This document shows positions 1 through 64,000 of a stretch of 64,000 nucleotides of DNA, one piece after another; the first letter of the stretch is position 1, and each line of letters opens with the position of its first letter. A model generated the notes under the pieces. The model saw nothing but the letters and a program-made list of their open reading frames with translations, made no database searches and was not told the origin of the DNA. The DNA is from Candidatus Omnitrophota bacterium. GTDB taxonomy: Bacteria; Omnitrophota; Gorgyraeia; Duberdicusellales; 4484-171. The translations under genes were made by a program, and so were the position numbers. Location of the stretch: the NCBI GenBank assembly GCA_021735655.1, contig JAIPGM010000001.1, forward strand, positions 32,001-96,000, in the 5' to 3' direction.

Positions 1-24300: not shown

Positions 24301-27300
24301 CTAATGCAAAGTTTGCTGCCCAAGATATTGGCTATCGTCTACCGAGCCATAGCATTTCGGATAATACCTGGTTTTCTTTATATAAACCGGAAGGAACTAG
24401 TAAGTTCGTTGGCGATGCTAATTTTTTAAGAACTGATAAGAATGCAGTTGCTTCAGTCCAACCGGTTTTTAATATTTTCGGTCATGATTTTCAGAGCATT
24501 TACAATGCCGAGTTAGTCAATGGCGGTAAAAACTTAAAACTTACGCCAAATACTTTGACCGCCGACGGCAATAGTTTTGGTCATCTTTGGATGGTGACAA
24601 CTGCTAGTATTGATGGTCAGAAAATTGGTAAGTTAAATACCGATGGTTTTATTTCTACTAAGATCACTGAAAGCATAGCTAATGGAAAGGTTACTCTCGC
24701 TGGTAATGATTGGGTAACTAAGAATTCTGTTTTTAACCCCGACGGCAGCAATTATGGACCTCTTTACCAAAATTTAAAAAGCGAACTGATTGGCGTTCCA
24801 GTTAATGGAGGACTTTTGGTTAATGCTAATGCTTCAAGAATTGTCGCTGGTGATGTTGGTTTGCGTATTGGACCAAGTCTTATCGGTAATTATCAGTCTG
24901 GCGATGGGCAACCTTTATTGCAGCGAGTCATTGCTGATCCTTCAAAAACACAAATTTTACGCAGTGACTCTTTTATTAACTTTTCAGCCAAGGGTCTTGA
25001 GACAGTTACGGATTATGCTAAGTTTACCGAGAGTTCATTAATTCATTTTTTTAATTATATTCAGAATACTTTTCCTGCTTCTAAAGATATATCAGCAAAT
25101 GATGCTTTTGTCGATCAGGTTCAAGCTAAAAATCTTATTGTTAATTACGATGCTAAAAGCGGAAAAATTAGCTATGATACCTTTAATCGTGGCGCTGACT
25201 TAGCTCAAGGTAATTGGCAGCGTCTTAAAAATGGCGATTCTTTTAATTCGGCAGCTGGTGATAATGTTAAATTAGCTAAATTAGATGGTAAGCTTTATCT
25301 TGAGGCGCTTAAGCCGATAAGTTTAACTAGCAACCATTCTGAAGTAGCTTCTTTTTTGCCGCCATTTGCTCAAAAGCTTGCTCAGGCCAAGCTTGAGAAG
25401 ATAGGGGGGGTTGATGTGGTAAAAGGAGCTAATTCAAAGCCTAACTCTGGGCAGGATATGTTAGCCTTGCCTCAGTCAGATCCGCTCTCTTCACTTGTTC
25501 CAACACTTAAGAATTCTAATATTGCTAATATTTTAATGAGTGACCAGGGTGTTGTTTTTGATTTATATAAAGGTGCTCATGCTACTTTTGATCCTTTAGG
25601 TGATGGCTTAAGCCCAGCAGCTGGTGTTTTTAACTATGATGTTAGCAAGGAAGGCTATTCAGTAGGTCTAGCTGGAAAGTATACTGCTCAATCTTTAGAT
25701 GTGAAGGATAGCGATGGTCAGTTGCAACATTTAGCTAAGACTGTGGTTTCTTTTGGCGATAATGGTAAGTTTGGCTGGATTGGTAACGAGGGTAAGGCTG
25801 TGCTTGGTTGGACTGACACTACAGCTGAAATAGTTTTACCAAAGATTGCTGAAGGAGGCCTAAAAACCGTAAAGAACGGCGAATGGACAGGGGCCGCTTA
25901 TGTGCCGGACGGTGAGTTGAATCGTTACGTATCGGTTTCTATAGTTGATGGATTAAACTGGGCAGTCATTGGGAATACTGAAGGTGAATCAGGAATAAAG
26001 CTTAGCTATGACAATAAGGGAGATTTAAGTATAAAAGGTGTAGACAGTCCTTTTAGGGTAGACCCGGCTAAAGTTAGTTTTGATTCAGTTCCTGAGATAC
26101 GTAGTCGTGAAGATATTATGATGATGACTCGCGGCGTGGGATTTACTGAAAAAGAGTTTAAAGCGATTACCCAGGCAGTACTTACAAAAGAAAACTGGGC
26201 TAAGGTCCAAGCCGGTGATTATGCTGCAGTTGCCGGAATTAAAGAGTTAAGTAAACTGCAAAATCCGCAATTCAGCCCTGAATACCTTAAGCTGTTAGGG
26301 GTCGATACTACTAAATACACCCCTGAACAATACGCTCAATTAGCGGTTAAGTTGTTTGTTGATGGAGTAAGAGATATTCCTGAATATGGAGTATTTAAGG
26401 CTTCTGGCCAAGGTAAGGTGGTTGGTTTTCGTACTATTGAGTCAGATGGATCTTTTAAATTAGCTTATGTCGATGGAACTGGCGCTAAGCGCGACATAGA
26501 TTTTACTCTTACTGGACTGCAAGGTTCAGGTTTACCAGTAACTCGTGATAAAAAAACCGGAGATTATACTATTGATTTAAGTCAAGTTGACGTAGCCAAG
26601 CTTCCTGGAGCTCAAGGATTTAAAGAGACAGTTGGCTTTACTGAGACTGCGCTTCAAGATGGTTCTACCGTAAAAACTCCCAAGCAAAACACTGGACAAT
26701 TAGAACTTTCCAAGGTTGATATTAATCAGGGCCAGATAAATCTTACTCTTAATAATTATCCTTATTTTTCAAAGGGCCAGGCTGGTAAGAGCGATAAGGT
26801 TTTGCCTTTAATTGATGGCCAAGTAGAAGTTTCAACGGTTAAGGATAGCTCTGGGGATAAGATGAATCTTTTTAGCCGCTTTAGCACTGAGAAAGGTCTT
26901 TCCTCGGTAAACGGAAATGTTCCTCAAGGTCTTTTTAACTATAAAAATTATCTCATTAAGAGCTCTGACGGTGAGTTTGTTTCTTTAGGTATTGGGCCGG
27001 GCTTACGTGAATTTTCTGATGGTTCAAAAATCACCCAAGCAATAACTGCCGATGGACAAAGAGTGATAGGTTATTCGGAAGGTTCTCAAATGAAGCCGGT
27101 ATTCGCCGAGCTTAGCCAAAAGAAGTCTTATGAATATAATCCTTTTATGAAGCTAGCTGCCGGCGAAAAATTAAATATCGGCGGCAAGGAAGTAATTGTT
27201 GGCGATAATATCACTTTGGCTGAATTTGCTAAAGCTAATAAAGTTTCAACGCTTGAGGTAATTAACTCCAATAAAGCTTCCTTTGAAGGAAAAGTTATGC

Positions 27301-30300
27301 CAACTGACACCATGGTTGTCTACGGTAATCAGGCTGTGTTCGATCGGACGCACACCATTGGCCCGAGAACTCCTTTCAATCGCGAAATTACCTTACAATA
27401 TGATGGTAAGAATTTTGTGGTGAAACGAGGTGAAAGCATTAGTGATGCCTTGATTGATGCAAAGATTAGTCTTAGTAATGAGAGTATAAAAGAGTTGATC
27501 GTGGCCAATAGCGCAACCCTTTCGGCTGAAGTGGGTACTTGGCAGCCAACTCAGGATACAATTGATAATAACAATATTGCTGCTGGTCCGCTATTTTTCC
27601 GCAGCCTAAGCAATCCCGACACTGATTATAAGGGATTAGCCTATCAGAAAACATCTTGGGACAATGAAATCGGCCTTAAACACTCTTGGGGTGGTGCAAT
27701 AGTTAATGAATCTGGCAGTAACGACTACATACCTTTATATATGCGTAATGTCTTTCATAACCCGAGTGCAAGTTTTATGAGAACTTACATTTCAAAGCTA
27801 CGAGCTGACGGCGTAACTGATATTGCTATGGCAAATAAGAGCTTGAGTGAATTAGGTATTAACCCTAGTCGTTTTGGCCTTGATGCTGAAGGAGCTGATA
27901 GAGTTATTGCCGGACTTAAAGCTAATCCCGAGTCAGCTAACGAAGCACTTAATCAAAGCCCTGAGGAAGCCTTGGTTAATGACTTAATAACTAGGGCTCG
28001 GCTTGCCAGAGTGGTTAGATTTGGTTCTGAACCAAACAATGATCCGCTCATGATGCTTAATGCTAAAGACTATGATTTTTCTAGTGCAGATAGTGCTGAT
28101 AAGCTTAGAGAGCAATTTTCAGAAATTTTAGATCCTACTGGTACAGTTAACGTTGCTAAATTTAGAGAAAAAGTTACAGAGGTCATGGAGGCCAATCGAG
28201 AAAAGATTGCACAGGCTTTAAGTAGCGGCCTTGATCCTGATTTTGAGAATTATAACAATATAGTAAATGCTGAGCTTGGTCAAGTAATATCTGGCAGGGG
28301 AGATTTAGCTAAATTTGATGTTACTGGTACTGACGAAAAAACTGGTCTATTACGTAAAGTTACTTATGCTTCCCAAGTTGATGCAGAAACTTTATTGAGT
28401 ACTCTAGGCATGAAAGGAACTCGGATTACAGTCGAAAGTGGTTTAGAAAATGCCCCCTTTGAAAAAGTAGACCTACAGAATTATTTAAGAAATTACAACA
28501 AACAAAATGGTGGAAAACCGATTGATGAGAATACCTCAGTGGCTGATTTACGGGCCAATCACCCAACAGTTTTCGATAACTATTTAATCCATAGCGAGGC
28601 AGTCCATCAGCAGATAATTGCCAATGGCCTCACCTTTACTGATCTTGATTTGGCTGGTCCGGATAAGTTAATGAATGGAAGTAGTAAGACTTTCTTTGAT
28701 GGGGCAATCAATATTGATCTGGATTCAGATAAGGTTGATAAAAAGGGTAATCCGATTAATTATGGCATTCTTATGGATAAAGGAACCGGAATGCTTGATA
28801 AAACAGTTACTTATCCGGATATTCTTAGCGATAAATTTCAACTTACCAAAGCTGAACAAACAACCCTTGGTCAGTTTTACGCTCGTCCTTCTGAGCATTC
28901 AGACTATGTAAGATTCTCTCAATTTGAAGCAAAGCAGATAATTAAGGATTTTGAGATGGCCGGGAAACATGTTGTTACTGTTGCTGATATTGATAAGGGG
29001 TTGAGTAATGTTAATACCTTAATATCTACAATCAAATTTGTTAAGGGGATGGATAGACCTAACAAACAGATTTTAATTGATATATTTAAGAGCCCTGAGG
29101 CTTTACGTGATTTTGTCTATGCTCAACGCGCCGCAAATGAACCTTCTTACCGAAAAGTTTGGTACTATCTAAATACTGAGTATAACAAAATAGCTGATTT
29201 TCTTAGCGGTACCGGGAATGAGCTTCGTAATTGGAGCGATGCTGACATTGCTATTCTTAGAGATGGAATTTTAAATTCGCTTTCATCAGAATATCGAGGA
29301 AAAGAATATCTAGCGGGTCTTGAGGCTCAATTAGCCCAATTGAAAGCAAAGATGGATGGTTCCGACAACAATTTTTTTAGAGGAGTGTTCGAACGAACTA
29401 TAAAGAATTTAGAAAGAGATATAGTCATTGCTAAAGAAAAGGCAAACAACCTTCCAATTGATTTGAGTGGTTTAAAAGGAGATGAATTAAAGCAAGCCCT
29501 AACTAATGTTAGAGCTTTTCTTTTAGAAGATCAAACACCGCAGAATATAAATTTAACTATATTAGAACAACAAAAAGACTTGCTTACCCAAGCTAAGAAT
29601 TGGAGTGAAGTTTATGACGAGGCCACTCCAGTGTCTATTATTTTTGATGAAAAAAGAGATATGACCTACGCGGTAACTGCTCGTGGCGAGCGACCAGGCG
29701 ATGGTGCCAGCGCTAATTGGTTCAAGCAGATGGGTGGTGATTGGGTGCTTCCGCAAGGAAAGGCCGATGCTTTAGGCCAGATAGCGCAAACAGTTTCTTC
29801 TTCTTTCGTAACTGGCGACTCTAATGGTGAATCTAAAACTTTTTCAGTACTATTAGGCAATATTAAAATGCCGGAAGCTAAGAACAATGCTAGCCCAAAT
29901 AGCTATGATTCACCAACGCCATTGGTTAATAGCGGTGCACTTAAGAGTGCAGTGATTCCCGGATCGCTCAAGTCATCAGCCTTAATCGGCGACGGTCAAT
30001 TTTGGAGTCACAAATCACCCTTTGATGTTGAGATTATAACTGATCCAAAGGCCCCAAGCTACACTAAAGCTTCAGAAATTCCTACTTATGCTCGGGCTTC
30101 TTCACGTAATATCTTTGGAGCAGCTGATTTCTTTGGCGGCACCTTATATGACACTTCAAAGAGCACGTCAAAGGCGTCTTTAAAACTTGATGCTCAACTT
30201 AATACTCCTAGACAATTAGTATTTGCCCTTAACAATGCTCTTTTGATACCTAATCTTTATACCAGAGGCGTAGGCTGGGAAGATTCTAATAATAATGGAA

Positions 30301-33300
30301 AACTAGATTCTAAAGAAAAAGTTAATCCTTCAGTTTTATACTTTAGCTCGAACGATTTATTTACTAGCACCAAGCTGATTCATTCAGATAAAGTTTATCT
30401 TGCTGAGAATTCTTTTGTATTTTTCTATGATGCTGACCATGACACTGACCCAATGACCAACCATGATACTGACCCACATCCTACCTTGCGTTTTAGTTAT
30501 GATTCTCAAACTGGTAAAATTAAATCAGAGTATCACGGGATTGGCAAGAATATAACTTTTCATAAAGAAGCTGGTGAACTTAATTTTGGTAACGGTGATC
30601 AAGGAGGTCTGGCTAAAAACTATCGTTTAGGTAAATACGGATTACATAAGGAAACTATTAGAGGAAAAGAATACGATAAGATTGATCCGAAAACAATAGT
30701 CGGGGCGCTTTCTTATCAAGGAATTAAAATGGCTTCAGCTGATCATACTAGATTTTTAGGAACTGAGGCTACTGTTTGGGTTGATGGGGGAAGGTTCTAT
30801 AAGGCAAATAACACTGACTATAATAAATGGAGCGAAGGTCCGGAAGTAATCGGTTGGGGCGCAACTTATGAATATGATCCAATGAATCATAAAGGAACTG
30901 GTATTAAATCCGAAGGATTAGTACTCAAGGGCAAGTTTAATATGGAAGGTATCGCTGAGCCGGGAATACTTAAAAGCATAAATATCCTTGGCTTGGAGAA
31001 GCCAAAAATCAGCACGATTATAATGCGGGTAAAGGCTCTTGAAAATGGGGGAGTGCTTGATGCTACCGCTAAAGTGCTTAAAGGCGAATCTTTAAACAAT
31101 ACCGAACGTTTGGGGATTAACCAACAAGCTACTCTAACTAGCTTAAGGGATGCATCTGGTCGTGAAGGTTTCTACGATGTTACTCTTGATGGAACTCATT
31201 TCTTAAGACACCATGGTGTAAGCTATGATGGTATAAATCTTTCACATACTATTGGGGTAGAAGGTAATGAGATTTGGCTTAATCCCAAACAAGCAGCAAC
31301 CTATGATTTATTAAGTAAGCTAACGCTTATGCGGCAGACTGAAACTGCCAATTTTACTGCTGTTTATTTGCCTTATCGAAATCCTACAACCCAAAAGCTT
31401 GAATATATCCACATGCTTCCCAAGAAGGGGGGTTTAGTTCTCACTGCGAAGGCTTATAAAAAAGCAATTAATGATGCAACTACGGTTTCACGTTTAAAAG
31501 AGAAAATGCTTAATTGGGCCCCAGCTCATACCCGCGACATAAATGGTAAGGAAGTCGTTGGTTGGTATGAATCTGCTCCAAGATGGAGTAAAAAAGGTAA
31601 TCTAGCGATAGCTATAAGTAAAGATGGGAAATGGACTTTAGTTCATGCTTCAGAGTTTGGTCCGAAAACAGTGACTACTAGTCAGATGAGTTTTGGCGGA
31701 TCGTTTACTACCTCGCATACTGTTCGAACCGGCTTTAACGCTGTGGTTATAGATTATTATAAGGATAAGAACAATAAACTTATTGTTCGTCGTAACAAAA
31801 CTGAAGTTGAGAAGAGCGCTTTACCGAAAAACTGGCAGGGTGATTTTTCAAAGAAAGATTTAAAAGAAGGCTTGGTTCAGGCGACAGGTAAATACGGAGT
31901 TGATCAGTTAGCTTTTGTTGAAAATGAAGCTAACGGCGCTACCAAGGCAAGTCGGGATGCTTTGGAGCGCAGAGCGGTTTATCGTGATGGTGTCAAGTAT
32001 TATCGCCTGCCGGTTGATGAGGCGCTTTTAAAAGATGAAAGAGGACGTGTAGGAACATGGGGACCTGGTAATGATGATGTTAAGGTTCTTTTTATCGATG
32101 AGAATGGTAAAGCAATTACTAAGTGGATCGATGGTGGCTCTGATGATTCAAATTTAGAAGATACTATCGAGGATTTCTATCAAGGCTACAAAGGGTCTAA
32201 TGAAAGAACAAGTGGTAAGTTAGAATTGGATGCAGTTCAAGAGATGTATGGTGAATTTTCACCAAACGATGAAAATGCTTATGCCGCACTCACTGGCCAA
32301 GGTTATGTCAAGCGGAATGCTTTAGGTGATCGTGACCCTAAAGGAACAACGAAATTTATACCGTTTGATGTAGATGTAAATCATTTAAAACTTGCTCCTA
32401 AAGGTGATGCGGCTTTGGCGAGGGCTTTGAGTGATGCTAATGGTAATGGCGTAAGAGATAATGCTTTATTTGTTGATGGCGATGGAACAAAATATTTAAT
32501 TCCTTGGGATGCCAAAAATCCTTTTAGTTTTTGGGATACTAGTTTTGAGCAAGCCTTAGAGGAAACCCGTACTAGCGATGTTTTATTCGTACTTCAGATT
32601 AATGCTCAAGATATCATTGATTTTGAAAAAAAGGATCCATGGACCGGCGGCATGAAAAAGCTTGCGCCATTTGCAGTCAAAAAGGATGGTGAAATCATTG
32701 CCTATCGTTTAGTGGTCAAAGGTTCACAAATCGTACCGGAAGGCAGCGACGGCATTACCGGAGAGACGGCTAATAGAATGAAATTAAAGATTGGTACTGA
32801 CCGCGGGTGGTTCTTCGGGGCGGGTCAAAGTCATTTTGAAACCGCTCTTGAAACTAATGCTGAAAATCAACATTGGGCTTTTGATAACAAACTGTATACC
32901 GAAGCGGTTGGGCGTTATACTAAAGGCTATGATTTTAGTCTAGATGATACTGCCATTGCTTCAATTGATACTGGAAGCTCAGGTGAATCTTCAGGCCGGC
33001 CTTACCAGGTAAGATGGCTTTCAGTGAATGATGCTACCGAACATTTTAAAGGTGGCTATTATGGCGAAGTTTCTAAAGAAAAGTGGGATGGATTTGTTGC
33101 TGACAACAAAAAAGTAATAGAGGTGCAAGACGAAGACGGCAAAGAGGTTAGAGAGGTTACAGTTGTTCCTTTACTTTTTAAAAGTGATAATATTTTTGAC
33201 ACCAGGGATGGAGGAATGTTTGACCGGGAATCAGATAATGTTGAGTTATTTGATCTTAATTCTAACAGTGAAGTAATTAGAACACAGTTTGCTGATGGCG

Positions 33301-36300
33301 GAACCTGGATGGATAGTAATGTAGAAGATGCAGCTGAAGATGCTATGCAGCCTACCGGTAACCTTGATTTTATAAATGAGTCTTGGAGTGGTTTAAATGC
33401 AAATAATTTTGCAATTTTAGGAAACAATGAAGCTTTTTATGTTGATGGTAAGTCGCTTGAACCTTATTTTATGGAGTTGTGGCATAATGATCCGGGTAAT
33501 CCTAACGTACTTGATCTTGTTTCAACTACCATGGCTGCCAATGATTATGTTGATGCTGTAACTTGGGGCTCAGCTGAGATAGCTGGCGAGGTTGTTTTAA
33601 CCGCAGTACTTTTCTTTGCTACACCTGGTCTTCCTGATGAGGTAGCTTCAGGTGGTGCCGCATTAAAAGGCGCGTCAACGATTTGGAGTGGTTTCAAGTT
33701 GGGCGCAGATGCTTCTAAGGCAACAATACGCACCGTCAAGGTGATGAGAACAATAAGAAATGGTTTGTATGCCTATAATATCGCCGGAGGAATTATGGCT
33801 GGGTATGCTGAGGCGAAGAACTGGGTGGTCCATGGTGAGTCACTGCTTGGCTCTGGTGAACATAGCAATCCTTTGGCTCTTGTAGATGCTTATAAAGATG
33901 CCGGACGTACGGCTTTTGTTATTACGGTTGCTATGGGTGCCGGAGGTGCTGCGCTATCGAAGGTTGCCAAATCAACTGGCTTATCAAAAGTAGCAGATGT
34001 TTATAAACATCTGCCCAACCTTGCTAAAATTCCGATTGGAATGCTTGGCCGTGCTGTTGGTTATGGATCATTGGGTGCCGGAAGAGCTGTTCTTTATGGT
34101 GATAACCCTGGTAGTGAGGAGTTTTGGACTCAAACTCTTGCAGCTGCTGCTATTGGGCAGGTTTCACCATTAATAAAGTTAGCTGGAAAAGGCATAAGAC
34201 GTGCCGGAGCACCAAAGCTTAATGATGCTGGAAATGCGATTAAGTCAAGCATCCCGGTTCGTTTAGCTCAAGCTACAGCTAGGACAGTTGGTAAAAGTTT
34301 ATATCGCAACAATGTTCCTTTTACTGGTGCCTTGGCTACTGGCGGAGCCGGAGCATTTAATGCTTGGGTCACTAATGAAAGCAATTATTCGGTTTATACC
34401 TTTGTTCAAGATGCCTTCATTGGTAGTTTAGCAGCCGGAGCTGCTAGTAATTTTGGCAAAGCTGTATTCAATTGGAATCAAAAGTTGAGCAAGCTAAATC
34501 CGGCAGAGTATGCTAAGGCTGAGGCAGCAGGTATTAAGAATATGGTTGGCGGCGTCAAACAATGGGCTTATCAAGGTTGGCCAGCGCTTTGGGCGGTTAC
34601 TGATCTCACTACTGAGGTTCTTAATAGAGGTAAGCTGGGCGGCTATGATATTGGCAAAGAATTCATGATCGGTGATTTAACCGCTAATACCGTACGTAAC
34701 ATTAACAATGTCGTTGCCTTATGGACTCTTTCTAGTAGTTTTGCTCAAGCTCGTGGTGCAGGCAAACATTCATGGTCGGAAGGATTTAAGAATCTTAAAG
34801 AAGGTTCTATTAAGCGTTTTACTGCTAGGGGTGATTTCTTGCCGATTAAAGGTCTTAATTCTCTTGAGTGGGGTTTAACCGCTGCCTTTGCTACTGGTTA
34901 TCCTACTTTTTATAAAAATTACCTTGGTTCAGATGCGTCTTGGAATTCTAAAGATTCTTGGTTTGGCCGTGATTTTTATCGCACTTTAAGTATAGTCACA
35001 ATAGGCACAAAACTAATTGTTCCGGGATTACGCGATACGCGCAATCTTTCTAGATCGTGGTTTATGGAAGAGCAGGGTGGAAAGCAAGTATTGCTTACGC
35101 CAATGAATCTTACAGCCAAGATGGTCGCTGAATCAGCTCGTCTAGTTAAAGATCTCTCGATCATGATGCCGCTTTTGCCGCATGTTCAGAATTATCTTTA
35201 TGAAAATAGTAGTGGTTGGAATTTTACTGATACGCTTCTTGGTGAGATGTTTGATATCCAGAAAATGCCGTCTGAAGTTTCCCGAGATGTCGTTGCTGCC
35301 ATTGAGGCCCTAAAAAAAGATCCATCTAAGGTAGATACCTTTATAAAGGAAAACATTAAAGATTCAGCTACCCGTGAAGCCTTAAGAAATAAGATCGATT
35401 TAATTAATAAGTCTTCTTTAGCTAATAAAAATCGCGAGATAAGAGAGTTAGTGATATCTACTTATACTGAAGATATGTTAACTGCTAGAAAAATTTCTAG
35501 TCATGGTATCGCCCGGCAGGCAATGGAATTAGGCCTTGATCCTAATGCTCCAAATACTTCGCTTTGGGATTTGCAAAAAAATATTGGAGTTGAACAGTTA
35601 AGAAATCAGCTTGATATTACAACTGGCCCAGAGCGTGAGCACATCTTGCAACAGATTAAAAACTTTGAACAAGCAACACCGTTTGAGTACAAGCTTAATG
35701 TGATGTCAAATTATTCATGGCAAGGTGCAATAACTGCTATGTACTTTGGTCCGACCATGCATTTTATAAGACCGATTTTAAACCCCGGTCTTAGTAAAAT
35801 GCCAGGCTTAGGTGAGTTTCAGTCGTTAGTTCAAGATTTCTTTGGTGATGGAGCTTTTATTGGCGATACGATGAGGAAAGTTGGTATAGACAGTATACCA
35901 TATATCGGAAAGCCAGTTGTTAACGCTGTTGGTAGGGTTATTGAATTCGGCGTTGAAGAAAATTTACGAGAAGTTGTCACTAATCTAGCATTTAGACAGG
36001 CCTTTGTTCAGATCGGCGGGTTTTTAGCTCCTCCGAGAAGAATGGATTATGCTTCTAATGCTGACTATTTTAGGGCTCAATCAGTTTATCAGCAGGCAAT
36101 GGAATGGATTGAGGAATCATTTGACGGTAAGGGGGTTTCGTTTGCTAGTGTCGCGGCTAATCTTAATTTAAATATTCCCACTCAAGCTCTTCAATCGCCA
36201 GGTAGTCCGACTAGTTCAGCTGTTTACGGTAGTGGAACCAGCCCTTTAAATAACGGCCGTGAATTAGCCACAGAGTTACTTACAGCTGAGGCAGATTATA

Positions 36301-39300
36301 CTGGTTATCATGATCCAAGTACAGTTGATATACAAACTGGTCCGGGAAGTTTTGCAACTTTGGCTGATCTTAGCTTGCCTTCATCAGGAACTCCAGCTGG
36401 CACTTCAGACTCAGCAAAAATAGTTTTAGTTCGTGGATTAACTAGGCAAACTGGTCAAGCTGACTTTGTTAATCCGGTTACCGGCGAAATTGGCATTGAT
36501 GCTTCCTTAGGAAAATATGATGCTTCTACTGGAAGGATAGCTCTTACCGATCAAGGTGGAGTAGCCGCACAACATGCTGCGGCTGAGTTTAGGGCGCACA
36601 GGGAAAACGCATCTAGAAAGGGTGTTTCATTAGAGGATTATAATACTTGGTTAGATAGTAATCCAACTGTGGCAAGAACAATCCATGATGGGGTTGTTTC
36701 TGATGGAGCCGTAGCACCGAGAAGTAATTTTGGTCTTTTTGCAACGCCGGTAGCTGATATTGTTGTTGAGGTTGGCGATAGACCAATAAAGATGAAGGGA
36801 ATAAAAGCTCCAGCTACAGCCGCAATTAATGGGATTTGGTCACTAAGCAGTGACAAGGAAAGAGTCACCACTTTAGATGGTTTAATTGGTTTTGTCAAGA
36901 GAGCGGTTATTCGAGATAAGGCTGCTGAGGTAAAGCTTAACACTGGCAGTGGTCAAATAGTCTTGACTGCTGACAATTTAATGGAATTAGAGATTTTAAG
37001 GGAACGTCTGGTTAATGTTCAAGGCAGTGTTAATACGGATGAGTTAATCAATAGAGCCCGTTATTCACAAGATAACGCGCGCCGTCTGGCTGCTCAACAG
37101 TCTTTAATTGAGACCCTTAACAATGATCAGCTATCAACACTTATTTCTGGAGAAGCAGTCGGTCAGTTAAAAATTGATTTTCTCCAGGAAGGTTTAACTC
37201 GAGCTATGGCTGGAAGGCCGAGTCAGCTAAGAAGAAAGATAGTTGGTGATGCTTTTGATAGATTAGGTAGTCGCTATAGAGATTTACCGCATGGGCTATG
37301 GTCTTTTTATCATTCTTTCCGATCAGCAATGAATCGGACTGAGTTCTATATGCATAAGGCTCAATTTAGATCTGACAGTGCACGTATAGATTTAGTTCAA
37401 AGGATTAGTGATTATCAAGATAGTCAATTCGGCCAAGGCGAGAGCAGCAGCCAAACTACGATTGCTTTGCAAGGTGTCTTACCTTATTATAGCCGTTATT
37501 TAAGGCGCGATGCTAATCGTCGCTTCTGGGCCCAGAAAGCTAACTCTGGTTTAGATTCTTATGGTCGCCTGTCACCATTACGATTGTTGCAATTAGCTGC
37601 CTGGAATCGGGAACTTAAATTAGCTGAATTCTACGTGGATGGATTTAAGACTGAGTTTGATGCTGAAGGTAAAATTGTAGTTAAGCCGCTAGACCCAACC
37701 AAAGATATAGCTTATGCTTTGGTCGGACGTAATGGAAGAGATTTTGATACTCCAATGCGCTGGGTTGAATGGCGGGCTGGTGATAAGTTGCAAGATTTCA
37801 TTTTCAGGTATGACCTTAAGGCTGATAAATTGCTTGAGTGGGCTTTTTATAAGGCAACGGATAATAGTGGATTGAAAACTTTAAGAAAGGCTTTAGGTCA
37901 TAGTGATGACCCTTATCCACCAATAGTTATGGAAATGAGCCAGCATTGGGGTGATCTTGATGATGACCCTGTTATTGCCCGTAAAAATAAACAAATTAAA
38001 GTTGCTAAGGTTTTTGAACCTGATTTTATTAGTGTTCCGGGCGTAGATACTCGTCGTCAATGGCCCATTGGCAAAGGACTAACCTTAACTCAAATCGATG
38101 ATAGCTTATATCAGTTAGAGGGAACATCTGATTCAGGAGAAGCGATTGACGAACCTATTGATTTTTCTGTTATAGGTAGTAGATCTCTAGAAGTGACAGT
38201 GGGCTCTGAAACTATCAAATTTTCTCGAGCTAAAAATAATGCTGCCATTGTAGTTACTAAAGCAGGAAAAGAAAGCAAGCTAACTGAGCACAATGTTCAG
38301 CTGTCTTTAAAGGTTGATGTTGATGGTAAAGAAGAAGAGATCTCAGTGACACTTGCAGAAATAGCTAGAAACGATAGCCTTTACCTTATATATCCTAGTC
38401 AGGCTCGAGGATATGATATTACAATTATTCATCGCAAGATGGGCGGACATCAGCTAACCATAAGGCCTTATGCCATTGATGTTTCTGGTAGTGATGATTT
38501 ATCGGATGTTGGTCCTCGTAGTTTGGTTGAAGATTGGAAAGATGTTTTACCTGAAGCAGAAGAGGCAACTGATAAACCTGGATTTAAGAAAGAAGCTGAT
38601 AAAGATGGTATTTTAGCTAGCTTAGAGGCCATCAGAGATGATGCAATGGCTGGCGATCCCGACGCTAGAGAAGCTTGGGGTCAATTAATTGATGATGGTG
38701 TGGCGGCTGGTCTTTGGGAATCTGCTAAAAAAGGTCCTAAATGGGATGGTTCTGGTCCGGCGATTAGTAGTATTGGAGAAGGTGACAATGGATCTGAAAA
38801 CCTAAGTATAGCTGGCAAATGGTCAAAACATCAAAAGATTAAGCAGATCGAAATGATAGTTCGTCTTAGTGATGGCCAGGAAGTTTCAGTTCCAGTAACA
38901 GTGTTTTATATTGAAGGTTTAAGAGCAAGCCATGTTGGTTTTTATGACGGAAGACCTTCTATATACTTAACTTACTATTCTGACTATTCACATGAGCTCG
39001 GTGAAATGCAGCGGCATTTACAGGCAATGGCTGACCTTGATTTATCAGCTACTAGCCGGACGGATATTGAGGAATATTATAGTAAGCTCACTCCTGAAGC
39101 CGCACGAGCTATCCATGATCAGGTTATTGGCGAGGCTATTGATGGTCTTATTAGTCAAGGTATTTTGCCGGGGAAGGATCCTTTGGCTGAATATGAGAAG
39201 TTTGTAGAGTTAAGGCATGCTCGTGAAGACCTTGAAAGAGCAACAACCAGTGAAGGTTTAGCTAAAGCTCACAAGAGGTTAAATGATTTATCTTTTGAGG

Positions 39301-42300
39301 CTAGTGATATGGGCATGAAGCCTAGCCGTGTTTTAGCAGTTGAAGCTGGAGTTGATCAAGAGCCGTCAGATAGCCAGACTAATGATAGCCCGTTTGTTCC
39401 TTCTAATCGCATACCTATGATACCGGGCTCTTCTTCACCAGTTGGCTTACCTAATCCTGTTCAGACTCCGCTTGGCCCAAAAGGACTTTCGCCTTTATCT
39501 ATTATTAGAAGGACATCAACTTTTATTACAAATTTAAGGGGTTATCTGGGTTTATCACCGGCTATAGCTGCTGAAGTAGGCGCTGTGCCGAGTGACAGTA
39601 GAAGACAAATAGATGCTTTAACAGCTAAGATTGACGATGAGAGTGATATAAGCTTTGGAAGATCAGCGAATTCGCCCGGCAAGACGGTGGTCCATGCCGT
39701 AATTGCCTTTGTACGGCGATGGATCAATTTTACAGAGGGCAAAATAGCAGTTGGATTTACAAATTTTGGTCATAAATTTGACCAATTTGAAAAAAGAATC
39801 AGCTCTTTATTAGGAAAAATAGGCAGAAATGCCACTTCTGAAAGCGAAAGAGGTGTATCTGGAAGCGCTAGGAGTGTATCTAGAAACGGAAGCCAGGCCG
39901 GAGTAGCTTTAGACAACGGAAAGGATTTAGAAGTCAAAGCTAACCCTGAAGATGGCCGCAGACCGTTAAGAAGAGCTGAGAGTAAGCTTATAGCAGGAGT
40001 AGATAGCATACCTAATAGTAGGGATGCTGAAGAAACTCAAGCTGAAGAGATTGGCTTGGGTGGTAATGGCAGTGGTTCACAAAATGGTGGTCAAGGAACT
40101 TTAGGCGGTTCGTCTATAGAGATCGAACTACCTGTAATTTTAGATTTACGACGTCTTCATGAATCCTTCAGACCAGTAGTAGTTGGCCATAATGCCTCAA
40201 AGGCTCAGGCTCCGCCTGCAAATTCAAGAAAACAAGCAAGTTTAATTTTCTATACCCACCCAATAACTGTACTTGCTTTAGGTTTTATCTTTTTAGGCTT
40301 AAAAATTCCTCAACTTTTACCAATATCCATATTAATAGCTTTAGGTTTATTAGCAATATTGCCGCTTTCTCGGATTCTACCAAACGTGGCCGGTGGGTCC
40401 TTGAGAGCGGCTTTTGATTTAAATCAATGGACCCATCCTACTGTCGAAGTTGCCTCTCCATCAACCTTCCTGGCAAGTGGGTCCCGTAATAATAGTTCCA
40501 GTAGCTCAATCCACACCGATAAGGTTGCCTCTCCAACTTCTAAATTGGTTGTTGGGCTTTCTGGAACTAGTCTTAATAGAGGGGTAAGTAGTAATAGTAG
40601 CAGTAAAACAGAACAAGGGGGTGCAAGATGGTCAGTAACATCAGATCGCTCAGGTTTCAACACTTGGTTGTGGCAACCGATGGAACGATTTTTGCATCAG
40701 CTAGAGACAGCTTTGACCGCATTGAGAACTACATCGTCAGCCGTTTTGGAGATGTTAAGCGCCAGGTTAACACGCGTTTTGAACCGGTTAGATCGGATGA
40801 GGCAGGATGGATTAAGAACCTTATCGGAGTTCCTCAGACGATTCCGATCTATCGGGCAAAGAACATTAGCGTTAGCTAGCGCTGAGAGAGGGTCCGTGGC
40901 AGGACAATTTTCTAAGGGGGTCCGTGGTAGACCACTCGATAATGGCCGAGCTAAAAGATTAGCATCTCGAGCTTTGTCAATAATTACTGCTTTAGCTGTT
41001 TTAGGTTCAGCTAATGTTGTTCAGGCAGCTGAAGCAGGTCAGGCAAGTGATAGCGAAGTAAATGTGGGGTTAGTTTTAGCAGTTGTTTTTGCGGTAGCAG
41101 CAGTTTTAGCAGGAATCAGTTTTAGAATTTATGCCGGACAGAGGATCAAAGATATTGAATCTAAAACTGGAATCCAAGATAGCGCAAGAATTACTAGAAT
41201 CAGAGCAATAATTGAAGAGTTAAAACAAGAAGCTCTCAGGTTAGCTCAAGTCGCTCGAGAAAATGCGATGATAAAGGTTCTAATAGCACCTCAGGGTGAC
41301 CCATATAGAAGACTTAGTGCTTCTGAAATAGAAAAATTAAGAGCTAACCAGAAACCAGATGTAGAGTTGAGATTGTGGGATGTAACTGTGAGCGGAACCG
41401 GAACCGTAAGAATAATTTATGGTTTTAGCGAGGATAGAGTTGATTTCATAGTCATTGCTACCGATGGCGTTGTTCGAAGACAAAGTTTACCACGCGATTA
41501 TGTAGTTGATTCTATTGTAAGCGATAATGTAATTGTCGATTTATATCGTGGGAACCTCAATACTCAGCGAATCATAGAACATAGCATATATCAACGCTTA
41601 ACATCAATTATTGGTAGCTACAACGCAGAATTAGAAGCTGCCCTTGAAGAGGCTGAAGCTAATTCAAAGCAAGCTAAAGAACTATTAGACAGTAACCAAA
41701 GACTATCAGCTCGTGCCATTCGTGCTAGAGCTCGTCAAGCTGCTAGCTTAGCCGGAGCAGCCATTGATAATGCTACAACCTTAATTGAAATCGCCATCTC
41801 ATTGAATGTAGCTAGATTAAGAGCTCGAGCTAAAGTCTTAGAGAGAGAAGCTCAGGCTACTTTAAGACAAGCTGAAAATAAAATACAGAGACCACTTGAT
41901 AATGGTCGAGTGAAAAATGAACCATTAATAGGTTTTAGTCCTAATGGTTTTCATGAAAGTAAACTATTTACAATAATAACGCTAGGTTTGCTTTTATTAG
42001 CCGTAGCAGCAACAGTGACCTATCCGATTTACGCGTTAATGTATTTATCAATACCGCTCGGTGGAACTATCATTCTTTATGCATTGCTCGCTTCTGCGGC
42101 AGTTTTCTTTTCTATTAATTTTATTAACCTTCTTAATAGGATTGAATATTATCTTTTAATCAGTCGAGCACCACAAGCTGAACAAAGTCTAATTAAGGCA
42201 AGGAACTATGTAGAATTTCAGGATGCAGTCTATGCAATAGCTAGAGAGGCTGGAATTAGCATTCCTCATATAGATAGTATAGGCCAAGCTGAGGTTATTA

Positions 42301-45300
42301 TTGATAAAGTTACTGCGTCGCTTGAAGCTAGGGATTTAGATAAAGAAAGAGTTCAGGGAATAAGAACAGCTTTAGAGATGTTATTTTTAGGCGATGGTTT
42401 TGCTTTCGATCTTTTCGCTGCAGCCGTCTATATGATATCTTATCGAGACGAAAATAGTAGGTATCCAGCTTGGGTAAGCGGGTATCAAGAGAATGTTGGA
42501 AGAGTATACTATTCCAATCATCGTAAAACTCGTTCTCATTTGGGAAGTTTCTATCCTTGGTTGAGCATTCTACCTCATGAAGCCATGCATGCATTTTTAG
42601 CTAGAGCTAATTTAATTGATGGCGGAGCGATCGGTGAGGAGATCGCTACCAAAGCTGCTCGTATGAGCGAAAACGTAATAATTAGAGAGGTAGTTTCACC
42701 GTCAACCGCTTGGGAATCTTACCTGAGAAATCATTGGGGAGAAGTTCAAGATGGCTATTCTCATGATGGACAAGAGGTAGAGGTATTAAATATCAGTTCA
42801 ATGGCCCTACGAGGAATTGCTTTAATTCGTTTTATTAGAAATTTACTTAGCTTGAGGCTATTTCAATTGAGAGAGCTAGCATCTTTAGCAAGAGTTATAT
42901 TATTAGGTACACCGAATACAACTCTTGGTTTAGCATTTGCGCTTGATAATGGAAAGAAACCTACTCGAGTATGGAAAAGAATGCCTAGTTTGCAGACGGT
43001 TTATGAAACAAGAGGCAACAGAATTGACCGTTTTTTCCGAGCCATAATGTTAGCTGAGACTTTTGAACAAGAGGAAAAGGCTGTTAGACTAGCTAAGAAA
43101 ACCCTTAACTCAGATGATTATCTCAAATTAATGAAAAGAATTATGGCTTCAGTTGAGGTTGTCGCTGATGATGATCAGACTGATAGTAGAGCAACTCCGC
43201 TCGACAATGGCCGTTCAAGAAGGGTAATACCTAGAACCTTATCAGTAATTGTTACCTTAGTTGTTTTAGGTTCAACTAAAACAGCCTTTGCTTCAGGAGC
43301 AGTCGCTGCCGGCTCAGCAACAGTGCCTTTTTGGGGTGTAGTTGCTATGATTGTTATGGGGCTAGCTTTTGCATATATGTTTGGTTTTGTAGTTTATAGT
43401 ATGATTCGTAGTGCCAATATTGGCGGCCGAGATGAAATTAATGAGTTAAGGGATCGGGTTAGAGAGTTAGGTGGAAGCAAAGCTTTAAGAGAAGCCGGAA
43501 CCCCTGAAGAACTTATTGGAAATCTAAACAGTAAAGGCCAGGTTAGTGAAAACGAAATAGAAGGAGAGCTTGATGTAGTAGAAGCTCAAATTAGGAACAT
43601 TGAAGAAAGTAATAGTTCAAGTTGGTCCCAAGATCAGTTAGTTAGCTTAGAGGGCTATAGAGATGAATTAAGAAGAGAACTACTTGAAGCACAAGAACGA
43701 TTAAGAGTTTTAGAAGAAGAAATTGCTGGAGATATTCGTGCTTTTGAAAGAGCTCATGAATTAAATGTACCTTATGCAGCAGATGGTGATTTAGAAGAAG
43801 CTCCTCAGCCAAAAACTGTAGTTGGTAGAACACTCAGATTAGCTGGTCAAATTGCTAAGGTAGCCGTGGTAGCTACATTTGGCATAATGGTTATTGCATC
43901 TCCGGCTACCAGTTTTGCAGGATCTACCTTTGGTCAGTCGGCAGATGGTTTGGCTATGGACCATAATTCAGATATGGATGATCAGGATATAGACATGGAT
44001 CATTCAATGGGAGCTGTTTTACCGAACACAGAAACATTAACAACTGATGAAGTAGTTTTTGATCCTTCTTCAGTTATTGATTCTTTGTCAGATCAAGCTG
44101 GGGTTGATATAGCCGACACAGCACATTTTAATAGAGAGCTTAGTGGAGCTAAAGATAAGGTTGTTGTGTTAGATTTTTGGGCTACTTGGTGTGGACCTTG
44201 TAGAGACGTGGCTCCACTTTTAGAAGAAATTGCTGAGTCTGATGATAATATTAGGTTATTGAAAATTGACATTGATGACAACCCTGAAATTTTTAATAAA
44301 TTTAAGGTAGTGGATAAGGTAACTGGCAAAGAATTAGTTCCTCAGATACACGTTTTGGTCCATAATCCTAAAAATGGAAATTGGGAACGAAGAGAAGCTT
44401 TGGTAGGTAAAAAGAGTAAAAATCAGATAGAGGCTAGCCTCAGGCCATACTTAGCTGGTTTGGCTAAAGCTGAAACAGAAAGCGATAAGCCGGCCAAGGA
44501 AGCTTCTGAGGGCGAAGCAAGTAGTGGTCATTTTTCAGTTCCTTCAGGGGAAGCGGATTCTAAAGATTTGGCCGAAAGAAGGATTGATGAGATAGAGAAA
44601 AAACTTGTAGCTGAAAAAGAATTAACTGAAAAGAAAAATAAGGCTGATCAAGCTTTTAGCAGCGGTGATTACAGAGAGGCTGCTGAGCTTTATGAGGAAG
44701 TTTTAAATTCGGATTTAGCTAAGGGAGCTTTAGAAGCAATCGCAAAAACAAAGTTGGCTGTTGCTAAGCAGAAAATTGAAGTAGGCGATTCCGATCAGAA
44801 TATTAAAACCACTGCTGTTGGAGATGATAAGGTAGCTCCTGAAAATGAGAGCTTACAGCAAGTTATAGACCAAGGTTTAAAACAAACATCCTCAGCGACT
44901 ATTAACGAAGCGTTAGTTAAGTTAAGAACATATAAGATTGAAGAAGGTAGCTTGTCTGATGAATCTTATAGAGCACTTAAGGCTGAACAAGAAAAAGCTA
45001 TAAGTTTGTTAGTTCAGAGAGTAAAAGCTGTTACTTTTGCTGAGCTCAAAATGCAAAGAGCAATTGAAGCTTCAAATTACAATAAAGCCATGAATGAAAT
45101 CGGTAATGTTTATGTAGAAACATCTACTGATGGTTTAACTAGAGCAATTACCGATGCTATTAATATTCAAGCTCAACACTTAGAGAGTGTATTGACGGCT
45201 ATCCACGTTGCAGACAGGACAGACAAGATTGATTTTGCCTTGAAAGTACTTAAAGAAAGTAAAGGTAAGAATTTACTCCCAGAGGAATTAGAAACAAAAC

Positions 45301-48300
45301 TTCAACAAAAAGTAGATAGAGCTATTGGCGAGCTCACAGCAAGAAAAGCCACAGTTGGTCAAGAGACTGATTCAATAAGAGCGCCACCAACTGATAAACC
45401 AGCTACTGAAGAAGCAGAAGCGTCCACAGATTATTCAAAGGTCGGTATTGAGCAATTGACAGAATTGGTAGATGCTAAGATTAAATCTCAACTTTCTCCG
45501 GAAGAGAAAAAAGTTTATGAGGCAAACAAAAACAAGTTAGATTATTTAAAGAAAAATCATCCGGATCTTTTTAAGAAACTTGTTGTTATTGCCGAAGACG
45601 ATATAAAGGCTTGGTTCGAAGCTAACCAAAAACCAATTGTTCAAGCTCAACAAACAGAAATACATAGAGCCGAAAATGTTCTTAAGCAATTCTTAACAAG
45701 ATTTGGCATAGAGTTTAATCAGCCGCGCTATGTAATGGTTTCGGAAAAATTACTTGATGGTCGCTTGGGCGCAGTTTATATTTTATCTCCGGATACAGTT
45801 ATTCTATCTGATAAATTTGAAGTTAAGCAGAAGGTTAGACCGCAAGGAAGGTCTCAGGGACGAAGCCTAGTCGCCCTTGAACCAGCTGGTTCAAATATCG
45901 AAGCTGCTAATCCTAATGAAAATTCTTTAGCTATCGTAGTTATTCATGAGAATCTTCATTTAGTTAAAAATTCTGGTTTAGGCAGCGATCAGATTAACGA
46001 AGGATTTATCCAACATACAACTGATATATTAGCAAAGCAAAATAATTTTAAAGTATCTCACGATCTATATGAACCGCAAAAGGCAGTTATTTATGCCTTA
46101 GAGGCAGAAATAAGTAAAGTTGCCGGAGTAAGCTTAGCTCAAGCTTACGATATGGTAGCCAAAGGATACTTATTAGGAGATACCAGTTTTATTTCAGCAA
46201 ATATTGGAGAAGGCTCCTGGGAAGAAATTGTTAGTATTTCTAATGAATATAGAGATAAAATGGCTTTTGATAATAATCCGTTGCTTTGGGATAAATATGT
46301 ACCTAGAGTAGCTAAAAAATTAGGGGTTAATGACGAAAGCTTAAAAGATCAGCCTAGAGGTTTGAGAGAGAGAGCTAAGCAGTCAGTGGTTGAGTTAGCC
46401 GTTGTTGTTGGAAAAGTTCAAGAGTCTGACAGCGTAGAGCCCGAAGTATCAGACCAAGAGTTACCTAAAGAAGAGGTCAAGAAGGCTGATGGTGATCAAT
46501 CTGTAGATGCTCAGGTTTATTCTTCAGCTCGAGGATTGAATTTAAAGGATAAACAAGAGGGCGAGCAGTTGCAGCAAGCATTCGCAAAAGCAGTTGTTGG
46601 CAATAATGTACCTGAAGAAGCGTTTGTTGTTACTGGCGATACAGATAAGAATTTTTCTGTTAAAGGCAAATTAAGTAATGAAGATGTTGTTAGTTATAGC
46701 ACTAAGAAGATATCTGAGCGCCAAGAGCAGGGATCTCTTACTGCTGGCAGTTTAATAAAGGTAAGAGAGGTTGGTGGAGATAAGAGTTTTCTCTGGCAGA
46801 CACATTTGGGTGATGTTTATGAATTTAAGGCTGACGGGACAGTAAGTAAACTTATTGATGCACGTGATCAAACGGCCTCTAAAATTAAGGTAAATCCAGC
46901 TGAAGAAGGATTGCTCGATACAATAGGCAGGCATGCTTATGAACAGATGCAGAGAGGAATTACGAAGGGATCTATTTTTAACTCTCAAGAGGAACAAATA
47001 GGTTTTTGGCAGAGAAAGGATAATAAAACTATAGCGGTTATTTATGCAGCTGCTGGCGAAAGAAAAGGTTTCGATGTAAGTTTTACTGAAGAAGTTCGTT
47101 CGGTTGAAGAGCAAAAAGCCAAGAAACTTGCTGATGACCAAGCTGCTGAAAAAGCTGCTGAAGTTAAGAAAGCCGCTGACGCTGAAAAACTTGCTGCTGA
47201 AAAAGCTGCTGAAGCCAAGAAAGTAGCTGATGCTGAAAAACTTGCTGCTGAAAAAGCTGCTGAAGCCAAGAAAGTAGCTGATGCTGAAAAAGCTGCTGAA
47301 GCCAAGAAAGTAGCTGATGCTGAAAAAGCTGCTGAAGCCAAGAAAGTAGCTGATGCTGAAAAACTTGCTGCTGAAAAAGCTGCTGAAGCCAAGAAAGTAG
47401 CTGATGCTGAAAAAGCTGCTGAAGCCAAGAAAGTCGCTGATGCTGAAAAAGCTGCCGAAGCCAAGAAAGTAGCTGATGCTGAAAAACTTGCTGCTGAAAA
47501 AGCTGCTGAAGCCAAGAAAGTAGCTGATGCTGAGAAAGCTGCTGAAGCTAAGAAAGTAGCTGATGCTGAAAAACTTGCTGCTGAAAAAGCTGCTGAAGCC
47601 AAGAAAGTAGCTGATGCTGAAAAAGCTGCTGCTGACAAAAAGATTGCTGATGAAGCTGCTGCTAAGAAATTAGCTGATGAGGCTGCCGCTAAACCAAAAA
47701 CCCAAAATGATGGAGCTAGGGGTATTCGCGCTCCGCCAGCTGCGGAACCAAAGGTTGAAGATCAGCCACTAGCTAAAGCAGAAGAAGCAGTTAGCCAAGC
47801 AATGGAGAAATTGGTTGATGCTGCTAATGCTTCAAATGATGCTGCTAATGCTTATTCCGAAGCTACCAGCAAAGAAGCTGAAGATAAACTTAATAAACTA
47901 GCTGGAGAGTTTGCTCAGTTAGTTTTAGCTAGGGATAATCAAGATGATCAGGTTGTTGACAACGATGGTCAGGTAAAGGCTAAGGAAGCCGAAGTAAGCC
48001 AGAAACAGAAATCAATAGCCGAGCAAGAGGAAAGATTAGAAAAAGCTCTTACTCCTCCAGAAATAAGTGAAGATTGGGAACAGGCTGCCAAGGAGAGGTT
48101 TGGTAAATATAGCCATAATTCTAGGGGTAAATATAATAAAAATAGATTTCATAGCCAGACTCGCACAGTTCCATCAGTAGCTTATGATCAACCAGAAGAA
48201 GATTTTCGTAAAGGAATTCATGAGGTTGTCGGTGAAGGCAAAGAAGCCGCTGCTTATGTTGATACTTCAGTAGTTCATCGTGGTAGTGAAGCGCGTGGTG

Positions 48301-51300
48301 CTGGTACAGTAGTTTTGATCTTTGCTGTAGATAAAAATGATTTTAATAAAAGAGTTTTAATATATGTTGATGCCAGCCGTAGACGCGGTATCGATTATAA
48401 TGATCAATATTTTGACTTAGAGGGTAATCAAGTTGAGCCTTTTGGAACAAGTGATAGCTTAATCATTAGGGTTGGCCAAGTTAGTTCCGACAAAGATGGA
48501 GAAATAAGCTTAGATTGGGGTGAACCTTACACTAGTTCTCGTGGCGAAATTAATGATATTTTTGGAAAATATAAACCTGAAGGTGAATTCGTGGCTGGAT
48601 CAGAAGCTCAAGCTAGCGAGCGATCAGCCAAAGATTTACAGGAAGAGTTAGAAAAAGCCGAAGGCGAATTAGAAGCCCTCAAGAAAGCTAAGGAGGAGTT
48701 AACTGGAAAGACAGCTGAAACTGATGAAGAATTAAAAACTAAACAAGCTGAGATTGAAAGATTAAAAGAAAACTTAAAACAAAGACAAGCCAAAGCTGCT
48801 GAACTAAAAAGCGAAACCGCTAAAGCAGTAGATTTGTCTATAGAGGCGCAAGATATAGTTAAAAAAGTTATAGAGGCCAAAGATGCTCCGTTAGAGGATA
48901 GGATTAAAGATCTTGATCAAGCTATTGACTTGGTTGATCAGGTAGCTGAAGTTGCTAGAAGTCTTTCAACCGAAGCGGATAATGAAGTAAAAATAGCCGA
49001 AGGCTTGGTTGATTCAGCTAAGAAAATTGAAGCCTATGCTATTAGTTTAAGAGAAGATGCTGAGAGGAAACTGGCTGAGGTAAAAGCCGCTGAAGAGGAA
49101 GCCCAAAGACAAGCCGAAGAAGCTAAAAAGGCTCAAGAAAAAGCTGAAGCAGAATTAAAGGTCAAAGAAGCTAAAGCCAAACAAGCTTTAGCTGAAGAAG
49201 ATAAGGCTAAGGAAGAATTAACCGAAGCTCAAGGTAAAACTGAGAAAGTTACCACTACCCAGACCGTAAGGGTAAATATTAATAAGCCGCGTTGTTGTTT
49301 AGTAAGATTTTTTATTGATCGTCCAAGATTTGTTCGTGGTTGGGTGCAAGATGGACATTCACGTCGTTGCGGCAGACAAACTTACCGTCAAGGTTTCTAC
49401 CCTGCAGAAATTTACGTAGAAACACTAGTAGCCGTAGATACAACTGATTTAGAGAAAGCCGCAGCTGATAAAGCTGAAGCAAGAAAGACAAGTGATGTGG
49501 AAGTTGAGACTGCTAAAGGAGAGGTTGAAGTTGCTTCAACGGCTACCCAAGAAGCTGAAGCTAATTATAATCAAGCAAAAGCGCAAAGGGAACAAGCTGA
49601 AAAATATTTAGAAAGAGCTAAAGAACTTGAACAGGCAGCTACCCAATGGCGCAAACAAGTAGAAAAAATAGCTCAAAGAGCTCAAGAGTTAGTTGACCGG
49701 GCTCAAGAATTGGAACAAAGAGCAAAAGAAGCAAAAGAGGCCATTGAGGCGTACAAAAAGGCTCTTTCTGAAGAAGAAGGGAGCGGTCAGCCTAAAGGGC
49801 CTGAAGTAGGATCCTTTTATGAGAATCATCCATTTTGGTTTTTCTTCTTACTTTTAACCCCCGGATATCTTTTCGGAATATGGGCTGCTATACGTCGTCG
49901 AAAGGGACTTTCAATCATTCCTGGACGAGGAAAAAAAGTTGTTATAGCTCTTATTGCTGTTGGATTAAGCTTAGCTTTGGCTGATAAGGCTTCTGCTGCA
50001 GACGTCAGCTTAGCAACTATGGCTGTAGAGAGCTACATGACTTTACAGAATACTACTGGTGGAGTTACTGGTTTTGGAACTGGTTATGCATTAGGAGAAG
50101 CTACAGTAGCTTTATTCTATTGGTTGTTTGGTAATAAAGATAAGACTGAACAATCCCAACCAATCCAACCTCAAGCAGATCAAGCCCCTTCTAGTCGCAA
50201 GAAAGGAAAGAAAAAAGTTGGGCCAGAAGTAACTGAAGAGTCTGATTCTGTTGTACATGAAGATGGTGATAGTGAGGACGGTGAAATGGGTTCTGGAATT
50301 GCCACTTCAAAAGGCCGGAAAGATAGTTCGCAGTCAGCACTTTCAGATATAAAAGTAAAAGCTGAATTAAGTCCTTTAGGCAGACAGGTACGTATTATTA
50401 TTGCTAGTAAGCAGGGTACCAAGAAAGCTCTATTGGATGAGATTTTTGATTTAGCAAATCTTCCGATATTTATTGCTACTGAGGAAGGAAGTTTCTATAT
50501 TTACTATAACCCACGAACCAATCAGTTGATTATTACCGCTGAACGAAGCATTAGTAATAATCCGGCTAGTGTCGGTATGGTACCGGTGAGTTCATACGGC
50601 CAAGCAGCGGAATTAGAGACTCTTTGGGAAAGTGAAGATGGGACTGAAATGGCAGCCCTTGAGGGCGAAGTTGATGACTTCGATGATGTTACTATAAACA
50701 ATATTCGTGGCATAAACAGTTATCTTACTCATCGTAACAGTATTGTTATTATTACCAGTGCTTCTGATCCAGAAGCTTACGTGCAGGATGGCGAGGATAC
50801 AGTCAATGCTGTTATAATCCAGTCAAGTAGGCGAATTGTTCATAACTCAGTTTCCTTGATGAATGCTCTTGGTCAGATAGAAGAGGTTAATGCGTTCTTA
50901 ATTTTAGGGACATCTTCTGATTGGATTACTACAGATGAAGATGGTAGAACTTTTATCCATCGCGCAGTGAAGTTAGTAGGTCGCGATGGTAATCGTATTC
51001 GTATGGTCGTTTTGGATTTTGATCAACCACTTGAAGTTCATTATGGAGTAATTCGTTTGGGACGACCGACTAACACTAAAAATATTCAGCATACCATAAT
51101 ACCTTTATCGCGTAAGCTTGGTTATGAATGGATTGCAAAACATAAAATTGCCGCCAATTTAGTTTTAGTTGATGCACACGTCGCTGTTCCGGATAGCTTT
51201 TCGTTTGTCCAAGATGGTCATGAAGATACGCCATGGATTAAGAGCGCACGTAAGCCTTGGACTATTCGAGGTCCACCCGGTTCGGGTATCCAATGGTATG

Positions 51301-54300
51301 AAGTAGCTCCGGGGACCTATGTTATGTTTGTTCAGGGCGCAGGTCGACAAGCCCGTATCAGAGCTGCGGTTGAGAATTTCGTTGCTACTCATCGGGCCGA
51401 AGACGGAACAGCTAAACCAGTTGTTGTCAAAATCGCCGATGGCTCACAGGGTGTAGGTATAGCAATGTTCGGTGTCGAAGAATACGATAACGAGTTAGAT
51501 TTTATCGATGATGCCGTTCAAACTATCCAGGGTTTTCTTAGTGAAGGTCACAGTGTTATGCTTCAAGAACGTGAAATACCGGTTAATGTTGCGGTTAGTG
51601 GCCAGGATTCAAATTATCGTGTCTTTATATCTCGCAAAAACGGAAAGCCAGTTGTAACCAAAATTGTGGTCCGTACTGGTCCTTTTTCGAATGATCCAGT
51701 TAACATTAGTCAGGGTGCCGAAACTATAAGTTTTGAAACAGAAAGCTACGCGATGCTTGGTTTGACTAGCGATGAGCATGCTCGTAAGCGTGAAGCTATT
51801 GAGTCAGCAGCTTTAGCAATGTTTAAGGCTTTAGATGCACAGGCTGATAATGATGCTCTTTATGAAGAAACAGAACGTAGCCAACAAGATTTTGCAAGTG
51901 CCGATATAATTGTTGTTGAAATTGAAGATGCTAACGGCGTTAAGCAGTTCCATCCTAAGATTATTGAAGGCAATGGTACCAATTCAGGTGGTTTTTGGCA
52001 TCTTGATGAATACTATAACAGTAGTTATAGCAGTAAGGGTCGTCAAACAACCGAAAGGGGTTTAGCTATCAAAGAATATGCTGAAACCATAGCCGCTCGT
52101 GCCCGCGCCTATCGTCAACGCCTTGAAGGGAAAGAAGGGGCAGCATACCTTGAACATCTTATGACTACCGCTGTGCAAGATGGCAATGGTTTGGCTGTTT
52201 CTGAAGATATTGCAGTTGATGAAGCCGAATATGATGCAGCGGTTGTTCTTATCGGAGGCTATGTTGATTCTCAGGCCTTGGCTATTTTACAAGCAGCGAC
52301 TGAGAGTGATCCTGCAGTTGCTTTTGTTTGGGTTCGTTGGTCTGGTGAGCTTCGTCGTCGGAAAGGTGTATTATATGTTCAGGATGGCGTTCGCTATCGC
52401 GAGGGCAAATTAGAAGCAGTACACTATGCAGCACCTATTGCTGTAGGTATGGTGCATGCTGCTGGCACTGTCAGCAATAAACAATTACGTAGATTAGGCA
52501 TAACACCACGTACTTGGAATACACGTGTTGAATTTTATATGCATCATAAGGCAGCTACTGCTTATATTTTACGTCAAGCTGGCGTATCAATGCCGAAAAC
52601 ACTTGCTTTCTTGCCGGGTAGTAACAGAGGGCCAGCTCTATTACGCGACGACCCCGATACAGTTATTGTATCTAAGAATGATTTACGTAGAAGAAAAGCT
52701 GCTGTTCGAGTAAGGATACGTCAACGCGTAAGTGAACTTTCAGAATTCACCACTGGCGCTATTGTTAAGCCGGCTAACCGTTCACGTAGTGAAGGCGTTG
52801 AAGCAATCCCTTATACTGGAACCGAAGCAACCATCGATGCTATTACTGATATGATTATGGCTCGTTTGCTTAAAGGCGAAAGTCTTATTCTCCAGGAAAC
52901 ACAATTAGCAAGATCAATCGATGGTTTATATGGTATCGGAAAAACTAGACACTTGGTACGAGCCTTCGGTATGATTGATCCGGTAACTGGGAAACCAGTT
53001 GTTTTTGCCATCAGATTTGATCCAGGACATATGCCGATCGGCGGAGCCGATAGTATTGTAGTTAACGCTACCCGTCATACCTTGACTGCTGATAAGTACC
53101 ACGGTTATACACTTGAAGAAGTTGCTGCTATGTGGGGTATGGATCCGGAAAGCTTACGCAGCAGCATTGAGCAGTTATTCATTGATGCAGTTACTGCAGT
53201 TGCCTCAACGGTTAATCCACGTGGTGTCAGTCAGGCTTGGATTACGACCGATATGATTATCGATGAAACAACCGGAAAGCCGGTTCTCGTCGAGATGAAT
53301 GGTCGTCGTTCAGCTCAAATCTTTGGTACTGAGAAGCACAGATCAGAACTTGCTCGTTCAGGAAAGGCTCCGGCACGTAGTTATACTGCTACTTTTACTG
53401 ATGCTTTAGCTGCGAAGGCCAAGAAACACCTTAAGGTAAGTATAGAAGAGACTTCGACAGCAGCAGTTCCTTTAGACAACGGAAGTAGTCATAGAGGATT
53501 GTCTATACCGGTATTTTTAGCTGGAATTTTAACTTTGGGTTTAACAAATATTGCTTCGGCTGCCGAAAAAGGGCAAGCAACTAATTCAGATAATCCGCTA
53601 TTTGCTTTATTTTTAATAGTTGCTATACCTTTAGCTGTAGCAGCTGTTGTATTCTTATTTGCTATAGATTGGGATTATTATTTTGGTAAATTAACCAGGC
53701 AATCGCCTCCCAGCGAGAGTGAAACCTCCCCGATAGGGGATGATAGATTAGAAGTTGATGGGGCTAGTTCATCCGTGGCTGCTAGCCCTACTTCTTCTAG
53801 CCATAGGGATGAGCCTCATCGACCTCTTGACAACAACTCTGGAGAAAAACGAAGCAGATTTTCTTTAAGATCTCTTTTCGGTGGAACAGCAGATAGCTCT
53901 TCAGCTTCTAGCTCTGCTAGTAGAACATCTCGAGAAACTCGTGCACCACCAGTTTTAAGAATTGTAATAGCTTGGGCTAGCGCAGGTAACATAGCCGCAT
54001 TAAAGGCTTTAGTCGAGCGTATTAGGCAGGATTTAATTGATGGATTACCTTTTGATGTTGTAATTGAAGAAACAGTAGTCTTAACTAAATTAGATAAATA
54101 TAACCAAAGTCATTTAGGCGCAACCAGAGATTCTAGCGTTGGTCAGTATATCCTTCCTTGGCCAAATTTAAAAACTAAAGCTAACGTACCTACCTTAGTT
54201 ATTACTGATGCTGATTTGGGCGGAACATCTGAAGATGATTCTGGAAAACGATCAACAAATAATAGCCTTATGGGCAGGACCTATGCTTGGCAGAATATAG

Positions 54301-57300
54301 CACTGGCCACTACTTGGAAATTCCGCAGTTCAAACCAAGGTCTATCAGATAGAAATAATCGCAATAACATATTACATGAACTCGGCCATCTTTTTGGAAT
54401 AAATCATGAGTGTGGCTGTAAAACCTGTATTATGCATCAAGCTGACTCAACCGAAGAAGTGGCCCGGACGAAACAATTTTGTAAGTCTTGTAATAACGAA
54501 TTAACTAAAATAAATGGTGTTAAATCTAAAAAAACACCACTTGATAACGGTAAACAAACTAGACAATCGTCTCCCAGCGATAGATTAGAAGTTGATGGGG
54601 CTAGCTCATCCGTGGCTGCTAGCCCTACTTCTTCTAAACCTTTGGATAATGGAATATTCGGAGTAATGTTTAGACAAAGAGCCACAAGGATTGATGCTGA
54701 TGGCCATGGTAATTGTTCTGCTGTGACTATTTGGGCTAAGAGAGTTGAGGCTTGGGATGGTTATTTTTCAGAGGGAGAGTCTTTTTATATAGCAGGTATT
54801 GAAGATAGTAGCGATTCATTAGGAGAAAGTACAGATCCTAGGTATGTACGAACTGTAGAAAGATCGGAATCTTCAGATAGGTCTCAAAGAATAGTTAAAG
54901 TAGAAGTCGCTGAGGGTGAATTCACGATTATTGAATTAGAAGACGGATCGGTTATTGCTCATGCCCATATATTTCCAAGACAGGGAACGGCCGATACTGC
55001 TTATTGGCAGCTTATTAGAGTGTTGGATTATTTTACCGACTCCAGAAATGGTTTTGATCAAGATAGCTTAAGAATTGCTTTTGGTTGGGAAGAACGTTTA
55101 GATGGATTTGGTTACGATGCAATTACTTTTAATAGAAGGTTGTTTAGAACTTCGGATTATATGGGGGATGGTCGAGGGCCAGTTTATAGTTCAGCTATGA
55201 CTTGGGATCAACAAGTCGCCGCAGCTGGTCTAGTCGGAGTATTACCTAGTGGTACCGAGCGCATTAATGAGTTAGAGCAGTTGGCCAGAGACAAAGGCTT
55301 TGAAGTTATTTCTTCAAATACCCGTCAATATACGCCAGATCCGGCAGGTTCCGGACAGGGGATGACCGCAACAGATATTAGCGTAACATCTAGTGATTAT
55401 TGGTTGTCGCATAGGCAGGCAGAATTTAGATTTCATTTACGCTTATCAGAAGATAAAAGACCGTTAGATAATGGTAAAGAGAGTGATTTACAGATTCCTC
55501 TTGATAATGGCCCAAAAGGACAGTCTGAATTAGCGGCTAATACCTTAGGCTCTCTAATTGCCGGATTAGTCGCTGCACTTCCAGTTGTTGGGTTGGTGGC
55601 GGGCGCCTTAGCTTTAGTAGTTGTACTTCCGCCGGCAATAACAACAACGACCGCAGTAGTAGTAATCGCAGTAATTGCGGCAGCAGGAATCCTATCGCTT
55701 CCTTTTGCCTATATCTCAGTAATGTTTTTGTCACAAGGCTTAAGAATTGCCATAGCTAATGTTGTTCATGGCGGCATAAGAGGCCCTACTGCTTTAACTG
55801 AACCTATTGCTACTCCGGGCAGTAATGTTTCAAGAAAAATTCCTGAATCAATTATGCCTTTAGCTCTAAGACATTCCATTAACCAGGTTCATGAACAAGC
55901 CCATCGTGATGGAAAAGATGAGCTTGGTGCTTATTCTGCTCAAGCAAAAGATTTCTTGGCTAAAGGAATAAAAGTTTTAATTCATCTTGGATTACTAATC
56001 GGTGCTACTAAATTAGTTTGGATAACTGGTTTCGGTAGTTTATTTAATGTATTTGTTCCAGCTCTCGTGGTCTTGGTTGCTGTTTTTTACCTATGGAAAG
56101 ATTTAAATTCCTTAAGGGATAGTCAGCCAATTAAACTTTTCTATGAATCTCGGGTTTTACTGACTCAAGCTGAAAGTTTAGCCATTGGCACATTTGTTTC
56201 AGCCCGTGGTGTTCAAAGCCAAAGGGTTGGGTTTGCCGATAGAAGCTTAATTGATTCAGTCTCTCGAGTAGTTACTAATCCAGTTTTAGTAGTAGCTTTT
56301 GTTTTATTAGGAATTTCGGTACCGTTAACTGGCGGAGCAAGTTTCTTCAGTCTAGCTGTATTGCAAGGTGCTCTTTTTGGAGTCTTTGCTCCTTATTTGT
56401 TTAATGTGTTATGGAATTTTTTCTGGGATCATGCTCAGAAGGATGATTACCTGCAAAAAATAGCCGAAGGTTATAAAGCTAGAACACTTTCAACTAATAA
56501 TTTGAACGAACTAGATAGGTTAGTTAAGCTTTTTGAGGATGGTTTAGCTAAGGCAAATAATTTTGAAAGAGTTTGGTTTAGGCTAAAGAGCTTTTGGATA
56601 ATAGGATCAGTAAGACTTCCAGCCTTAACCGGACCAGCTAAATTTTTGATAGGTAGGTTACAGTTAGTTTTCTGGGGTTCAGTAATAGCTCTAGGAGTTC
56701 TTCCTTTTGTTGATCAATGGTTATTAAATATTTTTGGAGTTGGGGCTGAATTTTCTTTGCTCAACCTAATTGGTTATGATGGCGTTAAAGATGGCGCTGC
56801 CAGCTTGAGTCTTTCACATACAATCGGTGGCTTAATAAGAACTGGCATAATTGTAATGTTGCTTAAGATTTTTAGCCGTAGATTTTCTCAGCTTAGGAAT
56901 AATATTCAAAATAACCGACTAGCCAATGGTAAGGATATCAAATTAGGTTCTTTGAGCGCTGGGTACTTAATTAAGAATTTTGATAGAGTAGATAAAGATT
57001 CAATAAAGCTAGCGCTTGAGCGGGGTTTAATTAATCCTTCAGGAATTCCGGCAGCTAAGGCGCTATTACGCGAAATGCTTGGAACTGAAGGCATAAACGT
57101 TGTTAATCCTTCAGTTTCCGGGAAGTTATTCCATCAGTTCTTTTATTACCTTATTCCCGATGCAATAACTTTTCTAGTCGTTATTTCTTCGCCGATATCC
57201 GGTTTATTGTATTTTTTACATAGAAGAGTACTTAAGAATTTAAACAATGATTTCAGTGTAGCGCATCCTTATTATTCTTTATGGCTTATGCAGGGCCGCG

Positions 57301-60300
57301 AGTATTGGGTAAGTTTTGGGCATATGTGGATAATATCAGCTGAGATTGAAGCAGTTGTCGATAGCGGCGATTATCTTGCCGGACATCAAGTTTTAAAGCA
57401 TGTTGGTGGTCAAGAAATAGGTCAGATTGCTCATCTCTTAGAAGGTAAAAATGGAGCAATTTCTTGGGGTGGCCATATTTTAGGATTAGTAGAATCTTCT
57501 TTAGGCATAAGCTTGGCTCAGGTTGCCCATAATGCTTTAGGTGGTGAAACTGATGTTGTAGCTTGGCAACAAAGCAACCAACTCAAGATTCAAATTGACA
57601 CAATAGAGTCGTCTAAAGATTTTAAAAGAATACATTCTAGAGCGAATGCAGAAGTTTTGAAGAATGCTGATGCCCTAGAGCAAATGTTTTCCTTTGAGGC
57701 AGAACGGAATGAATTAGAAGAATCGGTAAGAGTCCATGCTCGCAGTCTCCTTTATCAAGCTGCTGCTAGTAAAGAAGCGCACGATAATGTGTATGATCAA
57801 GATGGAAAGCTAAAACTTGATTTAGCAGTAGAGATTGTTGCAGCTAGGGTCACCGGTAGTATTTTAGGTAGAGTATTTTCAATGGGTCAATTTGGTGGCA
57901 GCAGTTCCTTGGGTAGCGAAATAGAAGTTGTGGTTGATGGGGACGCTGATGTGGTTGGATCAGAACCAAAAGTAGTAGCTGCTCCGTTAGACAATGGAAA
58001 GCCAAGCGAAAGACCGGTTGTTGATTCAGAAAAGGTAGATTCGGTTTCACCAAACCAGGCAGAGGGTTCTACGGTTGAAGATAGTTCAGAGGCTAAGGCT
58101 TCAGATACAAGAGAGGTCAAACAGTCCAGAGCGCCACCTGAGGAATCAAAGGAAGGTCTATTAACTCGTTTAAATAGAGGAATTTTCCGCAAAGTAGCTC
58201 CGGTCTTATTAAGTTTGCATATTGCTTTTTCACCGATAACTGAGTACTCTTTAGCTAGCTATTTAGAAAATCAAAATCAAGCAGTTGCAGTTCAAGTCCA
58301 GGAAGTTGACTCATTAGGGACGGTAGTTGATTATAGCCGTAGTCGAGACGGAAGCGCACTGAATGAAGCAAGGATTAAAGCTGAAGTTGAATCAACTCCG
58401 AGTGAAGCAGTTGATTTTGAACGGATTAACCGCGGCGGTGAACTGGATAAAGCTCGAGGATTTTACCAGACCCAAGGTCTAAAGGCTGCTTCGGATAGTT
58501 TTGCCGAGTATTTCAGACAACCTGGTAAGATTAGAGTAGGTGATTATGATCGATTTACCGGATCAGTCTATAATGGCAAATTATATCTATCTGAAGATAC
58601 CTTAGATGATTCTTCAGAGTTAACTCTTACCCTAGTCCATGAAATTGGAGCTTTCGCTAAAAGAACTCATGCTCAAAATAAAGCTATGGAGTATAAGTTC
58701 TTGGTAGCTGAAGGAAAAGTTCCTGAAATTGCTTTAGAGATGGATCCGGTATCTCGAGAAGTTGTTAAACTTAAACCAGGAAATACCATAGCGATTATCG
58801 AAAAGCCTAATGGCGATTGGGTTGCTGTAGGTAAAGATGGAAAAGAAACTGTTATATTTGGAGCATCTATCCAGGTCGCCGAAGGGGCTAACCCACCTTC
58901 AGCCTATGGTGAAAATAAGCCAGAGTTACCTTATCGTAACTTACACGATACTGACAGAGTAAAAACTGAAGATGGGAAAAATCTGACTAGTGTTTTAGAT
59001 CAAATCGGATTAAACTTTCAGCACTTCTACCTGATGACTAACCCTACTGCTGAGCAGTTAAAGATACTAGAAGGGATAGTAACAAAGGCAAGAGCAAGGG
59101 GTGTTGAAACTATGGTTACCTATTGGGCTGGTCAGCATACTAAGAACATTTCTTTAGAAGCTGAAATTAAGCAGGCTTTAAATATTCCGGCCGAGAGAGA
59201 TTTGACTGAGTTTAACTTAAGGCCGGTTGAGGATTGGAATAAGCTTACTCAAGTTAAGCAAAATCAATTAAAGGCCCAATTGGGTATCGCTGCTACTGAA
59301 ACTGTAAATGAAATACAGATTCAAAATCTTTTAATGCTTGAAAGCTGGAGTCAAATACCAGCGGCTCGGCAAAAAGAGCTTAGAGCCCAGATTGGTATCA
59401 GCGAAGCGGCCAAGTTAAGTATAGACCAGATAGATACGCTTTTATTTATCAATCTTTGGCAAAGTTTGCCGGTAGCTAAGCAAGCAGAGTTTAGAGGACG
59501 CTTAGGCTTTGAGGCTACCGAGAAACTCACCGATATCATGCAGATTGAATCAGGTCTATTTACTCTTTATAATCCTACCGCTGAAAATAAAAAGTATATT
59601 GTCGATCAGGCAAAGATGGTTGCCGAATGGGCCAATCAAGTTGGCGTTTTTGTAAAGATTGCTAATGAAATTAACTACTATGATAAGAATGGTCCGGTTC
59701 TTGATCTTGCAAAGATAAATCCAAACCAAATGGTCAATTTGTTTCCTCATCAGTTATATAAATTTTTAAACGAGGAAATAGCAGTATTGTTTAATAAGGA
59801 TAAAGTTTTCTTAAGCTTAGGAAGGTTAGATGTTCCTGGTTTTGAAGATGAGCCATTCTTAAAAGATAATCTTTCAAATTTCAAAGGGTTGGCCTTAAAC
59901 CTTTATCCTAACTGGGATCCTCAATTTGGCGGCTCACGTGAAACCGATCAATTATTTAGTTCGATAAACTATAGCCGTGGAATCATTGGTAGCATGCAAG
60001 CAGCAGCAAGTTTAAGAGTTCCAGTAATAATTTCAGAGTGGGGCGAGTCTTCATATTTAGCCGGCATTGCTAAAGCTATAGGAATTGGTGAAGTTGGTCA
60101 GGCTCTTTTTGCCCGAACTTTTTATCAGGGAATTCTACCATTTGTTGCCGGAAATAGTGATCCTAAATATGCTGATCGAACTCAATTTCCGAAAGTTATA
60201 GTTGGTGCGATCGTCTATAGTGGTGCTTACGAACAAGGTTGGCAGGCCACCTTAGATCCAGCTGAGCCAGGGTTGTCATTTACCGAAGTTGTTGACGCTT

Positions 60301-63300
60301 CAGATCCTTTAACTGTAAGAGTAAAACCGTTTGCTTTTGAACTTGCAAAGATAAATGATCTTTTGCAACGCATGGTCCAAGGGTTGGCAGTTGAGCAGGT
60401 AGTGGTTCCTGAATTTACCGCTAAGCCAAAGGCTAAGGTTGACCGAAGCCACGAAATACCGGAAGCCGAAATAACCAGGCCACTTGATGCTGCGGCTGTC
60501 GTTGAAATTTCTCGTGAGTCTCAAGCAATCCAATATTCTAAAGACAATCCTAAAGAGCCAACAGTTGTTTTATTGACTAAAGGGGTTGCTCGTCTTGATC
60601 CAAAGGTCATAGCAAGTAGTCTTTCTGGCATTGGAAGAGTATTCTTTGGGGATGATCCGCAACTTATTAGAGATTTCGGTGCTGATAATCTTAAAGAAGG
60701 TTTGTTTGAGGCGAGAGTATTACTTGACGGAAAAGTTATTGCAAGGCTTATTACTGAATCGGGTTGGAAAATTAGCGATCAGAGCAGAGTAGTTAAAAAT
60801 GGCAAGCTAGTAAATGAAAAGACTGAAAGAGATGGAAGCTTTGTAATGCTTGAACAGGTTAAAACAGCTGAAGGTTTTGTAACTAATGGGTACTATATTT
60901 TTGATGCTGACAAATCTGAATATCTGCATTTAGAGAATTTAAATATACGTAATATTGATGAATGGCTAGCCATAAGAGGAAATTTCCCTCAGTATAACTT
61001 AGCTAGATCCGTTGGGGGAACTACTGATGTAGAGTTTGTTCGTGTTGAGATTGATTCTGCCAATAAAAATATAATTATTGATTACACGAGAATTAATAGC
61101 GGTAAACAGGTTCCTCTAACTTGGTCAACGGTAATTAGTCGTTTAACTGCCACTGCAGAAAGCACTGAAGCCGTCACCGCTACAGATATGAAACCGGCTG
61201 AGGATATGCTGGATAAGTTGTTACAATTAATACATGATGGCAAGTTTCATCGAATATCAAAACAACGGGGTAGTCGCGCAGCCCATAATCGTGAGTTACG
61301 AGCCAATTGGCTTGATTGGGATTTAAGAAGACATACTGGCATGAATTACTGGGAAGTTGGCTTACCTAATCCAATCCAGGGTTTTGCAATTATTACTAGA
61401 GCCGGATCACGCGGACAAGTAATATTCCTTTCCGATACTGCGACTGACGCTAATCTTCAAGCAAAAATACTTGGTAATTATGATTTAAGATTTACCCCTA
61501 GCGGAAGAGTTCAATTTAACTTGGAAGGTAAGTTAGTTGAGTTGCCTTCAGTATCGGATTTGAGATGGGCCTTACGGAATATTAATTTTTCAGGAGCAAG
61601 AATAGTTGGTGAAAGCCCTGAAAAAGGAATGGATATTTTAAGTGCCGAGATTCCTTGGTACGGTGATAATTTAACATTTTTGGGCGAGAAGTTAGTTTCT
61701 AAGGGTGAGGCAGTAACTATGGTAATGCTTCACGATCGTGATCGTGGTGAAGTATCGATTAAGATTTTAGTTGGCGTTACTCCGCCGGAAGGTGGCGAGG
61801 CCAAGCTCGACTGGAAAGAGAAATTCAATAATTTAGTTAAGCGTGACGGCGCAAGTTCGAAATATCTTTTTGGTGAGGTGCCTTTAGTTGAAATTAATTT
61901 TGAGCGAGTTGGGCCTAATACTTATCGGGTGATGGCTGAGGTTGATCCGGTATATCCCGGTTTAAGAAAAATAAAAGACGTTAAGGTTGAGACTGCTGAA
62001 GATATGGCCAAATTAGTTGAAGCTACTTTAACTAAGAAGGCTATAGAGGGAGTTGACACTGGCTTACGTATCGTTACCAAGGGTAAGTATTCTTTACTTA
62101 TTCGTCTTGATAAGAATACCGGAGACCCGATTGAGGGAGCAATTGAGAAATCAGCAAAAGGCTTAAAAGCAGCCTCGCGACTTTTCGGTAAAACTGAATC
62201 ACACAAGACCTTTACCTTTGAGGAAAAACTTGACCCGCGAACTGGTCGAAGCAGCGATGTGGCAAGACTAATAACTGATAAGACTGACGCAAACTGGTTT
62301 GGGCTTTATATCGTTGAAGATGTAACTCTTAGGCAAATTATTGCTGCTTTTACTGAAAATGGCACACTTTCCGGAATAAACGGCGTTGATAGTGGGTTAA
62401 GAGCCTTACAAAAAGAAGTAAATGTGATTGTAGTTGACGCTCAAGGGCGTCGCACAACCCAAGAAGTTACTCGTAGCTTATTCTTACGCTTTGATTTAGA
62501 AACTAAAAAGTTAATTGAAGGAATTGTTCAAACTGAGGATCCTAATACTGATAGATTGCGTCCGGATAGCCTTGAAAAACGTCAAAAGGGCCAGAGAATT
62601 ACTGATGATGATTATTACTGGTTTGTCCGCGATGTCAGAGAGCCAAAACCGTTTGATTTTGAAGGTGCTATACCGTTAGATTCTGGACGCATCATAATTG
62701 TTAATCGCGAGGATCCTAATGTTCCTGGGCTTTGGTATGTGGTTGATGCTGAGGCTGGCGATATAGTCTCAGCTTTCCGTCAGAATGGATCATTAAGAAA
62801 TATTAGAGGCCGGGAAACTGGTTTCCGAGCTTATCAGACTGAAGTTACCTTACGAGATGGTGATGGAAAAGCTATTTTAGATGACCAGGGCCAGGAAGTT
62901 AAAGTAACTCATACTTTACTTTTCAGGTTTGAGTTAGATGATCAAGGAAGAATTATGAAAGATTCTTTGGCTGAAGGTGTACTCCAGGCTGAGACTACTG
63001 AAGCTAAATTGCGTCAAGGGAAAGATGGCAAAGATGAAACTAATGATTATTACTGGTTTATTAATATGTCTAAAAGCCTTATATCGTTTAAGGTTACCAG
63101 CTATGATCAAGGTAAGTCAGTATTAATGATTTCTCTGCCGGAAACAGAAGCTGACAAAGATGGTTGGCGTCCAGTTAGAAGGTTAGAGGTTGATAATGCC
63201 AATCAGATTAAAGATTTAGCTGAAGCCTTAAAGAGAGCAGTTACTAATAATGATTATAGCGAGCTGGGTGAGAAAACTGACACACGGATTAAGATCGTTG

Positions 63301-64000
63301 AAGTGGGTAAAGACCGTCGTTACATTATAATGGATAGTAATGGAGAATATTCAATAGAGGTTCAGTCAAAAACCGAAAATGATGAAGAATATGTCTTTAG
63401 CGCTAAGGCCTTGGAATATGGTTATATTGATAAAGAGGGTAAATATTGGTTGTACCGCGGAAATTTAAAAACAGTTACAACCGAAGATGGCAATAATAAA
63501 CTGCTATCAATTCAGGTAGATGAGAAACTCAATCCAGTTATTGATCAGACCACCAAAAAACCTTTTACCCAAACCGTAACTGTAGTCGCGGCCAATAGCC
63601 AGGCAGTAGTTATCATATTTGGCGACAATGAGCTTAATGTTTTAGCTCGCAAAAATGGGGAGAGGATCGGTTACGGTCTTAAAGATAAGGAAGATGGGAG
63701 ATTGTATATCTTTACTGGTTATACTCGTAACGATGACGGAAGCTACTCTTTAAATAAATCGAGTGTTAAGTTACAAGATATTGTTACGATAACTGTTGGT
63801 TTTAAGCTTGTTTCTACGGCGATTGATGAAGAAATGAAACCGCTTATTGATCTAGACACCAAGACACCATACACTCAAATTGCTCCGATTATTGCTGCCA
63901 ATGATGATTGGGTAGTAATTTTAGTTAAAGATAATAAGCTTAATGTTTTAAATCGAGATGACGGGAAAACGATCGGTTATGGCCAGAAAAATCCTAAAGA
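21375..64000 (+). CDS. giant multidomain membrane-anchored surface protein, 5' part (>=14,208 codons, still open at window end)
   Basis: The frame-0 stop TAA at 21360-21362 is followed by ATG 21375. The ORF track lists no complete ORF of 60 aa or more in this frame anywhere downstream, which means there is no in-frame stop through 64000. I spot-checked the codon phase by hand at ~21.6, 30.4, 40.9, 41.9, 44.2, 45.9, 47.1, 49.3, 51.4, 54.4, 59.6, 60.0 and 63.95 kb. The N-terminal signal-anchor is 'KVAFLVLFCFLWQDMASAYG'. The embedded motifs are listed in the findings. Confidence 0.85.
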   Translation, partial: MDQATNNQSGLFTQIHNPAFKPWMRKVAFLVLFCFLWQDMASAYGPDLATSIHTTLSPYQTPIYRPLGLSYFIASAPVYAQTAGGNSTSISPKLSGGTAPVTSSPKVSPVAAGSGSGGQGGGASAKPKPPNSDTAKPSTPPKPLKPSQPKPVAVKPGSTDWGAVTRGATDAFRAVAPVTTTALEGVVRTTGRIAPTLIGSEPGQAGKPTGFTEQVRRIGSDLADSISIAVEKVAAKQTSVATTFESALGENWAQARSQGKSGFEANQIGVVKGIEAVKQIEGAVWGGFLEQHVTSQVLAAREALPIADPKILALIETNTNRRVEIAAFEHLNPGQRIQAAKIGGLAGGELKIAASQQKLVLPQHYANPDNVYNQVGQLAAKLNGRVVSAETMHSDIKRLAMGTARLGTHDLATIYTQDGMIKPGRTAAGNPNAFSVGTDGFNRERTLITGNGLADATQANLNPLSGLAAAGLVPAKMVKAAALQRTTETFTRSTSAVGQKFQWQVSGLASTNKLAQIHTTDFKVANFGSNRLTKSVALPTHFDGQKGIYVGGHFGLNQNQIVNFQDLKTYNFNQGHGGFISPDGTKKITFDRGIAGVAGKSSPVIFSQEFNKIGNKWVKSTAHETTFMNPYKSGFTNDFFGKGAEKFAPASIGKFVDFGNWQGVNKMENSFFHGATTRNSGFQEFHPLGNTGIVKIADPLKKNGLQTFRAELGITTKLAPDGSNSPWATNEILRVARITQAGEKFTYLWQKAGGDDGSSTMLLARPGKSLGNLADSSMISGKFSKGEWESQTFSLNPSLNGQLVFAGNMKAKQLQDGTFSWTETALPCSGDSCAANSGAAKPQWQFNPTGQFNVYNNITNPATFQKIINSNQGLGQHLAGVKNIQNSTLPINNFSPTPFSPDFLVPTGVKLGHLPFQSSAFENGTLNTAKQANSGLFMQLPKGFEKVQWIDMKSNSFESWSTTSVLKQANADVRGANAKFAAQDIGYRLPSHSISDNTWFSLYKPEGTSKFVGDANFLRTDKNAVASVQPVFNIFGHDFQSIYNAELVNGGKNLKLTPNTLTADGNSFGHLWMVTTASIDGQKIGKLNTDGFISTKITESIANGKVTLAGNDWVTKNSVFNPDGSNYGPLYQNLKSELIGVPVNGGLLVNANASRIVAGDVGLRIGPSLIGNYQSGDGQPLLQRVIADPSKTQILRSDSFINFSAKGLETVTDYAKFTESSLIHFFNYIQNTFPASKDISANDAFVDQVQAKNLIVNYDAKSGKISYDTFNRGADLAQGNWQRLKNGDSFNSAAGDNVKLAKLDGKLYLEALKPISLTSNHSEVASFLPPFAQKLAQAKLEKIGGVDVVKGANSKPNSGQDMLALPQSDPLSSLVPTLKNSNIANILMSDQGVVFDLYKGAHATFDPLGDGLSPAAGVFNYDVSKEGYSVGLAGKYTAQSLDVKDSDGQLQHLAKTVVSFGDNGKFGWIGNEGKAVLGWTDTTAEIVLPKIAEGGLKTVKNGEWTGAAYVPDGELNRYVSVSIVDGLNWAVIGNTEGESGIKLSYDNKGDLSIKGVDSPFRVDPAKVSFDSVPEIRSREDIMMMTRGVGFTEKEFKAITQAVLTKENWAKVQAGDYAAVAGIKELSKLQNPQFSPEYLKLLGVDTTKYTPEQYAQLAVKLFVDGVRDIPEYGVFKASGQGKVVGFRTIESDGSFKLAYVDGTGAKRDIDFTLTGLQGSGLPVTRDKKTGDYTIDLSQVDVAKLPGAQGFKETVGFTETALQDGSTVKTPKQNTGQLELSKVDINQGQINLTLNNYPYFSKGQAGKSDKVLPLIDGQVEVSTVKDSSGDKMNLFSRFSTEKGLSSVNGNVPQGLFNYKNYLIKSSDGEFVSLGIGPGLREFSDGSKITQAITADGQRVIGYSEGSQMKPVFAELSQKKSYEYNPFMKLAAGEKLNIGGKEVIVGDNITLAEFAKANKVSTLEVINSNKASFEGKVMPTDTMVVYGNQAVFDRTHTIGPRTPFNREITLQYDGKNFVVKRGESISDALIDAKISLSNESIKELIVANSATLSAEVGTWQPTQDTIDNNNIAAGPLFFRSLSNPDTDYKGLAYQKTSWDNEIGLKHSWGGAIVNESGSNDYIPLYMRNVFHNPSASFMRTYISKLRADGVTDIAMANKSLSELGINPSRFGLDAEGADRVIAGLKANPESANEALNQSPEEALVNDLITRARLARVVRFGSEPNNDPLMMLNAKDYDFSSADSADKLREQFSEILDPTGTVNVAKFREKVTEVMEANREKIAQALSSGLDPDFENYNNIVNAELGQVISGRGDLAKFDVTGTDEKTGLLRKVTYASQVDAETLLSTLGMKGTRITVESGLENAPFEKVDLQNYLRNYNKQNGGKPIDENTSVADLRANHPTVFDNYLIHSEAVHQQIIANGLTFTDLDLAGPDKLMNGSSKTFFDGAINIDLDSDKVDKKGNPINYGILMDKGTGMLDKTVTYPDILSDKFQLTKAEQTTLGQFYARPSEHSDYVRFSQFEAKQIIKDFEMAGKHVVTVADIDKGLSNVNTLISTIKFVKGMDRPNKQILIDIFKSPEALRDFVYAQRAANEPSYRKVWYYLNTEYNKIADFLSGTGNELRNWSDADIAILRDGILNSLSSEYRGKEYLAGLEAQLAQLKAKMDGSDNNFFRGVFERTIKNLERDIVIAKEKANNLPIDLSGLKGDELKQALTNVRAFLLEDQTPQNINLTILEQQKDLLTQAKNWSEVYDEATPVSIIFDEKRDMTYAVTARGERPGDGASANWFKQMGGDWVLPQGKADALGQIAQTVSSSFVTGDSNGESKTFSVLLGNIKMPEAKNNASPNSYDSPTPLVNSGALKSAVIPGSLKSSALIGDGQFWSHKSPFDVEIITDPKAPSYTKASEIPTYARASSRNIFGAADFFGGTLYDTSKSTSKASLKLDAQLNTPRQLVFALNNALLIPNLYTRGVGWEDSNNNGKLDSKEKVNPSVLYFSSNDLFTSTKLIHSDKVYLAENSFVFFYDADHDTDPMTNHDTDPHPTLRFSYDSQTGKIKSEYHGIGKNITFHKEAGELNFGNGDQGGLAKNYRLGKYGLHKETIRGKEYDKIDPKTIVGALSYQGIKMASADHTRFLGTEATVWVDGGRFYKANNTDYNKWSEGPEVIGWGATYEYDPMNHKGTGIKSEGLVLKGKFNMEGIAEPGILKSINILGLEKPKISTIIMRVKALENGGVLDATAKVLKGESLNNTERLGINQQATLTSLRDASGREGFYDVTLDGTHFLRHHGVSYDGINLSHTIGVEGNEIWLNPKQAATYDLLSKLTLMRQTETANFTAVYLPYRNPTTQKLEYIHMLPKKGGLVLTAKAYKKAINDATTVSRLKEKMLNWAPAHTRDINGKEVVGWYESAPRWSKKGNLAIAISKDGKWTLVHASEFGPKTVTTSQMSFGGSFTTSHTVRTGFNAVVIDYYKDKNNKLIVRRNKTEVEKSALPKNWQGDFSKKDLKEGLVQATGKYGVDQLAFVENEANGATKASRDALERRAVYRDGVKYYRLPVDEALLKDERGRVGTWGPGNDDVKVLFIDENGKAITKWIDGGSDDSNLEDTIEDFYQGYKGSNERTSGKLELDAVQEMYGEFSPNDENAYAALTGQGYVKRNALGDRDPKGTTKFIPFDVDVNHLKLAPKGDAALARALSDANGNGVRDNALFVDGDGTKYLIPWDAKNPFSFWDTSFEQALEETRTSDVLFVLQINAQDIIDFEKKDPWTGGMKKLAPFAVKKDGEIIAYRLVVKGSQIVPEGSDGITGETANRMKLKIGTDRGWFFGAGQSHFETALETNAENQHWAFDNKLYTEAVGRYTKGYDFSLDDTAIASIDTGSSGESSGRPYQVRWLSVNDATEHFKGGYYGEVSKEKWDGFVADNKKVIEVQDEDGKEVREVTVVPLLFKSDNIFDTRDGGMFDRESDNVELFDLNSNSEVIRTQFADGGTWMDSNVEDAAEDAMQPTGNLDFINESWSGLNANNFAILGNNEAFYVDGKSLEPYFMELWHNDPGNPNVLDLVSTTMAANDYVDAVTWGSAEIAGEVVLTAVLFFATPGLPDEVASGGAALKGASTIWSGFKLGADASKATIRTVKVMRTIRNGLYAYNIAGGIMAGYAEAKNWVVHGESLLGSGEHSNPLALVDAYKDAGRTAFVITVAMGAGGAALSKVAKSTGLSKVADVYKHLPNLAKIPIGMLGRAVGYGSLGAGRAVLYGDNPGSEEFWTQTLAAAAIGQVSPLIKLAGKGIRRAGAPKLNDAGNAIKSSIPVRLAQATARTVGKSLYRNNVPFTGALATGGAGAFNAWVTNESNYSVYTFVQDAFIGSLAAGAASNFGKAVFNWNQKLSKLNPAEYAKAEAAGIKNMVGGVKQWAYQGWPALWAVTDLTTEVLNRGKLGGYDIGKEFMIGDLTANTVRNINNVVALWTLSSSFAQARGAGKHSWSEGFKNLKEGSIKRFTARGDFLPIKGLNSLEWGLTAAFATGYPTFYKNYLGSDASWNSKDSWFGRDFYRTLSIVTIGTKLIVPGLRDTRNLSRSWFMEEQGGKQVLLTPMNLTAKMVAESARLVKDLSIMMPLLPHVQNYLYENSSGWNFTDTLLGEMFDIQKMPSEVSRDVVAAIEALKKDPSKVDTFIKENIKDSATREALRNKIDLINKSSLANKNREIRELVISTYTEDMLTARKISSHGIARQAMELGLDPNAPNTSLWDLQKNIGVEQLRNQLDITTGPEREHILQQIKNFEQATPFEYKLNVMSNYSWQGAITAMYFGPTMHFIRPILNPGLSKMPGLGEFQSLVQDFFGDGAFIGDTMRKVGIDSIPYIGKPVVNAVGRVIEFGVEENLREVVTNLAFRQAFVQIGGFLAPPRRMDYASNADYFRAQSVYQQAMEWIEESFDGKGVSFASVAANLNLNIPTQALQSPGSPTSSAVYGSGTSPLNNGRELATELLTAEADYTGYHDPSTVDIQTGPGSFATLADLSLPSSGTPAGTSDSAKIVLVRGLTRQTGQADFVNPVTGEIGIDASLGKYDASTGRIALTDQGGVAAQHAAAEFRAHRENASRKGVSLEDYNTWLDSNPTVARTIHDGVVSDGAVAPRSNFGLFATPVADIVVEVGDRPIKMKGIKAPATAAINGIWSLSSDKERVTTLDGLIGFVKRAVIRDKAAEVKLNTGSGQIVLTADNLMELEILRERLVNVQGSVNTDELINRARYSQDNARRLAAQQSLIETLNNDQLSTLISGEAVGQLKIDFLQEGLTRAMAGRPSQLRRKIVGDAFDRLGSRYRDLPHGLWSFYHSFRSAMNRTEFYMHKAQFRSDSARIDLVQRISDYQDSQFGQGESSSQTTIALQGVLPYYSRYLRRDANRRFWAQKANSGLDSYGRLSPLRLLQLAAWNRELKLAEFYVDGFKTEFDAEGKIVVKPLDPTKDIAYALVGRNGRDFDTPMRWVEWRAGDKLQDFIFRYDLKADKLLEWAFYKATDNSGLKTLRKALGHSDDPYPPIVMEMSQHWGDLDDDPVIARKNKQIKVAKVFEPDFISVPGVDTRRQWPIGKGLTLTQIDDSLYQLEGTSDSGEAIDEPIDFSVIGSRSLEVTVGSETIKFSRAKNNAAIVVTKAGKESKLTEHNVQLSLKVDVDGKEEEISVTLAEIARNDSLYLIYPSQARGYDITIIHRKMGGHQLTIRPYAIDVSGSDDLSDVGPRSLVEDWKDVLPEAEEATDKPGFKKEADKDGILASLEAIRDDAMAGDPDAREAWGQLIDDGVAAGLWESAKKGPKWDGSGPAISSIGEGDNGSENLSIAGKWSKHQKIKQIEMIVRLSDGQEVSVPVTVFYIEGLRASHVGFYDGRPSIYLTYYSDYSHELGEMQRHLQAMADLDLSATSRTDIEEYYSKLTPEAARAIHDQVIGEAIDGLISQGILPGKDPLAEYEKFVELRHAREDLERATTSEGLAKAHKRLNDLSFEASDMGMKPSRVLAVEAGVDQEPSDSQTNDSPFVPSNRIPMIPGSSSPVGLPNPVQTPLGPKGLSPLSIIRRTSTFITNLRGYLGLSPAIAAEVGAVPSDSRRQIDALTAKIDDESDISFGRSANSPGKTVVHAVIAFVRRWINFTEGKIAVGFTNFGHKFDQFEKRISSLLGKIGRNATSESERGVSGSARSVSRNGSQAGVALDNGKDLEVKANPEDGRRPLRRAESKLIAGVDSIPNSRDAEETQAEEIGLGGNGSGSQNGGQGTLGGSSIEIELPVILDLRRLHESFRPVVVGHNASKAQAPPANSRKQASLIFYTHPITVLALGFIFLGLKIPQLLPISILIALGLLAILPLSRILPNVAGGSLRAAFDLNQWTHPTVEVASPSTFLASGSRNNSSSSSIHTDKVASPTSKLVVGLSGTSLNRGVSSNSSSKTEQGGARWSVTSDRSGFNTWLWQPMERFLHQLETALTALRTTSSAVLEMLSARLTRVLNRLDRMRQDGLRTLSEFLRRFRSIGQRTLALASAERGSVAGQFSKGVRGRPLDNGRAKRLASRALSIITALAVLGSANVVQAAEAGQASDSEVNVGLVLAVVFAVAAVLAGISFRIYAGQRIKDIESKTGIQDSARITRIRAIIEELKQEALRLAQVARENAMIKVLIAPQGDPYRRLSASEIEKLRANQKPDVELRLWDVTVSGTGTVRIIYGFSEDRVDFIVIATDGVVRRQSLPRDYVVDSIVSDNVIVDLYRGNLNTQRIIEHSIYQRLTSIIGSYNAELEAALEEAEANSKQAKELLDSNQRLSARAIRARARQAASLAGAAIDNATTLIEIAISLNVARLRARAKVLEREAQATLRQAENKIQRPLDNGRVKNEPLIGFSPNGFHESKLFTIITLGLLLLAVAATVTYPIYALMYLSIPLGGTIILYALLASAAVFFSINFINLLNRIEYYLLISRAPQAEQSLIKARNYVEFQDAVYAIAREAGISIPHIDSIGQAEVIIDKVTASLEARDLDKERVQGIRTALEMLFLGDGFAFDLFAAAVYMISYRDENSRYPAWVSGYQENVGRVYYSNHRKTRSHLGSFYPWLSILPHEAMHAFLARANLIDGGAIGEEIATKAARMSENVIIREVVSPSTAWESYLRNHWGEVQDGYSHDGQEVEVLNISSMALRGIALIRFIRNLLSLRLFQLRELASLARVILLGTPNTTLGLAFALDNGKKPTRVWKRMPSLQTVYETRGNRIDRFFRAIMLAETFEQEEKAVRLAKKTLNSDDYLKLMKRIMASVEVVADDDQTDSRATPLDNGRSRRVIPRTLSVIVTLVVLGSTKTAFASGAVAAGSATVPFWGVVAMIVMGLAFAYMFGFVVYSMIRSANIGGRDEINELRDRVRELGGSKALREAGTPEELIGNLNSKGQVSENEIEGELDVVEAQIRNIEESNSSSWSQDQLVSLEGYRDELRRELLEAQERLRVLEEEIAGDIRAFERAHELNVPYAADGDLEEAPQPKTVVGRTLRLAGQIAKVAVVATFGIMVIASPATSFAGSTFGQSADGLAMDHNSDMDDQDIDMDHSMGAVLPNTETLTTDEVVFDPSSVIDSLSDQAGVDIADTAHFNRELSGAKDKVVVLDFWATWCGPCRDVAPLLEEIAESDDNIRLLKIDIDDNPEIFNKFKVVDKVTGKELVPQIHVLVHNPKNGNWERREALVGKKSKNQIEASLRPYLAGLAKAETESDKPAKEASEGEASSGHFSVPSGEADSKDLAERRIDEIEKKLVAEKELTEKKNKADQAFSSGDYREAAELYEEVLNSDLAKGALEAIAKTKLAVAKQKIEVGDSDQNIKTTAVGDDKVAPENESLQQVIDQGLKQTSSATINEALVKLRTYKIEEGSLSDESYRALKAEQEKAISLLVQRVKAVTFAELKMQRAIEASNYNKAMNEIGNVYVETSTDGLTRAITDAINIQAQHLESVLTAIHVADRTDKIDFALKVLKESKGKNLLPEELETKLQQKVDRAIGELTARKATVGQETDSIRAPPTDKPATEEAEASTDYSKVGIEQLTELVDAKIKSQLSPEEKKVYEANKNKLDYLKKNHPDLFKKLVVIAEDDIKAWFEANQKPIVQAQQTEIHRAENVLKQFLTRFGIEFNQPRYVMVSEKLLDGRLGAVYILSPDTVILSDKFEVKQKVRPQGRSQGRSLVALEPAGSNIEAANPNENSLAIVVIHENLHLVKNSGLGSDQINEGFIQHTTDILAKQNNFKVSHDLYEPQKAVIYALEAEISKVAGVSLAQAYDMVAKGYLLGDTSFISANIGEGSWEEIVSISNEYRDKMAFDNNPLLWDKYVPRVAKKLGVNDESLKDQPRGLRERAKQSVVELAVVVGKVQESDSVEPEVSDQELPKEEVKKADGDQSVDAQVYSSARGLNLKDKQEGEQLQQAFAKAVVGNNVPEEAFVVTGDTDKNFSVKGKLSNEDVVSYSTKKISERQEQGSLTAGSLIKVREVGGDKSFLWQTHLGDVYEFKADGTVSKLIDARDQTASKIKVNPAEEGLLDTIGRHAYEQMQRGITKGSIFNSQEEQIGFWQRKDNKTIAVIYAAAGERKGFDVSFTEEVRSVEEQKAKKLADDQAAEKAAEVKKAADAEKLAAEKAAEAKKVADAEKLAAEKAAEAKKVADAEKAAEAKKVADAEKAAEAKKVADAEKLAAEKAAEAKKVADAEKAAEAKKVADAEKAAEAKKVADAEKLAAEKAAEAKKVADAEKAAEAKKVADAEKLAAEKAAEAKKVADAEKAAADKKIADEAAAKKLADEAAAKPKTQNDGARGIRAPPAAEPKVEDQPLAKAEEAVSQAMEKLVDAANASNDAANAYSEATSKEAEDKLNKLAGEFAQLVLARDNQDDQVVDNDGQVKAKEAEVSQKQKSIAEQEERLEKALTPPEISEDWEQAAKERFGKYSHNSRGKYNKNRFHSQTRTVPSVAYDQPEEDFRKGIHEVVGEGKEAAAYVDTSVVHRGSEARGAGTVVLIFAVDKNDFNKRVLIYVDASRRRGIDYNDQYFDLEGNQVEPFGTSDSLIIRVGQVSSDKDGEISLDWGEPYTSSRGEINDIFGKYKPEGEFVAGSEAQASERSAKDLQEELEKAEGELEALKKAKEELTGKTAETDEELKTKQAEIERLKENLKQRQAKAAELKSETAKAVDLSIEAQDIVKKVIEAKDAPLEDRIKDLDQAIDLVDQVAEVARSLSTEADNEVKIAEGLVDSAKKIEAYAISLREDAERKLAEVKAAEEEAQRQAEEAKKAQEKAEAELKVKEAKAKQALAEEDKAKEELTEAQGKTEKVTTTQTVRVNINKPRCCLVRFFIDRPRFVRGWVQDGHSRRCGRQTYRQGFYPAEIYVETLVAVDTTDLEKAAADKAEARKTSDVEVETAKGEVEVASTATQEAEANYNQAKAQREQAEKYLERAKELEQAATQWRKQVEKIAQRAQELVDRAQELEQRAKEAKEAIEAYKKALSEEEGSGQPKGPEVGSFYENHPFWFFFLLLTPGYLFGIWAAIRRRKGLSIIPGRGKKVVIALIAVGLSLALADKASAADVSLATMAVESYMTLQNTTGGVTGFGTGYALGEATVALFYWLFGNKDKTEQSQPIQPQADQAPSSRKKGKKKVGPEVTEESDSVVHEDGDSEDGEMGSGIATSKGRKDSSQSALSDIKVKAELSPLGRQVRIIIASKQGTKKALLDEIFDLANLPIFIATEEGSFYIYYNPRTNQLIITAERSISNNPASVGMVPVSSYGQAAELETLWESEDGTEMAALEGEVDDFDDVTINNIRGINSYLTHRNSIVIITSASDPEAYVQDGEDTVNAVIIQSSRRIVHNSVSLMNALGQIEEVNAFLILGTSSDWITTDEDGRTFIHRAVKLVGRDGNRIRMVVLDFDQPLEVHYGVIRLGRPTNTKNIQHTIIPLSRKLGYEWIAKHKIAANLVLVDAHVAVPDSFSFVQDGHEDTPWIKSARKPWTIRGPPGSGIQWYEVAPGTYVMFVQGAGRQARIRAAVENFVATHRAEDGTAKPVVVKIADGSQGVGIAMFGVEEYDNELDFIDDAVQTIQGFLSEGHSVMLQEREIPVNVAVSGQDSNYRVFISRKNGKPVVTKIVVRTGPFSNDPVNISQGAETISFETESYAMLGLTSDEHARKREAIESAALAMFKALDAQADNDALYEETERSQQDFASADIIVVEIEDANGVKQFHPKIIEGNGTNSGGFWHLDEYYNSSYSSKGRQTTERGLAIKEYAETIAARARAYRQRLEGKEGAAYLEHLMTTAVQDGNGLAVSEDIAVDEAEYDAAVVLIGGYVDSQALAILQAATESDPAVAFVWVRWSGELRRRKGVLYVQDGVRYREGKLEAVHYAAPIAVGMVHAAGTVSNKQLRRLGITPRTWNTRVEFYMHHKAATAYILRQAGVSMPKTLAFLPGSNRGPALLRDDPDTVIVSKNDLRRRKAAVRVRIRQRVSELSEFTTGAIVKPANRSRSEGVEAIPYTGTEATIDAITDMIMARLLKGESLILQETQLARSIDGLYGIGKTRHLVRAFGMIDPVTGKPVVFAIRFDPGHMPIGGADSIVVNATRHTLTADKYHGYTLEEVAAMWGMDPESLRSSIEQLFIDAVTAVASTVNPRGVSQAWITTDMIIDETTGKPVLVEMNGRRSAQIFGTEKHRSELARSGKAPARSYTATFTDALAAKAKKHLKVSIEETSTAAVPLDNGSSHRGLSIPVFLAGILTLGLTNIASAAEKGQATNSDNPLFALFLIVAIPLAVAAVVFLFAIDWDYYFGKLTRQSPPSESETSPIGDDRLEVDGASSSVAASPTSSSHRDEPHRPLDNNSGEKRSRFSLRSLFGGTADSSSASSSASRTSRETRAPPVLRIVIAWASAGNIAALKALVERIRQDLIDGLPFDVVIEETVVLTKLDKYNQSHLGATRDSSVGQYILPWPNLKTKANVPTLVITDADLGGTSEDDSGKRSTNNSLMGRTYAWQNIALATTWKFRSSNQGLSDRNNRNNILHELGHLFGINHECGCKTCIMHQADSTEEVARTKQFCKSCNNELTKINGVKSKKTPLDNGKQTRQSSPSDRLEVDGASSSVAASPTSSKPLDNGIFGVMFRQRATRIDADGHGNCSAVTIWAKRVEAWDGYFSEGESFYIAGIEDSSDSLGESTDPRYVRTVERSESSDRSQRIVKVEVAEGEFTIIELEDGSVIAHAHIFPRQGTADTAYWQLIRVLDYFTDSRNGFDQDSLRIAFGWEERLDGFGYDAITFNRRLFRTSDYMGDGRGPVYSSAMTWDQQVAAAGLVGVLPSGTERINELEQLARDKGFEVISSNTRQYTPDPAGSGQGMTATDISVTSSDYWLSHRQAEFRFHLRLSEDKRPLDNGKESDLQIPLDNGPKGQSELAANTLGSLIAGLVAALPVVGLVAGALALVVVLPPAITTTTAVVVIAVIAAAGILSLPFAYISVMFLSQGLRIAIANVVHGGIRGPTALTEPIATPGSNVSRKIPESIMPLALRHSINQVHEQAHRDGKDELGAYSAQAKDFLAKGIKVLIHLGLLIGATKLVWITGFGSLFNVFVPALVVLVAVFYLWKDLNSLRDSQPIKLFYESRVLLTQAESLAIGTFVSARGVQSQRVGFADRSLIDSVSRVVTNPVLVVAFVLLGISVPLTGGASFFSLAVLQGALFGVFAPYLFNVLWNFFWDHAQKDDYLQKIAEGYKARTLSTNNLNELDRLVKLFEDGLAKANNFERVWFRLKSFWIIGSVRLPALTGPAKFLIGRLQLVFWGSVIALGVLPFVDQWLLNIFGVGAEFSLLNLIGYDGVKDGAASLSLSHTIGGLIRTGIIVMLLKIFSRRFSQLRNNIQNNRLANGKDIKLGSLSAGYLIKNFDRVDKDSIKLALERGLINPSGIPAAKALLREMLGTEGINVVNPSVSGKLFHQFFYYLIPDAITFLVVISSPISGLLYFLHRRVLKNLNNDFSVAHPYYSLWLMQGREYWVSFGHMWIISAEIEAVVDSGDYLAGHQVLKHVGGQEIGQIAHLLEGKNGAISWGGHILGLVESSLGISLAQVAHNALGGETDVVAWQQSNQLKIQIDTIESSKDFKRIHSRANAEVLKNADALEQMFSFEAERNELEESVRVHARSLLYQAAASKEAHDNVYDQDGKLKLDLAVEIVAARVTGSILGRVFSMGQFGGSSSLGSEIEVVVDGDADVVGSEPKVVAAPLDNGKPSERPVVDSEKVDSVSPNQAEGSTVEDSSEAKASDTREVKQSRAPPEESKEGLLTRLNRGIFRKVAPVLLSLHIAFSPITEYSLASYLENQNQAVAVQVQEVDSLGTVVDYSRSRDGSALNEARIKAEVESTPSEAVDFERINRGGELDKARGFYQTQGLKAASDSFAEYFRQPGKIRVGDYDRFTGSVYNGKLYLSEDTLDDSSELTLTLVHEIGAFAKRTHAQNKAMEYKFLVAEGKVPEIALEMDPVSREVVKLKPGNTIAIIEKPNGDWVAVGKDGKETVIFGASIQVAEGANPPSAYGENKPELPYRNLHDTDRVKTEDGKNLTSVLDQIGLNFQHFYLMTNPTAEQLKILEGIVTKARARGVETMVTYWAGQHTKNISLEAEIKQALNIPAERDLTEFNLRPVEDWNKLTQVKQNQLKAQLGIAATETVNEIQIQNLLMLESWSQIPAARQKELRAQIGISEAAKLSIDQIDTLLFINLWQSLPVAKQAEFRGRLGFEATEKLTDIMQIESGLFTLYNPTAENKKYIVDQAKMVAEWANQVGVFVKIANEINYYDKNGPVLDLAKINPNQMVNLFPHQLYKFLNEEIAVLFNKDKVFLSLGRLDVPGFEDEPFLKDNLSNFKGLALNLYPNWDPQFGGSRETDQLFSSINYSRGIIGSMQAAASLRVPVIISEWGESSYLAGIAKAIGIGEVGQALFARTFYQGILPFVAGNSDPKYADRTQFPKVIVGAIVYSGAYEQGWQATLDPAEPGLSFTEVVDASDPLTVRVKPFAFELAKINDLLQRMVQGLAVEQVVVPEFTAKPKAKVDRSHEIPEAEITRPLDAAAVVEISRESQAIQYSKDNPKEPTVVLLTKGVARLDPKVIASSLSGIGRVFFGDDPQLIRDFGADNLKEGLFEARVLLDGKVIARLITESGWKISDQSRVVKNGKLVNEKTERDGSFVMLEQVKTAEGFVTNGYYIFDADKSEYLHLENLNIRNIDEWLAIRGNFPQYNLARSVGGTTDVEFVRVEIDSANKNIIIDYTRINSGKQVPLTWSTVISRLTATAESTEAVTATDMKPAEDMLDKLLQLIHDGKFHRISKQRGSRAAHNRELRANWLDWDLRRHTGMNYWEVGLPNPIQGFAIITRAGSRGQVIFLSDTATDANLQAKILGNYDLRFTPSGRVQFNLEGKLVELPSVSDLRWALRNINFSGARIVGESPEKGMDILSAEIPWYGDNLTFLGEKLVSKGEAVTMVMLHDRDRGEVSIKILVGVTPPEGGEAKLDWKEKFNNLVKRDGASSKYLFGEVPLVEINFERVGPNTYRVMAEVDPVYPGLRKIKDVKVETAEDMAKLVEATLTKKAIEGVDTGLRIVTKGKYSLLIRLDKNTGDPIEGAIEKSAKGLKAASRLFGKTESHKTFTFEEKLDPRTGRSSDVARLITDKTDANWFGLYIVEDVTLRQIIAAFTENGTLSGINGVDSGLRALQKEVNVIVVDAQGRRTTQEVTRSLFLRFDLETKKLIEGIVQTEDPNTDRLRPDSLEKRQKGQRITDDDYYWFVRDVREPKPFDFEGAIPLDSGRIIIVNREDPNVPGLWYVVDAEAGDIVSAFRQNGSLRNIRGRETGFRAYQTEVTLRDGDGKAILDDQGQEVKVTHTLLFRFELDDQGRIMKDSLAEGVLQAETTEAKLRQGKDGKDETNDYYWFINMSKSLISFKVTSYDQGKSVLMISLPETEADKDGWRPVRRLEVDNANQIKDLAEALKRAVTNNDYSELGEKTDTRIKIVEVGKDRRYIIMDSNGEYSIEVQSKTENDEEYVFSAKALEYGYIDKEGKYWLYRGNLKTVTTEDGNNKLLSIQVDEKLNPVIDQTTKKPFTQTVTVVAANSQAVVIIFGDNELNVLARKNGERIGYGLKDKEDGRLYIFTGYTRNDDGSYSLNKSSVKLQDIVTITVGFKLVSTAIDEEMKPLIDLDTKTPYTQIAPIIAANDDWVVILVKDNKLNVLNRDDGKTIGYGQKNPK
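47140..47700 (+). repeat. in-frame tandem repeat (36-nt and 51-nt units) encoding 'AAEAKKVADAEK(LAAEK)' inside the giant gene
   Basis: More than 12 consecutive near-identical copies of gctgctgaagccaagaaagtagctgatgctgaaaaa, with or without cttgctgctgaaaaa. The antisense gives the spurious Ala-rich minus-strand ORF 47042..47638 in the track. Confidence 0.85.

Follow-up and report, generated by a model that had tools for sequence, protein, structure and literature searches.

A giant open reading frame with a polyprotein-like middle

The window analysed here, a stretch of 64,000 nucleotides from the genome of a Candidatus Omnitrophota bacterium (contig JAIPGM010000001.1, positions 32,001 to 96,000), contains most of a giant gene. 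The frame is open from 21363, and the ORF (21375..63998, + strand) continues past the end of the window, with at least 14,212 codons without a stop. The likely start is the ATG at 21375 or 21444, and the N-terminus of the product resembles a signal peptide (MRKVAFLVLFCFLWQDMASA followed by YG). Tad/T2SS genes adjoin the ORF. The same gene is called on the Logan contig SRR12088349_1123, which is identical to the window over 8974-30800.

An earlier reading of this DNA from its letters only (hereafter the sequence-only reading) had placed thioredoxin, metzincin and ATP-grasp domains in the ORF. The thioredoxin domain (44115..44435, + strand; CGPC at aa 7610), with a signal-peptide-like segment lacking PLDNG upstream at 43860-43952, and the metzincin domain were confirmed; the ATP-grasp match, at 16.5 bits, fell short of its cut-off (31.4) and was not upheld. 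Besides the metzincin, three further HExxH segments were found at aa 7072, 8195 and 11510, the last being a membrane-associated HExxHxxGxxE(L/I)GAY domain conserved in five relatives (P0001, P0006, P0008, P0011 and P0015). The domain search found no C39 or S8 domain in the ORF. The middle of the ORF, from approximately aa 6,180 to 12,210, has a polyprotein-like build of protein-sized units and short disordered linkers.

A sharply defined peptide motif recurs in the open reading frame

Ten copies of PLDN[GN] and two of ALDNG are present, all within the one open frame. The ten PLDN[GN] positions given in the sequence-only reading were all correct, and their number is far above chance, as 2000 shuffles gave a mean of 0.019 copies and a maximum of 2. 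PLDN/LDNG is the top over-represented 4-mer of the ORF when tandem repeats are excluded, and one-mismatch variants of PLDNG are nearly missing, showing that the motif is sharply defined. The codons of PLDNG vary synonymously between copies and the flanking DNA is unrelated; thus selection acts on the peptide, and this is a peptide-level motif rather than a DNA repeat. The consensus in the window is [R/K/T]-P-L-D-N-G-[K/R], with the preceding R, K or T, earlier ascribed to every copy, present in seven and missing from three.

The copies lie on the + strand. Copy 1 (40932..41129, aa 6524) opens a hairpin unit with an RAKRLASR n-region, a helix (ALSIITALAVLGSANVVQA followed by AE), an acidic loop and a second helix, with charges of +4/-1 in the N-flank, 0/-3 in the loop and +3/-2 in the C-flank. 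Its paralogues start at copy 3 (43197..43397, aa 7279; 48% identity), with RSRRVIPR, a helix, AFA before SG and a second helix, and at copy 4 (53469..53672, aa 10703; 41% identity), with SSHR, a helix, ASA before AE and a second helix. After copy 2 (41892..42125, aa 6844), two to three TM helices cluster from approximately 24 aa onwards. The PLDNN copy (53823..53837, aa 10821) follows a Ser-rich linker (53685-53834) and brackets the metzincin module upstream, as a PLDNG (54537..54551, aa 11059) does downstream. The duplicate of the Ser-rich linker (54549-54650) ends with a further PLDNG (54639..54653, aa 11093). A tandem pair occupies 55461..55511 (aa 11367 and, from 55497, aa 11379), and approximately 20 aa after its second member comes a TM pair, the first part of a conserved multi-TM domain. 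The last copy (57984..57998, aa 12208) precedes an acidic, disordered-looking stretch, with RAPP 48 residues downstream of its Pro. One ALDNG (39906..39920, + strand, aa 6182), already noted earlier, was confirmed as a candidate copy; a second (42939..42953, + strand, aa 7193) had been overlooked and, judged by its hydrophobic upstream context, may lie within a folded region.

Hydrophobic helices follow half of the copies

In the sequence-only reading, every copy led into a basic stretch and then a hydrophobic helix, forming a signal-peptide-like unit with an AxA site and a second helix. We analysed the membrane topology of the window by a crude hydropathy scan, which leaves either membrane side possible for the metzincin and the sites. 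A basic stretch and helix were found after five of the ten copies (aa 6524, 6844, 7279, 10703 and 11379), with TM helices starting within 10-24 aa; no helix was detected after the other five (aa 10821, 11059, 11093, 11367 and 12208). The complete unit of PLDNG, basic n-region, helix, AxA and second helix is clear in three paralogous cases (aa 6524, 7279 and 10703; 31-48% identical), and TM hairpins or signal-peptide-like segments also occur free of the motif (aa 6294-6336, 7500 and 9492-9544). The earlier observation was thus real but overstated.

The motif brackets an archaemetzincin module

The metzincin is an archaemetzincin (M54) module (53940..54512, + strand, aa 10860-11050) that starts with RAPP. 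Its signature, read directly, is HELGHLFGINH-E-CGCKTCIM-x15-CKSC. Pfam PF07998 matched with 31 bits (cut-off 24.4), the NCBIfam archmetzin model matched at 8.5e-13, which is under that model's cut-off, and the NCBIfam 'non-proteolytic archaemetzincin-like' family also matched weakly. An AF2 model had a core pLDDT of 70-92 and matched the archaemetzincin structure 2x7m (Foldseek, E 3.8e-11), with both bracketing motifs in segments of pLDDT <50 outside the confident core. The downstream PLDNG begins 16 residues past the last Cys of CxxC.

The same arrangement was seen in seven further modules, bracketed on both sides in P0002, P0003, P0007, P0009 and L082 and on the one available flank in P0005 and P0012. 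On the upstream side, the motif is followed by a linker of 18-46 aa and then R[ASD]PP; on the downstream side, it lies approximately 16-24 residues past CxxC in all seven embedded modules that keep this flank. The standalone homologue P0005 terminates at the C-terminal motif position, and in the M54-bearing P0013 the expected position is occupied by a degenerate KDSG only. The window's module and all embedded relatives retain every element of the HExxHxxGxxH, Met-turn and Cys4 signature. A motif on both flanks at fixed offsets, with a homologue ending there, corresponds to the layout that is classic for a self-excising protease. As metzincins usually favour a hydrophobic P1' residue, Asn-Gly is unlikely to be the scissile bond itself. 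The archaemetzincin AMZ-tk shows Zn-dependent endoproteolysis and self-cleavage, and human archaemetzincins have been described as aminopeptidases (PMC4681839).

Lineage-specific versions of the motif in relatives

In independent giant ORFs of Omnitrophota relatives, an unbiased scan returned each such protein's own version of the motif as its top over-represented 4-mer. In L082, whose open frame covers at least 6,926 aa, GSLDNGS occurs 10-11 times (ten SLDNG against approximately 0.006 expected), and GSVDNGG occurs seven times in L146/P0007. An xDNGG version is found in P0003 (three DNGG), P0002 and P0012 (two each), and P0009 has a PRTNGS version with seven TNG[SR]. The peptide-level pattern of enrichment was likewise found for these versions. 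Asn-Gly is the sole dipeptide invariant across PLDNG, SLDNGS, VDNGG and PRTNGS. One flavour serves all copies within a protein and the flavours differ between lineages, the pattern that a single co-evolving recogniser of all sites would produce.

In the relatives, the motifs lie in short linkers that join complete enzymes (such as hexokinase, PGM, PGI, transketolase, HAD and RmlD), and the units measure approximately 250-900 aa. In L082, Pfam matches place the end of HATPase_c at 3337 and a motif at 3344, and hexokinase (3604-4032) between motifs at 3592 and 4044. P0007 reads PGM, motif (333), M54, motif (572) and PGI; in P0012, transketolase_C ends at 1252, a motif follows at 1267 and HAD motif I lies approximately 11 residues past it; in P0009, GDPD (2242-2488) is enclosed by motifs at 2227 and 2507; and in L146, RmlD (1078-1341) precedes a motif at 1351. 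The TAL-transketolase junction of P0012 and the PRK-RPE junction of L146 are among those that lack a motif. A hydrophobic helix follows two of the relatives' 28 copies; one GSVDNGG of L146 precedes an anchor-like helix.

Each array of the motif lies on a polypeptide that also contains an M54 domain. Of the long fragments compared, seven of the eight with M54 and none of the eight lacking it had a recurrent motif (Fisher p = 0.0014), the eight M54-bearing ones having been gathered with M54-containing queries and being mostly partial, so that 'no M54' may mean 'not in the fragment'. L147 carries seven copies in its M54-bearing gene, and its adjacent giant gene had no motif in the 3,317 aa covered and no M54 among the recorded Pfam matches. 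The motif was found in none of 63 standalone archaemetzincin ORFs and none of 61 standalone proteins, nor in the five relatives that have the aa-11510 domain and no M54. As far as these sequences go, the motif tracks M54 and not the aa-11510 domain.

RAPP copies at module boundaries

RAPP occurs at 45378..45389 (aa 8006), 47727-47738 (aa 8789), 53940-53951 (aa 10860) and 58128-58139 (aa 12256), all on the + strand, and is enriched 41-fold in these giant proteins. Bacteria normally avoid RAPP, which forms the core of known ribosome-arrest peptides (PMC10951233, PMC12992588). The identical four-residue core of the arrest peptides ApdA, ApdP and the SecM-like peptides recurs in giant ORFs, and in relatives the same position is taken by RSPP and RDPP, variants with partial arrest competence. 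The arrest motifs described so far sit near the C-terminus of small secreted or membrane proteins that are encoded upstream of a regulated gene (PMC10951233, PMC12992588), whereas the RAPP copies of the giant ORFs are internal, at module boundaries, where arrest would be a candidate function.

The motifs as probable processing sites

The enrichment of the motif, its selection at peptide level, its location in linkers and junctions, its bracketing of M54, its lineage versions with an invariant Asn-Gly and the presence of M54 on the same polypeptide are established. We think it somewhat probable that the motifs mark junctions or processing sites in a polyprotein, with the embedded M54 as the cutter. 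The peptidase would recognise the motif and cut at or beside it, beginning with its own flanks and going on to sites in trans, releasing protein-sized units. Five of these would start with a basic stretch leading into a hydrophobic helix, three of the five also with an AxA site, and such new N-termini would be ordinary Sec-type signal peptides or signal anchors, so that those pieces could reach the membrane independently. The signal-peptide-like start belongs to those particular units, not to the motif.

The sequence-only reading had offered both such processing sites and a re-insertion signal, in which PLDNG, basic stretch and hairpin thread successive domains across the membrane. The five copies with TM helices 10-24 aa on, three of them in a paralogous hairpin module, and the anchor-like helix in L146 would suit a topogenic role, but the helix is missing from half of the window's copies and from 26 of the relatives' 28, motif-free hairpins and signal-like helices exist, and the motifs of the relatives lie between soluble cytosolic enzymes. 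Comparison of the sequences therefore favours processing over re-insertion, which is largely refuted as the motif's function and which we consider very improbable. A more serious, though still unlikely, alternative is a linker or docking motif in a chain that stays whole, binding a chaperone, a scaffold or a non-catalytic M54, or forming a turn or hinge. Junction position, disorder and lineage flavour fit recognition without cutting equally well, the weak match to the non-proteolytic family points the same way, and published topology analyses handle Omnitrophota giant proteins as single chains. However, neither the window's module nor any embedded relative has lost the catalytic signature, the motif flanks M54 at fixed offsets on both sides with a standalone homologue ending at the motif point, and a pure hinge has no need of an invariant Asn-Gly with protein-specific flanks.

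M54 might instead be cargo, with the sites cut by the aa-11510 domain, by other zincin-like segments or by a protease encoded elsewhere in the genome. The three additional HExxH segments mean that another protease could be the enzyme, one of them being conserved in five relatives, and C39 and S8 peptidases have been proposed for other giant proteins (West-Roberts et al., 10.1101/2023.11.21.568195). Yet those five relatives, which have no M54, are motif-free, and neither a C39 nor an S8 domain was found in the ORF, making this improbable in our view. The invariance of Asn-Gly also brings to mind spontaneous chemistry, with a succinimide leading to deamidation to isoAsp or to slow backbone cleavage, so that the motif would be a timer or self-cleaving linker needing no protease. 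In flexible peptides no sequence deamidates faster than Asn-Gly, but at Asn-Gly deamidation outweighs chain cleavage. This chemistry, which we regard as more doubtful still, leaves unexplained why Leu/Val-Asp or Arg-Thr is conserved before Asn-Gly, why the flanks are protein-specific, why one bracket of M54 is PLDNN and why the association with M54 is strict.

Comparison with known systems

The window's M54 shares the fold and the HEXXHXXGXXH...CX4CXM...CXXC signature of known archaemetzincins (MEROPS M54; PDB 2x7m and 3zvs; AMZ-tk). These are standalone proteins of 160-300 aa whose physiological substrates are unknown, whereas the giant-ORF M54 is embedded, with R[ASD]PP at its N-edge and flanking xNG motifs, both of which are missing from the standalone members. 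As the sequence-only reading had supposed, PLDNG matched no described family in the literature searched. The C-terminal sorting signals of sortase (LPXTG) and exosortase (PEP-CTERM) run motif, helix, basic cluster, and type IV prepilins (class III) have a basic stretch and Gly directly before the helix, with Glu at +5. They too place a short motif beside a hydrophobic helix and basic cluster; in the window, however, the order is motif, basic stretch, helix, and the motif is internal, repeated and helix-free in half of its copies.

In MARTX and large clostridial toxins a cysteine protease domain autoprocesses inter-domain linkers, and Porphyromonas gingipains are polyproteins. These are likewise large multi-module bacterial proteins that carry a protease and are cut at inter-module linkers. 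They range from 2,000 to 5,000 aa, are secreted as toxins or adhesins and use cysteine proteases with a simple P1 (Leu, Arg or Lys), whereas the window's ORF has a candidate zinc metzincin, a motif of 5-7 residues and metabolic and membrane modules, and belongs to the phylum Omnitrophota.

Papers on Omnitrophota giant genes suspect cleavage by C39 or S8 peptidases, at points that they call unknown, and mention neither M54/archaemetzincin nor a recurrent linker motif (10.1101/2023.11.21.568195; PMC10066038; 10.64898/2026.06.07.730766); our literature search found no paper tying M54 to giant-protein processing. The window's gene resembles those genes in phylum, with an ATPase up to 96% identical to Omnitrophota MAGs, in an ORF of >20 kb with many TM helices, few annotated domains and T2SS/Tad neighbours, and in the matching multi-enzyme architecture of its relatives.

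Viral polyproteins with an embedded protease include those processed by picornavirus 3Cpro, potyvirus NIa and flavivirus NS3. Many protein-sized units per ORF, a junction motif, a protease flanked by its own sites and a site flavour that co-varies with lineage are common to both. By contrast, the ORF described here belongs to a cellular bacterium, is 10-50 times longer and includes housekeeping enzymes and membrane modules in its cargo; its candidate protease is a metzincin (M54) rather than a chymotrypsin-like or cysteine enzyme, and its cleavage is inferred. If the processing reading is true, the analogy suggests that giant Omnitrophota proteins may be cut to normal-sized pieces, as viral polyproteins are.

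The giant ORF and its setting

The open frame on the + strand extends from 21363 to the window end with no stop, giving at least 14,212 codons (at least 42.6 kb). Its start is likely ATG 21375 or 21444, and a start at ATG 21444 gives the giant ORF a textbook signal peptide. A Tad/T2SS-like gene cluster lies directly 5′ of it, with T2SSE (a T2SS/T4P-type ATPase, 32–661), a TadE/G-like gene (8822–10324) and two T2SSF genes (11165–12895), and a hydropathy scan found approximately 20 or more hydrophobic segments within the ORF itself. An ORF of >20 kb, multiple TM helices and T2SS/Tad neighbours are the features of the Omnitrophota giant genes, which are known to adjoin secretion/pilus genes and to encode many TM helices (10.1101/2023.11.21.568195; PMC10066038; 10.64898/2026.06.07.730766). 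The nearest homologues of the ATPase fragment (78–96% identity) came from MAGs labelled Candidatus Omnitrophota, the loci compared around the ATPase stopping short of the giant genes, which lie >20 kb downstream, and the Logan contig SRR12088349_1123 was identical with the window across 21.8 kb, with the same gene called. We therefore regard the window ORF as one of the phylum's known giant genes.

Pfam recognized almost nothing in the giant ORF (aa numbers are its residues): a thioredoxin domain (aa ~7585–7690, with CGPC at aa 7610), the C-terminal half of Peptidase_M54 and an ATP-grasp match. Among the domains named by the sequence-only reading, the thioredoxin was thus recovered by Pfam, and the ATP-grasp match stayed below threshold. 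The first ~6,290 residues past the signal peptide were without a Pfam domain and showed a single, weak hydrophobic peak, at aa 4073. No match to aa 6480–7720 was found in the word-indexed protein database, no relative of aa 7720–10719 in the genome or metagenome contigs scanned, and nothing useful in PDB sequence searches with the units aa 11098–11366 and 10280–10702.

Several other features of the chain were recorded. Cysteine is extremely depleted (14 in 14,212 residues, 0.1%), and of the 14, the thioredoxin CGPC accounts for two, while five belong to the zinc-site/zinc-ribbon part of the metzincin (aa 11017–11043). A tandem A/E/K-rich repeat, AEKAAEAKKVADAEK, with ~10 copies and periods of 12 and 17 residues, occupies window positions ~47160–47670 (aa ~8600–8770) and ends ~20 residues ahead of a RAPP tetrapeptide at aa 8789; further diverged repeats are found at aa 13557–13900 and 14005–14202. 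The conserved segment HEQAHRDGKDELGAY (HExxHxxGxxE[L/I]GAY; window 55890–55934, aa 11510–11524) follows a TM pair within a multi-TM region (aa ~11390–11950) and is common to the homologous proteins P0001, P0006, P0008, P0011 and P0015; judged by its sequence, it may be a second, membrane-associated zincin-like domain, family unassigned. HExxH also occurs at aa 7072 and aa 8195.

The PLDNG motif

All ten PLDN[GN] copies listed by the sequence-only reading (one of them PLDNN) are present, as is the variant ALDNG at 39906, and a second ALDNG, beyond those listed, was found at 42939. Shuffled protein contained 0.019 copies on average and two at most vs the ten observed; the enrichment thus holds, and chance or composition is ruled out as the source of the motif. 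One-mismatch variants of PLDN[GN] are nearly absent from the giant ORF, and PLDN/LDNG is its top over-represented tetrapeptide, the tandem A/E/K repeat excepted. The 15 nt of the motif vary synonymously among copies (e.g. CCA CTC GAT AAT GGC and CCT TTA GAC AAC GGA) and the DNA flanking the copies is unrelated, indicating that the conserved object is the peptide, not a DNA repeat. Codons of the motif copies vary in the relatives too, among them L082 (a metagenome locus) and P0007 with its longer ORF at locus L146.

Known signals of similar appearance were considered and rejected. Synonymously varying codons and a frame that is open throughout speak against a repeat at the level of DNA and against a stop/start signal concealed in a different frame (TGA TAA and ATG are contained in CTTGATAATGG), and internal translation starts after the motif would need a Met or start context, which is found behind no copy. 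An N-glycosylation sequon, N-G-S, fits L082 and the relative P0009, but neither the window (N-G-K/R) nor the DNGG lineages. For a 2A-like StopGo sequence (D(V/I)ExNPG/P consensus), the required NPGP is missing behind every copy, and the flanks are not related to one another. Sortase/exosortase sorting signals need a motif, a helix and a basic C-terminal tail, whereas the order here is motif, basic stretch, helix; a class III (prepilin) signal needs a basic leader ending in G and a helix with Glu at +5, again a different order. Unlike sorting and prepilin signals, moreover, the PLDNG copies are internal, repeated and in half of the cases without a helix.

The immediate flanks are less uniform than had been described. 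A preceding R/K/T was confirmed for seven of the ten copies but not for the other three, and a following hydrophobic helix for five (a TM helix within 10–24 residues by hydropathy scan), the other five having none. The giant ORF contains two copies (62% identity) of a Ser-rich linker, DRLEVDGASSSVAASPTSS, that ends in PLDN (window 53685–53834 and 54549–54650); the end of one copy is the PLDNN upstream of the metzincin, and the second copy comes directly downstream of the metzincin, between the PLDNGs at aa 11059 and 11093.

Versions of the motif in relatives

An exhaustive HMMER search with aa 10380–11579 yielded 28 proteins. The long matches were incomplete proteins, which with few exceptions came from MAGs labelled Candidatus Omnitrophota, and are therefore pieces of other giant genes. 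In the word-indexed database, profile A2 retrieved standalone archaemetzincins only and profile A3 had no match; no match was found in viral contigs. Where a long relative carries an archaemetzincin-type zinc peptidase domain (M54, aa 10860–11050 in the window), the domain is bracketed by a version of the motif: GLDNGG and PLDNGG in P0002, SLDNGG and SSDNGG in P0003 (with a third SLDNGG 900 residues on), SVDNGG and CSDNGG in P0007, and CTNGS and QTNGR in P0009, in which PRTNGS recurs elsewhere; P0012 has FDNGG behind M54 and SLDNGG later. At L082, M54 lies in an open frame of at least 6,926 aa that takes up all 20.8 kb of the locus and contains ten GSLDNG[SAG] and one SRDNGS (SLDNG expected 0.006); the other 63 loci of the metagenome scan were standalone archaemetzincin ORFs with no such motif. 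A contig walk from P0007 added 3,360 residues of its ORF and five more GSVDNGG.

Two observations on these relatives concern neighbouring questions. At L146, the called gene for P0007 runs to 3419 and overlaps the following ORF (3,801 aa), which is in a different frame and begins at 3338, the two meeting within an apparent single PGI domain; a frameshift, either a sequencing error or a programmed one, has probably split one giant ORF here. P0004, an Omnitrophota fragment of 2,922 aa homologous to window aa 11194–11348, has neither M54 nor an xNG motif and contains its own recurrent linker-like motif, [A/V]SSPA(D) (six vs 0.06 expected). Other lineages may use other junction motifs, possibly with other proteases.

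Position of the motif at unit junctions

Pfam mapping of the relatives placed the motif 6–25 residues from domain ends. In L082, HATPase_c ends at 3337 and is followed by a motif at 3344, M54, a motif at 3592, hexokinase (3604–4032) and a motif at 4044; PGM ends ahead of the motif at 1909, and the motifs at 4431 and 5197 enclose LpxC. The order is PGM, motif, M54, motif, PGI in P0007; M54, motif, transaldolase plus transketolase, motif, HAD in P0012; and motif, GDPD (2242–2488), motif, transaldolase, motif in P0009. At L146, a ribulose-phosphate epimerase is followed by a motif, and RmlD (1078–1341) by one at 1351. In P0012, HAD motif I begins ~11 residues past the motif, which is the expected beginning of a free HAD protein. 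The units in relatives are mostly of 250–900 residues and include complete hexokinase, PGM, PGI, TAL+TK, HAD, GDPD, RmlD and histidine kinase; those bounded by the motif in the window are of 86–829 aa, plus one of 3,424 aa. Thus one ORF contains several protein-sized units found elsewhere as separate proteins, with a short conserved motif in unstructured linkers at unit junctions, though not at every domain junction.

The embedded archaemetzincin

The sequence-only reading had also claimed a metzincin, and an intact M54 signature and archaemetzincin fold substantiate it: a complete archaemetzincin lies between PLDNN (aa 10821) and PLDNG (aa 11059). It reads HELGHLFGINH-E-CGCKTC-IM-x15-CKSC, a close match to the family signature HEXXHXXGXXHCX4CXMX17CXXC (PMC3427221), from which it differs by an additional residue behind the third His and by a spacer of 15 rather than 17. 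The Peptidase_M54 Pfam match (31 bits vs a cut-off of 24.4; aa ~10999–11048) covered only the C-terminal 50 profile positions. The NCBIfam archmetzin score was 48.6 (E 8.5e-13), below the cut-off of 145, indicating a divergent member. PDB archaemetzincins were matched in a sequence search with the window module, and an AF2 model built on nine modules had a confident core from residue 50 to 241, which Foldseek aligned with 2x7m (E 3.8e-11, TM 0.75). Both flanking motifs are in segments with pLDDT <50; according to the model, therefore, the motif belongs to linkers and is not the core of a known fold, an outcome that would have counted against the sequence-only reading by its own terms. Signature and model together predict a catalytically competent protease inside the ORF, flanked by the motif.

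M54 is flanked by the motif in the window and in seven relatives (in P0005 and P0012 on the one flank present), and P0013 is an M54 fragment with a degenerate site. Among long fragments, the recurrent xNG motif was found in seven of eight with M54 vs none of eight without (Fisher p = 0.0014), in a small sample that was collected with a bias towards M54 and in which many relatives are partial proteins. At locus L147, with two neighbouring giant genes, the M54-bearing one has seven TNG[SR]; its neighbour has no motif in the 3,317 residues covered and no M54 in the recorded Pfam matches. None of 61 standalone archaemetzincins contained LDNG, [DT]NG[GS] or R[ASD]PP, and standalone P0005 ends exactly at the position of the C-terminal motif in embedded modules. 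Each protein has one flavour of the motif, RPLDNGK in the window and GSLDNGS, GSVDNGG or PRTNGS in relatives, Asn-Gly being the sole part common to all. Such concerted, protein-specific sites are as expected if one co-evolving factor on the same chain reads them.

TM hairpins and signal-peptide-like segments

Three of the five copies with a following helix, those at aa 6524, 7279 and 10703, head paralogous units (31–48% identity) of one design, in which PLDNG leads into a basic stretch, an AxA-terminated helix, a short loop and another helix. BLAST detected internal similarities only among these three, in the duplicated Ser-rich linker and in the repeats near the C-terminal end. The charges of the first unit (N-flank +4/−1, loop 0/−3, C-flank +3/−2) illustrate a distribution that predicts both flanks inside and the loop outside; a crude hydropathy scan of the in/out topology of the intact chain was not self-consistent and was not relied on. 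In a hand-made scan for a Sec-type (SPase I) pattern (basic n-region, h-region of 10–15 residues, AxA at −3/−1), the PLDNG copies at aa 6524 and 7279 were followed by a hit and that at 10703 by a weaker one; further hits, at aa 7500 and 9526, had no PLDNG. Hairpins or signal-peptide-like helices without the motif lie at aa 6294–6336, 7500 and 9492–9544. In relatives, a hydrophobic helix followed only two of 28 copies. Hence the TM hairpin characterizes some window units rather than the motif.

Two of the segments with no PLDNG ahead are signal-peptide-like, namely GRTLR...VAVVATFGIMVIASPATSFA/G (window 43860–43952, aa ~7500–7530) and GRGKKVVIALIAVGLSLALADKASA/A (window 49923–49997, aa ~9521–9545). 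The former is followed by the thioredoxin domain, and this segment and domain together resemble a periplasmic thiol-disulfide oxidoreductase, here embedded in a giant chain.

RAPP, a second motif

RAPP occurs four times in the giant ORF vs 0.09 expected (45378–45389, 47727–47738, 53940–53951 and 58128–58139; aa 8006, 8789, 10860 and 12256), and RGPP is found at aa 9969. In 16 Omnitrophota giant-protein fragments (49,264 residues) there were 15 RAPP vs 0.36 expected, a 41-fold excess, and no occurrence of nine permuted or neighbouring control tetrapeptides. These sites fall at borders between modules, and one opens the embedded metzincin: the M54 core starts with RAPP in the window, P0002, P0003 and P0007, with RSPP in L082 and with RDPP in P0009. 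At protease modules these tetrapeptides lie 18–46 residues past the xNG motif, a spacing close to the length of nascent chain that the ribosomal tunnel covers. Ribosome-arrest peptides have RAPP as their core (PMC10951233). Few tetrapeptides are as strongly depleted from bacterial proteomes as RAPP and RGPP, and RSPP and RDPP have partial arrest competence (PMC12992588).

The enrichment hints, at the sequence level, that translation of giant ORFs is also punctuated. We propose, as a speculation that we think improbable as it stands, that they are true polyproteins whose junctions are marked in two parts. An xLDNG-type site would be cleaved, and the RAPP arrest core would follow 18–46 residues downstream of it in the case of the protease module, other module borders having RAPP alone. 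Translation would pause at RAPP with the newly made linker at the exit tunnel or just beyond it, giving the upstream unit time to fold, insert or be cut off before synthesis of the next. One ORF of 40–400 kb would then yield separate proteins one after another, much as an operon does, but with no stop/start codons. Known arrest peptides are small membrane or secreted proteins encoded ahead of a regulated gene, whereas RAPP in the giant ORF is without that gene context.

Proposed processing of a polyprotein

We somewhat favour the interpretation that the motif marks the processing junctions of a polyprotein, with the embedded M54 as the processing enzyme. The sequence-only reading had suggested polyprotein processing sites, possibly cut by the metzincin; the junction anatomy and the M54 association are observed, and from them we infer cleavage, the enzyme and the scissile bond. 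M54 would cut at the motif junctions and release the units, and cuts at five window sites would give products beginning with a signal peptide or signal anchor, which would explain the pattern originally noticed. An archaemetzincin has been reported to degrade casein and to cleave itself, zinc-dependently (PMC4681839).

Processing has weak points in the domain junctions that lack the motif, the degenerate site of P0013, the small, M54-biased sample with its many partial proteins, and a topology of the intact chain that the crude scan did not make self-consistent. A docking or hinge motif that is never cut, which could likewise reside in linkers, is a minor possibility, to be set against an intact protease domain flanked by the motif. 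Gly at P1′ would be unusual for a metzincin, which weakens M54 cleavage in particular; that another protease cleaves the sites is unlikely beside the restriction of the recurrent motif to M54-bearing fragments. Spontaneous Asn-Gly chemistry draws on the one element that all flavours share, and appears quite unlikely alongside their protein-specific remainder. Least probable is the other proposal of the sequence-only reading, a membrane re-insertion signal: a helix does follow five of ten window copies but only two of 28 in relatives, and hairpins also occur without the motif.

Whether Omnitrophota giant proteins (up to >100,000 residues) are single chains or cut pieces is an open question. Their genes, multi-enzyme content and suspected cleavage were already known, and no cleavage points are known for them according to the published work (10.1101/2023.11.21.568195). 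Neither M54 nor a linker motif is mentioned in that study, in the 2026 complete-genome survey (10.64898/2026.06.07.730766) or in Seymour et al. (PMC10066038), and our full-text literature search returned no paper with PLDNG in this sense and none tying archaemetzincin to polyproteins or giant Omnitrophota proteins. The present finding supplies testable candidates, the sites being the lineage-specific xLDNG/xTNG motifs and the enzyme the embedded archaemetzincin. If M54 processing is correct, cellular polyproteins bundling housekeeping enzymes and membrane modules would be established, the M54 family would gain its first physiological substrates, giant ORFs could be divided in silico into real products for structure and function prediction, and topology predictions of giant proteins would have to be read differently. 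A protease flanked by its own sites in a polyprotein is of an already known kind; new here are the setting, the enzyme family and the motif. Viral polyproteins and autoprocessing bacterial toxins have a like layout.

Follow-up and report, generated by a model that had tools for sequence, protein, structure and literature searches.

A tandem repeat that lies in frame within a giant gene of an uncultivated Omnitrophota bacterium was characterized, and it is best read, with a probability of roughly 60%, as a young intragenic expansion encoding a single-helix, semi-rigid spacer of the TolA-domain-II-like kind, placed in a predicted extracytoplasmic stretch of a giant multi-pass membrane protein. 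The window, that is, the whole stretch of DNA that was analyzed, comprises 64,000 nucleotides, and positions are counted from its first letter. The features on which this reading draws are collected in Table 1.

Table 1. Features of the repeat array, its host gene and the encoded domains, with positions in the window.
Feature	Position	Strand	Remarks
c-di-GMP-I riboswitch aptamer, leader of the giant gene	21060..21253	+	
Giant ORF holding the array	21375..64000	+	no stop codon; runs past window end
Hydrophobic segment IAKVAVVATFGIMVIASPA, aa 7497-7515, then SFA|GS	43851..43907	+	opens the ~1,974-aa stretch with the array; no His
Thioredoxin domain (WCGPC), same stretch as array	44115..44435	+	
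HENLH motif, orphan HExxH domain upstream of array	45945..45959	+	sole remote relative P0001
Start of A/E/K helix tract EEQKAKKLADDQA, with diverged AKKLAD half-unit	47106..47144	+	translation; AF2 helix starts here
Diverged 36-nt lead unit AEKAAEVKKAAD	47145..47180	+	5 nt differences vs. S consensus
Core array, ten units, L L S S L S S L S L	47181..47615	+	unit-by-unit parse
Diverged 36-nt trailing unit AEKAAADKKIAD	47616..47651	+	7 nt differences vs. S consensus
Two 27-nt remnants, EAAAKKLAD and EAAAKPKTQ; helix stops at Pro	47652..47705	+	unit parse; AF2
RAPP motif shortly past the array	47727..47738	+	aa 8789-8792; array remnants end at aa 8781
Coiled-coil segment 1, aa 9085-9300 (216 aa)	48615..49262	+	heptad z = 9.3; AF2 pLDDT 70-87
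Coiled-coil segment 2, aa 9365-9475	49455..49787	+	heptad z = 5.9
Hydrophobic segment, aa 9490-9510, then RRRKG	49830..49907	+	mean Kyte-Doolittle 1.62, borderline; predicted out-to-in anchor closing the array-bearing stretch

Structure and Age of the Repeat Array

The in-frame array was located at 47136-47705, in agreement with the 47140-47700 given in the original prediction. Tandem Repeats Finder reported a period of 36 nt with about 13 copies, a period of 51 nt, and a higher-order period of 123 nt (3.1 copies, 96% match, score 730), the last of which corresponds to L+S+S, where L is the 51-nt unit (AEKLAAEKAAEAKKVAD) and S is the 36-nt unit (AEKAAEAKKVAD). The array is far beyond chance: 323 non-unique 31-mer positions fall inside it, as against a single further pair of duplicated 31-mers elsewhere in the 64 kb, and its longest exact internal repeat measures 117 nt. 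Only a single reading frame is open across it, and the product of that frame, AEK(LA)AEKAAEAKKVAD, is the peptide that had been claimed. An antisense ORF of 198 aa at 47042-47638(-) was considered as a gene and rejected, being a Ser/Ala/Phe mirror of the GCT-rich coding strand.

All five copies of the L unit are 100% identical, and the five S units carry 0, 0, 1, 1 and 2 differences, each of them synonymous, such that the core units encode identical peptides. Divergence therefore amounts to 4/435 nt in the core, compared with 5-7/36 nt in the edge units, which have diverged in DNA yet keep their A/E/K/D character. The chance of all four core substitutions being synonymous is P = 0.003, or 0.006 when transitions and transversions are treated separately, a sign that the peptide is under constraint. 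The difference in divergence between core and edges, together with the 123-nt higher-order repeat, bears out the earlier view that the array was recently expanded or is being homogenized. Its description as a "perfect" array of more than a dozen near-identical copies has to be adjusted slightly: the 36- and 51-nt units are indeed present, but with four core differences the array is near-perfect, and the count was somewhat generous, since 10 near-identical units are accompanied by 4 diverged or partial ones.

The two 18-nt halves of the S unit are identical to each other at 12/18 positions, and the 15-nt insert of L (AEKLA) matches the first S half, minus its last codon, at 13/15. An origin can be proposed in which an 18-nt (6-aa) primitive was doubled to give the 36-nt S unit, and S grew into the 51-nt L unit by gaining a partial copy of 15 nt (AEKLA); 36-, 51- and 123-nt blocks would then have been duplicated recently, or would still be undergoing homogenization, via replication slippage or unequal recombination. 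All unit lengths are multiples of 3, and the gain or loss of a unit would therefore shift the spacer by 1.8, 2.55 or 6.15 nm and leave the frame intact.

The Giant Host Gene and Its Neighborhood

The ORF that holds the array has at least 14,212 stop-free codons (at least 14,208 from the first ATG) and contains more than 20 hydrophobic segments. An alternative genetic code behind its length was rejected because TAA, TAG and TGA are all absent from the frame. A Tad-pilus cluster lies upstream of the gene, every CpaF homolog, at identities of 94-60% (93-94% for P0003 and P0004), bears the name Omnitrophota or Omnitrophica, and a secretin encoded on the source contig points to a diderm cell. RAPP motifs occur four times in the ORF (0.1 expected), and the one shortly past the array, at aa 8789, brackets with a second one (45378, aa 8006) a module of ~780 aa that includes the array. 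The PLDNG motif, like RAPP, is found on both sides of the array; a literature search for PLDNG returned nothing relevant.

Giant membrane-associated proteins have been described in Omnitrophota (West-Roberts et al., 2023; bioRxiv 10.64898/2026.06.07.730766). With those of the "Archaeovorin" type the host gene shares its more than 14,000 codons, its many TM segments and its few recognizable domains, and it likewise adjoins, within an Omnitrophota genome, a pilus cassette of the Tad/T2SS type. The 14,212 aa that fall within the window, beyond which the gene continues, yielded no SecA_DEAD, TPR, glycosyltransferase or dockerin domain, and the protein sequence has no detectable relatives in the searches made. 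These searches used repeat-free flank queries (aa 8010-8585 plus 8791-9095). A word-indexed search of 5.8 billion proteins returned nothing, 1.84 billion representatives scanned exhaustively with HMMER yielded a single weak match, confined to the HExxH part, and neither a second copy of the locus nor any relative was found in GTDB genomes and JGI metagenomes; a 1,200-aa query from the N-terminal part of the giant protein also found nothing. A codon-degenerate DNA pattern for AEKAAEAKKVAD matched once among the genomes and once among the metagenomes, both times as a lone, non-tandem copy in the same Gemella-type surface-protein helix, which is unrelated to the array locus. No homolog conserving the tract was found in the collections searched, and evolution thus gives no indication that the presence of the tract or its length is important.

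Domain Order and Predicted Topology

The domains around the array follow the order thioredoxin, HExxH, beta-rich, array, beta-rich, coiled coil and membrane anchor. The hydrophobic segment that opens the array-bearing stretch has 3 basic residues in its N-flank and none in its C-flank, and it is therefore predicted to run in-to-out. With topology read solely from hydropathy and the positive-inside pattern, the ~1,974-aa stretch is predicted to be extracytoplasmic, and the membrane anchor nearer to the array is predicted to lie downstream, after the coiled coil. If the anchor is downstream, any projected domains would therefore be the thioredoxin, HExxH and beta-rich ones upstream, which is the reverse of the outward orientation first proposed.

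The coiled coil expected downstream was confirmed for 48.6-49.8 kb. The array does precede it, in line with the proposal of a spacer between an upstream domain and the coiled coil, but the two have no direct junction, as ~300 aa (a helical segment and a beta-rich domain) intervene. The further suggestion that copy number tunes the reach of a distal adhesin region found no backing: Pfam/NCBIfam searches detected no adhesin or ligand-binding domain on either side of the array.

The Encoded Tract and Its Probable Helix

The encoded tract of ~198 aa consists of A 41%, K 24%, E 15% and D 8% (Glu+Asp 23%). Val, Leu and Ile make up only 9.7% of it and are scattered over all heptad positions, and no hydrophobic periodicity of 3.5, 3.6 or 3.67 residues was detected. 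Opposite-charge pairs number 47 at i/i+3 and 25 at i/i+4, 72 in all, and same-charge pairs 0 and 12, respectively; the net salt-bridge score is 30.6 per 100 aa, versus 0.2 +/- 4.8 for shuffled sequences, figures that derive from one 12-17-aa unit repeated ten times and therefore do not represent ten independent observations. The heptad z of the tract is -0.8, versus 9.3 and 5.9 in the downstream segments, which served as positive controls. The Ala/Lys/Glu helix of the original prediction was thus recovered, as a helix in AF2 that is not a coiled coil.

In AF2 model 1, helix extends across model residues 98-296 and is split into three helices of 62, 76 and 53 residues. The array is modeled with low confidence (pLDDT 33-74; pTM 0.23-0.35 in the models), both models break or partly unfold the array helix, and in the second model, which runs from the array to the anchor, confidence is too low to place the array relative to the coiled coil. 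The tract is most likely, on this modeling and its charge pattern, a single salt-bridge-stabilized alpha-helix without a hydrophobic seam. We infer that it would exist as an extended monomeric helix with a spacer role; fully extended, the ~198-aa helix would reach ~30 nm and could work like TolA domain II as a semi-rigid spacer. A PDB sequence search with the array gave no matches, and Pfam/NCBIfam returned only far-sub-threshold compositional matches to it (Plasmodium HRP, GBS IgA-binding protein and histone H1-like). With 47 Lys and 46 Glu+Asp the tract is net neutral, and a DNA-binding role of the H1/AlgP-like type was rejected on that ground.

Comparison With E. coli TolA

Domain II is the central part of TolA that spans the periplasm, and in gamma-proteobacteria it is alpha-helical and rich in Ala, Lys and Glu. 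In E. coli (A 40%, K 19%, E 15%, D 5%) it has nearly the same Ala/Lys/Glu composition as the array tract. It scores 24.0 per 100 aa for net salt bridges (shuffles ~0) and has a heptad z of 0.36; in both tracts, i/i+3 and i/i+4 salt-bridge pairs are strongly over-represented and heptads are lacking. The array likewise has 5- and 6-residue sub-units arising from mixed 15/18-nt DNA units; the motif AEKAAADKK is shared, with four occurrences in TolA and one in the array, and the trailing unit AEKAAADKKIAD is close to AEKAAADKKAAA of TolA. The length of ~198 aa compares with a median of 192 aa for domain II (PMC12204202), and both tracts are predicted to be periplasmic in a diderm cell.

The match is one of analogy in properties, not of homology. 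BLASTP against E. coli TolA gave no alignment at E <= 100, the NCBIfam TolA models gave no match, and Pfam/NCBIfam found no match to TolA_C or TonB_C, the globular C-terminal domain III of TolA/TonB, anywhere in the part of the giant ORF within the window. The segment IAKVAVVATFGIMVIASPA before the array has no His, unlike the TolA anchor helix, which carries SHLS and binds TolQR, and the neighbors of the array gene are Tad-pilus genes, not tolQRB-pal. The array also lies inside a protein of more than 14,000 aa, compared with the 421 aa of TolA. As a DNA repeat it is much the younger of the two, since its exact repeats reach 117 nt and those of tolA 20 nt. In tolA the 15/18-bp repeat tract varies from 8 to 16 copies among 234 isolates, contractions are RecA-dependent (6.9e-5), and partial function is always retained with 2-39 copies (PMC3477136). 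By analogy, the array may be expected to be polymorphic in length.

Comparison With Other Helical and Repetitive Tracts

With charged single alpha-helix (SAH, ER/K) domains the array tract shares a regular opposite-charge spacing without a hydrophobic seam. SAH domains are typically well over half Glu, Lys and Arg, and the tract is much richer in Ala (41%) and lower in charge (47%) than natural ER/K domains. A resemblance to the engineered A(EAAAK)n rigid linkers is also evident, as the terminal remnants of the array literally read EAAAK.

Periscope Proteins are bacterial surface proteins with stalks of variable length that are built as arrays of folded domains (Whelan et al., 2021; PMC8201768). 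The array has in common with them tandem and highly identical DNA repeats, in-frame units and a predicted elongated stalk. Its units, in contrast, are helical segments of 12-17 aa, far below domain size. No ligand-binding head or cell-wall/surface anchor was detected in the part of the giant protein within the window, where a membrane anchor is predicted downstream of the array.

Alternative Explanations

The tract could be neutral filler, a tolerated runaway expansion of a low-complexity linker without any function that depends on its length or rigidity, and which may be largely disordered or only transiently helical. The orphan status of the whole module, the lack of a conserved counterpart in the collections searched and the low AF2 confidence agree with such an origin, as does the fact that giant Omnitrophota proteins are mostly unannotated sequence (bioRxiv 10.1101/2023.11.21.568195). 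It is nevertheless rather unlikely, given that the four core substitutions are all synonymous (P about 0.003-0.006), that the salt-bridge spacing is strongly non-random with zero same-charge i/i+3 pairs, and that composition is kept in the diverged edge units. The closeness of the array sequence to textbook helix-forming Ala/Glu/Lys peptides also counts against filler. The tract could also adopt a compact fold, in which it forms an antiparallel Ala-rich bundle, oligomerizes or pairs with the downstream coiled coil, and would be much shorter than 30 nm. Alanine-rich helices can pack, AF2 model 1 gives three separate helices, the tract is similar in length to coiled-coil segment 1 (~198 and 216 aa), and membrane anchors are predicted at both ends of the stretch; packing of this kind is still quite improbable in view of the missing 3.5-, 3.6- or 3.67-residue hydrophobic periodicity and the irregular 5-residue AEKLA insertions, which shift the helical phase unpredictably, and the AF2 models have low confidence and a pTM of 0.23-0.35.

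A more adaptive role would be that of a Periscope-like stalk, with a copy number that varies between cells or strains and tunes the reach of a binding or adhesin domain. Exact repeats of up to 117 nt are a substrate for slippage and RecA recombination, every unit size is in frame, tolA is a precedent for a helical repeat tract (PMC3477136), and the concept is established for surface proteins (PMC8201768); the Tad-pilus cluster and the c-di-GMP riboswitch before the gene would suit attachment. Set against this are the failure to detect an adhesin or ligand-binding domain on either side of the array, the construction of Periscope stalks from folded domains and not from 12-17-aa helical units (PMC8201768), and the predicted anchoring of the stretch, if uncleaved, at both ends in the inner membrane, all of which make such a stalk a doubtful proposition. 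A bolder scheme, which we regard as very improbable, would have a TolA-like "ruler" helix, tunable through its copy number, in a c-di-GMP-regulated giant polyprotein, where PLDNG/RAPP and internal signal-peptide-like hairpins delimit modules. A HExxH protein of ~780 aa would be released with the helix as its C-terminal tail, and the helix would set the distance at which this protein works in the envelope of a predatory ultra-small bacterium.

Copy Number and Assembly

The unit number and order given here come from one assembly. In an independent k=31 assembly of this sample, the Logan contig stops at 47210, which is the last unique 31-mer and the point where the 31-mers turn 5-fold repeated; all array k-mers are unique at k >= 118, and 150-nt reads can therefore resolve the array. 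The array could be real and its units still be wrongly numbered or ordered in this assembly, through collapse, expansion or mis-ordering. The halt of the k=31 assembly is in keeping with such an error, as are the 117-nt exact repeats, which approach short-read length, and the open frame does not validate the unit count because any multiple of 3 keeps it open. The irregular unit order and the four unit-specific SNPs, however, are unlike a cyclic assembler artefact, the k-mers become unique within the length of a 150-nt read, and the occurrence of PLDNG and RAPP on both sides of the array speaks against a chimeric join. An error in number or order is accordingly judged unlikely. The risk of assembly collapse that had been raised is thus real for short k, as the break at 47210 illustrates, but collapse in this window is unsupported.

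As an intragenic repeat encoding a helical spacer, the array is an ordinary kind of feature and by itself changes nothing that is known of either. Should the TolA-like spacer reading be true, the recruitment of Ala/Lys/Glu repeat helices as spacers in the envelope would have happened independently outside Proteobacteria, and biophysics would gain, in the array, a defined part of an Omnitrophota giant protein that can be expressed. In a giant gene that is otherwise intractable, the array is also highly likely to make a convenient marker of length polymorphism between strains, and it is a concrete breakpoint at which short-k assemblies of such genes are fragmented.

Layout and age of the tandem repeat

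The array at about 47.1-47.7 kb is a young in-frame tandem repeat in the gene of a giant Omnitrophota membrane protein. It encodes an Ala/Lys/Glu tract, probably a helical spacer resembling domain II of TolA, in a part of the protein predicted to be extracytoplasmic. The original prediction of a repeat at this location was confirmed by Tandem Repeats Finder, which over 47142-47652 reported periods of 36 nt (about 13 copies) and 51 nt together with a higher-order one of 123 nt (3.1 copies, 96% match, score 730), and by an in-frame parse, while the overall interpretation attached to it was partly supported. The parse revealed a 51-nt unit (L, AEKLAAEKAAEAKKVAD) in five identical copies and a 36-nt unit (S, AEKAAEAKKVAD) in five copies with 0, 0, 1, 1, and 2 differences. 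The near-identical copies, said to number more than a dozen, are slightly fewer: ten near-identical units, accompanied by four that are diverged or partial. Within the array 323 of the 31-mer positions are non-unique, whereas the rest of the 64-kb window has a single duplicated 31-mer pair, and an origin of the array by chance is excluded. A single reading frame is open through the array. An overlapping antisense ORF was rejected as a gene, its translation being a Ser/Ala/Phe mirror image.

The S unit consists of two 18-nt halves (AEKAAE and AKKVAD, 12/18 identical), and the extra 15 nt of L (AEKLA) match the first S half, minus its last codon, at 13 of 15 positions. Because of these resemblances, the array appears to have been built hierarchically, from 18 to 36 nt, then to 36 + 15 = 51 nt and to a 123-nt L+S+S block. 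The core diverges at 4 of 435 nt (0.9%) and the edge units at 14-19%, as is usual for an array with decaying ends and a recently duplicated or homogenised interior, in agreement with the recent expansion or homogenisation proposed earlier. All four core substitutions (GTA>GTC, GCT>GCC, GAA>GAG, and GCC>GCT) are synonymous (P = 0.003 with substitutions equally likely; P = 0.006 with transitions and transversions treated separately), a weak yet genuine indication that the peptide itself is under constraint.

Features of the array and the surrounding gene (window positions; residues of the giant ORF)
Feature	Position	Strand	Residues	Remarks
c-di-GMP-I aptamer (RF01051)	21060-21253	+		50.5 bits vs gathering score 35; 110-nt insertion in one hairpin
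Further c-di-GMP-I aptamers (RF01051)	4517-4628, 13196-13283, 14782-14870	+		
N-terminal region	21375-40250		1-6290	
PLDNG/LDN[GN] sites	39909, 40935, 41895, 42942, 43200, 53472, 53826, 54540, 54642, 55464, 55500, 57987	+		giant ORF
Hairpin region	~40935-41129		6525-6589	
Hairpin region	~43200-43406		7280-7348	
Hairpin region	~53472-53675		10704-10771	
RAPP sites	45378, 47727, 53940, 58128	+		
Opening hydrophobic segment			7497-7515	three basic residues before, none after; SFA/GS follows
Thioredoxin domain	44115-44435			Pfam/NCBIfam
Orphan HExxH domain	~45660-46400		8090-8340	HENLH at 45945
Antisense ORF	47042-47638	-		rejected
Diverged lead unit, AEKAAEVKKAAD	47145-47180			36 nt; 5 differences
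Core, ten units	47181-47615			L L S S L S S L S L
Diverged trailing unit, AEKAAADKKIAD	47616-47651			7 differences
Two 27-nt remnants	end at 47705			EAAAKKLAD, EAAAKPKTQ
Closing hydrophobic segment			9490-9510	mean hydropathy 1.62; then RRRKGLSIIPGRGKK
ATP-grasp, weak	~51.4-51.8 kb			Pfam/NCBIfam
Archaemetzincin-like M54 motif	~54.4 kb			HExxHxxGxxH; Pfam/NCBIfam
Dispersed two-copy repeat, RLEVDGASSSVAASPTSS	53769, 54606	+		
Divergent domain repeats	~62280-64000		~13640-14212	

The predicted helix and its resemblance to TolA

In the array tract (aa 8582-8779, ~198 aa), Ala makes up 41% of residues, Lys 24%, Glu 15%, and Asp 8%, with no net charge overall, and Val, Leu, and Ile (only 9.7%) are spread over every heptad position and every helical angle. 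Opposite charges are paired 47 times at i/i+3 and 25 times at i/i+4, same charges 0 and 12 times, and the net salt-bridge score is 30.6 per 100 residues vs 0.2 +/- 4.8 in shuffles, figures that reflect one short unit repeated ten times and are thus not independent observations. A 3.5-residue hydrophobic periodicity was not seen in the tract (z = -0.8), whereas the same test downstream gave z = 9.3 (aa 9085-9300) and z = 5.9 (aa 9365-9475), or 12-14 counting Ala. The coiled coil originally predicted downstream is therefore real, and the helix of the array is of another kind. AF2 model 1, from a single sequence, has a helix through the array with two breaks (pLDDT 55-74); a second, longer one was poor over the array (33-62) and better over the coiled coil (70-87), and neither is usable for tertiary arrangement. 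An alpha-helix extends 0.15 nm per residue, at which the tract would be ~30 nm long; the computed length added per block is 1.8 nm for S, 2.55 nm for L, and 6.15 nm for L+S+S.

Domain II, the central helical rod of E. coli TolA, nearly matches the array in composition (Ala 40%, Lys 19%, Glu 15%, and Asp 5%), is similar to it in salt-bridge score (24.0 per 100 aa) and likewise lacks heptads (z = 0.36); AEKAAADKK occurs four times in it and also in the trailing unit of the array. Across TolA proteins, domain II is 110-335 aa long (median 192; PMC12204202), comparable to the array tract. In all the properties measured, including composition, charge pairing, lack of heptads, and length, the array thus behaves like domain II of TolA. 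That the array protein is TolA itself was rejected, as domain III, the His-bearing anchor helix, and tol-pal neighbours are missing; BLASTP yielded no alignment with E. coli TolA, and TolA/TonB models did not match the protein. The tolA tract is reported to have 13 imperfect units of 15 or 18 bp, which encode a helix rich in Lys and Ala; copies range from 8 to 16 across 234 E. coli isolates, tolA with 2 to 39 copies is partly functional with an optimum that depends on stress, and contraction is RecA-dependent (6.9e-5) (PMC3477136). The array DNA is much younger than this tract, with a longest exact repeat of 117 nt vs 20 nt.

Copy number and assembly

In Logan, an independent k=31 assembly of the same sample (run SRR12088349), contig SRR12088349_1123 (79,101 bp) matches the window with 0 mismatches over 21.8 kb, its position 31891 being window position 1, and stops at 47210. 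The last unique 31-mer is 47180-47210 and the following one is present five times; therefore, the k=31 assembly breaks exactly at the array, and the suspected assembly risk is directly confirmed. Because every k-mer is unique at k >= 118, the unit order is irregular, and the four SNPs are each unit-specific, the array version in the window is plausibly resolved, from one assembly. Copies of PLDNG and RAPP lie to either side of the array and speak against a chimeric join.

The array-flanking domains had no relatives among 5.8 billion proteins or in GTDB genomes or JGI metagenomes, and an exhaustive scan of 1.84 billion representatives gave one weak match, to the HExxH part only. The exact 12-aa unit was found elsewhere only once, non-tandem, in a Gemella-type surface protein. 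Since the flanks offer no relatives to compare, the claim that the array may be a hotspot of length variation draws on what is known of tolA and on the general rule that slippage and recombination depend on how long and how similar the repeats are.

Topology and domain order

The array lies within a 1,974-aa stretch bounded by a hydrophobic segment at each end, which by the positive-inside rule would be extracytoplasmic, a topology derived from hydropathy and not from a trained method. This reading fits the thioredoxin domain ~90 aa past the first segment and the ATP-grasp region in a predicted cytoplasmic part. The thioredoxin is followed by a helical region, RAPP (aa 8006), the orphan HExxH domain, a beta-rich domain, and the array, and then by RAPP (aa 8789), a helical segment, a beta-rich domain (~aa 8900-9080), the coiled coils, and the anchor. 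It had been proposed that copy number may tune the reach of a distal adhesin region, but Pfam/NCBIfam detected neither an adhesin nor any other binding domain on either side of the array. The proposed orientation is also reversed: because the nearer predicted anchor lies downstream, any reach would apply to the upstream domains.

The sole detectable relative of the HExxH domain in 1.84 billion representatives is P0001, a 332-aa secreted protein (E = 5.6e-9, 28% identity) that shares I-x-x-I-H-E-x-L-H; neither has a Pfam family. At 49830-49985, GPEVGSFYENH-PFWFFFLLLTPGYLFGIWAAI-RRRKG resembles a C-terminal sorting/anchor signal (hydrophobic helix plus basic cluster), and the signal-peptide-like KKVVIALIAVGLSLALADKASA/AD lies 15 aa past RRRKG; it looks as though two secreted-protein genes were fused in frame.

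The giant gene and its neighbourhood

The giant ORF extends from the ATG at 21375 past the window end over at least 14,212 codons free of TAA, TAG, and TGA, with the array in frame, and only three features (thioredoxin, ATP-grasp, and the M54 motif) were recognised in it by Pfam and NCBIfam. Its N-terminal region has a signal-like segment, then no TM segments and no recognisable domain, and residues 201-1400 have no relatives among 5.8 billion proteins. Near the window end, divergent tandem domain repeats occur at the protein level (QEVTRSLFLRFDLE vs VTHTLLFRFELD; KKPFTQTVTVVAANSQAVVIIFGDNELNVLARKNGERIGYG vs KTPYTQIAPIIAANDDWVVILVKDNKLNVLNRDDGKTIGYG), whose DNA, unlike that of the array, is old.

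Upstream, the window and the source contig contain all of a pilus cluster of the Tad type (RcpC, secretin, TadZ/CpaF ATPases, TadB/C, and a TadE/G-like protein), and the secretin implies a diderm cell. This secretin (3751-5391 of L004, the source contig reaching upstream of the window) carries a TonB_C domain in precomputed Pfam, an unusual fusion. Homologs of the CpaF ATPase, from 94% down to 60% identity, are all Candidatus Omnitrophota or Omnitrophica by name. Together with the giant ORF and the pilus cluster, this places the locus in an established class of giant genes for membrane-associated proteins in Omnitrophota, many of them flanked by pilus/T2SS cassettes (bioRxiv 10.1101/2023.11.21.568195; 10.64898/2026.06.07.730766).

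Other features of the gene are more unusual than the array, namely a c-di-GMP riboswitch leader and the strong over-representation of PLDNG and RAPP, motifs associated with membrane hairpins that resemble signal peptides. The leader aptamer is preceded by a promoter-like site (20990-21019) and followed by the start codon; all four c-di-GMP-I aptamers exceed the gathering threshold, and because each precedes an ORF, c-di-GMP is predicted to control the giant gene and several of the Tad-associated ones. PLDNG, usually (R/K/T)PLDNG(K/R), was observed 9 times vs 0.011 expected, and LDN[GN] 12 times; since codons vary among copies, conservation is at the protein level. No literature on the motif was found. 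Three PLDNG motifs are followed by basic residues, a signal-peptide-like hydrophobic segment ending AxA (VQA/AE, AFA/SG, and ASA/AE), a loop of ~12-18 aa, a second TM segment, and basic residues. These elements would be recurrent membrane hairpins resembling internal signal sequences, a resemblance that makes signal peptidase processing of the giant protein a possibility. RAPP, observed 4 times vs 0.1 expected, always lies in linker-like sequence; two copies flank a ~780-aa module ending in the array, and the remaining two lie 38 and 47 aa past a PLDN[GN] motif. The dispersed two-copy repeat, which accounts for the sole other duplicated 31-mer pair, adjoins a PLDN[GN] motif in both copies.

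Follow-up and report, generated by a model that had tools for sequence, protein, structure and literature searches.

An archaemetzincin-like domain and a recurrent LDNG junction motif in a giant Omnitrophota open reading frame

We analysed a 64,000-nucleotide stretch of Omnitrophota DNA (the window) in which a giant open reading frame encodes both a zinc-peptidase motif and a short peptide, PLDNG, repeated along the same chain, and we asked whether this peptidase could cut its own protein at the motif. A preliminary description of the sequence had raised such autoprocessing as a possibility.

The giant open reading frame and its peptidase domain

The giant ORF runs from 21375 to 63998 on the forward strand, which also carries the junctions, linkers and domain features given below, encodes at least 14,208 aa with the M54 cassette inside it, and reaches the 3' edge of the window unterminated. 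No stop codon interrupts the 14,212 codons of its frame between 21363 and the window end, and the likely start is the ATG at 21375, as annotated in an identical public assembly (identical Logan contig). The source MAG is listed at NCBI as 'Candidatus Omnitrophica bacterium' (locus tags K9L86_). Tad pilus genes adjoin the giant gene, with a TadE/G-like gene and two T2SSF genes upstream, and 26 hydrophobic segments are predicted in the ORF; in these respects, as a giant Omnitrophota ORF, predicted to be membrane-associated, beside Tad/secretion genes, it agrees with the 'Archaeovorin' type. Pfam searches of the 14,212 aa matched two families only, Thioredoxin and Peptidase_M54, with no match in aa 1-5000.

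Comparison with the Omnitrophota giants of West-Roberts et al. 2023 (bioRxiv 10.1101/2023.11.21.568195), Seymour et al. 2023 (PMC10066038) and a 2026 preprint (bioRxiv 10.64898/2026.06.07.730766), as far as the searchable text of these papers describes them, showed that the window protein resembles them in coming from an Omnitrophota MAG, in being encoded by an ORF of more than 40 kb beside a Tad pilus cassette, and in having many transmembrane helices and few recognisable domains. It differs from the giants described there, and in particular from the West-Roberts type with its N-terminal C39 or S8 domain, in that no C39 or S8 domain was found by Pfam in aa 1-14212 and the recognisable peptidase is M54. 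The cleavage points of the giants are stated as unknown in the accessible part of West-Roberts et al. (bioRxiv 10.1101/2023.11.21.568195). Neither M54 nor the junction hexapeptide is mentioned in the searchable text of the three papers, and neither the LDNG motif nor an embedded M54 was found in the searchable literature.

The frame whose codons start at nt = 0 mod 3 contains NNILHELGHLFGINHECGCKTCIMHQADSTEEVARTKQFCKSCNN. The preliminary description had pointed to a metzincin HExxHxxGxxH followed by a Cys cluster, and both are present in the giant frame: HELGHLFGINH (54375..54407, aa 11005-11015) supplies three zinc-ligand His, the catalytic Glu 11006 and the metzincin Gly, and a Cys4 zinc-finger-like element with a Met-turn follows at 54411..54491 (C11017-GCKT-C11022-I-M11024-x15-C11040-KS-C11043, with an additional Cys at 11019 and Met 11024 coming from CIM). 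All of these features lie inside 54300-54520, as had been proposed, but the narrower span of 54375-54440 covers HELGH...CIMHQ only, the 45-aa peptide needing 135 nt (54363-54497). The chance expectation of HExxHxxGxxH in the giant protein is 2e-4. The 14,212 aa contain 14 Cys in total, and the packing of five of them into 27 residues was reproduced in 0/20,000 random placements.

The assignment to the archaemetzincin (M54) family, also made in the preliminary description, was borne out by profile, predicted structure and alignment. Pfam Peptidase_M54 (PF07998), whose gathering score is 24.4, matched the window copy with 35-37 bits (E 4.5e-9 to 1.8e-8), over profile positions 133-194 of 194 only, and matched the M54-bearing relatives with 37-51 bits over longer stretches. 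Archaemetzincins (AMZs) were the top PDB sequence matches, with an alignment that covers HExxHxxGxxH-C..C.M...FC..C. In a 34-sequence family alignment the window module carries all invariant or near-invariant columns: no sequence departs from H146, E147 or H150, conservation reaches at least 90% at G153 and H156, and the family Cys columns C158, C163, C181 and C184 are filled by C11017-x4-C11022 and C11040-x2-C11043. The absence of a Met-turn would have counted against a peptidase, and Met 11024 is present and aligned at column M165 (at least 90% conserved; Ile in relatives L002-L004). The predicted fold comprises an N-terminal alpha/beta subdomain, an active-site helix and a C-terminal zinc-finger subdomain, and is closest to solved AMZ structures.

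A chance or degenerate match in a non-functional peptidase would account for the partial Pfam match, for the residue inserted after the third His and for the spacer of x15 where the published archaemetzincin fingerprint has x17 (PMC3427221). This reading is given practically no credence, since the motif is expected so rarely and residues of the N-terminal subdomain (the TDxD Asp, FG and R127 of the family alignment) are kept too; conservation in the family alignment effectively refutes it. The region 53952..54515 (aa 10864-11051), predicted to be folded, is very probably a complete archaemetzincin-type (MEROPS/Pfam M54) zinc-metallopeptidase domain, with an intact predicted catalytic site (three His, general-base Glu, Met-turn) and the Cys4 structural zinc site of the family.

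We compared this domain with AmzA of Methanopyrus kandleri (2x7m), the archaemetzincins of Archaeoglobus fulgidus (3zvs, 4axq) and Methanocorpusculum labreanum (3lmc), and AMZ-tk of Thermococcus kodakarensis. Classical archaemetzincins are free-standing proteins of 160-230 aa, whereas the window copy is one cassette of an ORF that exceeds 14,000 aa, has a predicted transmembrane hairpin ahead of it and a conserved [S/P][L/F]DNG(G) junction motif on either side, and differs further by an additional Glu that separates the third His from the first Cys and by the additional Cys 11019. Its subfamily is distinct from the classical AMZs (about 20-25% identity, against 28-39% among members) and has a conserved N-terminal RAPP motif.

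Junction motifs along the chain and around the M54 module

The 'about ten' PLDNG junctions of the preliminary description agree with our count of nine PLDNG (0.011 expected), one PLDNN and two ALDNG in the giant protein, all confined to aa 6183-12209. Conservation is at the amino-acid level, the five residues being written with differing synonymous codons from one junction to the next, so the motif is a peptide signal rather than a DNA repeat. Upstream of the M54 cassette, a basic stretch and then a predicted transmembrane hairpin come after PLDNG at 40932..40946 (aa 6524/6525), and those at 41892..41906 (aa 6844/6845) and 43197..43211 (aa 7279/7280) are each followed by a predicted transmembrane hairpin. 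Downstream of the cassette, two PLDNG junctions 12 aa apart (55461..55511, aa 11367 and 11379) precede a single predicted transmembrane segment, which comes next after aa 11379/11380, and another PLDNG lies at 57984..57998 (aa 12208).

The M54 module is part of a discrete cassette with the order PLDNG junction, transmembrane hairpin, linker, PLDNN, M54 domain, PLDNG. The opening PLDNG (53469..53483, aa 10703-10707) precedes a predicted transmembrane hairpin (53499..53666, aa 10713-10731 and 10750-10768; Kyte-Doolittle 1.84 and 3.03 in a 19-aa window) by which the unit would be anchored in the membrane. A first linker copy, GKLTRQSPPSE...DRLEVDGASSSVAASPTSS (53685..53810), leads to the PLDNN variant that forms the upstream border (53823..53837, aa 10821-10825) and starts 182 aa ahead of HExxH. 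The downstream border is a PLDNG (54537..54551, aa 11059-11063) whose DNG core starts 18 aa past the last Cys. It is followed by a second linker copy, GKQTRQSSPSDRLEVDGASSSVAASPTSS (54549..54647), a mini-segment of 34 aa flanked by two PLDNG motifs, the second of which (54639..54653, aa 11093-11097) opens the next module. The two linker copies are direct repeats on either side of the M54 module (69 nt at 91% identity and 35 nt at 83%).

The cassette most likely faces the cytoplasm, in view of its Cys4-Zn site, the even number of hairpin helices and the location of relatives among cytoplasmic glycolytic enzymes. AF2 modelling of the junctions covered those flanking M54 alone; they had a pLDDT below 50 in both models and are predicted to be disordered, and hence accessible. 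Neither flanking junction was placed in the active-site cleft, both being undocked.

The module and the motif in related proteins

An exhaustive HMMER search returned eight full-length relatives of the M54 module (28-39% identity), most of them embedded in long multi-enzyme Omnitrophota proteins, and nine further loci came from genome and metagenome scans, the module again lying in a long or giant open frame; in seven of them neither end of the frame was reached (up to 6,873 aa). Most relatives have an insertion of about 10 residues before the third His, which the window copy lacks. The frames of the relatives join complete cytoplasmic enzymes (PGI, PFK, TAL, transketolase (TK), PGM, HAD and others), and their PGM, PGI, radical SAM, response-regulator and HEAT modules match the class described as 'multi-enzyme metabolic cluster' in the accessible text on Omnitrophota giants. 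A full-length PGI (profile 1-486 of 486) lies between motifs at 1676 and 2258 in one frame, and a full-length HAD (profile 1-178 of 178) between motifs at 291 and 497. Several complete foldable units per ORF, as in a polyprotein, were thus found in the relatives, the window showing Thioredoxin and M54 only; a short conserved motif at the unit borders was found as well.

Alignment of 41 sites gave the consensus S/P-L/F-D-N-G-G with unconserved flanks. LDNGG or SLDNG was the commonest 5-mer in the frames of the relatives, and DNG was 8-19x above expectation in motif-rich frames, permuted controls being at background. Among the variants PLDNGx, SLDNGG, GSLDNGS and PRTNGS the sole strictly invariant dipeptide is N-G. 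The spacing to the M54 module is also kept: the downstream [DT]NG begins 17-20 aa past the last M54 Cys in 10/11 cases, and in L006 a stop codon is located 18 aa past this Cys, where the junction otherwise begins. In L008 (6,851 aa) and L006 (1,504-aa frame) the sole DNGG is the one immediately upstream of M54. Some M54-bearing frames (P0008, P0013 and L032, the last with S/P/A-rich linkers) contained no DNG motif, so that M54 can exist without it.

Candidate explanations for the junctions

The account that we propose is that the giant ORF and its relatives encode polyprotein-like chains whose units are split by short disordered linkers with [S/P]-[L/F]-D-N-G-(G), and that the embedded M54 peptidase would recognise this hexapeptide and cut within or beside it. 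M54 would first free itself, as suggested by the motif at fixed distances on both its borders, and would then cut the remaining junctions in trans, releasing membrane-anchored or soluble units. Peptidase activity itself, the cut at the motif and the order of cis before trans are all proposed steps. The comparative sequence data strengthen the case for autoprocessing at PLDNG, neither proving nor refuting it, because the motif occurs across the family, separates complete domains and stands at fixed distances on both sides of M54. As a whole, an M54 domain that cuts the junction motif of its own polyprotein-like chain is a plausible explanation whose chances fall somewhat short of even, and the cleavage of LDNG junctions by M54 is in itself tentative. 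Generic substrates are not cleaved by archaeal AMZs (PMC3427221), which suggests stringent specificity; several of these enzymes showed no activity in standard assays, and their active sites are occluded (PMC3427221). AMZ-tk undergoes Zn-dependent self-cleavage (PMC4681839). Processing by M54 is weakened by the undocked junctions of the AF2 model, by the M54-bearing frames that lack the motif, by the upstream border of the window cassette, PLDNN rather than PLDNG, and by human AMZ1 and AMZ2, reported as aminopeptidases and not endopeptidases (PMC3427221), which counts against endoproteolysis at the junctions.

The broader proposal, that in Omnitrophota a cellular polyprotein system uses [S/P][L/F]DNG(G) as its cleavage signal and the embedded archaemetzincin as its dedicated processing protease, is rather doubtful. 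If true, the archaemetzincin family would gain a natural substrate and a biological role for the first time, and Omnitrophota would express much of their proteome, including central-metabolism enzymes in the case of the relatives, in the form of virus-like polyproteins that processing turns into soluble or membrane-tethered units. The M54 cassette and the LDNG motif are a concrete candidate for the cutter and the cut sites of the giant proteins. Viral polyproteins (picornavirus 3C, alphavirus nsP2) likewise carry many units per ORF, a border motif and an embedded protease flanked by its own sites. The window protein would share this logic, cleavage here being a proposal, but belongs to a cellular bacterial gene, carries a metzincin metalloprotease in place of the viral Cys/Ser proteases, and has relatives whose units include central-metabolism enzymes.

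Because these ORFs string together many ordinary enzymes, M54 could instead be a mere passenger, a housekeeping enzyme joined to the chain like PGI and PFK, with the motif cut by another protease such as a C39 or S8 enzyme encoded separately or beyond the window, where the 3' part of the ORF could hold one. We consider this unlikely, if far from negligible. C39 and S8 processing peptidases are suggested in the accessible text of West-Roberts et al. (bioRxiv 10.1101/2023.11.21.568195). The many unrelated cytoplasmic enzymes joined in the relatives are consistent with a passenger, as are the M54 copies in motif-less frames and the frequency of free-standing AMZs (50/52 metagenome loci and P0005 in a Planctomycetota MAG). 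The -GG end of the commonest motif variant recalls double-glycine sites, but a Gly-Gly-specific enzyme would misfit the window protein, in which DNGG ends 0/13 DNG sites. Moreover, M54 is the sole peptidase family matched by Pfam, with no C39, S8 or other peptidase, in the 14,212 aa of the window and about 24,000 aa of relatives, and the junction ahead of M54 persists where the others are missing (L006, L008).

It is also unlikely, slightly more so than a passenger M54, that the chain is never cut, the giant working as a single chain with the motif as a conserved inter-module element (partner docking, folding or translocation punctuation, a turn), and with prey proteins, host-cell proteins or regulators as examples of what M54 would cut instead, or with M54 as a latent or regulatory metzincin, as suggested for some AMZs. 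The occluded and inactive archaeal enzymes are compatible with this, as are the undocked junctions in AF2, the membrane-anchored single chains with many transmembrane helices of the literature models, and the V. archaeovorus giant, whose peptides were detected and for which processing is not reported. However, six motif residues are identical across lineages whose modules are about 30% identical, between unconserved flanks, and therefore point to recognition by a specific factor and not to mere flexibility, and the junctions match the ends of complete enzyme domains, with a real stop codon at this place in L006. CarG of Myxococcus xanthus, a bacterial AMZ homologue, is regulatory and non-proteolytic (PMC3427221), and resembles the window module as a bacterial family member within a larger functional context; it has Gln for the catalytic Glu (HQxxH), whereas the window module keeps HExxH and all embedded copies keep the catalytic Glu and the zinc ligands.

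Finally, the Asn-Gly bond could undergo non-enzymatic or self-catalysed succinimide chemistry, leading to backbone cleavage or isoAsp and acting as a breakpoint or timer independent of M54. Asn-Gly is the most deamidation-prone sequence in peptides, N-G is the one dipeptide kept in every variant, and the sites lie in linkers that AF2 predicts as disordered. Such chemistry is nevertheless a very improbable explanation, since at Asn-Gly deamidation is preferred over chain cleavage, and it leaves unexplained the conserved S/P, L/F and D that precede the bond, the G that follows it, and the fixed spacing from the motif to M54.

The archaemetzincin-like module of the giant ORF

Giant proteins of Omnitrophota span 10,000 to over 100,000 amino acids. 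The giant ORF of the window lies on a 341 kb contig (locus tags K9L86_) of a MAG that NCBI labels as Candidatus Omnitrophica/Omnitrophota bacterium; its frame runs for 14,212 codons without a stop between 21363 and the window's end, with the 3' part of the ORF beyond the window, and the gene start is called at the ATG at 21375 in the identical public assembly. Translation of the + strand frame with a codon start at nucleotide 54363 gave NNILHELGHLFGINHECGCKTCIMHQADSTEEVARTKQFCKSCNN, which contains HELGHLFGINH (54375-54407, + strand), a HExxHxxGxxH pattern, and five cysteine codons (54411-54491, + strand). This pattern was expected 2e-4 times in the giant protein, and five of its 14 cysteines fall inside 27 residues, a density that was reached in none of 20,000 random placements. 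The zinc-peptidase motif and cysteine cluster that the preliminary description placed at 54300-54520 were thereby confirmed, although its inner interval of 54375-54440 was too short for the peptide that it quoted, which occupies 54363-54497.

The assignment to the archaemetzincins made in that description was supported by profile, sequence and structure comparisons. The Pfam profile Peptidase_M54 (PF07998), which it had proposed to search, matched at 35-37 bits, above its gathering score of 24.4, over the C-terminal third of the profile only. The top PDB sequence matches were peptidases rather than non-peptidase proteins, namely the archaemetzincins 2x7m, 3lmc, 3zvs and 4axq, with alignments spanning the HExxH to the final CxxC. 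When 1.84 billion representatives were searched exhaustively with HMMER, 42 matched, eight of them over the whole 207-aa query with 28-39% identity. In a 34-sequence alignment of embedded and free-standing family members, columns D92, G112, H146, E147, H150, C158, C163 and C181 were invariant and R127, G149, G153, H156, M165 and C184 nearly so; all of them are present in the window sequence, including the Met of the Met-turn (M165), whose absence had been named as a ground for rejection. The AlphaFold2 model built from this alignment had a pLDDT of 87.8 and a pTM of 0.86, and archaemetzincin structures were its top Foldseek matches, with four PDB entries accounting for five hits at E-values between 2e-11 and 1e-8. 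Comparison with the published fingerprint HEXXHXXGXXHCX4CXMX17CXXC (PMC3427221) showed that the window module, HELGHLFGINH-E-C-GCKT-C-I-M-x15-C-KS-C, differs by one inserted residue, one extra cysteine and a shorter spacer. Residues 10864-11051 of the giant protein are very probably a member of family M54, with predicted zinc binding and activity.

The M54 unit (+ strand throughout) starts with a PLDNG at residue 10703, followed by a transmembrane hairpin predicted from hydrophobicity (10713-10768) and a linker. The cassette is bordered upstream by a PLDNN at 10821, separated from the M54 domain (10864-11051) by a Ser-rich stretch of 39 aa, and downstream by a PLDNG at 11059, a 34-aa linker and a further PLDNG at 11093. 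The two linkers form a direct DNA repeat (53685-53810 and 54549-54647, + strand; 69 nt with 91% and 35 nt with 83% identity) that encodes ...DRLEVDGASSSVAASPTSS..., which suggests cassette shuffling or recent insertion, or a duplication of the linker, possibly by recombination between linkers. The M54 domain probably faces the cytoplasm, since the hairpin comprises an even number of helices, the Zn site is of the Cys4 type, and the relatives are flanked by glycolytic enzymes.

About ten PLDNG junctions had been announced in the giant protein; we counted nine (0.011 expected) in addition to one PLDNN and two ALDNG, with no PLDNG in the first 6,500 aa. Synonymous codons vary among the 12 junction sites, which places selection on the junction peptide and not on a DNA element. 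A DNA-level role of PLDNG, considered for an out-of-frame TGATAA at the 54537 copy, was rejected on the same varied codons and on the single occurrence of the exact 14-mer. At junctions 6525, 6845, 7280 and 10704 the PLDNG is followed by a transmembrane helix pair within 9-46 residues, and at junction 11380 by a single predicted transmembrane segment. Because PLDNG repeatedly precedes a basic stretch and a hydrophobic helix pair by 9-46 aa (40932-43300, 53469-53666 and 55497-55620), most units of the giant protein look like hairpin-anchored membrane proteins.

Relatives of the module and their junction motif

Relatives were recovered solely by the exhaustive HMMER search and by alignment-derived patterns, designed on alignment A3 as alignment A2 was too diverse for this purpose. 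A word-indexed protein search with the module found no relatives, nor did scans of genome and metagenome contigs with the single sequence, and the giant protein itself is absent from the protein collections searched. Most of the closest relatives are pieces of long multi-enzyme proteins, in which the M54 domain lies between PGM and PGI, precedes transaldolase, transketolase and HAD, precedes a dNMP kinase and, farther on, a B12-radical SAM domain, or follows a starch synthase at some distance and precedes GDPD and transaldolase. In the alignment scans, seven loci in Omnitrophota genomes and two in metagenomes carried the module inside an open frame of long or giant size. Of the nine frames, seven (up to 6,873 aa) are open on either side, and the other two are the left-truncated locus L006 and L007, the DNA of protein representative P0007. 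Ordinary free-standing archaemetzincins of 180-240 aa lacking the motif accounted for 50 of the 52 metagenome loci. The window module falls in a distinct subfamily marked by a conserved RAPP N-terminal motif, of which P0005, from a Planctomycetota MAG, is a free-standing member. An insertion of about 10 residues between the Gly and the third His is found in most relatives (P0001, P0002, P0003, P0005, P0006, P0007 and P0008) and is absent from the window copy; inspection revealed no clean covariation between this insertion and the junction variant. The Met of the Met-turn is replaced by Ile in loci L002-L004 (CAIHF), and the third His by Asp in P0004 (GLEDC).

In the giant frames the top 5-mer was LDNGG or SLDNG, and in the motif-rich frames DNG was 8-19 times above expectation, with the permuted controls NGD, GND and DGN at background. 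The consensus of 41 non-redundant sites has S (25) or P (10) at position -2, L (28) or F (9) at -1, D, N and G in 41/41, and G at +3 in 34/41, with unconserved positions farther out. Lineage variants are PLDNG-x in the window (never DNGG), GSLDNG[S/A] in locus L011 and PRTNGS in P0004; the M54-bearing frames L032, P0008 and P0013 have no motif.

The motif sits between complete Pfam domains. In locus L004, HAD (profile 1-178/178, aa 302-478) lies between motifs at 291 and 497, PGI (profile 1-486/486, aa 1730-2242) lies between motifs at 1676 and 2258, and PFK starts 21 aa past the motif at 3724. Its distance from the M54 domain is also regular: in 10 of 11 cases the downstream [D/T]NG starts 17-20 residues past the last Cys (27 in L011), and the upstream motif is 155-182 residues ahead of the HExxH in 12 of 16. 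The sole DNGG in the 6,851 aa of locus L008 is the one ahead of M54. The same is true of L006 (CAZBSU010000120.1, 36-4517; the locus includes a stretch masked as N), a non-giant ORF of 1,493 aa with a multi-transmembrane N-terminal region, coiled-coil repeats and M54 as its C-terminal domain, whose stop codon falls exactly 18 residues past the last Cys. L006 shows that the pair of junction and M54 exists outside giant ORFs. Repeated mini-units were also observed between consecutive DNGG motifs in L004 (aa 715-850, 1260-1340 and 2582-2715) and L003 (aa 637-780), in which a HEAT-like unit ('LRIKAVESLGRLPLDKNETIAIPALEAMLAVETD...', about 72 aa) precedes one of 31 aa ('SFLLRVQPLIIFAQTVNAYGG...'), two or three per frame.

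Possible processing at the junctions

The domain itself is known, as a member of family M54. What is new is its context, an archaemetzincin cassette inside giant Omnitrophota ORFs that has a conserved junction hexapeptide on both sides, with further copies of this motif along the remaining chain; the novelty would go beyond context only if cleavage were demonstrated. The main texts of the giant-gene preprints do not mention M54, archaemetzincin or a junction or linker motif, one supplementary file of these preprints contains no PF07998, archaemetzincin or DNGG, and full-text literature searches for motif strings gave irrelevant hits only. West-Roberts et al. raised the cleavage of giant proteins as a question and stated that the cleavage points are unknown, a lack that even blocked a structure-prediction strategy.

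We tentatively propose that M54 may cut at or near the junction motif, starting with its own borders and going on to other junctions in trans; these ORFs would then be cellular polyproteins. Autoprocessing of the giant protein, raised in the preliminary description, is plausible and is strengthened by the comparative data. The inactivity of archaeal archaemetzincins on generic substrates (PMC3427221) is consistent with stringent specificity, and self-cleavage of AMZ-tk is Zn-dependent (PMC4681839). The junctions flanking M54 are predicted to be disordered (pLDDT <50, AlphaFold2). Against a processing role, some M54-bearing frames have no motif, the junctions do not dock in the AlphaFold2 model, the upstream border in the window is a PLDNN, the 3' part of the ORF lies beyond the window, and M54 could itself be one passenger in a chain of many enzymes. 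Cutting of the junctions by another protease is a main rival and seems somewhat less likely: it would accommodate such a passenger, but M54 is the only recognisable peptidase in the giant protein as well as across about 24,000 aa from relatives, and Pfam found no C39 or S8 peptidase in the 14,212 aa of the giant ORF. That the chain is not cleaved at all is, in our judgment, a little less likely again. The junction-to-junction AlphaFold2 model, in which neither motif (both pLDDT <50) docks in M54, gives no support for docking in cis and is not decisive. Asn-Gly self-chemistry at the junctions is very improbable, even with N and G present at every consensus site.

Conservation of archaemetzincins reaches from archaea to humans, and structures have been solved; members of the family are often inactive in vitro, and we know of no natural substrate. 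The cassette and its fixed-distance motif offer specific candidate substrate peptides for this family, e.g. KKTPLDNGKQTR and ESLDNGGS, and the conserved hexapeptide, located at the limits of complete enzyme domains, marks candidate cleavage sites in giants that are searchable in existing proteomes. Two questions are thus made testable: whether and where giant bacterial proteins are processed, and which natural substrate archaemetzincins act on. The motif can also serve to split giants into units for annotation, a practical parsing rule even if M54 is not the processing enzyme.

Other features of the giant gene and its neighbourhood

One TadE/G-like and two T2SSF Tad-pilus genes lie upstream of the giant gene, an arrangement in line with the Tad cassettes already described next to giant ORFs of Omnitrophota. 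Four matches to the c-di-GMP-I riboswitch (RF01051) in the window scored above the gathering score. One of them (21060-21253, + strand, 50.5 bits), which carries about 100 nt of inserted sequence, is in the 574-nt gap directly 5' of the ATG at 21375, and the three others (4517-4628, 13196-13283 and 14782-14870, + strand) are 5' of ORFs in the Tad-associated cluster. As these matches precede them, the giant gene and its neighbours look c-di-GMP-regulated.

Pfam recognised only two domains over the 14,212 aa, M54 and a thioredoxin-fold module (PF00085, 58 bits; 44115-44435, giant aa ~7585-7691) with a CxxC at residues 7610/7613. This module may face the periplasm, since it comes after the PLDNG at 7279 and about three predicted transmembrane segments; hydrophobicity analysis gave 26 candidate segments in the giant protein. 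HExxH occurs four times in all (0.18 expected). The three extra copies, HEAMH (42576, aa 7072), HENLH (45945, aa 8195) and HEQAH (55890, aa 11510), two of which are close to predicted transmembrane segments, were rejected as zincins, as Pfam gave no zincin family at E up to 1. Directly after the M54 cassette, a module at 54654-55460 (giant aa 11098-11366) contains DADGHGNC with the rare Cys 11118, which has some likeness to an OTU cysteine-protease catalytic loop; neither Pfam at E values of up to 10 nor phmmer against PDB gave a match for this module, and the OTU reading is only a lead. A tandem repeat at 47142-47652 (periods of 18, 36, 51 and 123 nt) encodes an Ala/Glu/Lys-rich 'AEKAAEAKKVAD' array; the long minus-strand ORFs at 46752-47638 are spurious products of this repeat, which also accounts locally for the positive AT skew across 44-50 kb.

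Follow-up and report, generated by a model that had tools for sequence, protein, structure and literature searches.

A direct repeat flanks a zinc peptidase module within a giant open reading frame (ORF) of the analysed DNA (the window, 64 kb). The repeat is real and far above chance. The main content of the locus is the short peptide motif PLDN(N/G), which adjoins both copies; an earlier note on this DNA had recorded the motif without its significance, and it is over-represented, conserved and module-delimiting. In our preferred explanation, to which we give an even chance, a linker between modules that carries a junction signal was recently duplicated or gene-converted; this signal is probably a site of proteolytic processing, with the embedded peptidase as candidate enzyme.

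Results

Structure and reading frame of the direct repeat

The frame of the giant ORF is free of stops from 21363 to 63998, with the first ATG at 21375. The genes upstream are exact matches to NCBI proteins of a metagenome-assembled genome (MAG; MCF7907288-296, "Candidatus Omnitrophota bacterium"). The ORF encodes many transmembrane (TM) helices and few annotated domains, and a Tad pilus locus lies nearby. The features of the locus are listed in Table 1.

Table 1. Features of the giant ORF and of the repeat locus, in window coordinates.
Feature	Position	Strand	Remarks
Giant ORF, host gene of repeat and peptidase	21375..63998	+	at least 14,212 aa; continues past window end
ALDNG variants, two	39906, 42939	+	
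All ten PLDN(G/N) sites	span 40932..57998	+	starts 40932, 41892, 43197, 53469, 53823, 54537, 54639, 55461, 55497, 57984
TM module, 118 aa	53469..53822	+	opens at PLDNG (53469-53483); signal-peptide-like helix and TM helix; tail is copy 1
Repeat copy 1	53685..53801	+	GKLTRQSPPS lead-in, 27-nt insertion (ESETSPIGD), core DRLEVDGASSSVAASPTSS (53742-53799)
PLDNN junction motif, N-terminal border of peptidase module	53823..53837	+	
M54-like peptidase, folded core	53943..54521	+	HELGHLFGINH 54375-54407; CGCKTCIM (Cys cluster and Met-turn) 54411-54434; FCKSC 54477-54491
PLDNG junction motif, C-terminal border of peptidase module	54537..54551	+	15 aa past CxxC
Repeat copy 2	54549..54638	+	GKQTRQSSPS, core DRLEVDGASSSVAASPTSS (54579-54636), K
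PLDNG junction motif, next module's start	54639..54653	+	
Module X, 269 aa	54654..55460	+	ends at double site PLDNG (55461) ... PLDNG (55497)

The repeat search gave two matches, 53742-53810 with 54579-54647 (69 nt, 91%) and 53685-53719 with 54549-54583 (35 nt, 83%). A gapped alignment joined both into one unit that consists of a lead-in, an insertion present in copy 1 only, and a 58-nt core. The cores are identical in 57 of 58 bases, and their sole difference is synonymous (AGT/AGC, Ser). The 30-nt lead-in (GGTAAA...CCCAGC) matches at 25 positions. Allowing up to three mismatches, the core pattern was found exactly twice in the window (with zero and one mismatch) and in none of 100 shuffled sequences. 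The earlier note had placed the copies by eye at about 53697-53812 and 54561-54640, which is borne out except for the left edge; this was drawn too narrowly, as the similarity begins at 53685 and 54549.

The copies start 837 nt (279 codons) apart and are thus in frame; both are translated within the same ORF as GK(L/Q)TRQS(P/S)PS...DRLEVDGASSSVAASPTSS, much as the earlier note had described. The repeat is also recovered at the protein level: self-BLAST of the ORF pairs aa 10775-10824 with aa 11063-11096 (62% identity, E 9e-9), and no other internal repeat of the ORF is near-identical. Copy 1 is followed after eight codons by PLDNN (53823) and copy 2 after one codon by PLDNG (54639), within the ten or so codons given previously. 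A further PLDNG (54537) directly precedes copy 2, which forms a 34-aa spacer between two PLDNG sites; spacers of about 30 aa enclosed by two sites also occur in the related ORFs L002 and L003. The linkers flanking the peptidase are disordered (AF2 pLDDT below 50), in agreement with the description of the repeat as a duplicated linker.

The lead-in and the PLDN codons are more diverged than the core and are therefore older. The near-identity of the core probably goes back to gene conversion or to a duplication that was local and recent, but could stem from a strong hairpin instead. The collections searched contained no orthologue, either carrying or lacking the cassette. The event may thus have been an insertion, a duplication or a gene conversion, and it was an overstatement to regard the repeat as direct evidence for growth of the gene.

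The embedded module is a divergent archaemetzincin

The 238-aa module between the copies is an archaemetzincin-like zinc peptidase (Pfam M54). It scored 36.4 bits against PF07998 (cut-off 24.4) and matched the PDB sequences 2x7m, 3lmc and 3zvs. AF2 modelled residues 41-233 with confidence, and the top five Foldseek matches of this model in the PDB were all archaemetzincins. The HExxHxxGxxH site reported earlier is present as HELGHLFGINH, and the H, E, H, G, four Cys and Met residues are invariant across nine homologs. With NCBIfam the score was 52.5 bits at a cut-off of 145; the module is therefore a divergent M54 member. A conserved "RAPP" edge precedes it. AF2 leaves the flanking motifs undocked at the active site, the flanks being simply disordered.

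The fold, the HExxHxxGxxH site, the Met-turn and the Cys4 second metal site of archaemetzincins (MEROPS/Pfam M54: AmzA of Methanopyrus kandleri, 2x7m; Archaeoglobus fulgidus, 3zvs/4axq; human AMZ1/AMZ2) are all contained in the module. In contrast to the known members, which stand alone and comprise about 160-210 aa, as do the stand-alone M54 loci retrieved here, it is embedded and bracketed by motifs. We know of no established endopeptidase substrates of archaemetzincins. As to the proposal of an inserted or duplicated cassette, the linker does bracket a self-contained folded domain, but cassette and neighbour are not tandem duplicates: protein self-BLAST detected no similarity between aa 10821-11059 and aa 11093-11367. 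No anomaly or break in composition was detected.

PLDN(G/N) marks module borders

PLDN occurs ten times in the giant ORF where 0.14 occurrences are expected, and LDN[GN] occurs 12 times in the ORF frame and not once in the remaining five frames. The codons vary synonymously among the PLDN sites, so that selection acts at the level of the peptide. PLDNN at 53823 is the sole P-type site with N replacing G. The residue that follows N-G varies among the window sites (R, K, S, I, P).

A HMMER search for homologs of the peptidase, which covered 1.84 billion representatives, yielded peptidases embedded in long multi-enzyme proteins with xDNGG on both sides. Genome and metagenome scans yielded giant ORFs from Omnitrophota/PVC MAGs with 2-14 sites apiece. 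The logo of 69 sites reads [S/P][L/F]DNG[G/S]. Judged by these sequences, PLDN(G/N) is the local form of [S/P]-[L/F]-D-N-G-[G/S], a module-border marker in M54-bearing Omnitrophota giant ORFs. The motif-bearing relatives from Omnitrophota have sites on both sides of the peptidase in every case, and the site-peptidase-site arrangement is found in at least ten independent assemblies. At the C-terminal border, P0001, P0002, P0005, P0008, L001, L003 and L005 carry xDNGG, and L009 carries SRDNGS. None of 29 sites lies inside a Pfam domain at a domain coverage of 43% (p ~7e-8), and the same holds for the 11 sites of L009. For example, sites frame a complete PGI (HMM positions 1-486) and a complete hexokinase at distances of 10-60 aa.

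The neighbours of M54 differ among the giant ORFs (PGM, M54, PGI; M54, TAL-TK; HAD, M54, small modules; HATPase, M54, hexokinase). Furthermore, internal duplications in L003 and L005 terminate exactly at the junction motif. Module-level rearrangement at the junctions is therefore credible, and to this extent the earlier idea of module shuffling stands.

M54 is the sole Pfam-detectable protease in the scanned parts of the window ORF, L003, L005 and L009 (about 32,000 aa). Stand-alone M54 genes without the motif were found at 52 of 56 metagenome loci and in the archaeal L008. Some M54-bearing giants contain other recurrent junction motifs, namely PRTNGS (P0006) and [S/A]SSP[V/A] (L016, P0003); L007 and P0009 possess few or none, and L005 and L009 include large multi-domain stretches without any LDNG site. 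With respect to the differing dialects, either the specificity of the peptidase drifts or the peptidase is not the processing enzyme. Our literature search found no paper on the junction motif or on an archaemetzincin within a polyprotein.

Modules next to the cassette

The 118-aa TM module, whose hydrophobic segments span aa 10713-10731 and aa 10750-10768, is homologous to the modules that open at the PLDNG sites aa 6524 and aa 7279. All three start exactly at PLDNG, after which come basic residues, then a hydrophobic helix that runs into an AxA-like end (VQA, AFA, ASA). By their sequence, these starts look like Sec signal peptides. L003 also has a TM-hairpin module (117 aa) bounded by two sites. 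Module X has a single homolog (P0003, 36% identity) and no match in Pfam or NCBIfam; its AF2 model was unusable (pLDDT 42). Under the processing model proposed below, the layout would be [PLDNG] signal-peptide-like and TM module with linker copy 1 [PLDNN] peptidase [PLDNG] linker copy 2, 34 aa [PLDNG] module X [PLDNG] 12 aa [PLDNG] multi-TM module.

Discussion

We propose that the motif, within a disordered linker, serves as a site of proteolytic processing at which the giant product would be cut into enzyme- or module-sized pieces. The peptidase, with one site on each side, would be released by the same cuts; it is also our candidate for the enzyme that makes them, at first in cis and later in trans. 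Cleavage of the junction sites is in our estimate roughly an even prospect; that the M54 module performs it is possible but somewhat doubtful.

The closest bacterial analogue of this mechanism is found in the MARTX toxins of Vibrio, which are likewise very large multi-module proteins with an internal protease. The MARTX cysteine protease domain (CPD) cuts short inter-module linkers at a simple site that recurs (after Leu) and thereby frees the modules and itself. However, the CPD is an InsP6-activated cysteine protease and not a metzincin, its site is different, and its cargo consists of secreted effectors, whereas the cargo here comprises membrane modules and housekeeping enzymes. For MARTX toxins cleavage has been proven, whereas for the giant ORF it is inferred. 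Embedded proteases are also known from viral polyproteins (picornavirus 3C, flavivirus NS3, retroviral PR). Common to both are a protease between its own sites, a short site grammar for each module border, small spacer peptides and internal signal sequences after sites. In contrast, the present locus is cellular and bacterial, is orders of magnitude longer, encodes a metalloprotease and contains no viral evidence.

Within the same phylum, giant proteins ("Archaeovorins", dockerin-type, "multi-enzyme metabolic clusters") share with the window ORF a length above 20 kb, many TM helices, few annotated domains and a Tad pilus locus nearby. The relatives found here are of the multi-enzyme type (PGM, PGI, ROK, radical SAM, hexokinase). 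In the parts consulted of the published accounts of Omnitrophota giant proteins, C39 or S8 peptidases are proposed for processing and the cleavage points are stated to be unknown; those parts do not mention M54/PF07998 or a junction motif.

Alternatively, the repeat might be a neutral scar of an insertion or rearrangement during which the linker was copied along with the peptidase cassette. LDNG would then be a flexible-linker or domain-insulating sequence in a protein that is never cut. The varying neighbours of the cassette, the duplicated blocks that stop at the motif and the near-identity of the core DNA, which fits a recent event, agree with this idea. We nevertheless consider it unlikely. 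A spacer role fails to explain why D-N-G, preceded by [S/P][L/F], is invariant across many diverged ORFs amid variable linker. Asn-Gly is the dipeptide most prone to deamidation, and its retention needs a reason. Moreover, a scar explains neither why a protease whose catalytic residues are intact lies between sites in every case nor why the modules that follow sites have signal-peptide-like starts.

Rather unlikely, too, is that the sites are processed by another cutter, i.e. a C39 or S8 domain, a separate gene product, or autocatalysis at Asn-Gly via succinimide, and that M54 is cargo. C39 and S8 domains are reported to be common in Omnitrophota giants. The window ORF and all related ORFs analysed are incomplete, so that one of these proteases may lie beyond the analysed sequence, and the motif dialects vary among M54-bearing ORFs. 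Furthermore, xDNGG ends in Gly-Gly and resembles the double-glycine leaders that C39 peptidases cut. However, the window sites lack Gly-Gly and vary in the residue after N-G, the L009 form is DNGS, and the conserved core is L-D-N-G rather than G-G. No C39 or S8 domain was detected in the roughly 32,000 aa of motif-bearing ORFs that were scanned. Uncatalysed backbone cleavage at Asn-Gly in a disordered linker is slow.

It is improbable that the core stays identical because its hairpin functions at the RNA or DNA level. Such an element could be a ribosome pause, an mRNA processing site (the transcript would exceed 42 kb) or a selfish palindrome read in frame, like the Rickettsia palindromic elements (RPEs) within protein-coding genes. 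Both copies are indeed strong hairpins (-22.9 and -24.9 kcal/mol, z about -3.5), ranking #5 and #2 among 14,193 sixty-nt windows of the ORF. Their lone U/C difference falls on a stem pair and keeps the pairing (G-U vs G-C), and the additional 27 nt of copy 1 contain a small hairpin, CCCCGAUAGGGG. Yet one substitution is too little to show covariation, and the other junction sites display no enrichment of structure (p 0.18). Like RPEs, the core is a hairpin DNA repeat of about 60 nt read in frame within a disordered segment; unlike them, it occurs as only two adjacent copies in the 64 kb, which share frame and orientation and adjoin the same module, with no dispersal seen in the window.

An assembly artefact, in which the 58-nt repeat led the assembler to join a foreign or other-strain peptidase cassette between the linker copies, is very improbable although the source is a MAG and the one further assembly, Logan SRR12088349 contig 1123, stops at about window position 47,200, short of the region, because the reading frame is intact across both junctions, the composition has no break and the arrangement recurs in independent assemblies.

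The motif matters more than the repeat. As a marker of module borders in related giant genes, it is a testable candidate for the place at which these giant proteins would be cut.

A duplicated linker flanks an embedded metzincin

The repeat search of the window yielded two pairs of similar stretches, namely 53742–53810 versus 54579–54647 (69 nt, 91% identity) and 53685–53719 versus 54549–54583 (35 nt, 83% identity). A gapped alignment united both pairs in a single unit consisting of three parts: a lead-in with 25 of 30 identical positions, 27 nt that occur in copy 1 only, and a core with 57 of 58 identical positions. When the core was used as a pattern with up to three mismatches, exactly two occurrences were found in the window and none in 100 shuffles. 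The other non-tandem repeats of the window are 60–73% identical, except for two riboswitch copies, and none is near the identity of the core. The earlier note had postulated a direct repeat on both sides of a metzincin-like module; the repeat search, the gapped alignment, and a self-comparison of the protein all recovered it. Its coordinates were correct overall, except for the left edge, where the similarity begins 12 nt further left than assumed.

The two copies are spaced by 837 nt, which corresponds to 279 codons, and both are in frame within a single open reading frame (giant ORF) of at least 14,212 codons that continues past the end of the window. They are translated as GK(L/Q)TRQS(P/S)PS ... 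DRLEVDGASSSVAASPTSS. The self-comparison of the giant ORF at the protein level, which had been proposed as a check, identified the two copies with 62% identity (E 9e-9) as its sole near-identical internal repeat. As had been noted, a PLDN(N/G) motif follows within ten codons of each copy: PLDNN is located eight codons after copy 1, and PLDNG one codon after copy 2. A further PLDNG immediately precedes copy 2. The HExxHxxGxxH site that was expected between the copies is present as HELGHLFGINH. The repeat is a linker between modules that is disordered and has been duplicated; it bears the junction motif that the related giant ORFs share and flanks an embedded metzincin. The positions of all features are listed in the following table.

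Features of the giant ORF and its surroundings (dashes in residue numbers denote ranges; single numbers denote starts)
Feature	Window position (nt)	Giant ORF residues	Remark
c-di-GMP-I riboswitch	4517–4628		just upstream of an ORF
c-di-GMP-I riboswitch	13196–13283		just upstream of an ORF
54-nt-period repeats (18 aa)	13735–14162		in ORF 13324–14652
c-di-GMP-I riboswitch	14782–14870		just upstream of an ORF
c-di-GMP-I riboswitch	21060–21253		just upstream of an ORF (giant ORF)
Giant ORF	21363 to past window end		at least 14,212 aa
Signal-peptide-like module 1	40932–41180	6524	starts exactly at PLDNG
Signal-peptide-like module 2	43197–43445	7279	starts exactly at PLDNG
Thioredoxin domain	~44100–44430	~7581–7687	58 bits
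RAPP	45378	8006
18-nt-period tandem repeat (6 aa)	47105–47688		low complexity, AEKAAE/KKVAD type
RAPP	47727	8789
Signal-peptide-like module 3	53469–53690	10703	starts exactly at PLDNG
Linker copy 1	53685–53801		tail of signal-peptide-like module 3
Core of copy 1	53742–53799
PLDNN	53823		upstream site of the peptidase
RAPP	53940	10860
HELGHLFGINH	54375–54407	11005–11015	zinc site of the peptidase
PLDNG	54537		downstream site of the peptidase
Linker copy 2	54549–54638		34-aa spacer, PLDNG site at both ends
Core of copy 2	54579–54636
Module X	54654–55460		follows copy 2
RAPP	58128	12256
Diverged protein repeats	61902–63992	13514–14210	~105–140 aa, 27–34% identity; far end of visible ORF

The embedded module resembles archaemetzincins

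The 238 residues between PLDNN and PLDNG constitute an archaemetzincin-like zinc peptidase (M54 module). The sequence HELGHLFGINH fits the consensus HExxHxxGxxH/D, and its H, E, H, and G residues are invariant in an alignment of nine sequences. The Met-turn and the second metal site with four Cys residues are present as well (CGCKTCIM and FCKSC; pattern C-x4-C-x-M ... C-x-x-C). C197, C202, M204, C220, and C223 are invariant in this alignment, and the same residues are found in 2x7m and 3lmc. The Pfam family PF07998 (Peptidase_M54) was assigned with 36.4 bits versus a gathering score of 24.4, whereas the archaemetzincin model NF033823 of NCBIfam reached 52.5 bits, far short of its naming cut-off of 145 bits. 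The best PDB matches at the sequence level are the archaemetzincins 2x7m, 3lmc, and 3zvs.

An AlphaFold (AF2) model deduced from nine homologs is confident for residues 41–233. Residues 1–39 and 234–244, which comprise the PLDN motifs together with the ends of the linkers, are disordered with pLDDT values below 50. Foldseek ranks 1–5 in the PDB are all archaemetzincins (2x7m, 3zvs, 4axq, 3lmc) with E values of 1e-9 to 2e-6 and a TM (target) of 0.58–0.73. Judged from sequence and model, the M54 module looks like a divergent archaemetzincin whose catalytic apparatus is intact. The model is silent on specificity, because its flanks are disordered and the junction motif does not dock into the M54 cleft.

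The peptide RAPP occurs four times in the giant ORF compared to 0.1 expected occurrences. At its N-terminal edge, the embedded peptidase has the conserved sequence RAPPxLRIIPA in L002, L003, L005, and L006 (loci from genome and metagenome scans are designated L) and in P0001, P0002, and P0005 (relatives from the protein search are designated P). RAPP may represent another type of site or the N-terminus of the mature peptidase.

The thioredoxin domain is the sole other Pfam domain above the gathering score in 14,212 residues, and the first 6,180 residues contain neither a Pfam match nor a transmembrane (TM) helix nor a junction site. The only relative of module X is the distant P0003 (36% identity), with which it shares the stretches AHAHIFP(R/K)Q and GW(E/D)E(R/D)LDGFG(Y/F). 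In P0003, which was reached via module X and has no M54 match, the corresponding part follows a different HExxH-containing region. Module X has no match in Pfam or NCBIfam, and its AF2 model (pLDDT 42) is unusable.

Age and cause of the linker duplication

The two cores differ by one synonymous base. The lead-ins differ by five bases, which change two amino acids, and the PLDN codons that follow the cores show three synonymous differences. Lead-in and motif are therefore older than the core, which looks like the product of a recent duplication or a gene-conversion tract. The cassette may have been inserted between the copies, or the linker may have been copied to its other side. If the two cores recombined, the peptidase would be lost by an in-frame deletion.

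The core is furthermore an imperfect palindrome that forms a strong hairpin. RNA folding of the two cores gave -22.9 and -24.9 kcal/mol (z ~ -3.5), and they rank fifth and second in stability among 14,193 windows of sixty nt from the 42.6-kb ORF. The lone base difference between them is located in the uppermost part of the stem, where it converts a G-U into a G-C pair, such that pairing is kept. The core could conceivably have a role at the level of the nucleic acid, for example in pausing or mRNA processing, as a recombination hot spot, or as an in-frame palindromic element. The other junction sites, with the repeat excluded, showed no enrichment of RNA structure (p 0.18).

The earlier note had interpreted the repeat as a duplicated linker that brackets an inserted or duplicated cassette. 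The duplication of the linker was borne out; the cassette, in contrast, is no tandem duplicate of its neighbour. Residues 10821–11059 and 11093–11367 share no similarity at E values up to 0.01, and in the repeat search the two domains downstream of the copies had only a chance-level match of 22 nt in common. Insertion of a mobile element was rejected, as the 837-nt interval codes for the M54 module only and lacks a transposase, an integrase, and a homing endonuclease; a repeat of 58–115 nt is also too long for a target-site duplication. A foreign origin of the cassette was dismissed as well, its base composition being unremarkable and without a clear break in GC content or skew. Inteins have Cys/Ser at the start and His-Asn plus Cys/Ser/Thr at the end of their splice junctions; the junction residues PLDN|N and PLDN|G are not intein-like. 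A close ortholog of the 722-residue region was found neither in a word-indexed protein search nor in the scans of genome and metagenome contigs. Taken alone, the repeat is an ordinary and modest fact, i.e. a linker that was recently duplicated. It is of value because it draws attention to a grammar of module junctions.

The junction motif recurs at module borders

In the giant ORF, PLDN was observed 10 times versus 0.14 occurrences expected from composition, and nine of these are PLDNG. LDN[GN] occurs 12 times in the frame of the giant ORF and is absent from the remaining five frames of the window. The residues P, L, D, N, and G are encoded by differing synonymous codons at the individual sites; the motif is thus conserved as a peptide and not as DNA. 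All sites are confined to residues 6183–12208, the part of the ORF with hydrophobic helices, about 20 of which are located between residues 6294 and 11952. The residue after PLDNG is R, K, S, I, or P in the window, and a second Gly is absent. The protein self-comparison and the DNA repeats revealed three homologous modules with PLDNG at their start. Each consists of PLDNG, a basic stretch, a hydrophobic helix with a small-residue end (VQA, AFA, ASA), and a second helix. Read by eye, this arrangement resembles a Sec signal peptide with a TM anchor behind it.

A HMMER search of 1.84 billion representatives gave 21 distant relatives, in which only single modules are related. The top matches are peptidase modules within long multi-enzyme proteins, and a short motif again borders the module there (GLDNGG ... 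PLDNGG in P0001, SLDNGG ... SSDNGG in P0002, SVDNGG ... CSDNGG in P0005, and ... TFDNGG in P0008). When the M54 alignment was used as a profile against a set of 5.8 billion proteins, most matches were stand-alone archaemetzincins. Scanning GTDB genomes with the module alignment identified one archaeal stand-alone gene and seven bacterial loci, all from Omnitrophota or 'Planctomycetales' MAGs. In six of the seven, the ORF runs off both ends of the locus and reaches at least 6,792 residues; in the seventh (L004), a stop codon is located just after the peptidase module. The metagenome scan added the giants L009 and L016 and 54 shorter ORFs, 52 of which are stand-alone M54-sized genes of at most ~300 residues that lack the motif. 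L016 has a different motif: the junction-like [S/A]SSP[V/A] recurs 23 times in 3,430 residues of this M54-containing ORF, and 7 times in P0003. P0006 contains PRTNGS 4–6 times.

The protease has a site on both sides in the window, P0001, P0002, P0005, L001, L002/L003, L005, and L009, and an upstream site only in L007. No short peptide is more over-represented than LDNGG/LDNGS in L002, L003, L005, and L009; L003 contains 14, L005 9–10, and L009 11 sites. A logo of 69 non-identical sites reads [S/P][L/F]-D-N-G-[G/S] and shows no conservation of the surroundings. L007 and P0009 possess few or no recurrent motifs. Comparison of these sequences suggests that lineages differ in their 'dialects' of the junction motif.

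The location of the sites relative to annotated domains was judged by means of Pfam coordinates, the M54 module of P0005 included. In five proteins, whose domains make up 43% of the length, none of the 29 sites lies inside a domain (p ~7e-8), and the same holds for all 11 sites of L009. The distance from a site to the domain edge is mostly 7–30 residues. For example, a complete phosphoglucose isomerase (HMM positions 1–486) is located between two sites in both L003 and L005, and the complete hexokinase of L009 has a site 12 residues beyond each end. HAD, HPr, response-regulator, PFK, PGM, and LpxC modules are likewise framed by sites. Short pieces between two sites recur as well (29–31 residues, 72 residues, and a 117-residue TM-hairpin piece in L003) and mirror the 34-residue spacer and a 118-residue TM module of the window. 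Furthermore, internal duplications of the relatives terminate at sites: residues 721–829 and 2588–2696 of L003 are 83% identical and contain sites at 723/826 and 2590/2693, and the duplicated blocks of L005 end at sites 4303 and 5235.

A possible role of the junction motif in processing

We predict that the junction motif is a cleaved proteolytic processing site and regard the case for and against this prediction as evenly balanced. It is suggested by the D-N-G core, which is invariant amid a linker that is otherwise free to vary. The chemical lability of Asn-Gly normally leads to its avoidance, so that its retention calls for a function. Metzincins usually accept the hydrophobic residue at P1', and the tentative scissile bond would therefore be [S/P]|[L/F], with N|G as an alternative. 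Moreover, the sites frame enzyme-sized units with natural-looking termini, and the window modules that follow a site begin like signal peptides. According to the positive-inside rule, the basic residues between site and helix would place the sites in the cytoplasm, where a peptidase without a signal would also reside.

The M54 module is a candidate for the cleaving enzyme, which is a tentative assignment that we consider rather less probable than cleavage as such. It is suggested by the sites on each side of the peptidase, an arrangement known from viral polyproteins and MARTX toxins, and by the fact that this is the sole Pfam-detectable protease in ~32,000 residues of motif-bearing ORF. We know of no established endopeptidase substrate of archaemetzincins. 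Several observations argue against this interpretation as a whole: other M54-bearing giants carry different motifs (PRTNGS in P0006, [S/A]SSP[V/A] in L016), L007 and P0009 have few or no motifs, and L005 and L009 contain long multi-domain stretches without LDNG.

Alternatively, C39 or S8 domains could be the processing enzymes, as has been proposed (bioRxiv 10.1101/2023.11.21.568195); they could reside in parts of the ORFs beyond those visible, all ORFs being incomplete. No C39 hit was obtained in the visible parts of the window ORF, L003, L005, and L009. C39 peptidases cut after Gly-Gly (or Gly-Ala/Ser), which occupies positions -2/-1, and this idea fits poorly because the sites of the window lack Gly-Gly. 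Other functions of the motif were rejected. The order of motif, basic residues, and helix is the reverse of an LPxTG sortase signal, and the sites of the relatives precede cytosolic enzymes. For an N-glycosylation sequon, most sites read N-G-G, and Asp is at -1, not at -2. NPGP, as required for 2A-like ribosome skipping, is absent, and such skipping is, to our knowledge, unknown in bacteria.

If the motif is a processing site and M54 the enzyme, the product of the giant ORF would be cut at the junction motif by an embedded, self-releasing peptidase. In this case, the linker duplication would have provided a new copy of the cleavage site and thereby a 34-residue spacer peptide beside the protease. 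Should the PLDNN variant resist cleavage, the protease would remain tethered to the TM module. In a more general form, which we find conceivable but somewhat doubtful, the Omnitrophota giants would be bacterial polyproteins that are cut at [S/P][L/F]DNG[G/S] and its dialects (PRTNGS, SSSP[V/A]) by an archaemetzincin that is embedded in them and releases itself. Enzymes and membrane modules equivalent to entire operons would be translated as one chain. The mechanism would be most closely analogous to that of CPD-containing MARTX toxins and of viral polyproteins, whereas by family the peptidase is a divergent archaemetzincin.

Genomic context and significance

The giant ORF belongs to the Omnitrophota giants: it originates from an Omnitrophota MAG, is a single ORF of at least 42.6 kb (i.e. 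longer than 20 kb), and encodes multiple TM helices. Five upstream proteins are exact matches within MCF7907275-296 (locus tags K9L86_, on a 341-kb contig) of a MAG named Candidatus Omnitrophica/Omnitrophota bacterium. The Logan assembly of run SRR12088349 contains the same locus and stops 8,612 residues into the giant gene; the end of this contig is probably an assembly break at the 18-nt-period tandem repeat. Tad pilus genes are present in the neighbourhood, and giant ORFs adjoining Tad loci have been described as a feature of Omnitrophota (PMC10066038). All four c-di-GMP-I riboswitches score above the Rfam gathering score. The fourth is located 120 nt before the first ATG of the giant ORF, and the stretches 13195–13248 and 21059–21112 are 93% identical. 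Based on the riboswitch positions, the giant gene and several of its Tad-locus neighbours appear to be under c-di-GMP control. The ORF with the 54-nt-period repeats, for which Pfam gave no match, is likewise preceded by a c-di-GMP riboswitch.

Previous publications have described the giant ORFs of Omnitrophota together with their multiple enzymes and suspected cleavage, and a published analysis states that the cleavage points are unknown. Omnitrophota ORFs of at least 10,000 residues number 5,761 in bioRxiv 10.64898/2026.06.07.730766. Proteomics on a giant protein of this kind has reportedly been published only by Kizina et al. 2022. In the accessible literature on Omnitrophota giants we found no mention of an embedded archaemetzincin or of the junction motif, and a search for the motif and for polyproteins in combination with archaemetzincins gave nothing relevant. 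The junction grammar exposed by the repeat deserves to be tested. Whether the Omnitrophota proteins of 10,000–147,000 residues exist as one chain or as cut parts is an explicitly open question, and a border motif beside an intact embedded protease makes it experimentally tractable. By means of the motif, the giants could be split in silico into their mature products, which could then be annotated and subjected to structure prediction. A substrate would also be suggested for the archaemetzincins, to which no function has been assigned in organisms ranging from archaea to humans; if true, this would be the first physiological substrate of this orphan protease family.
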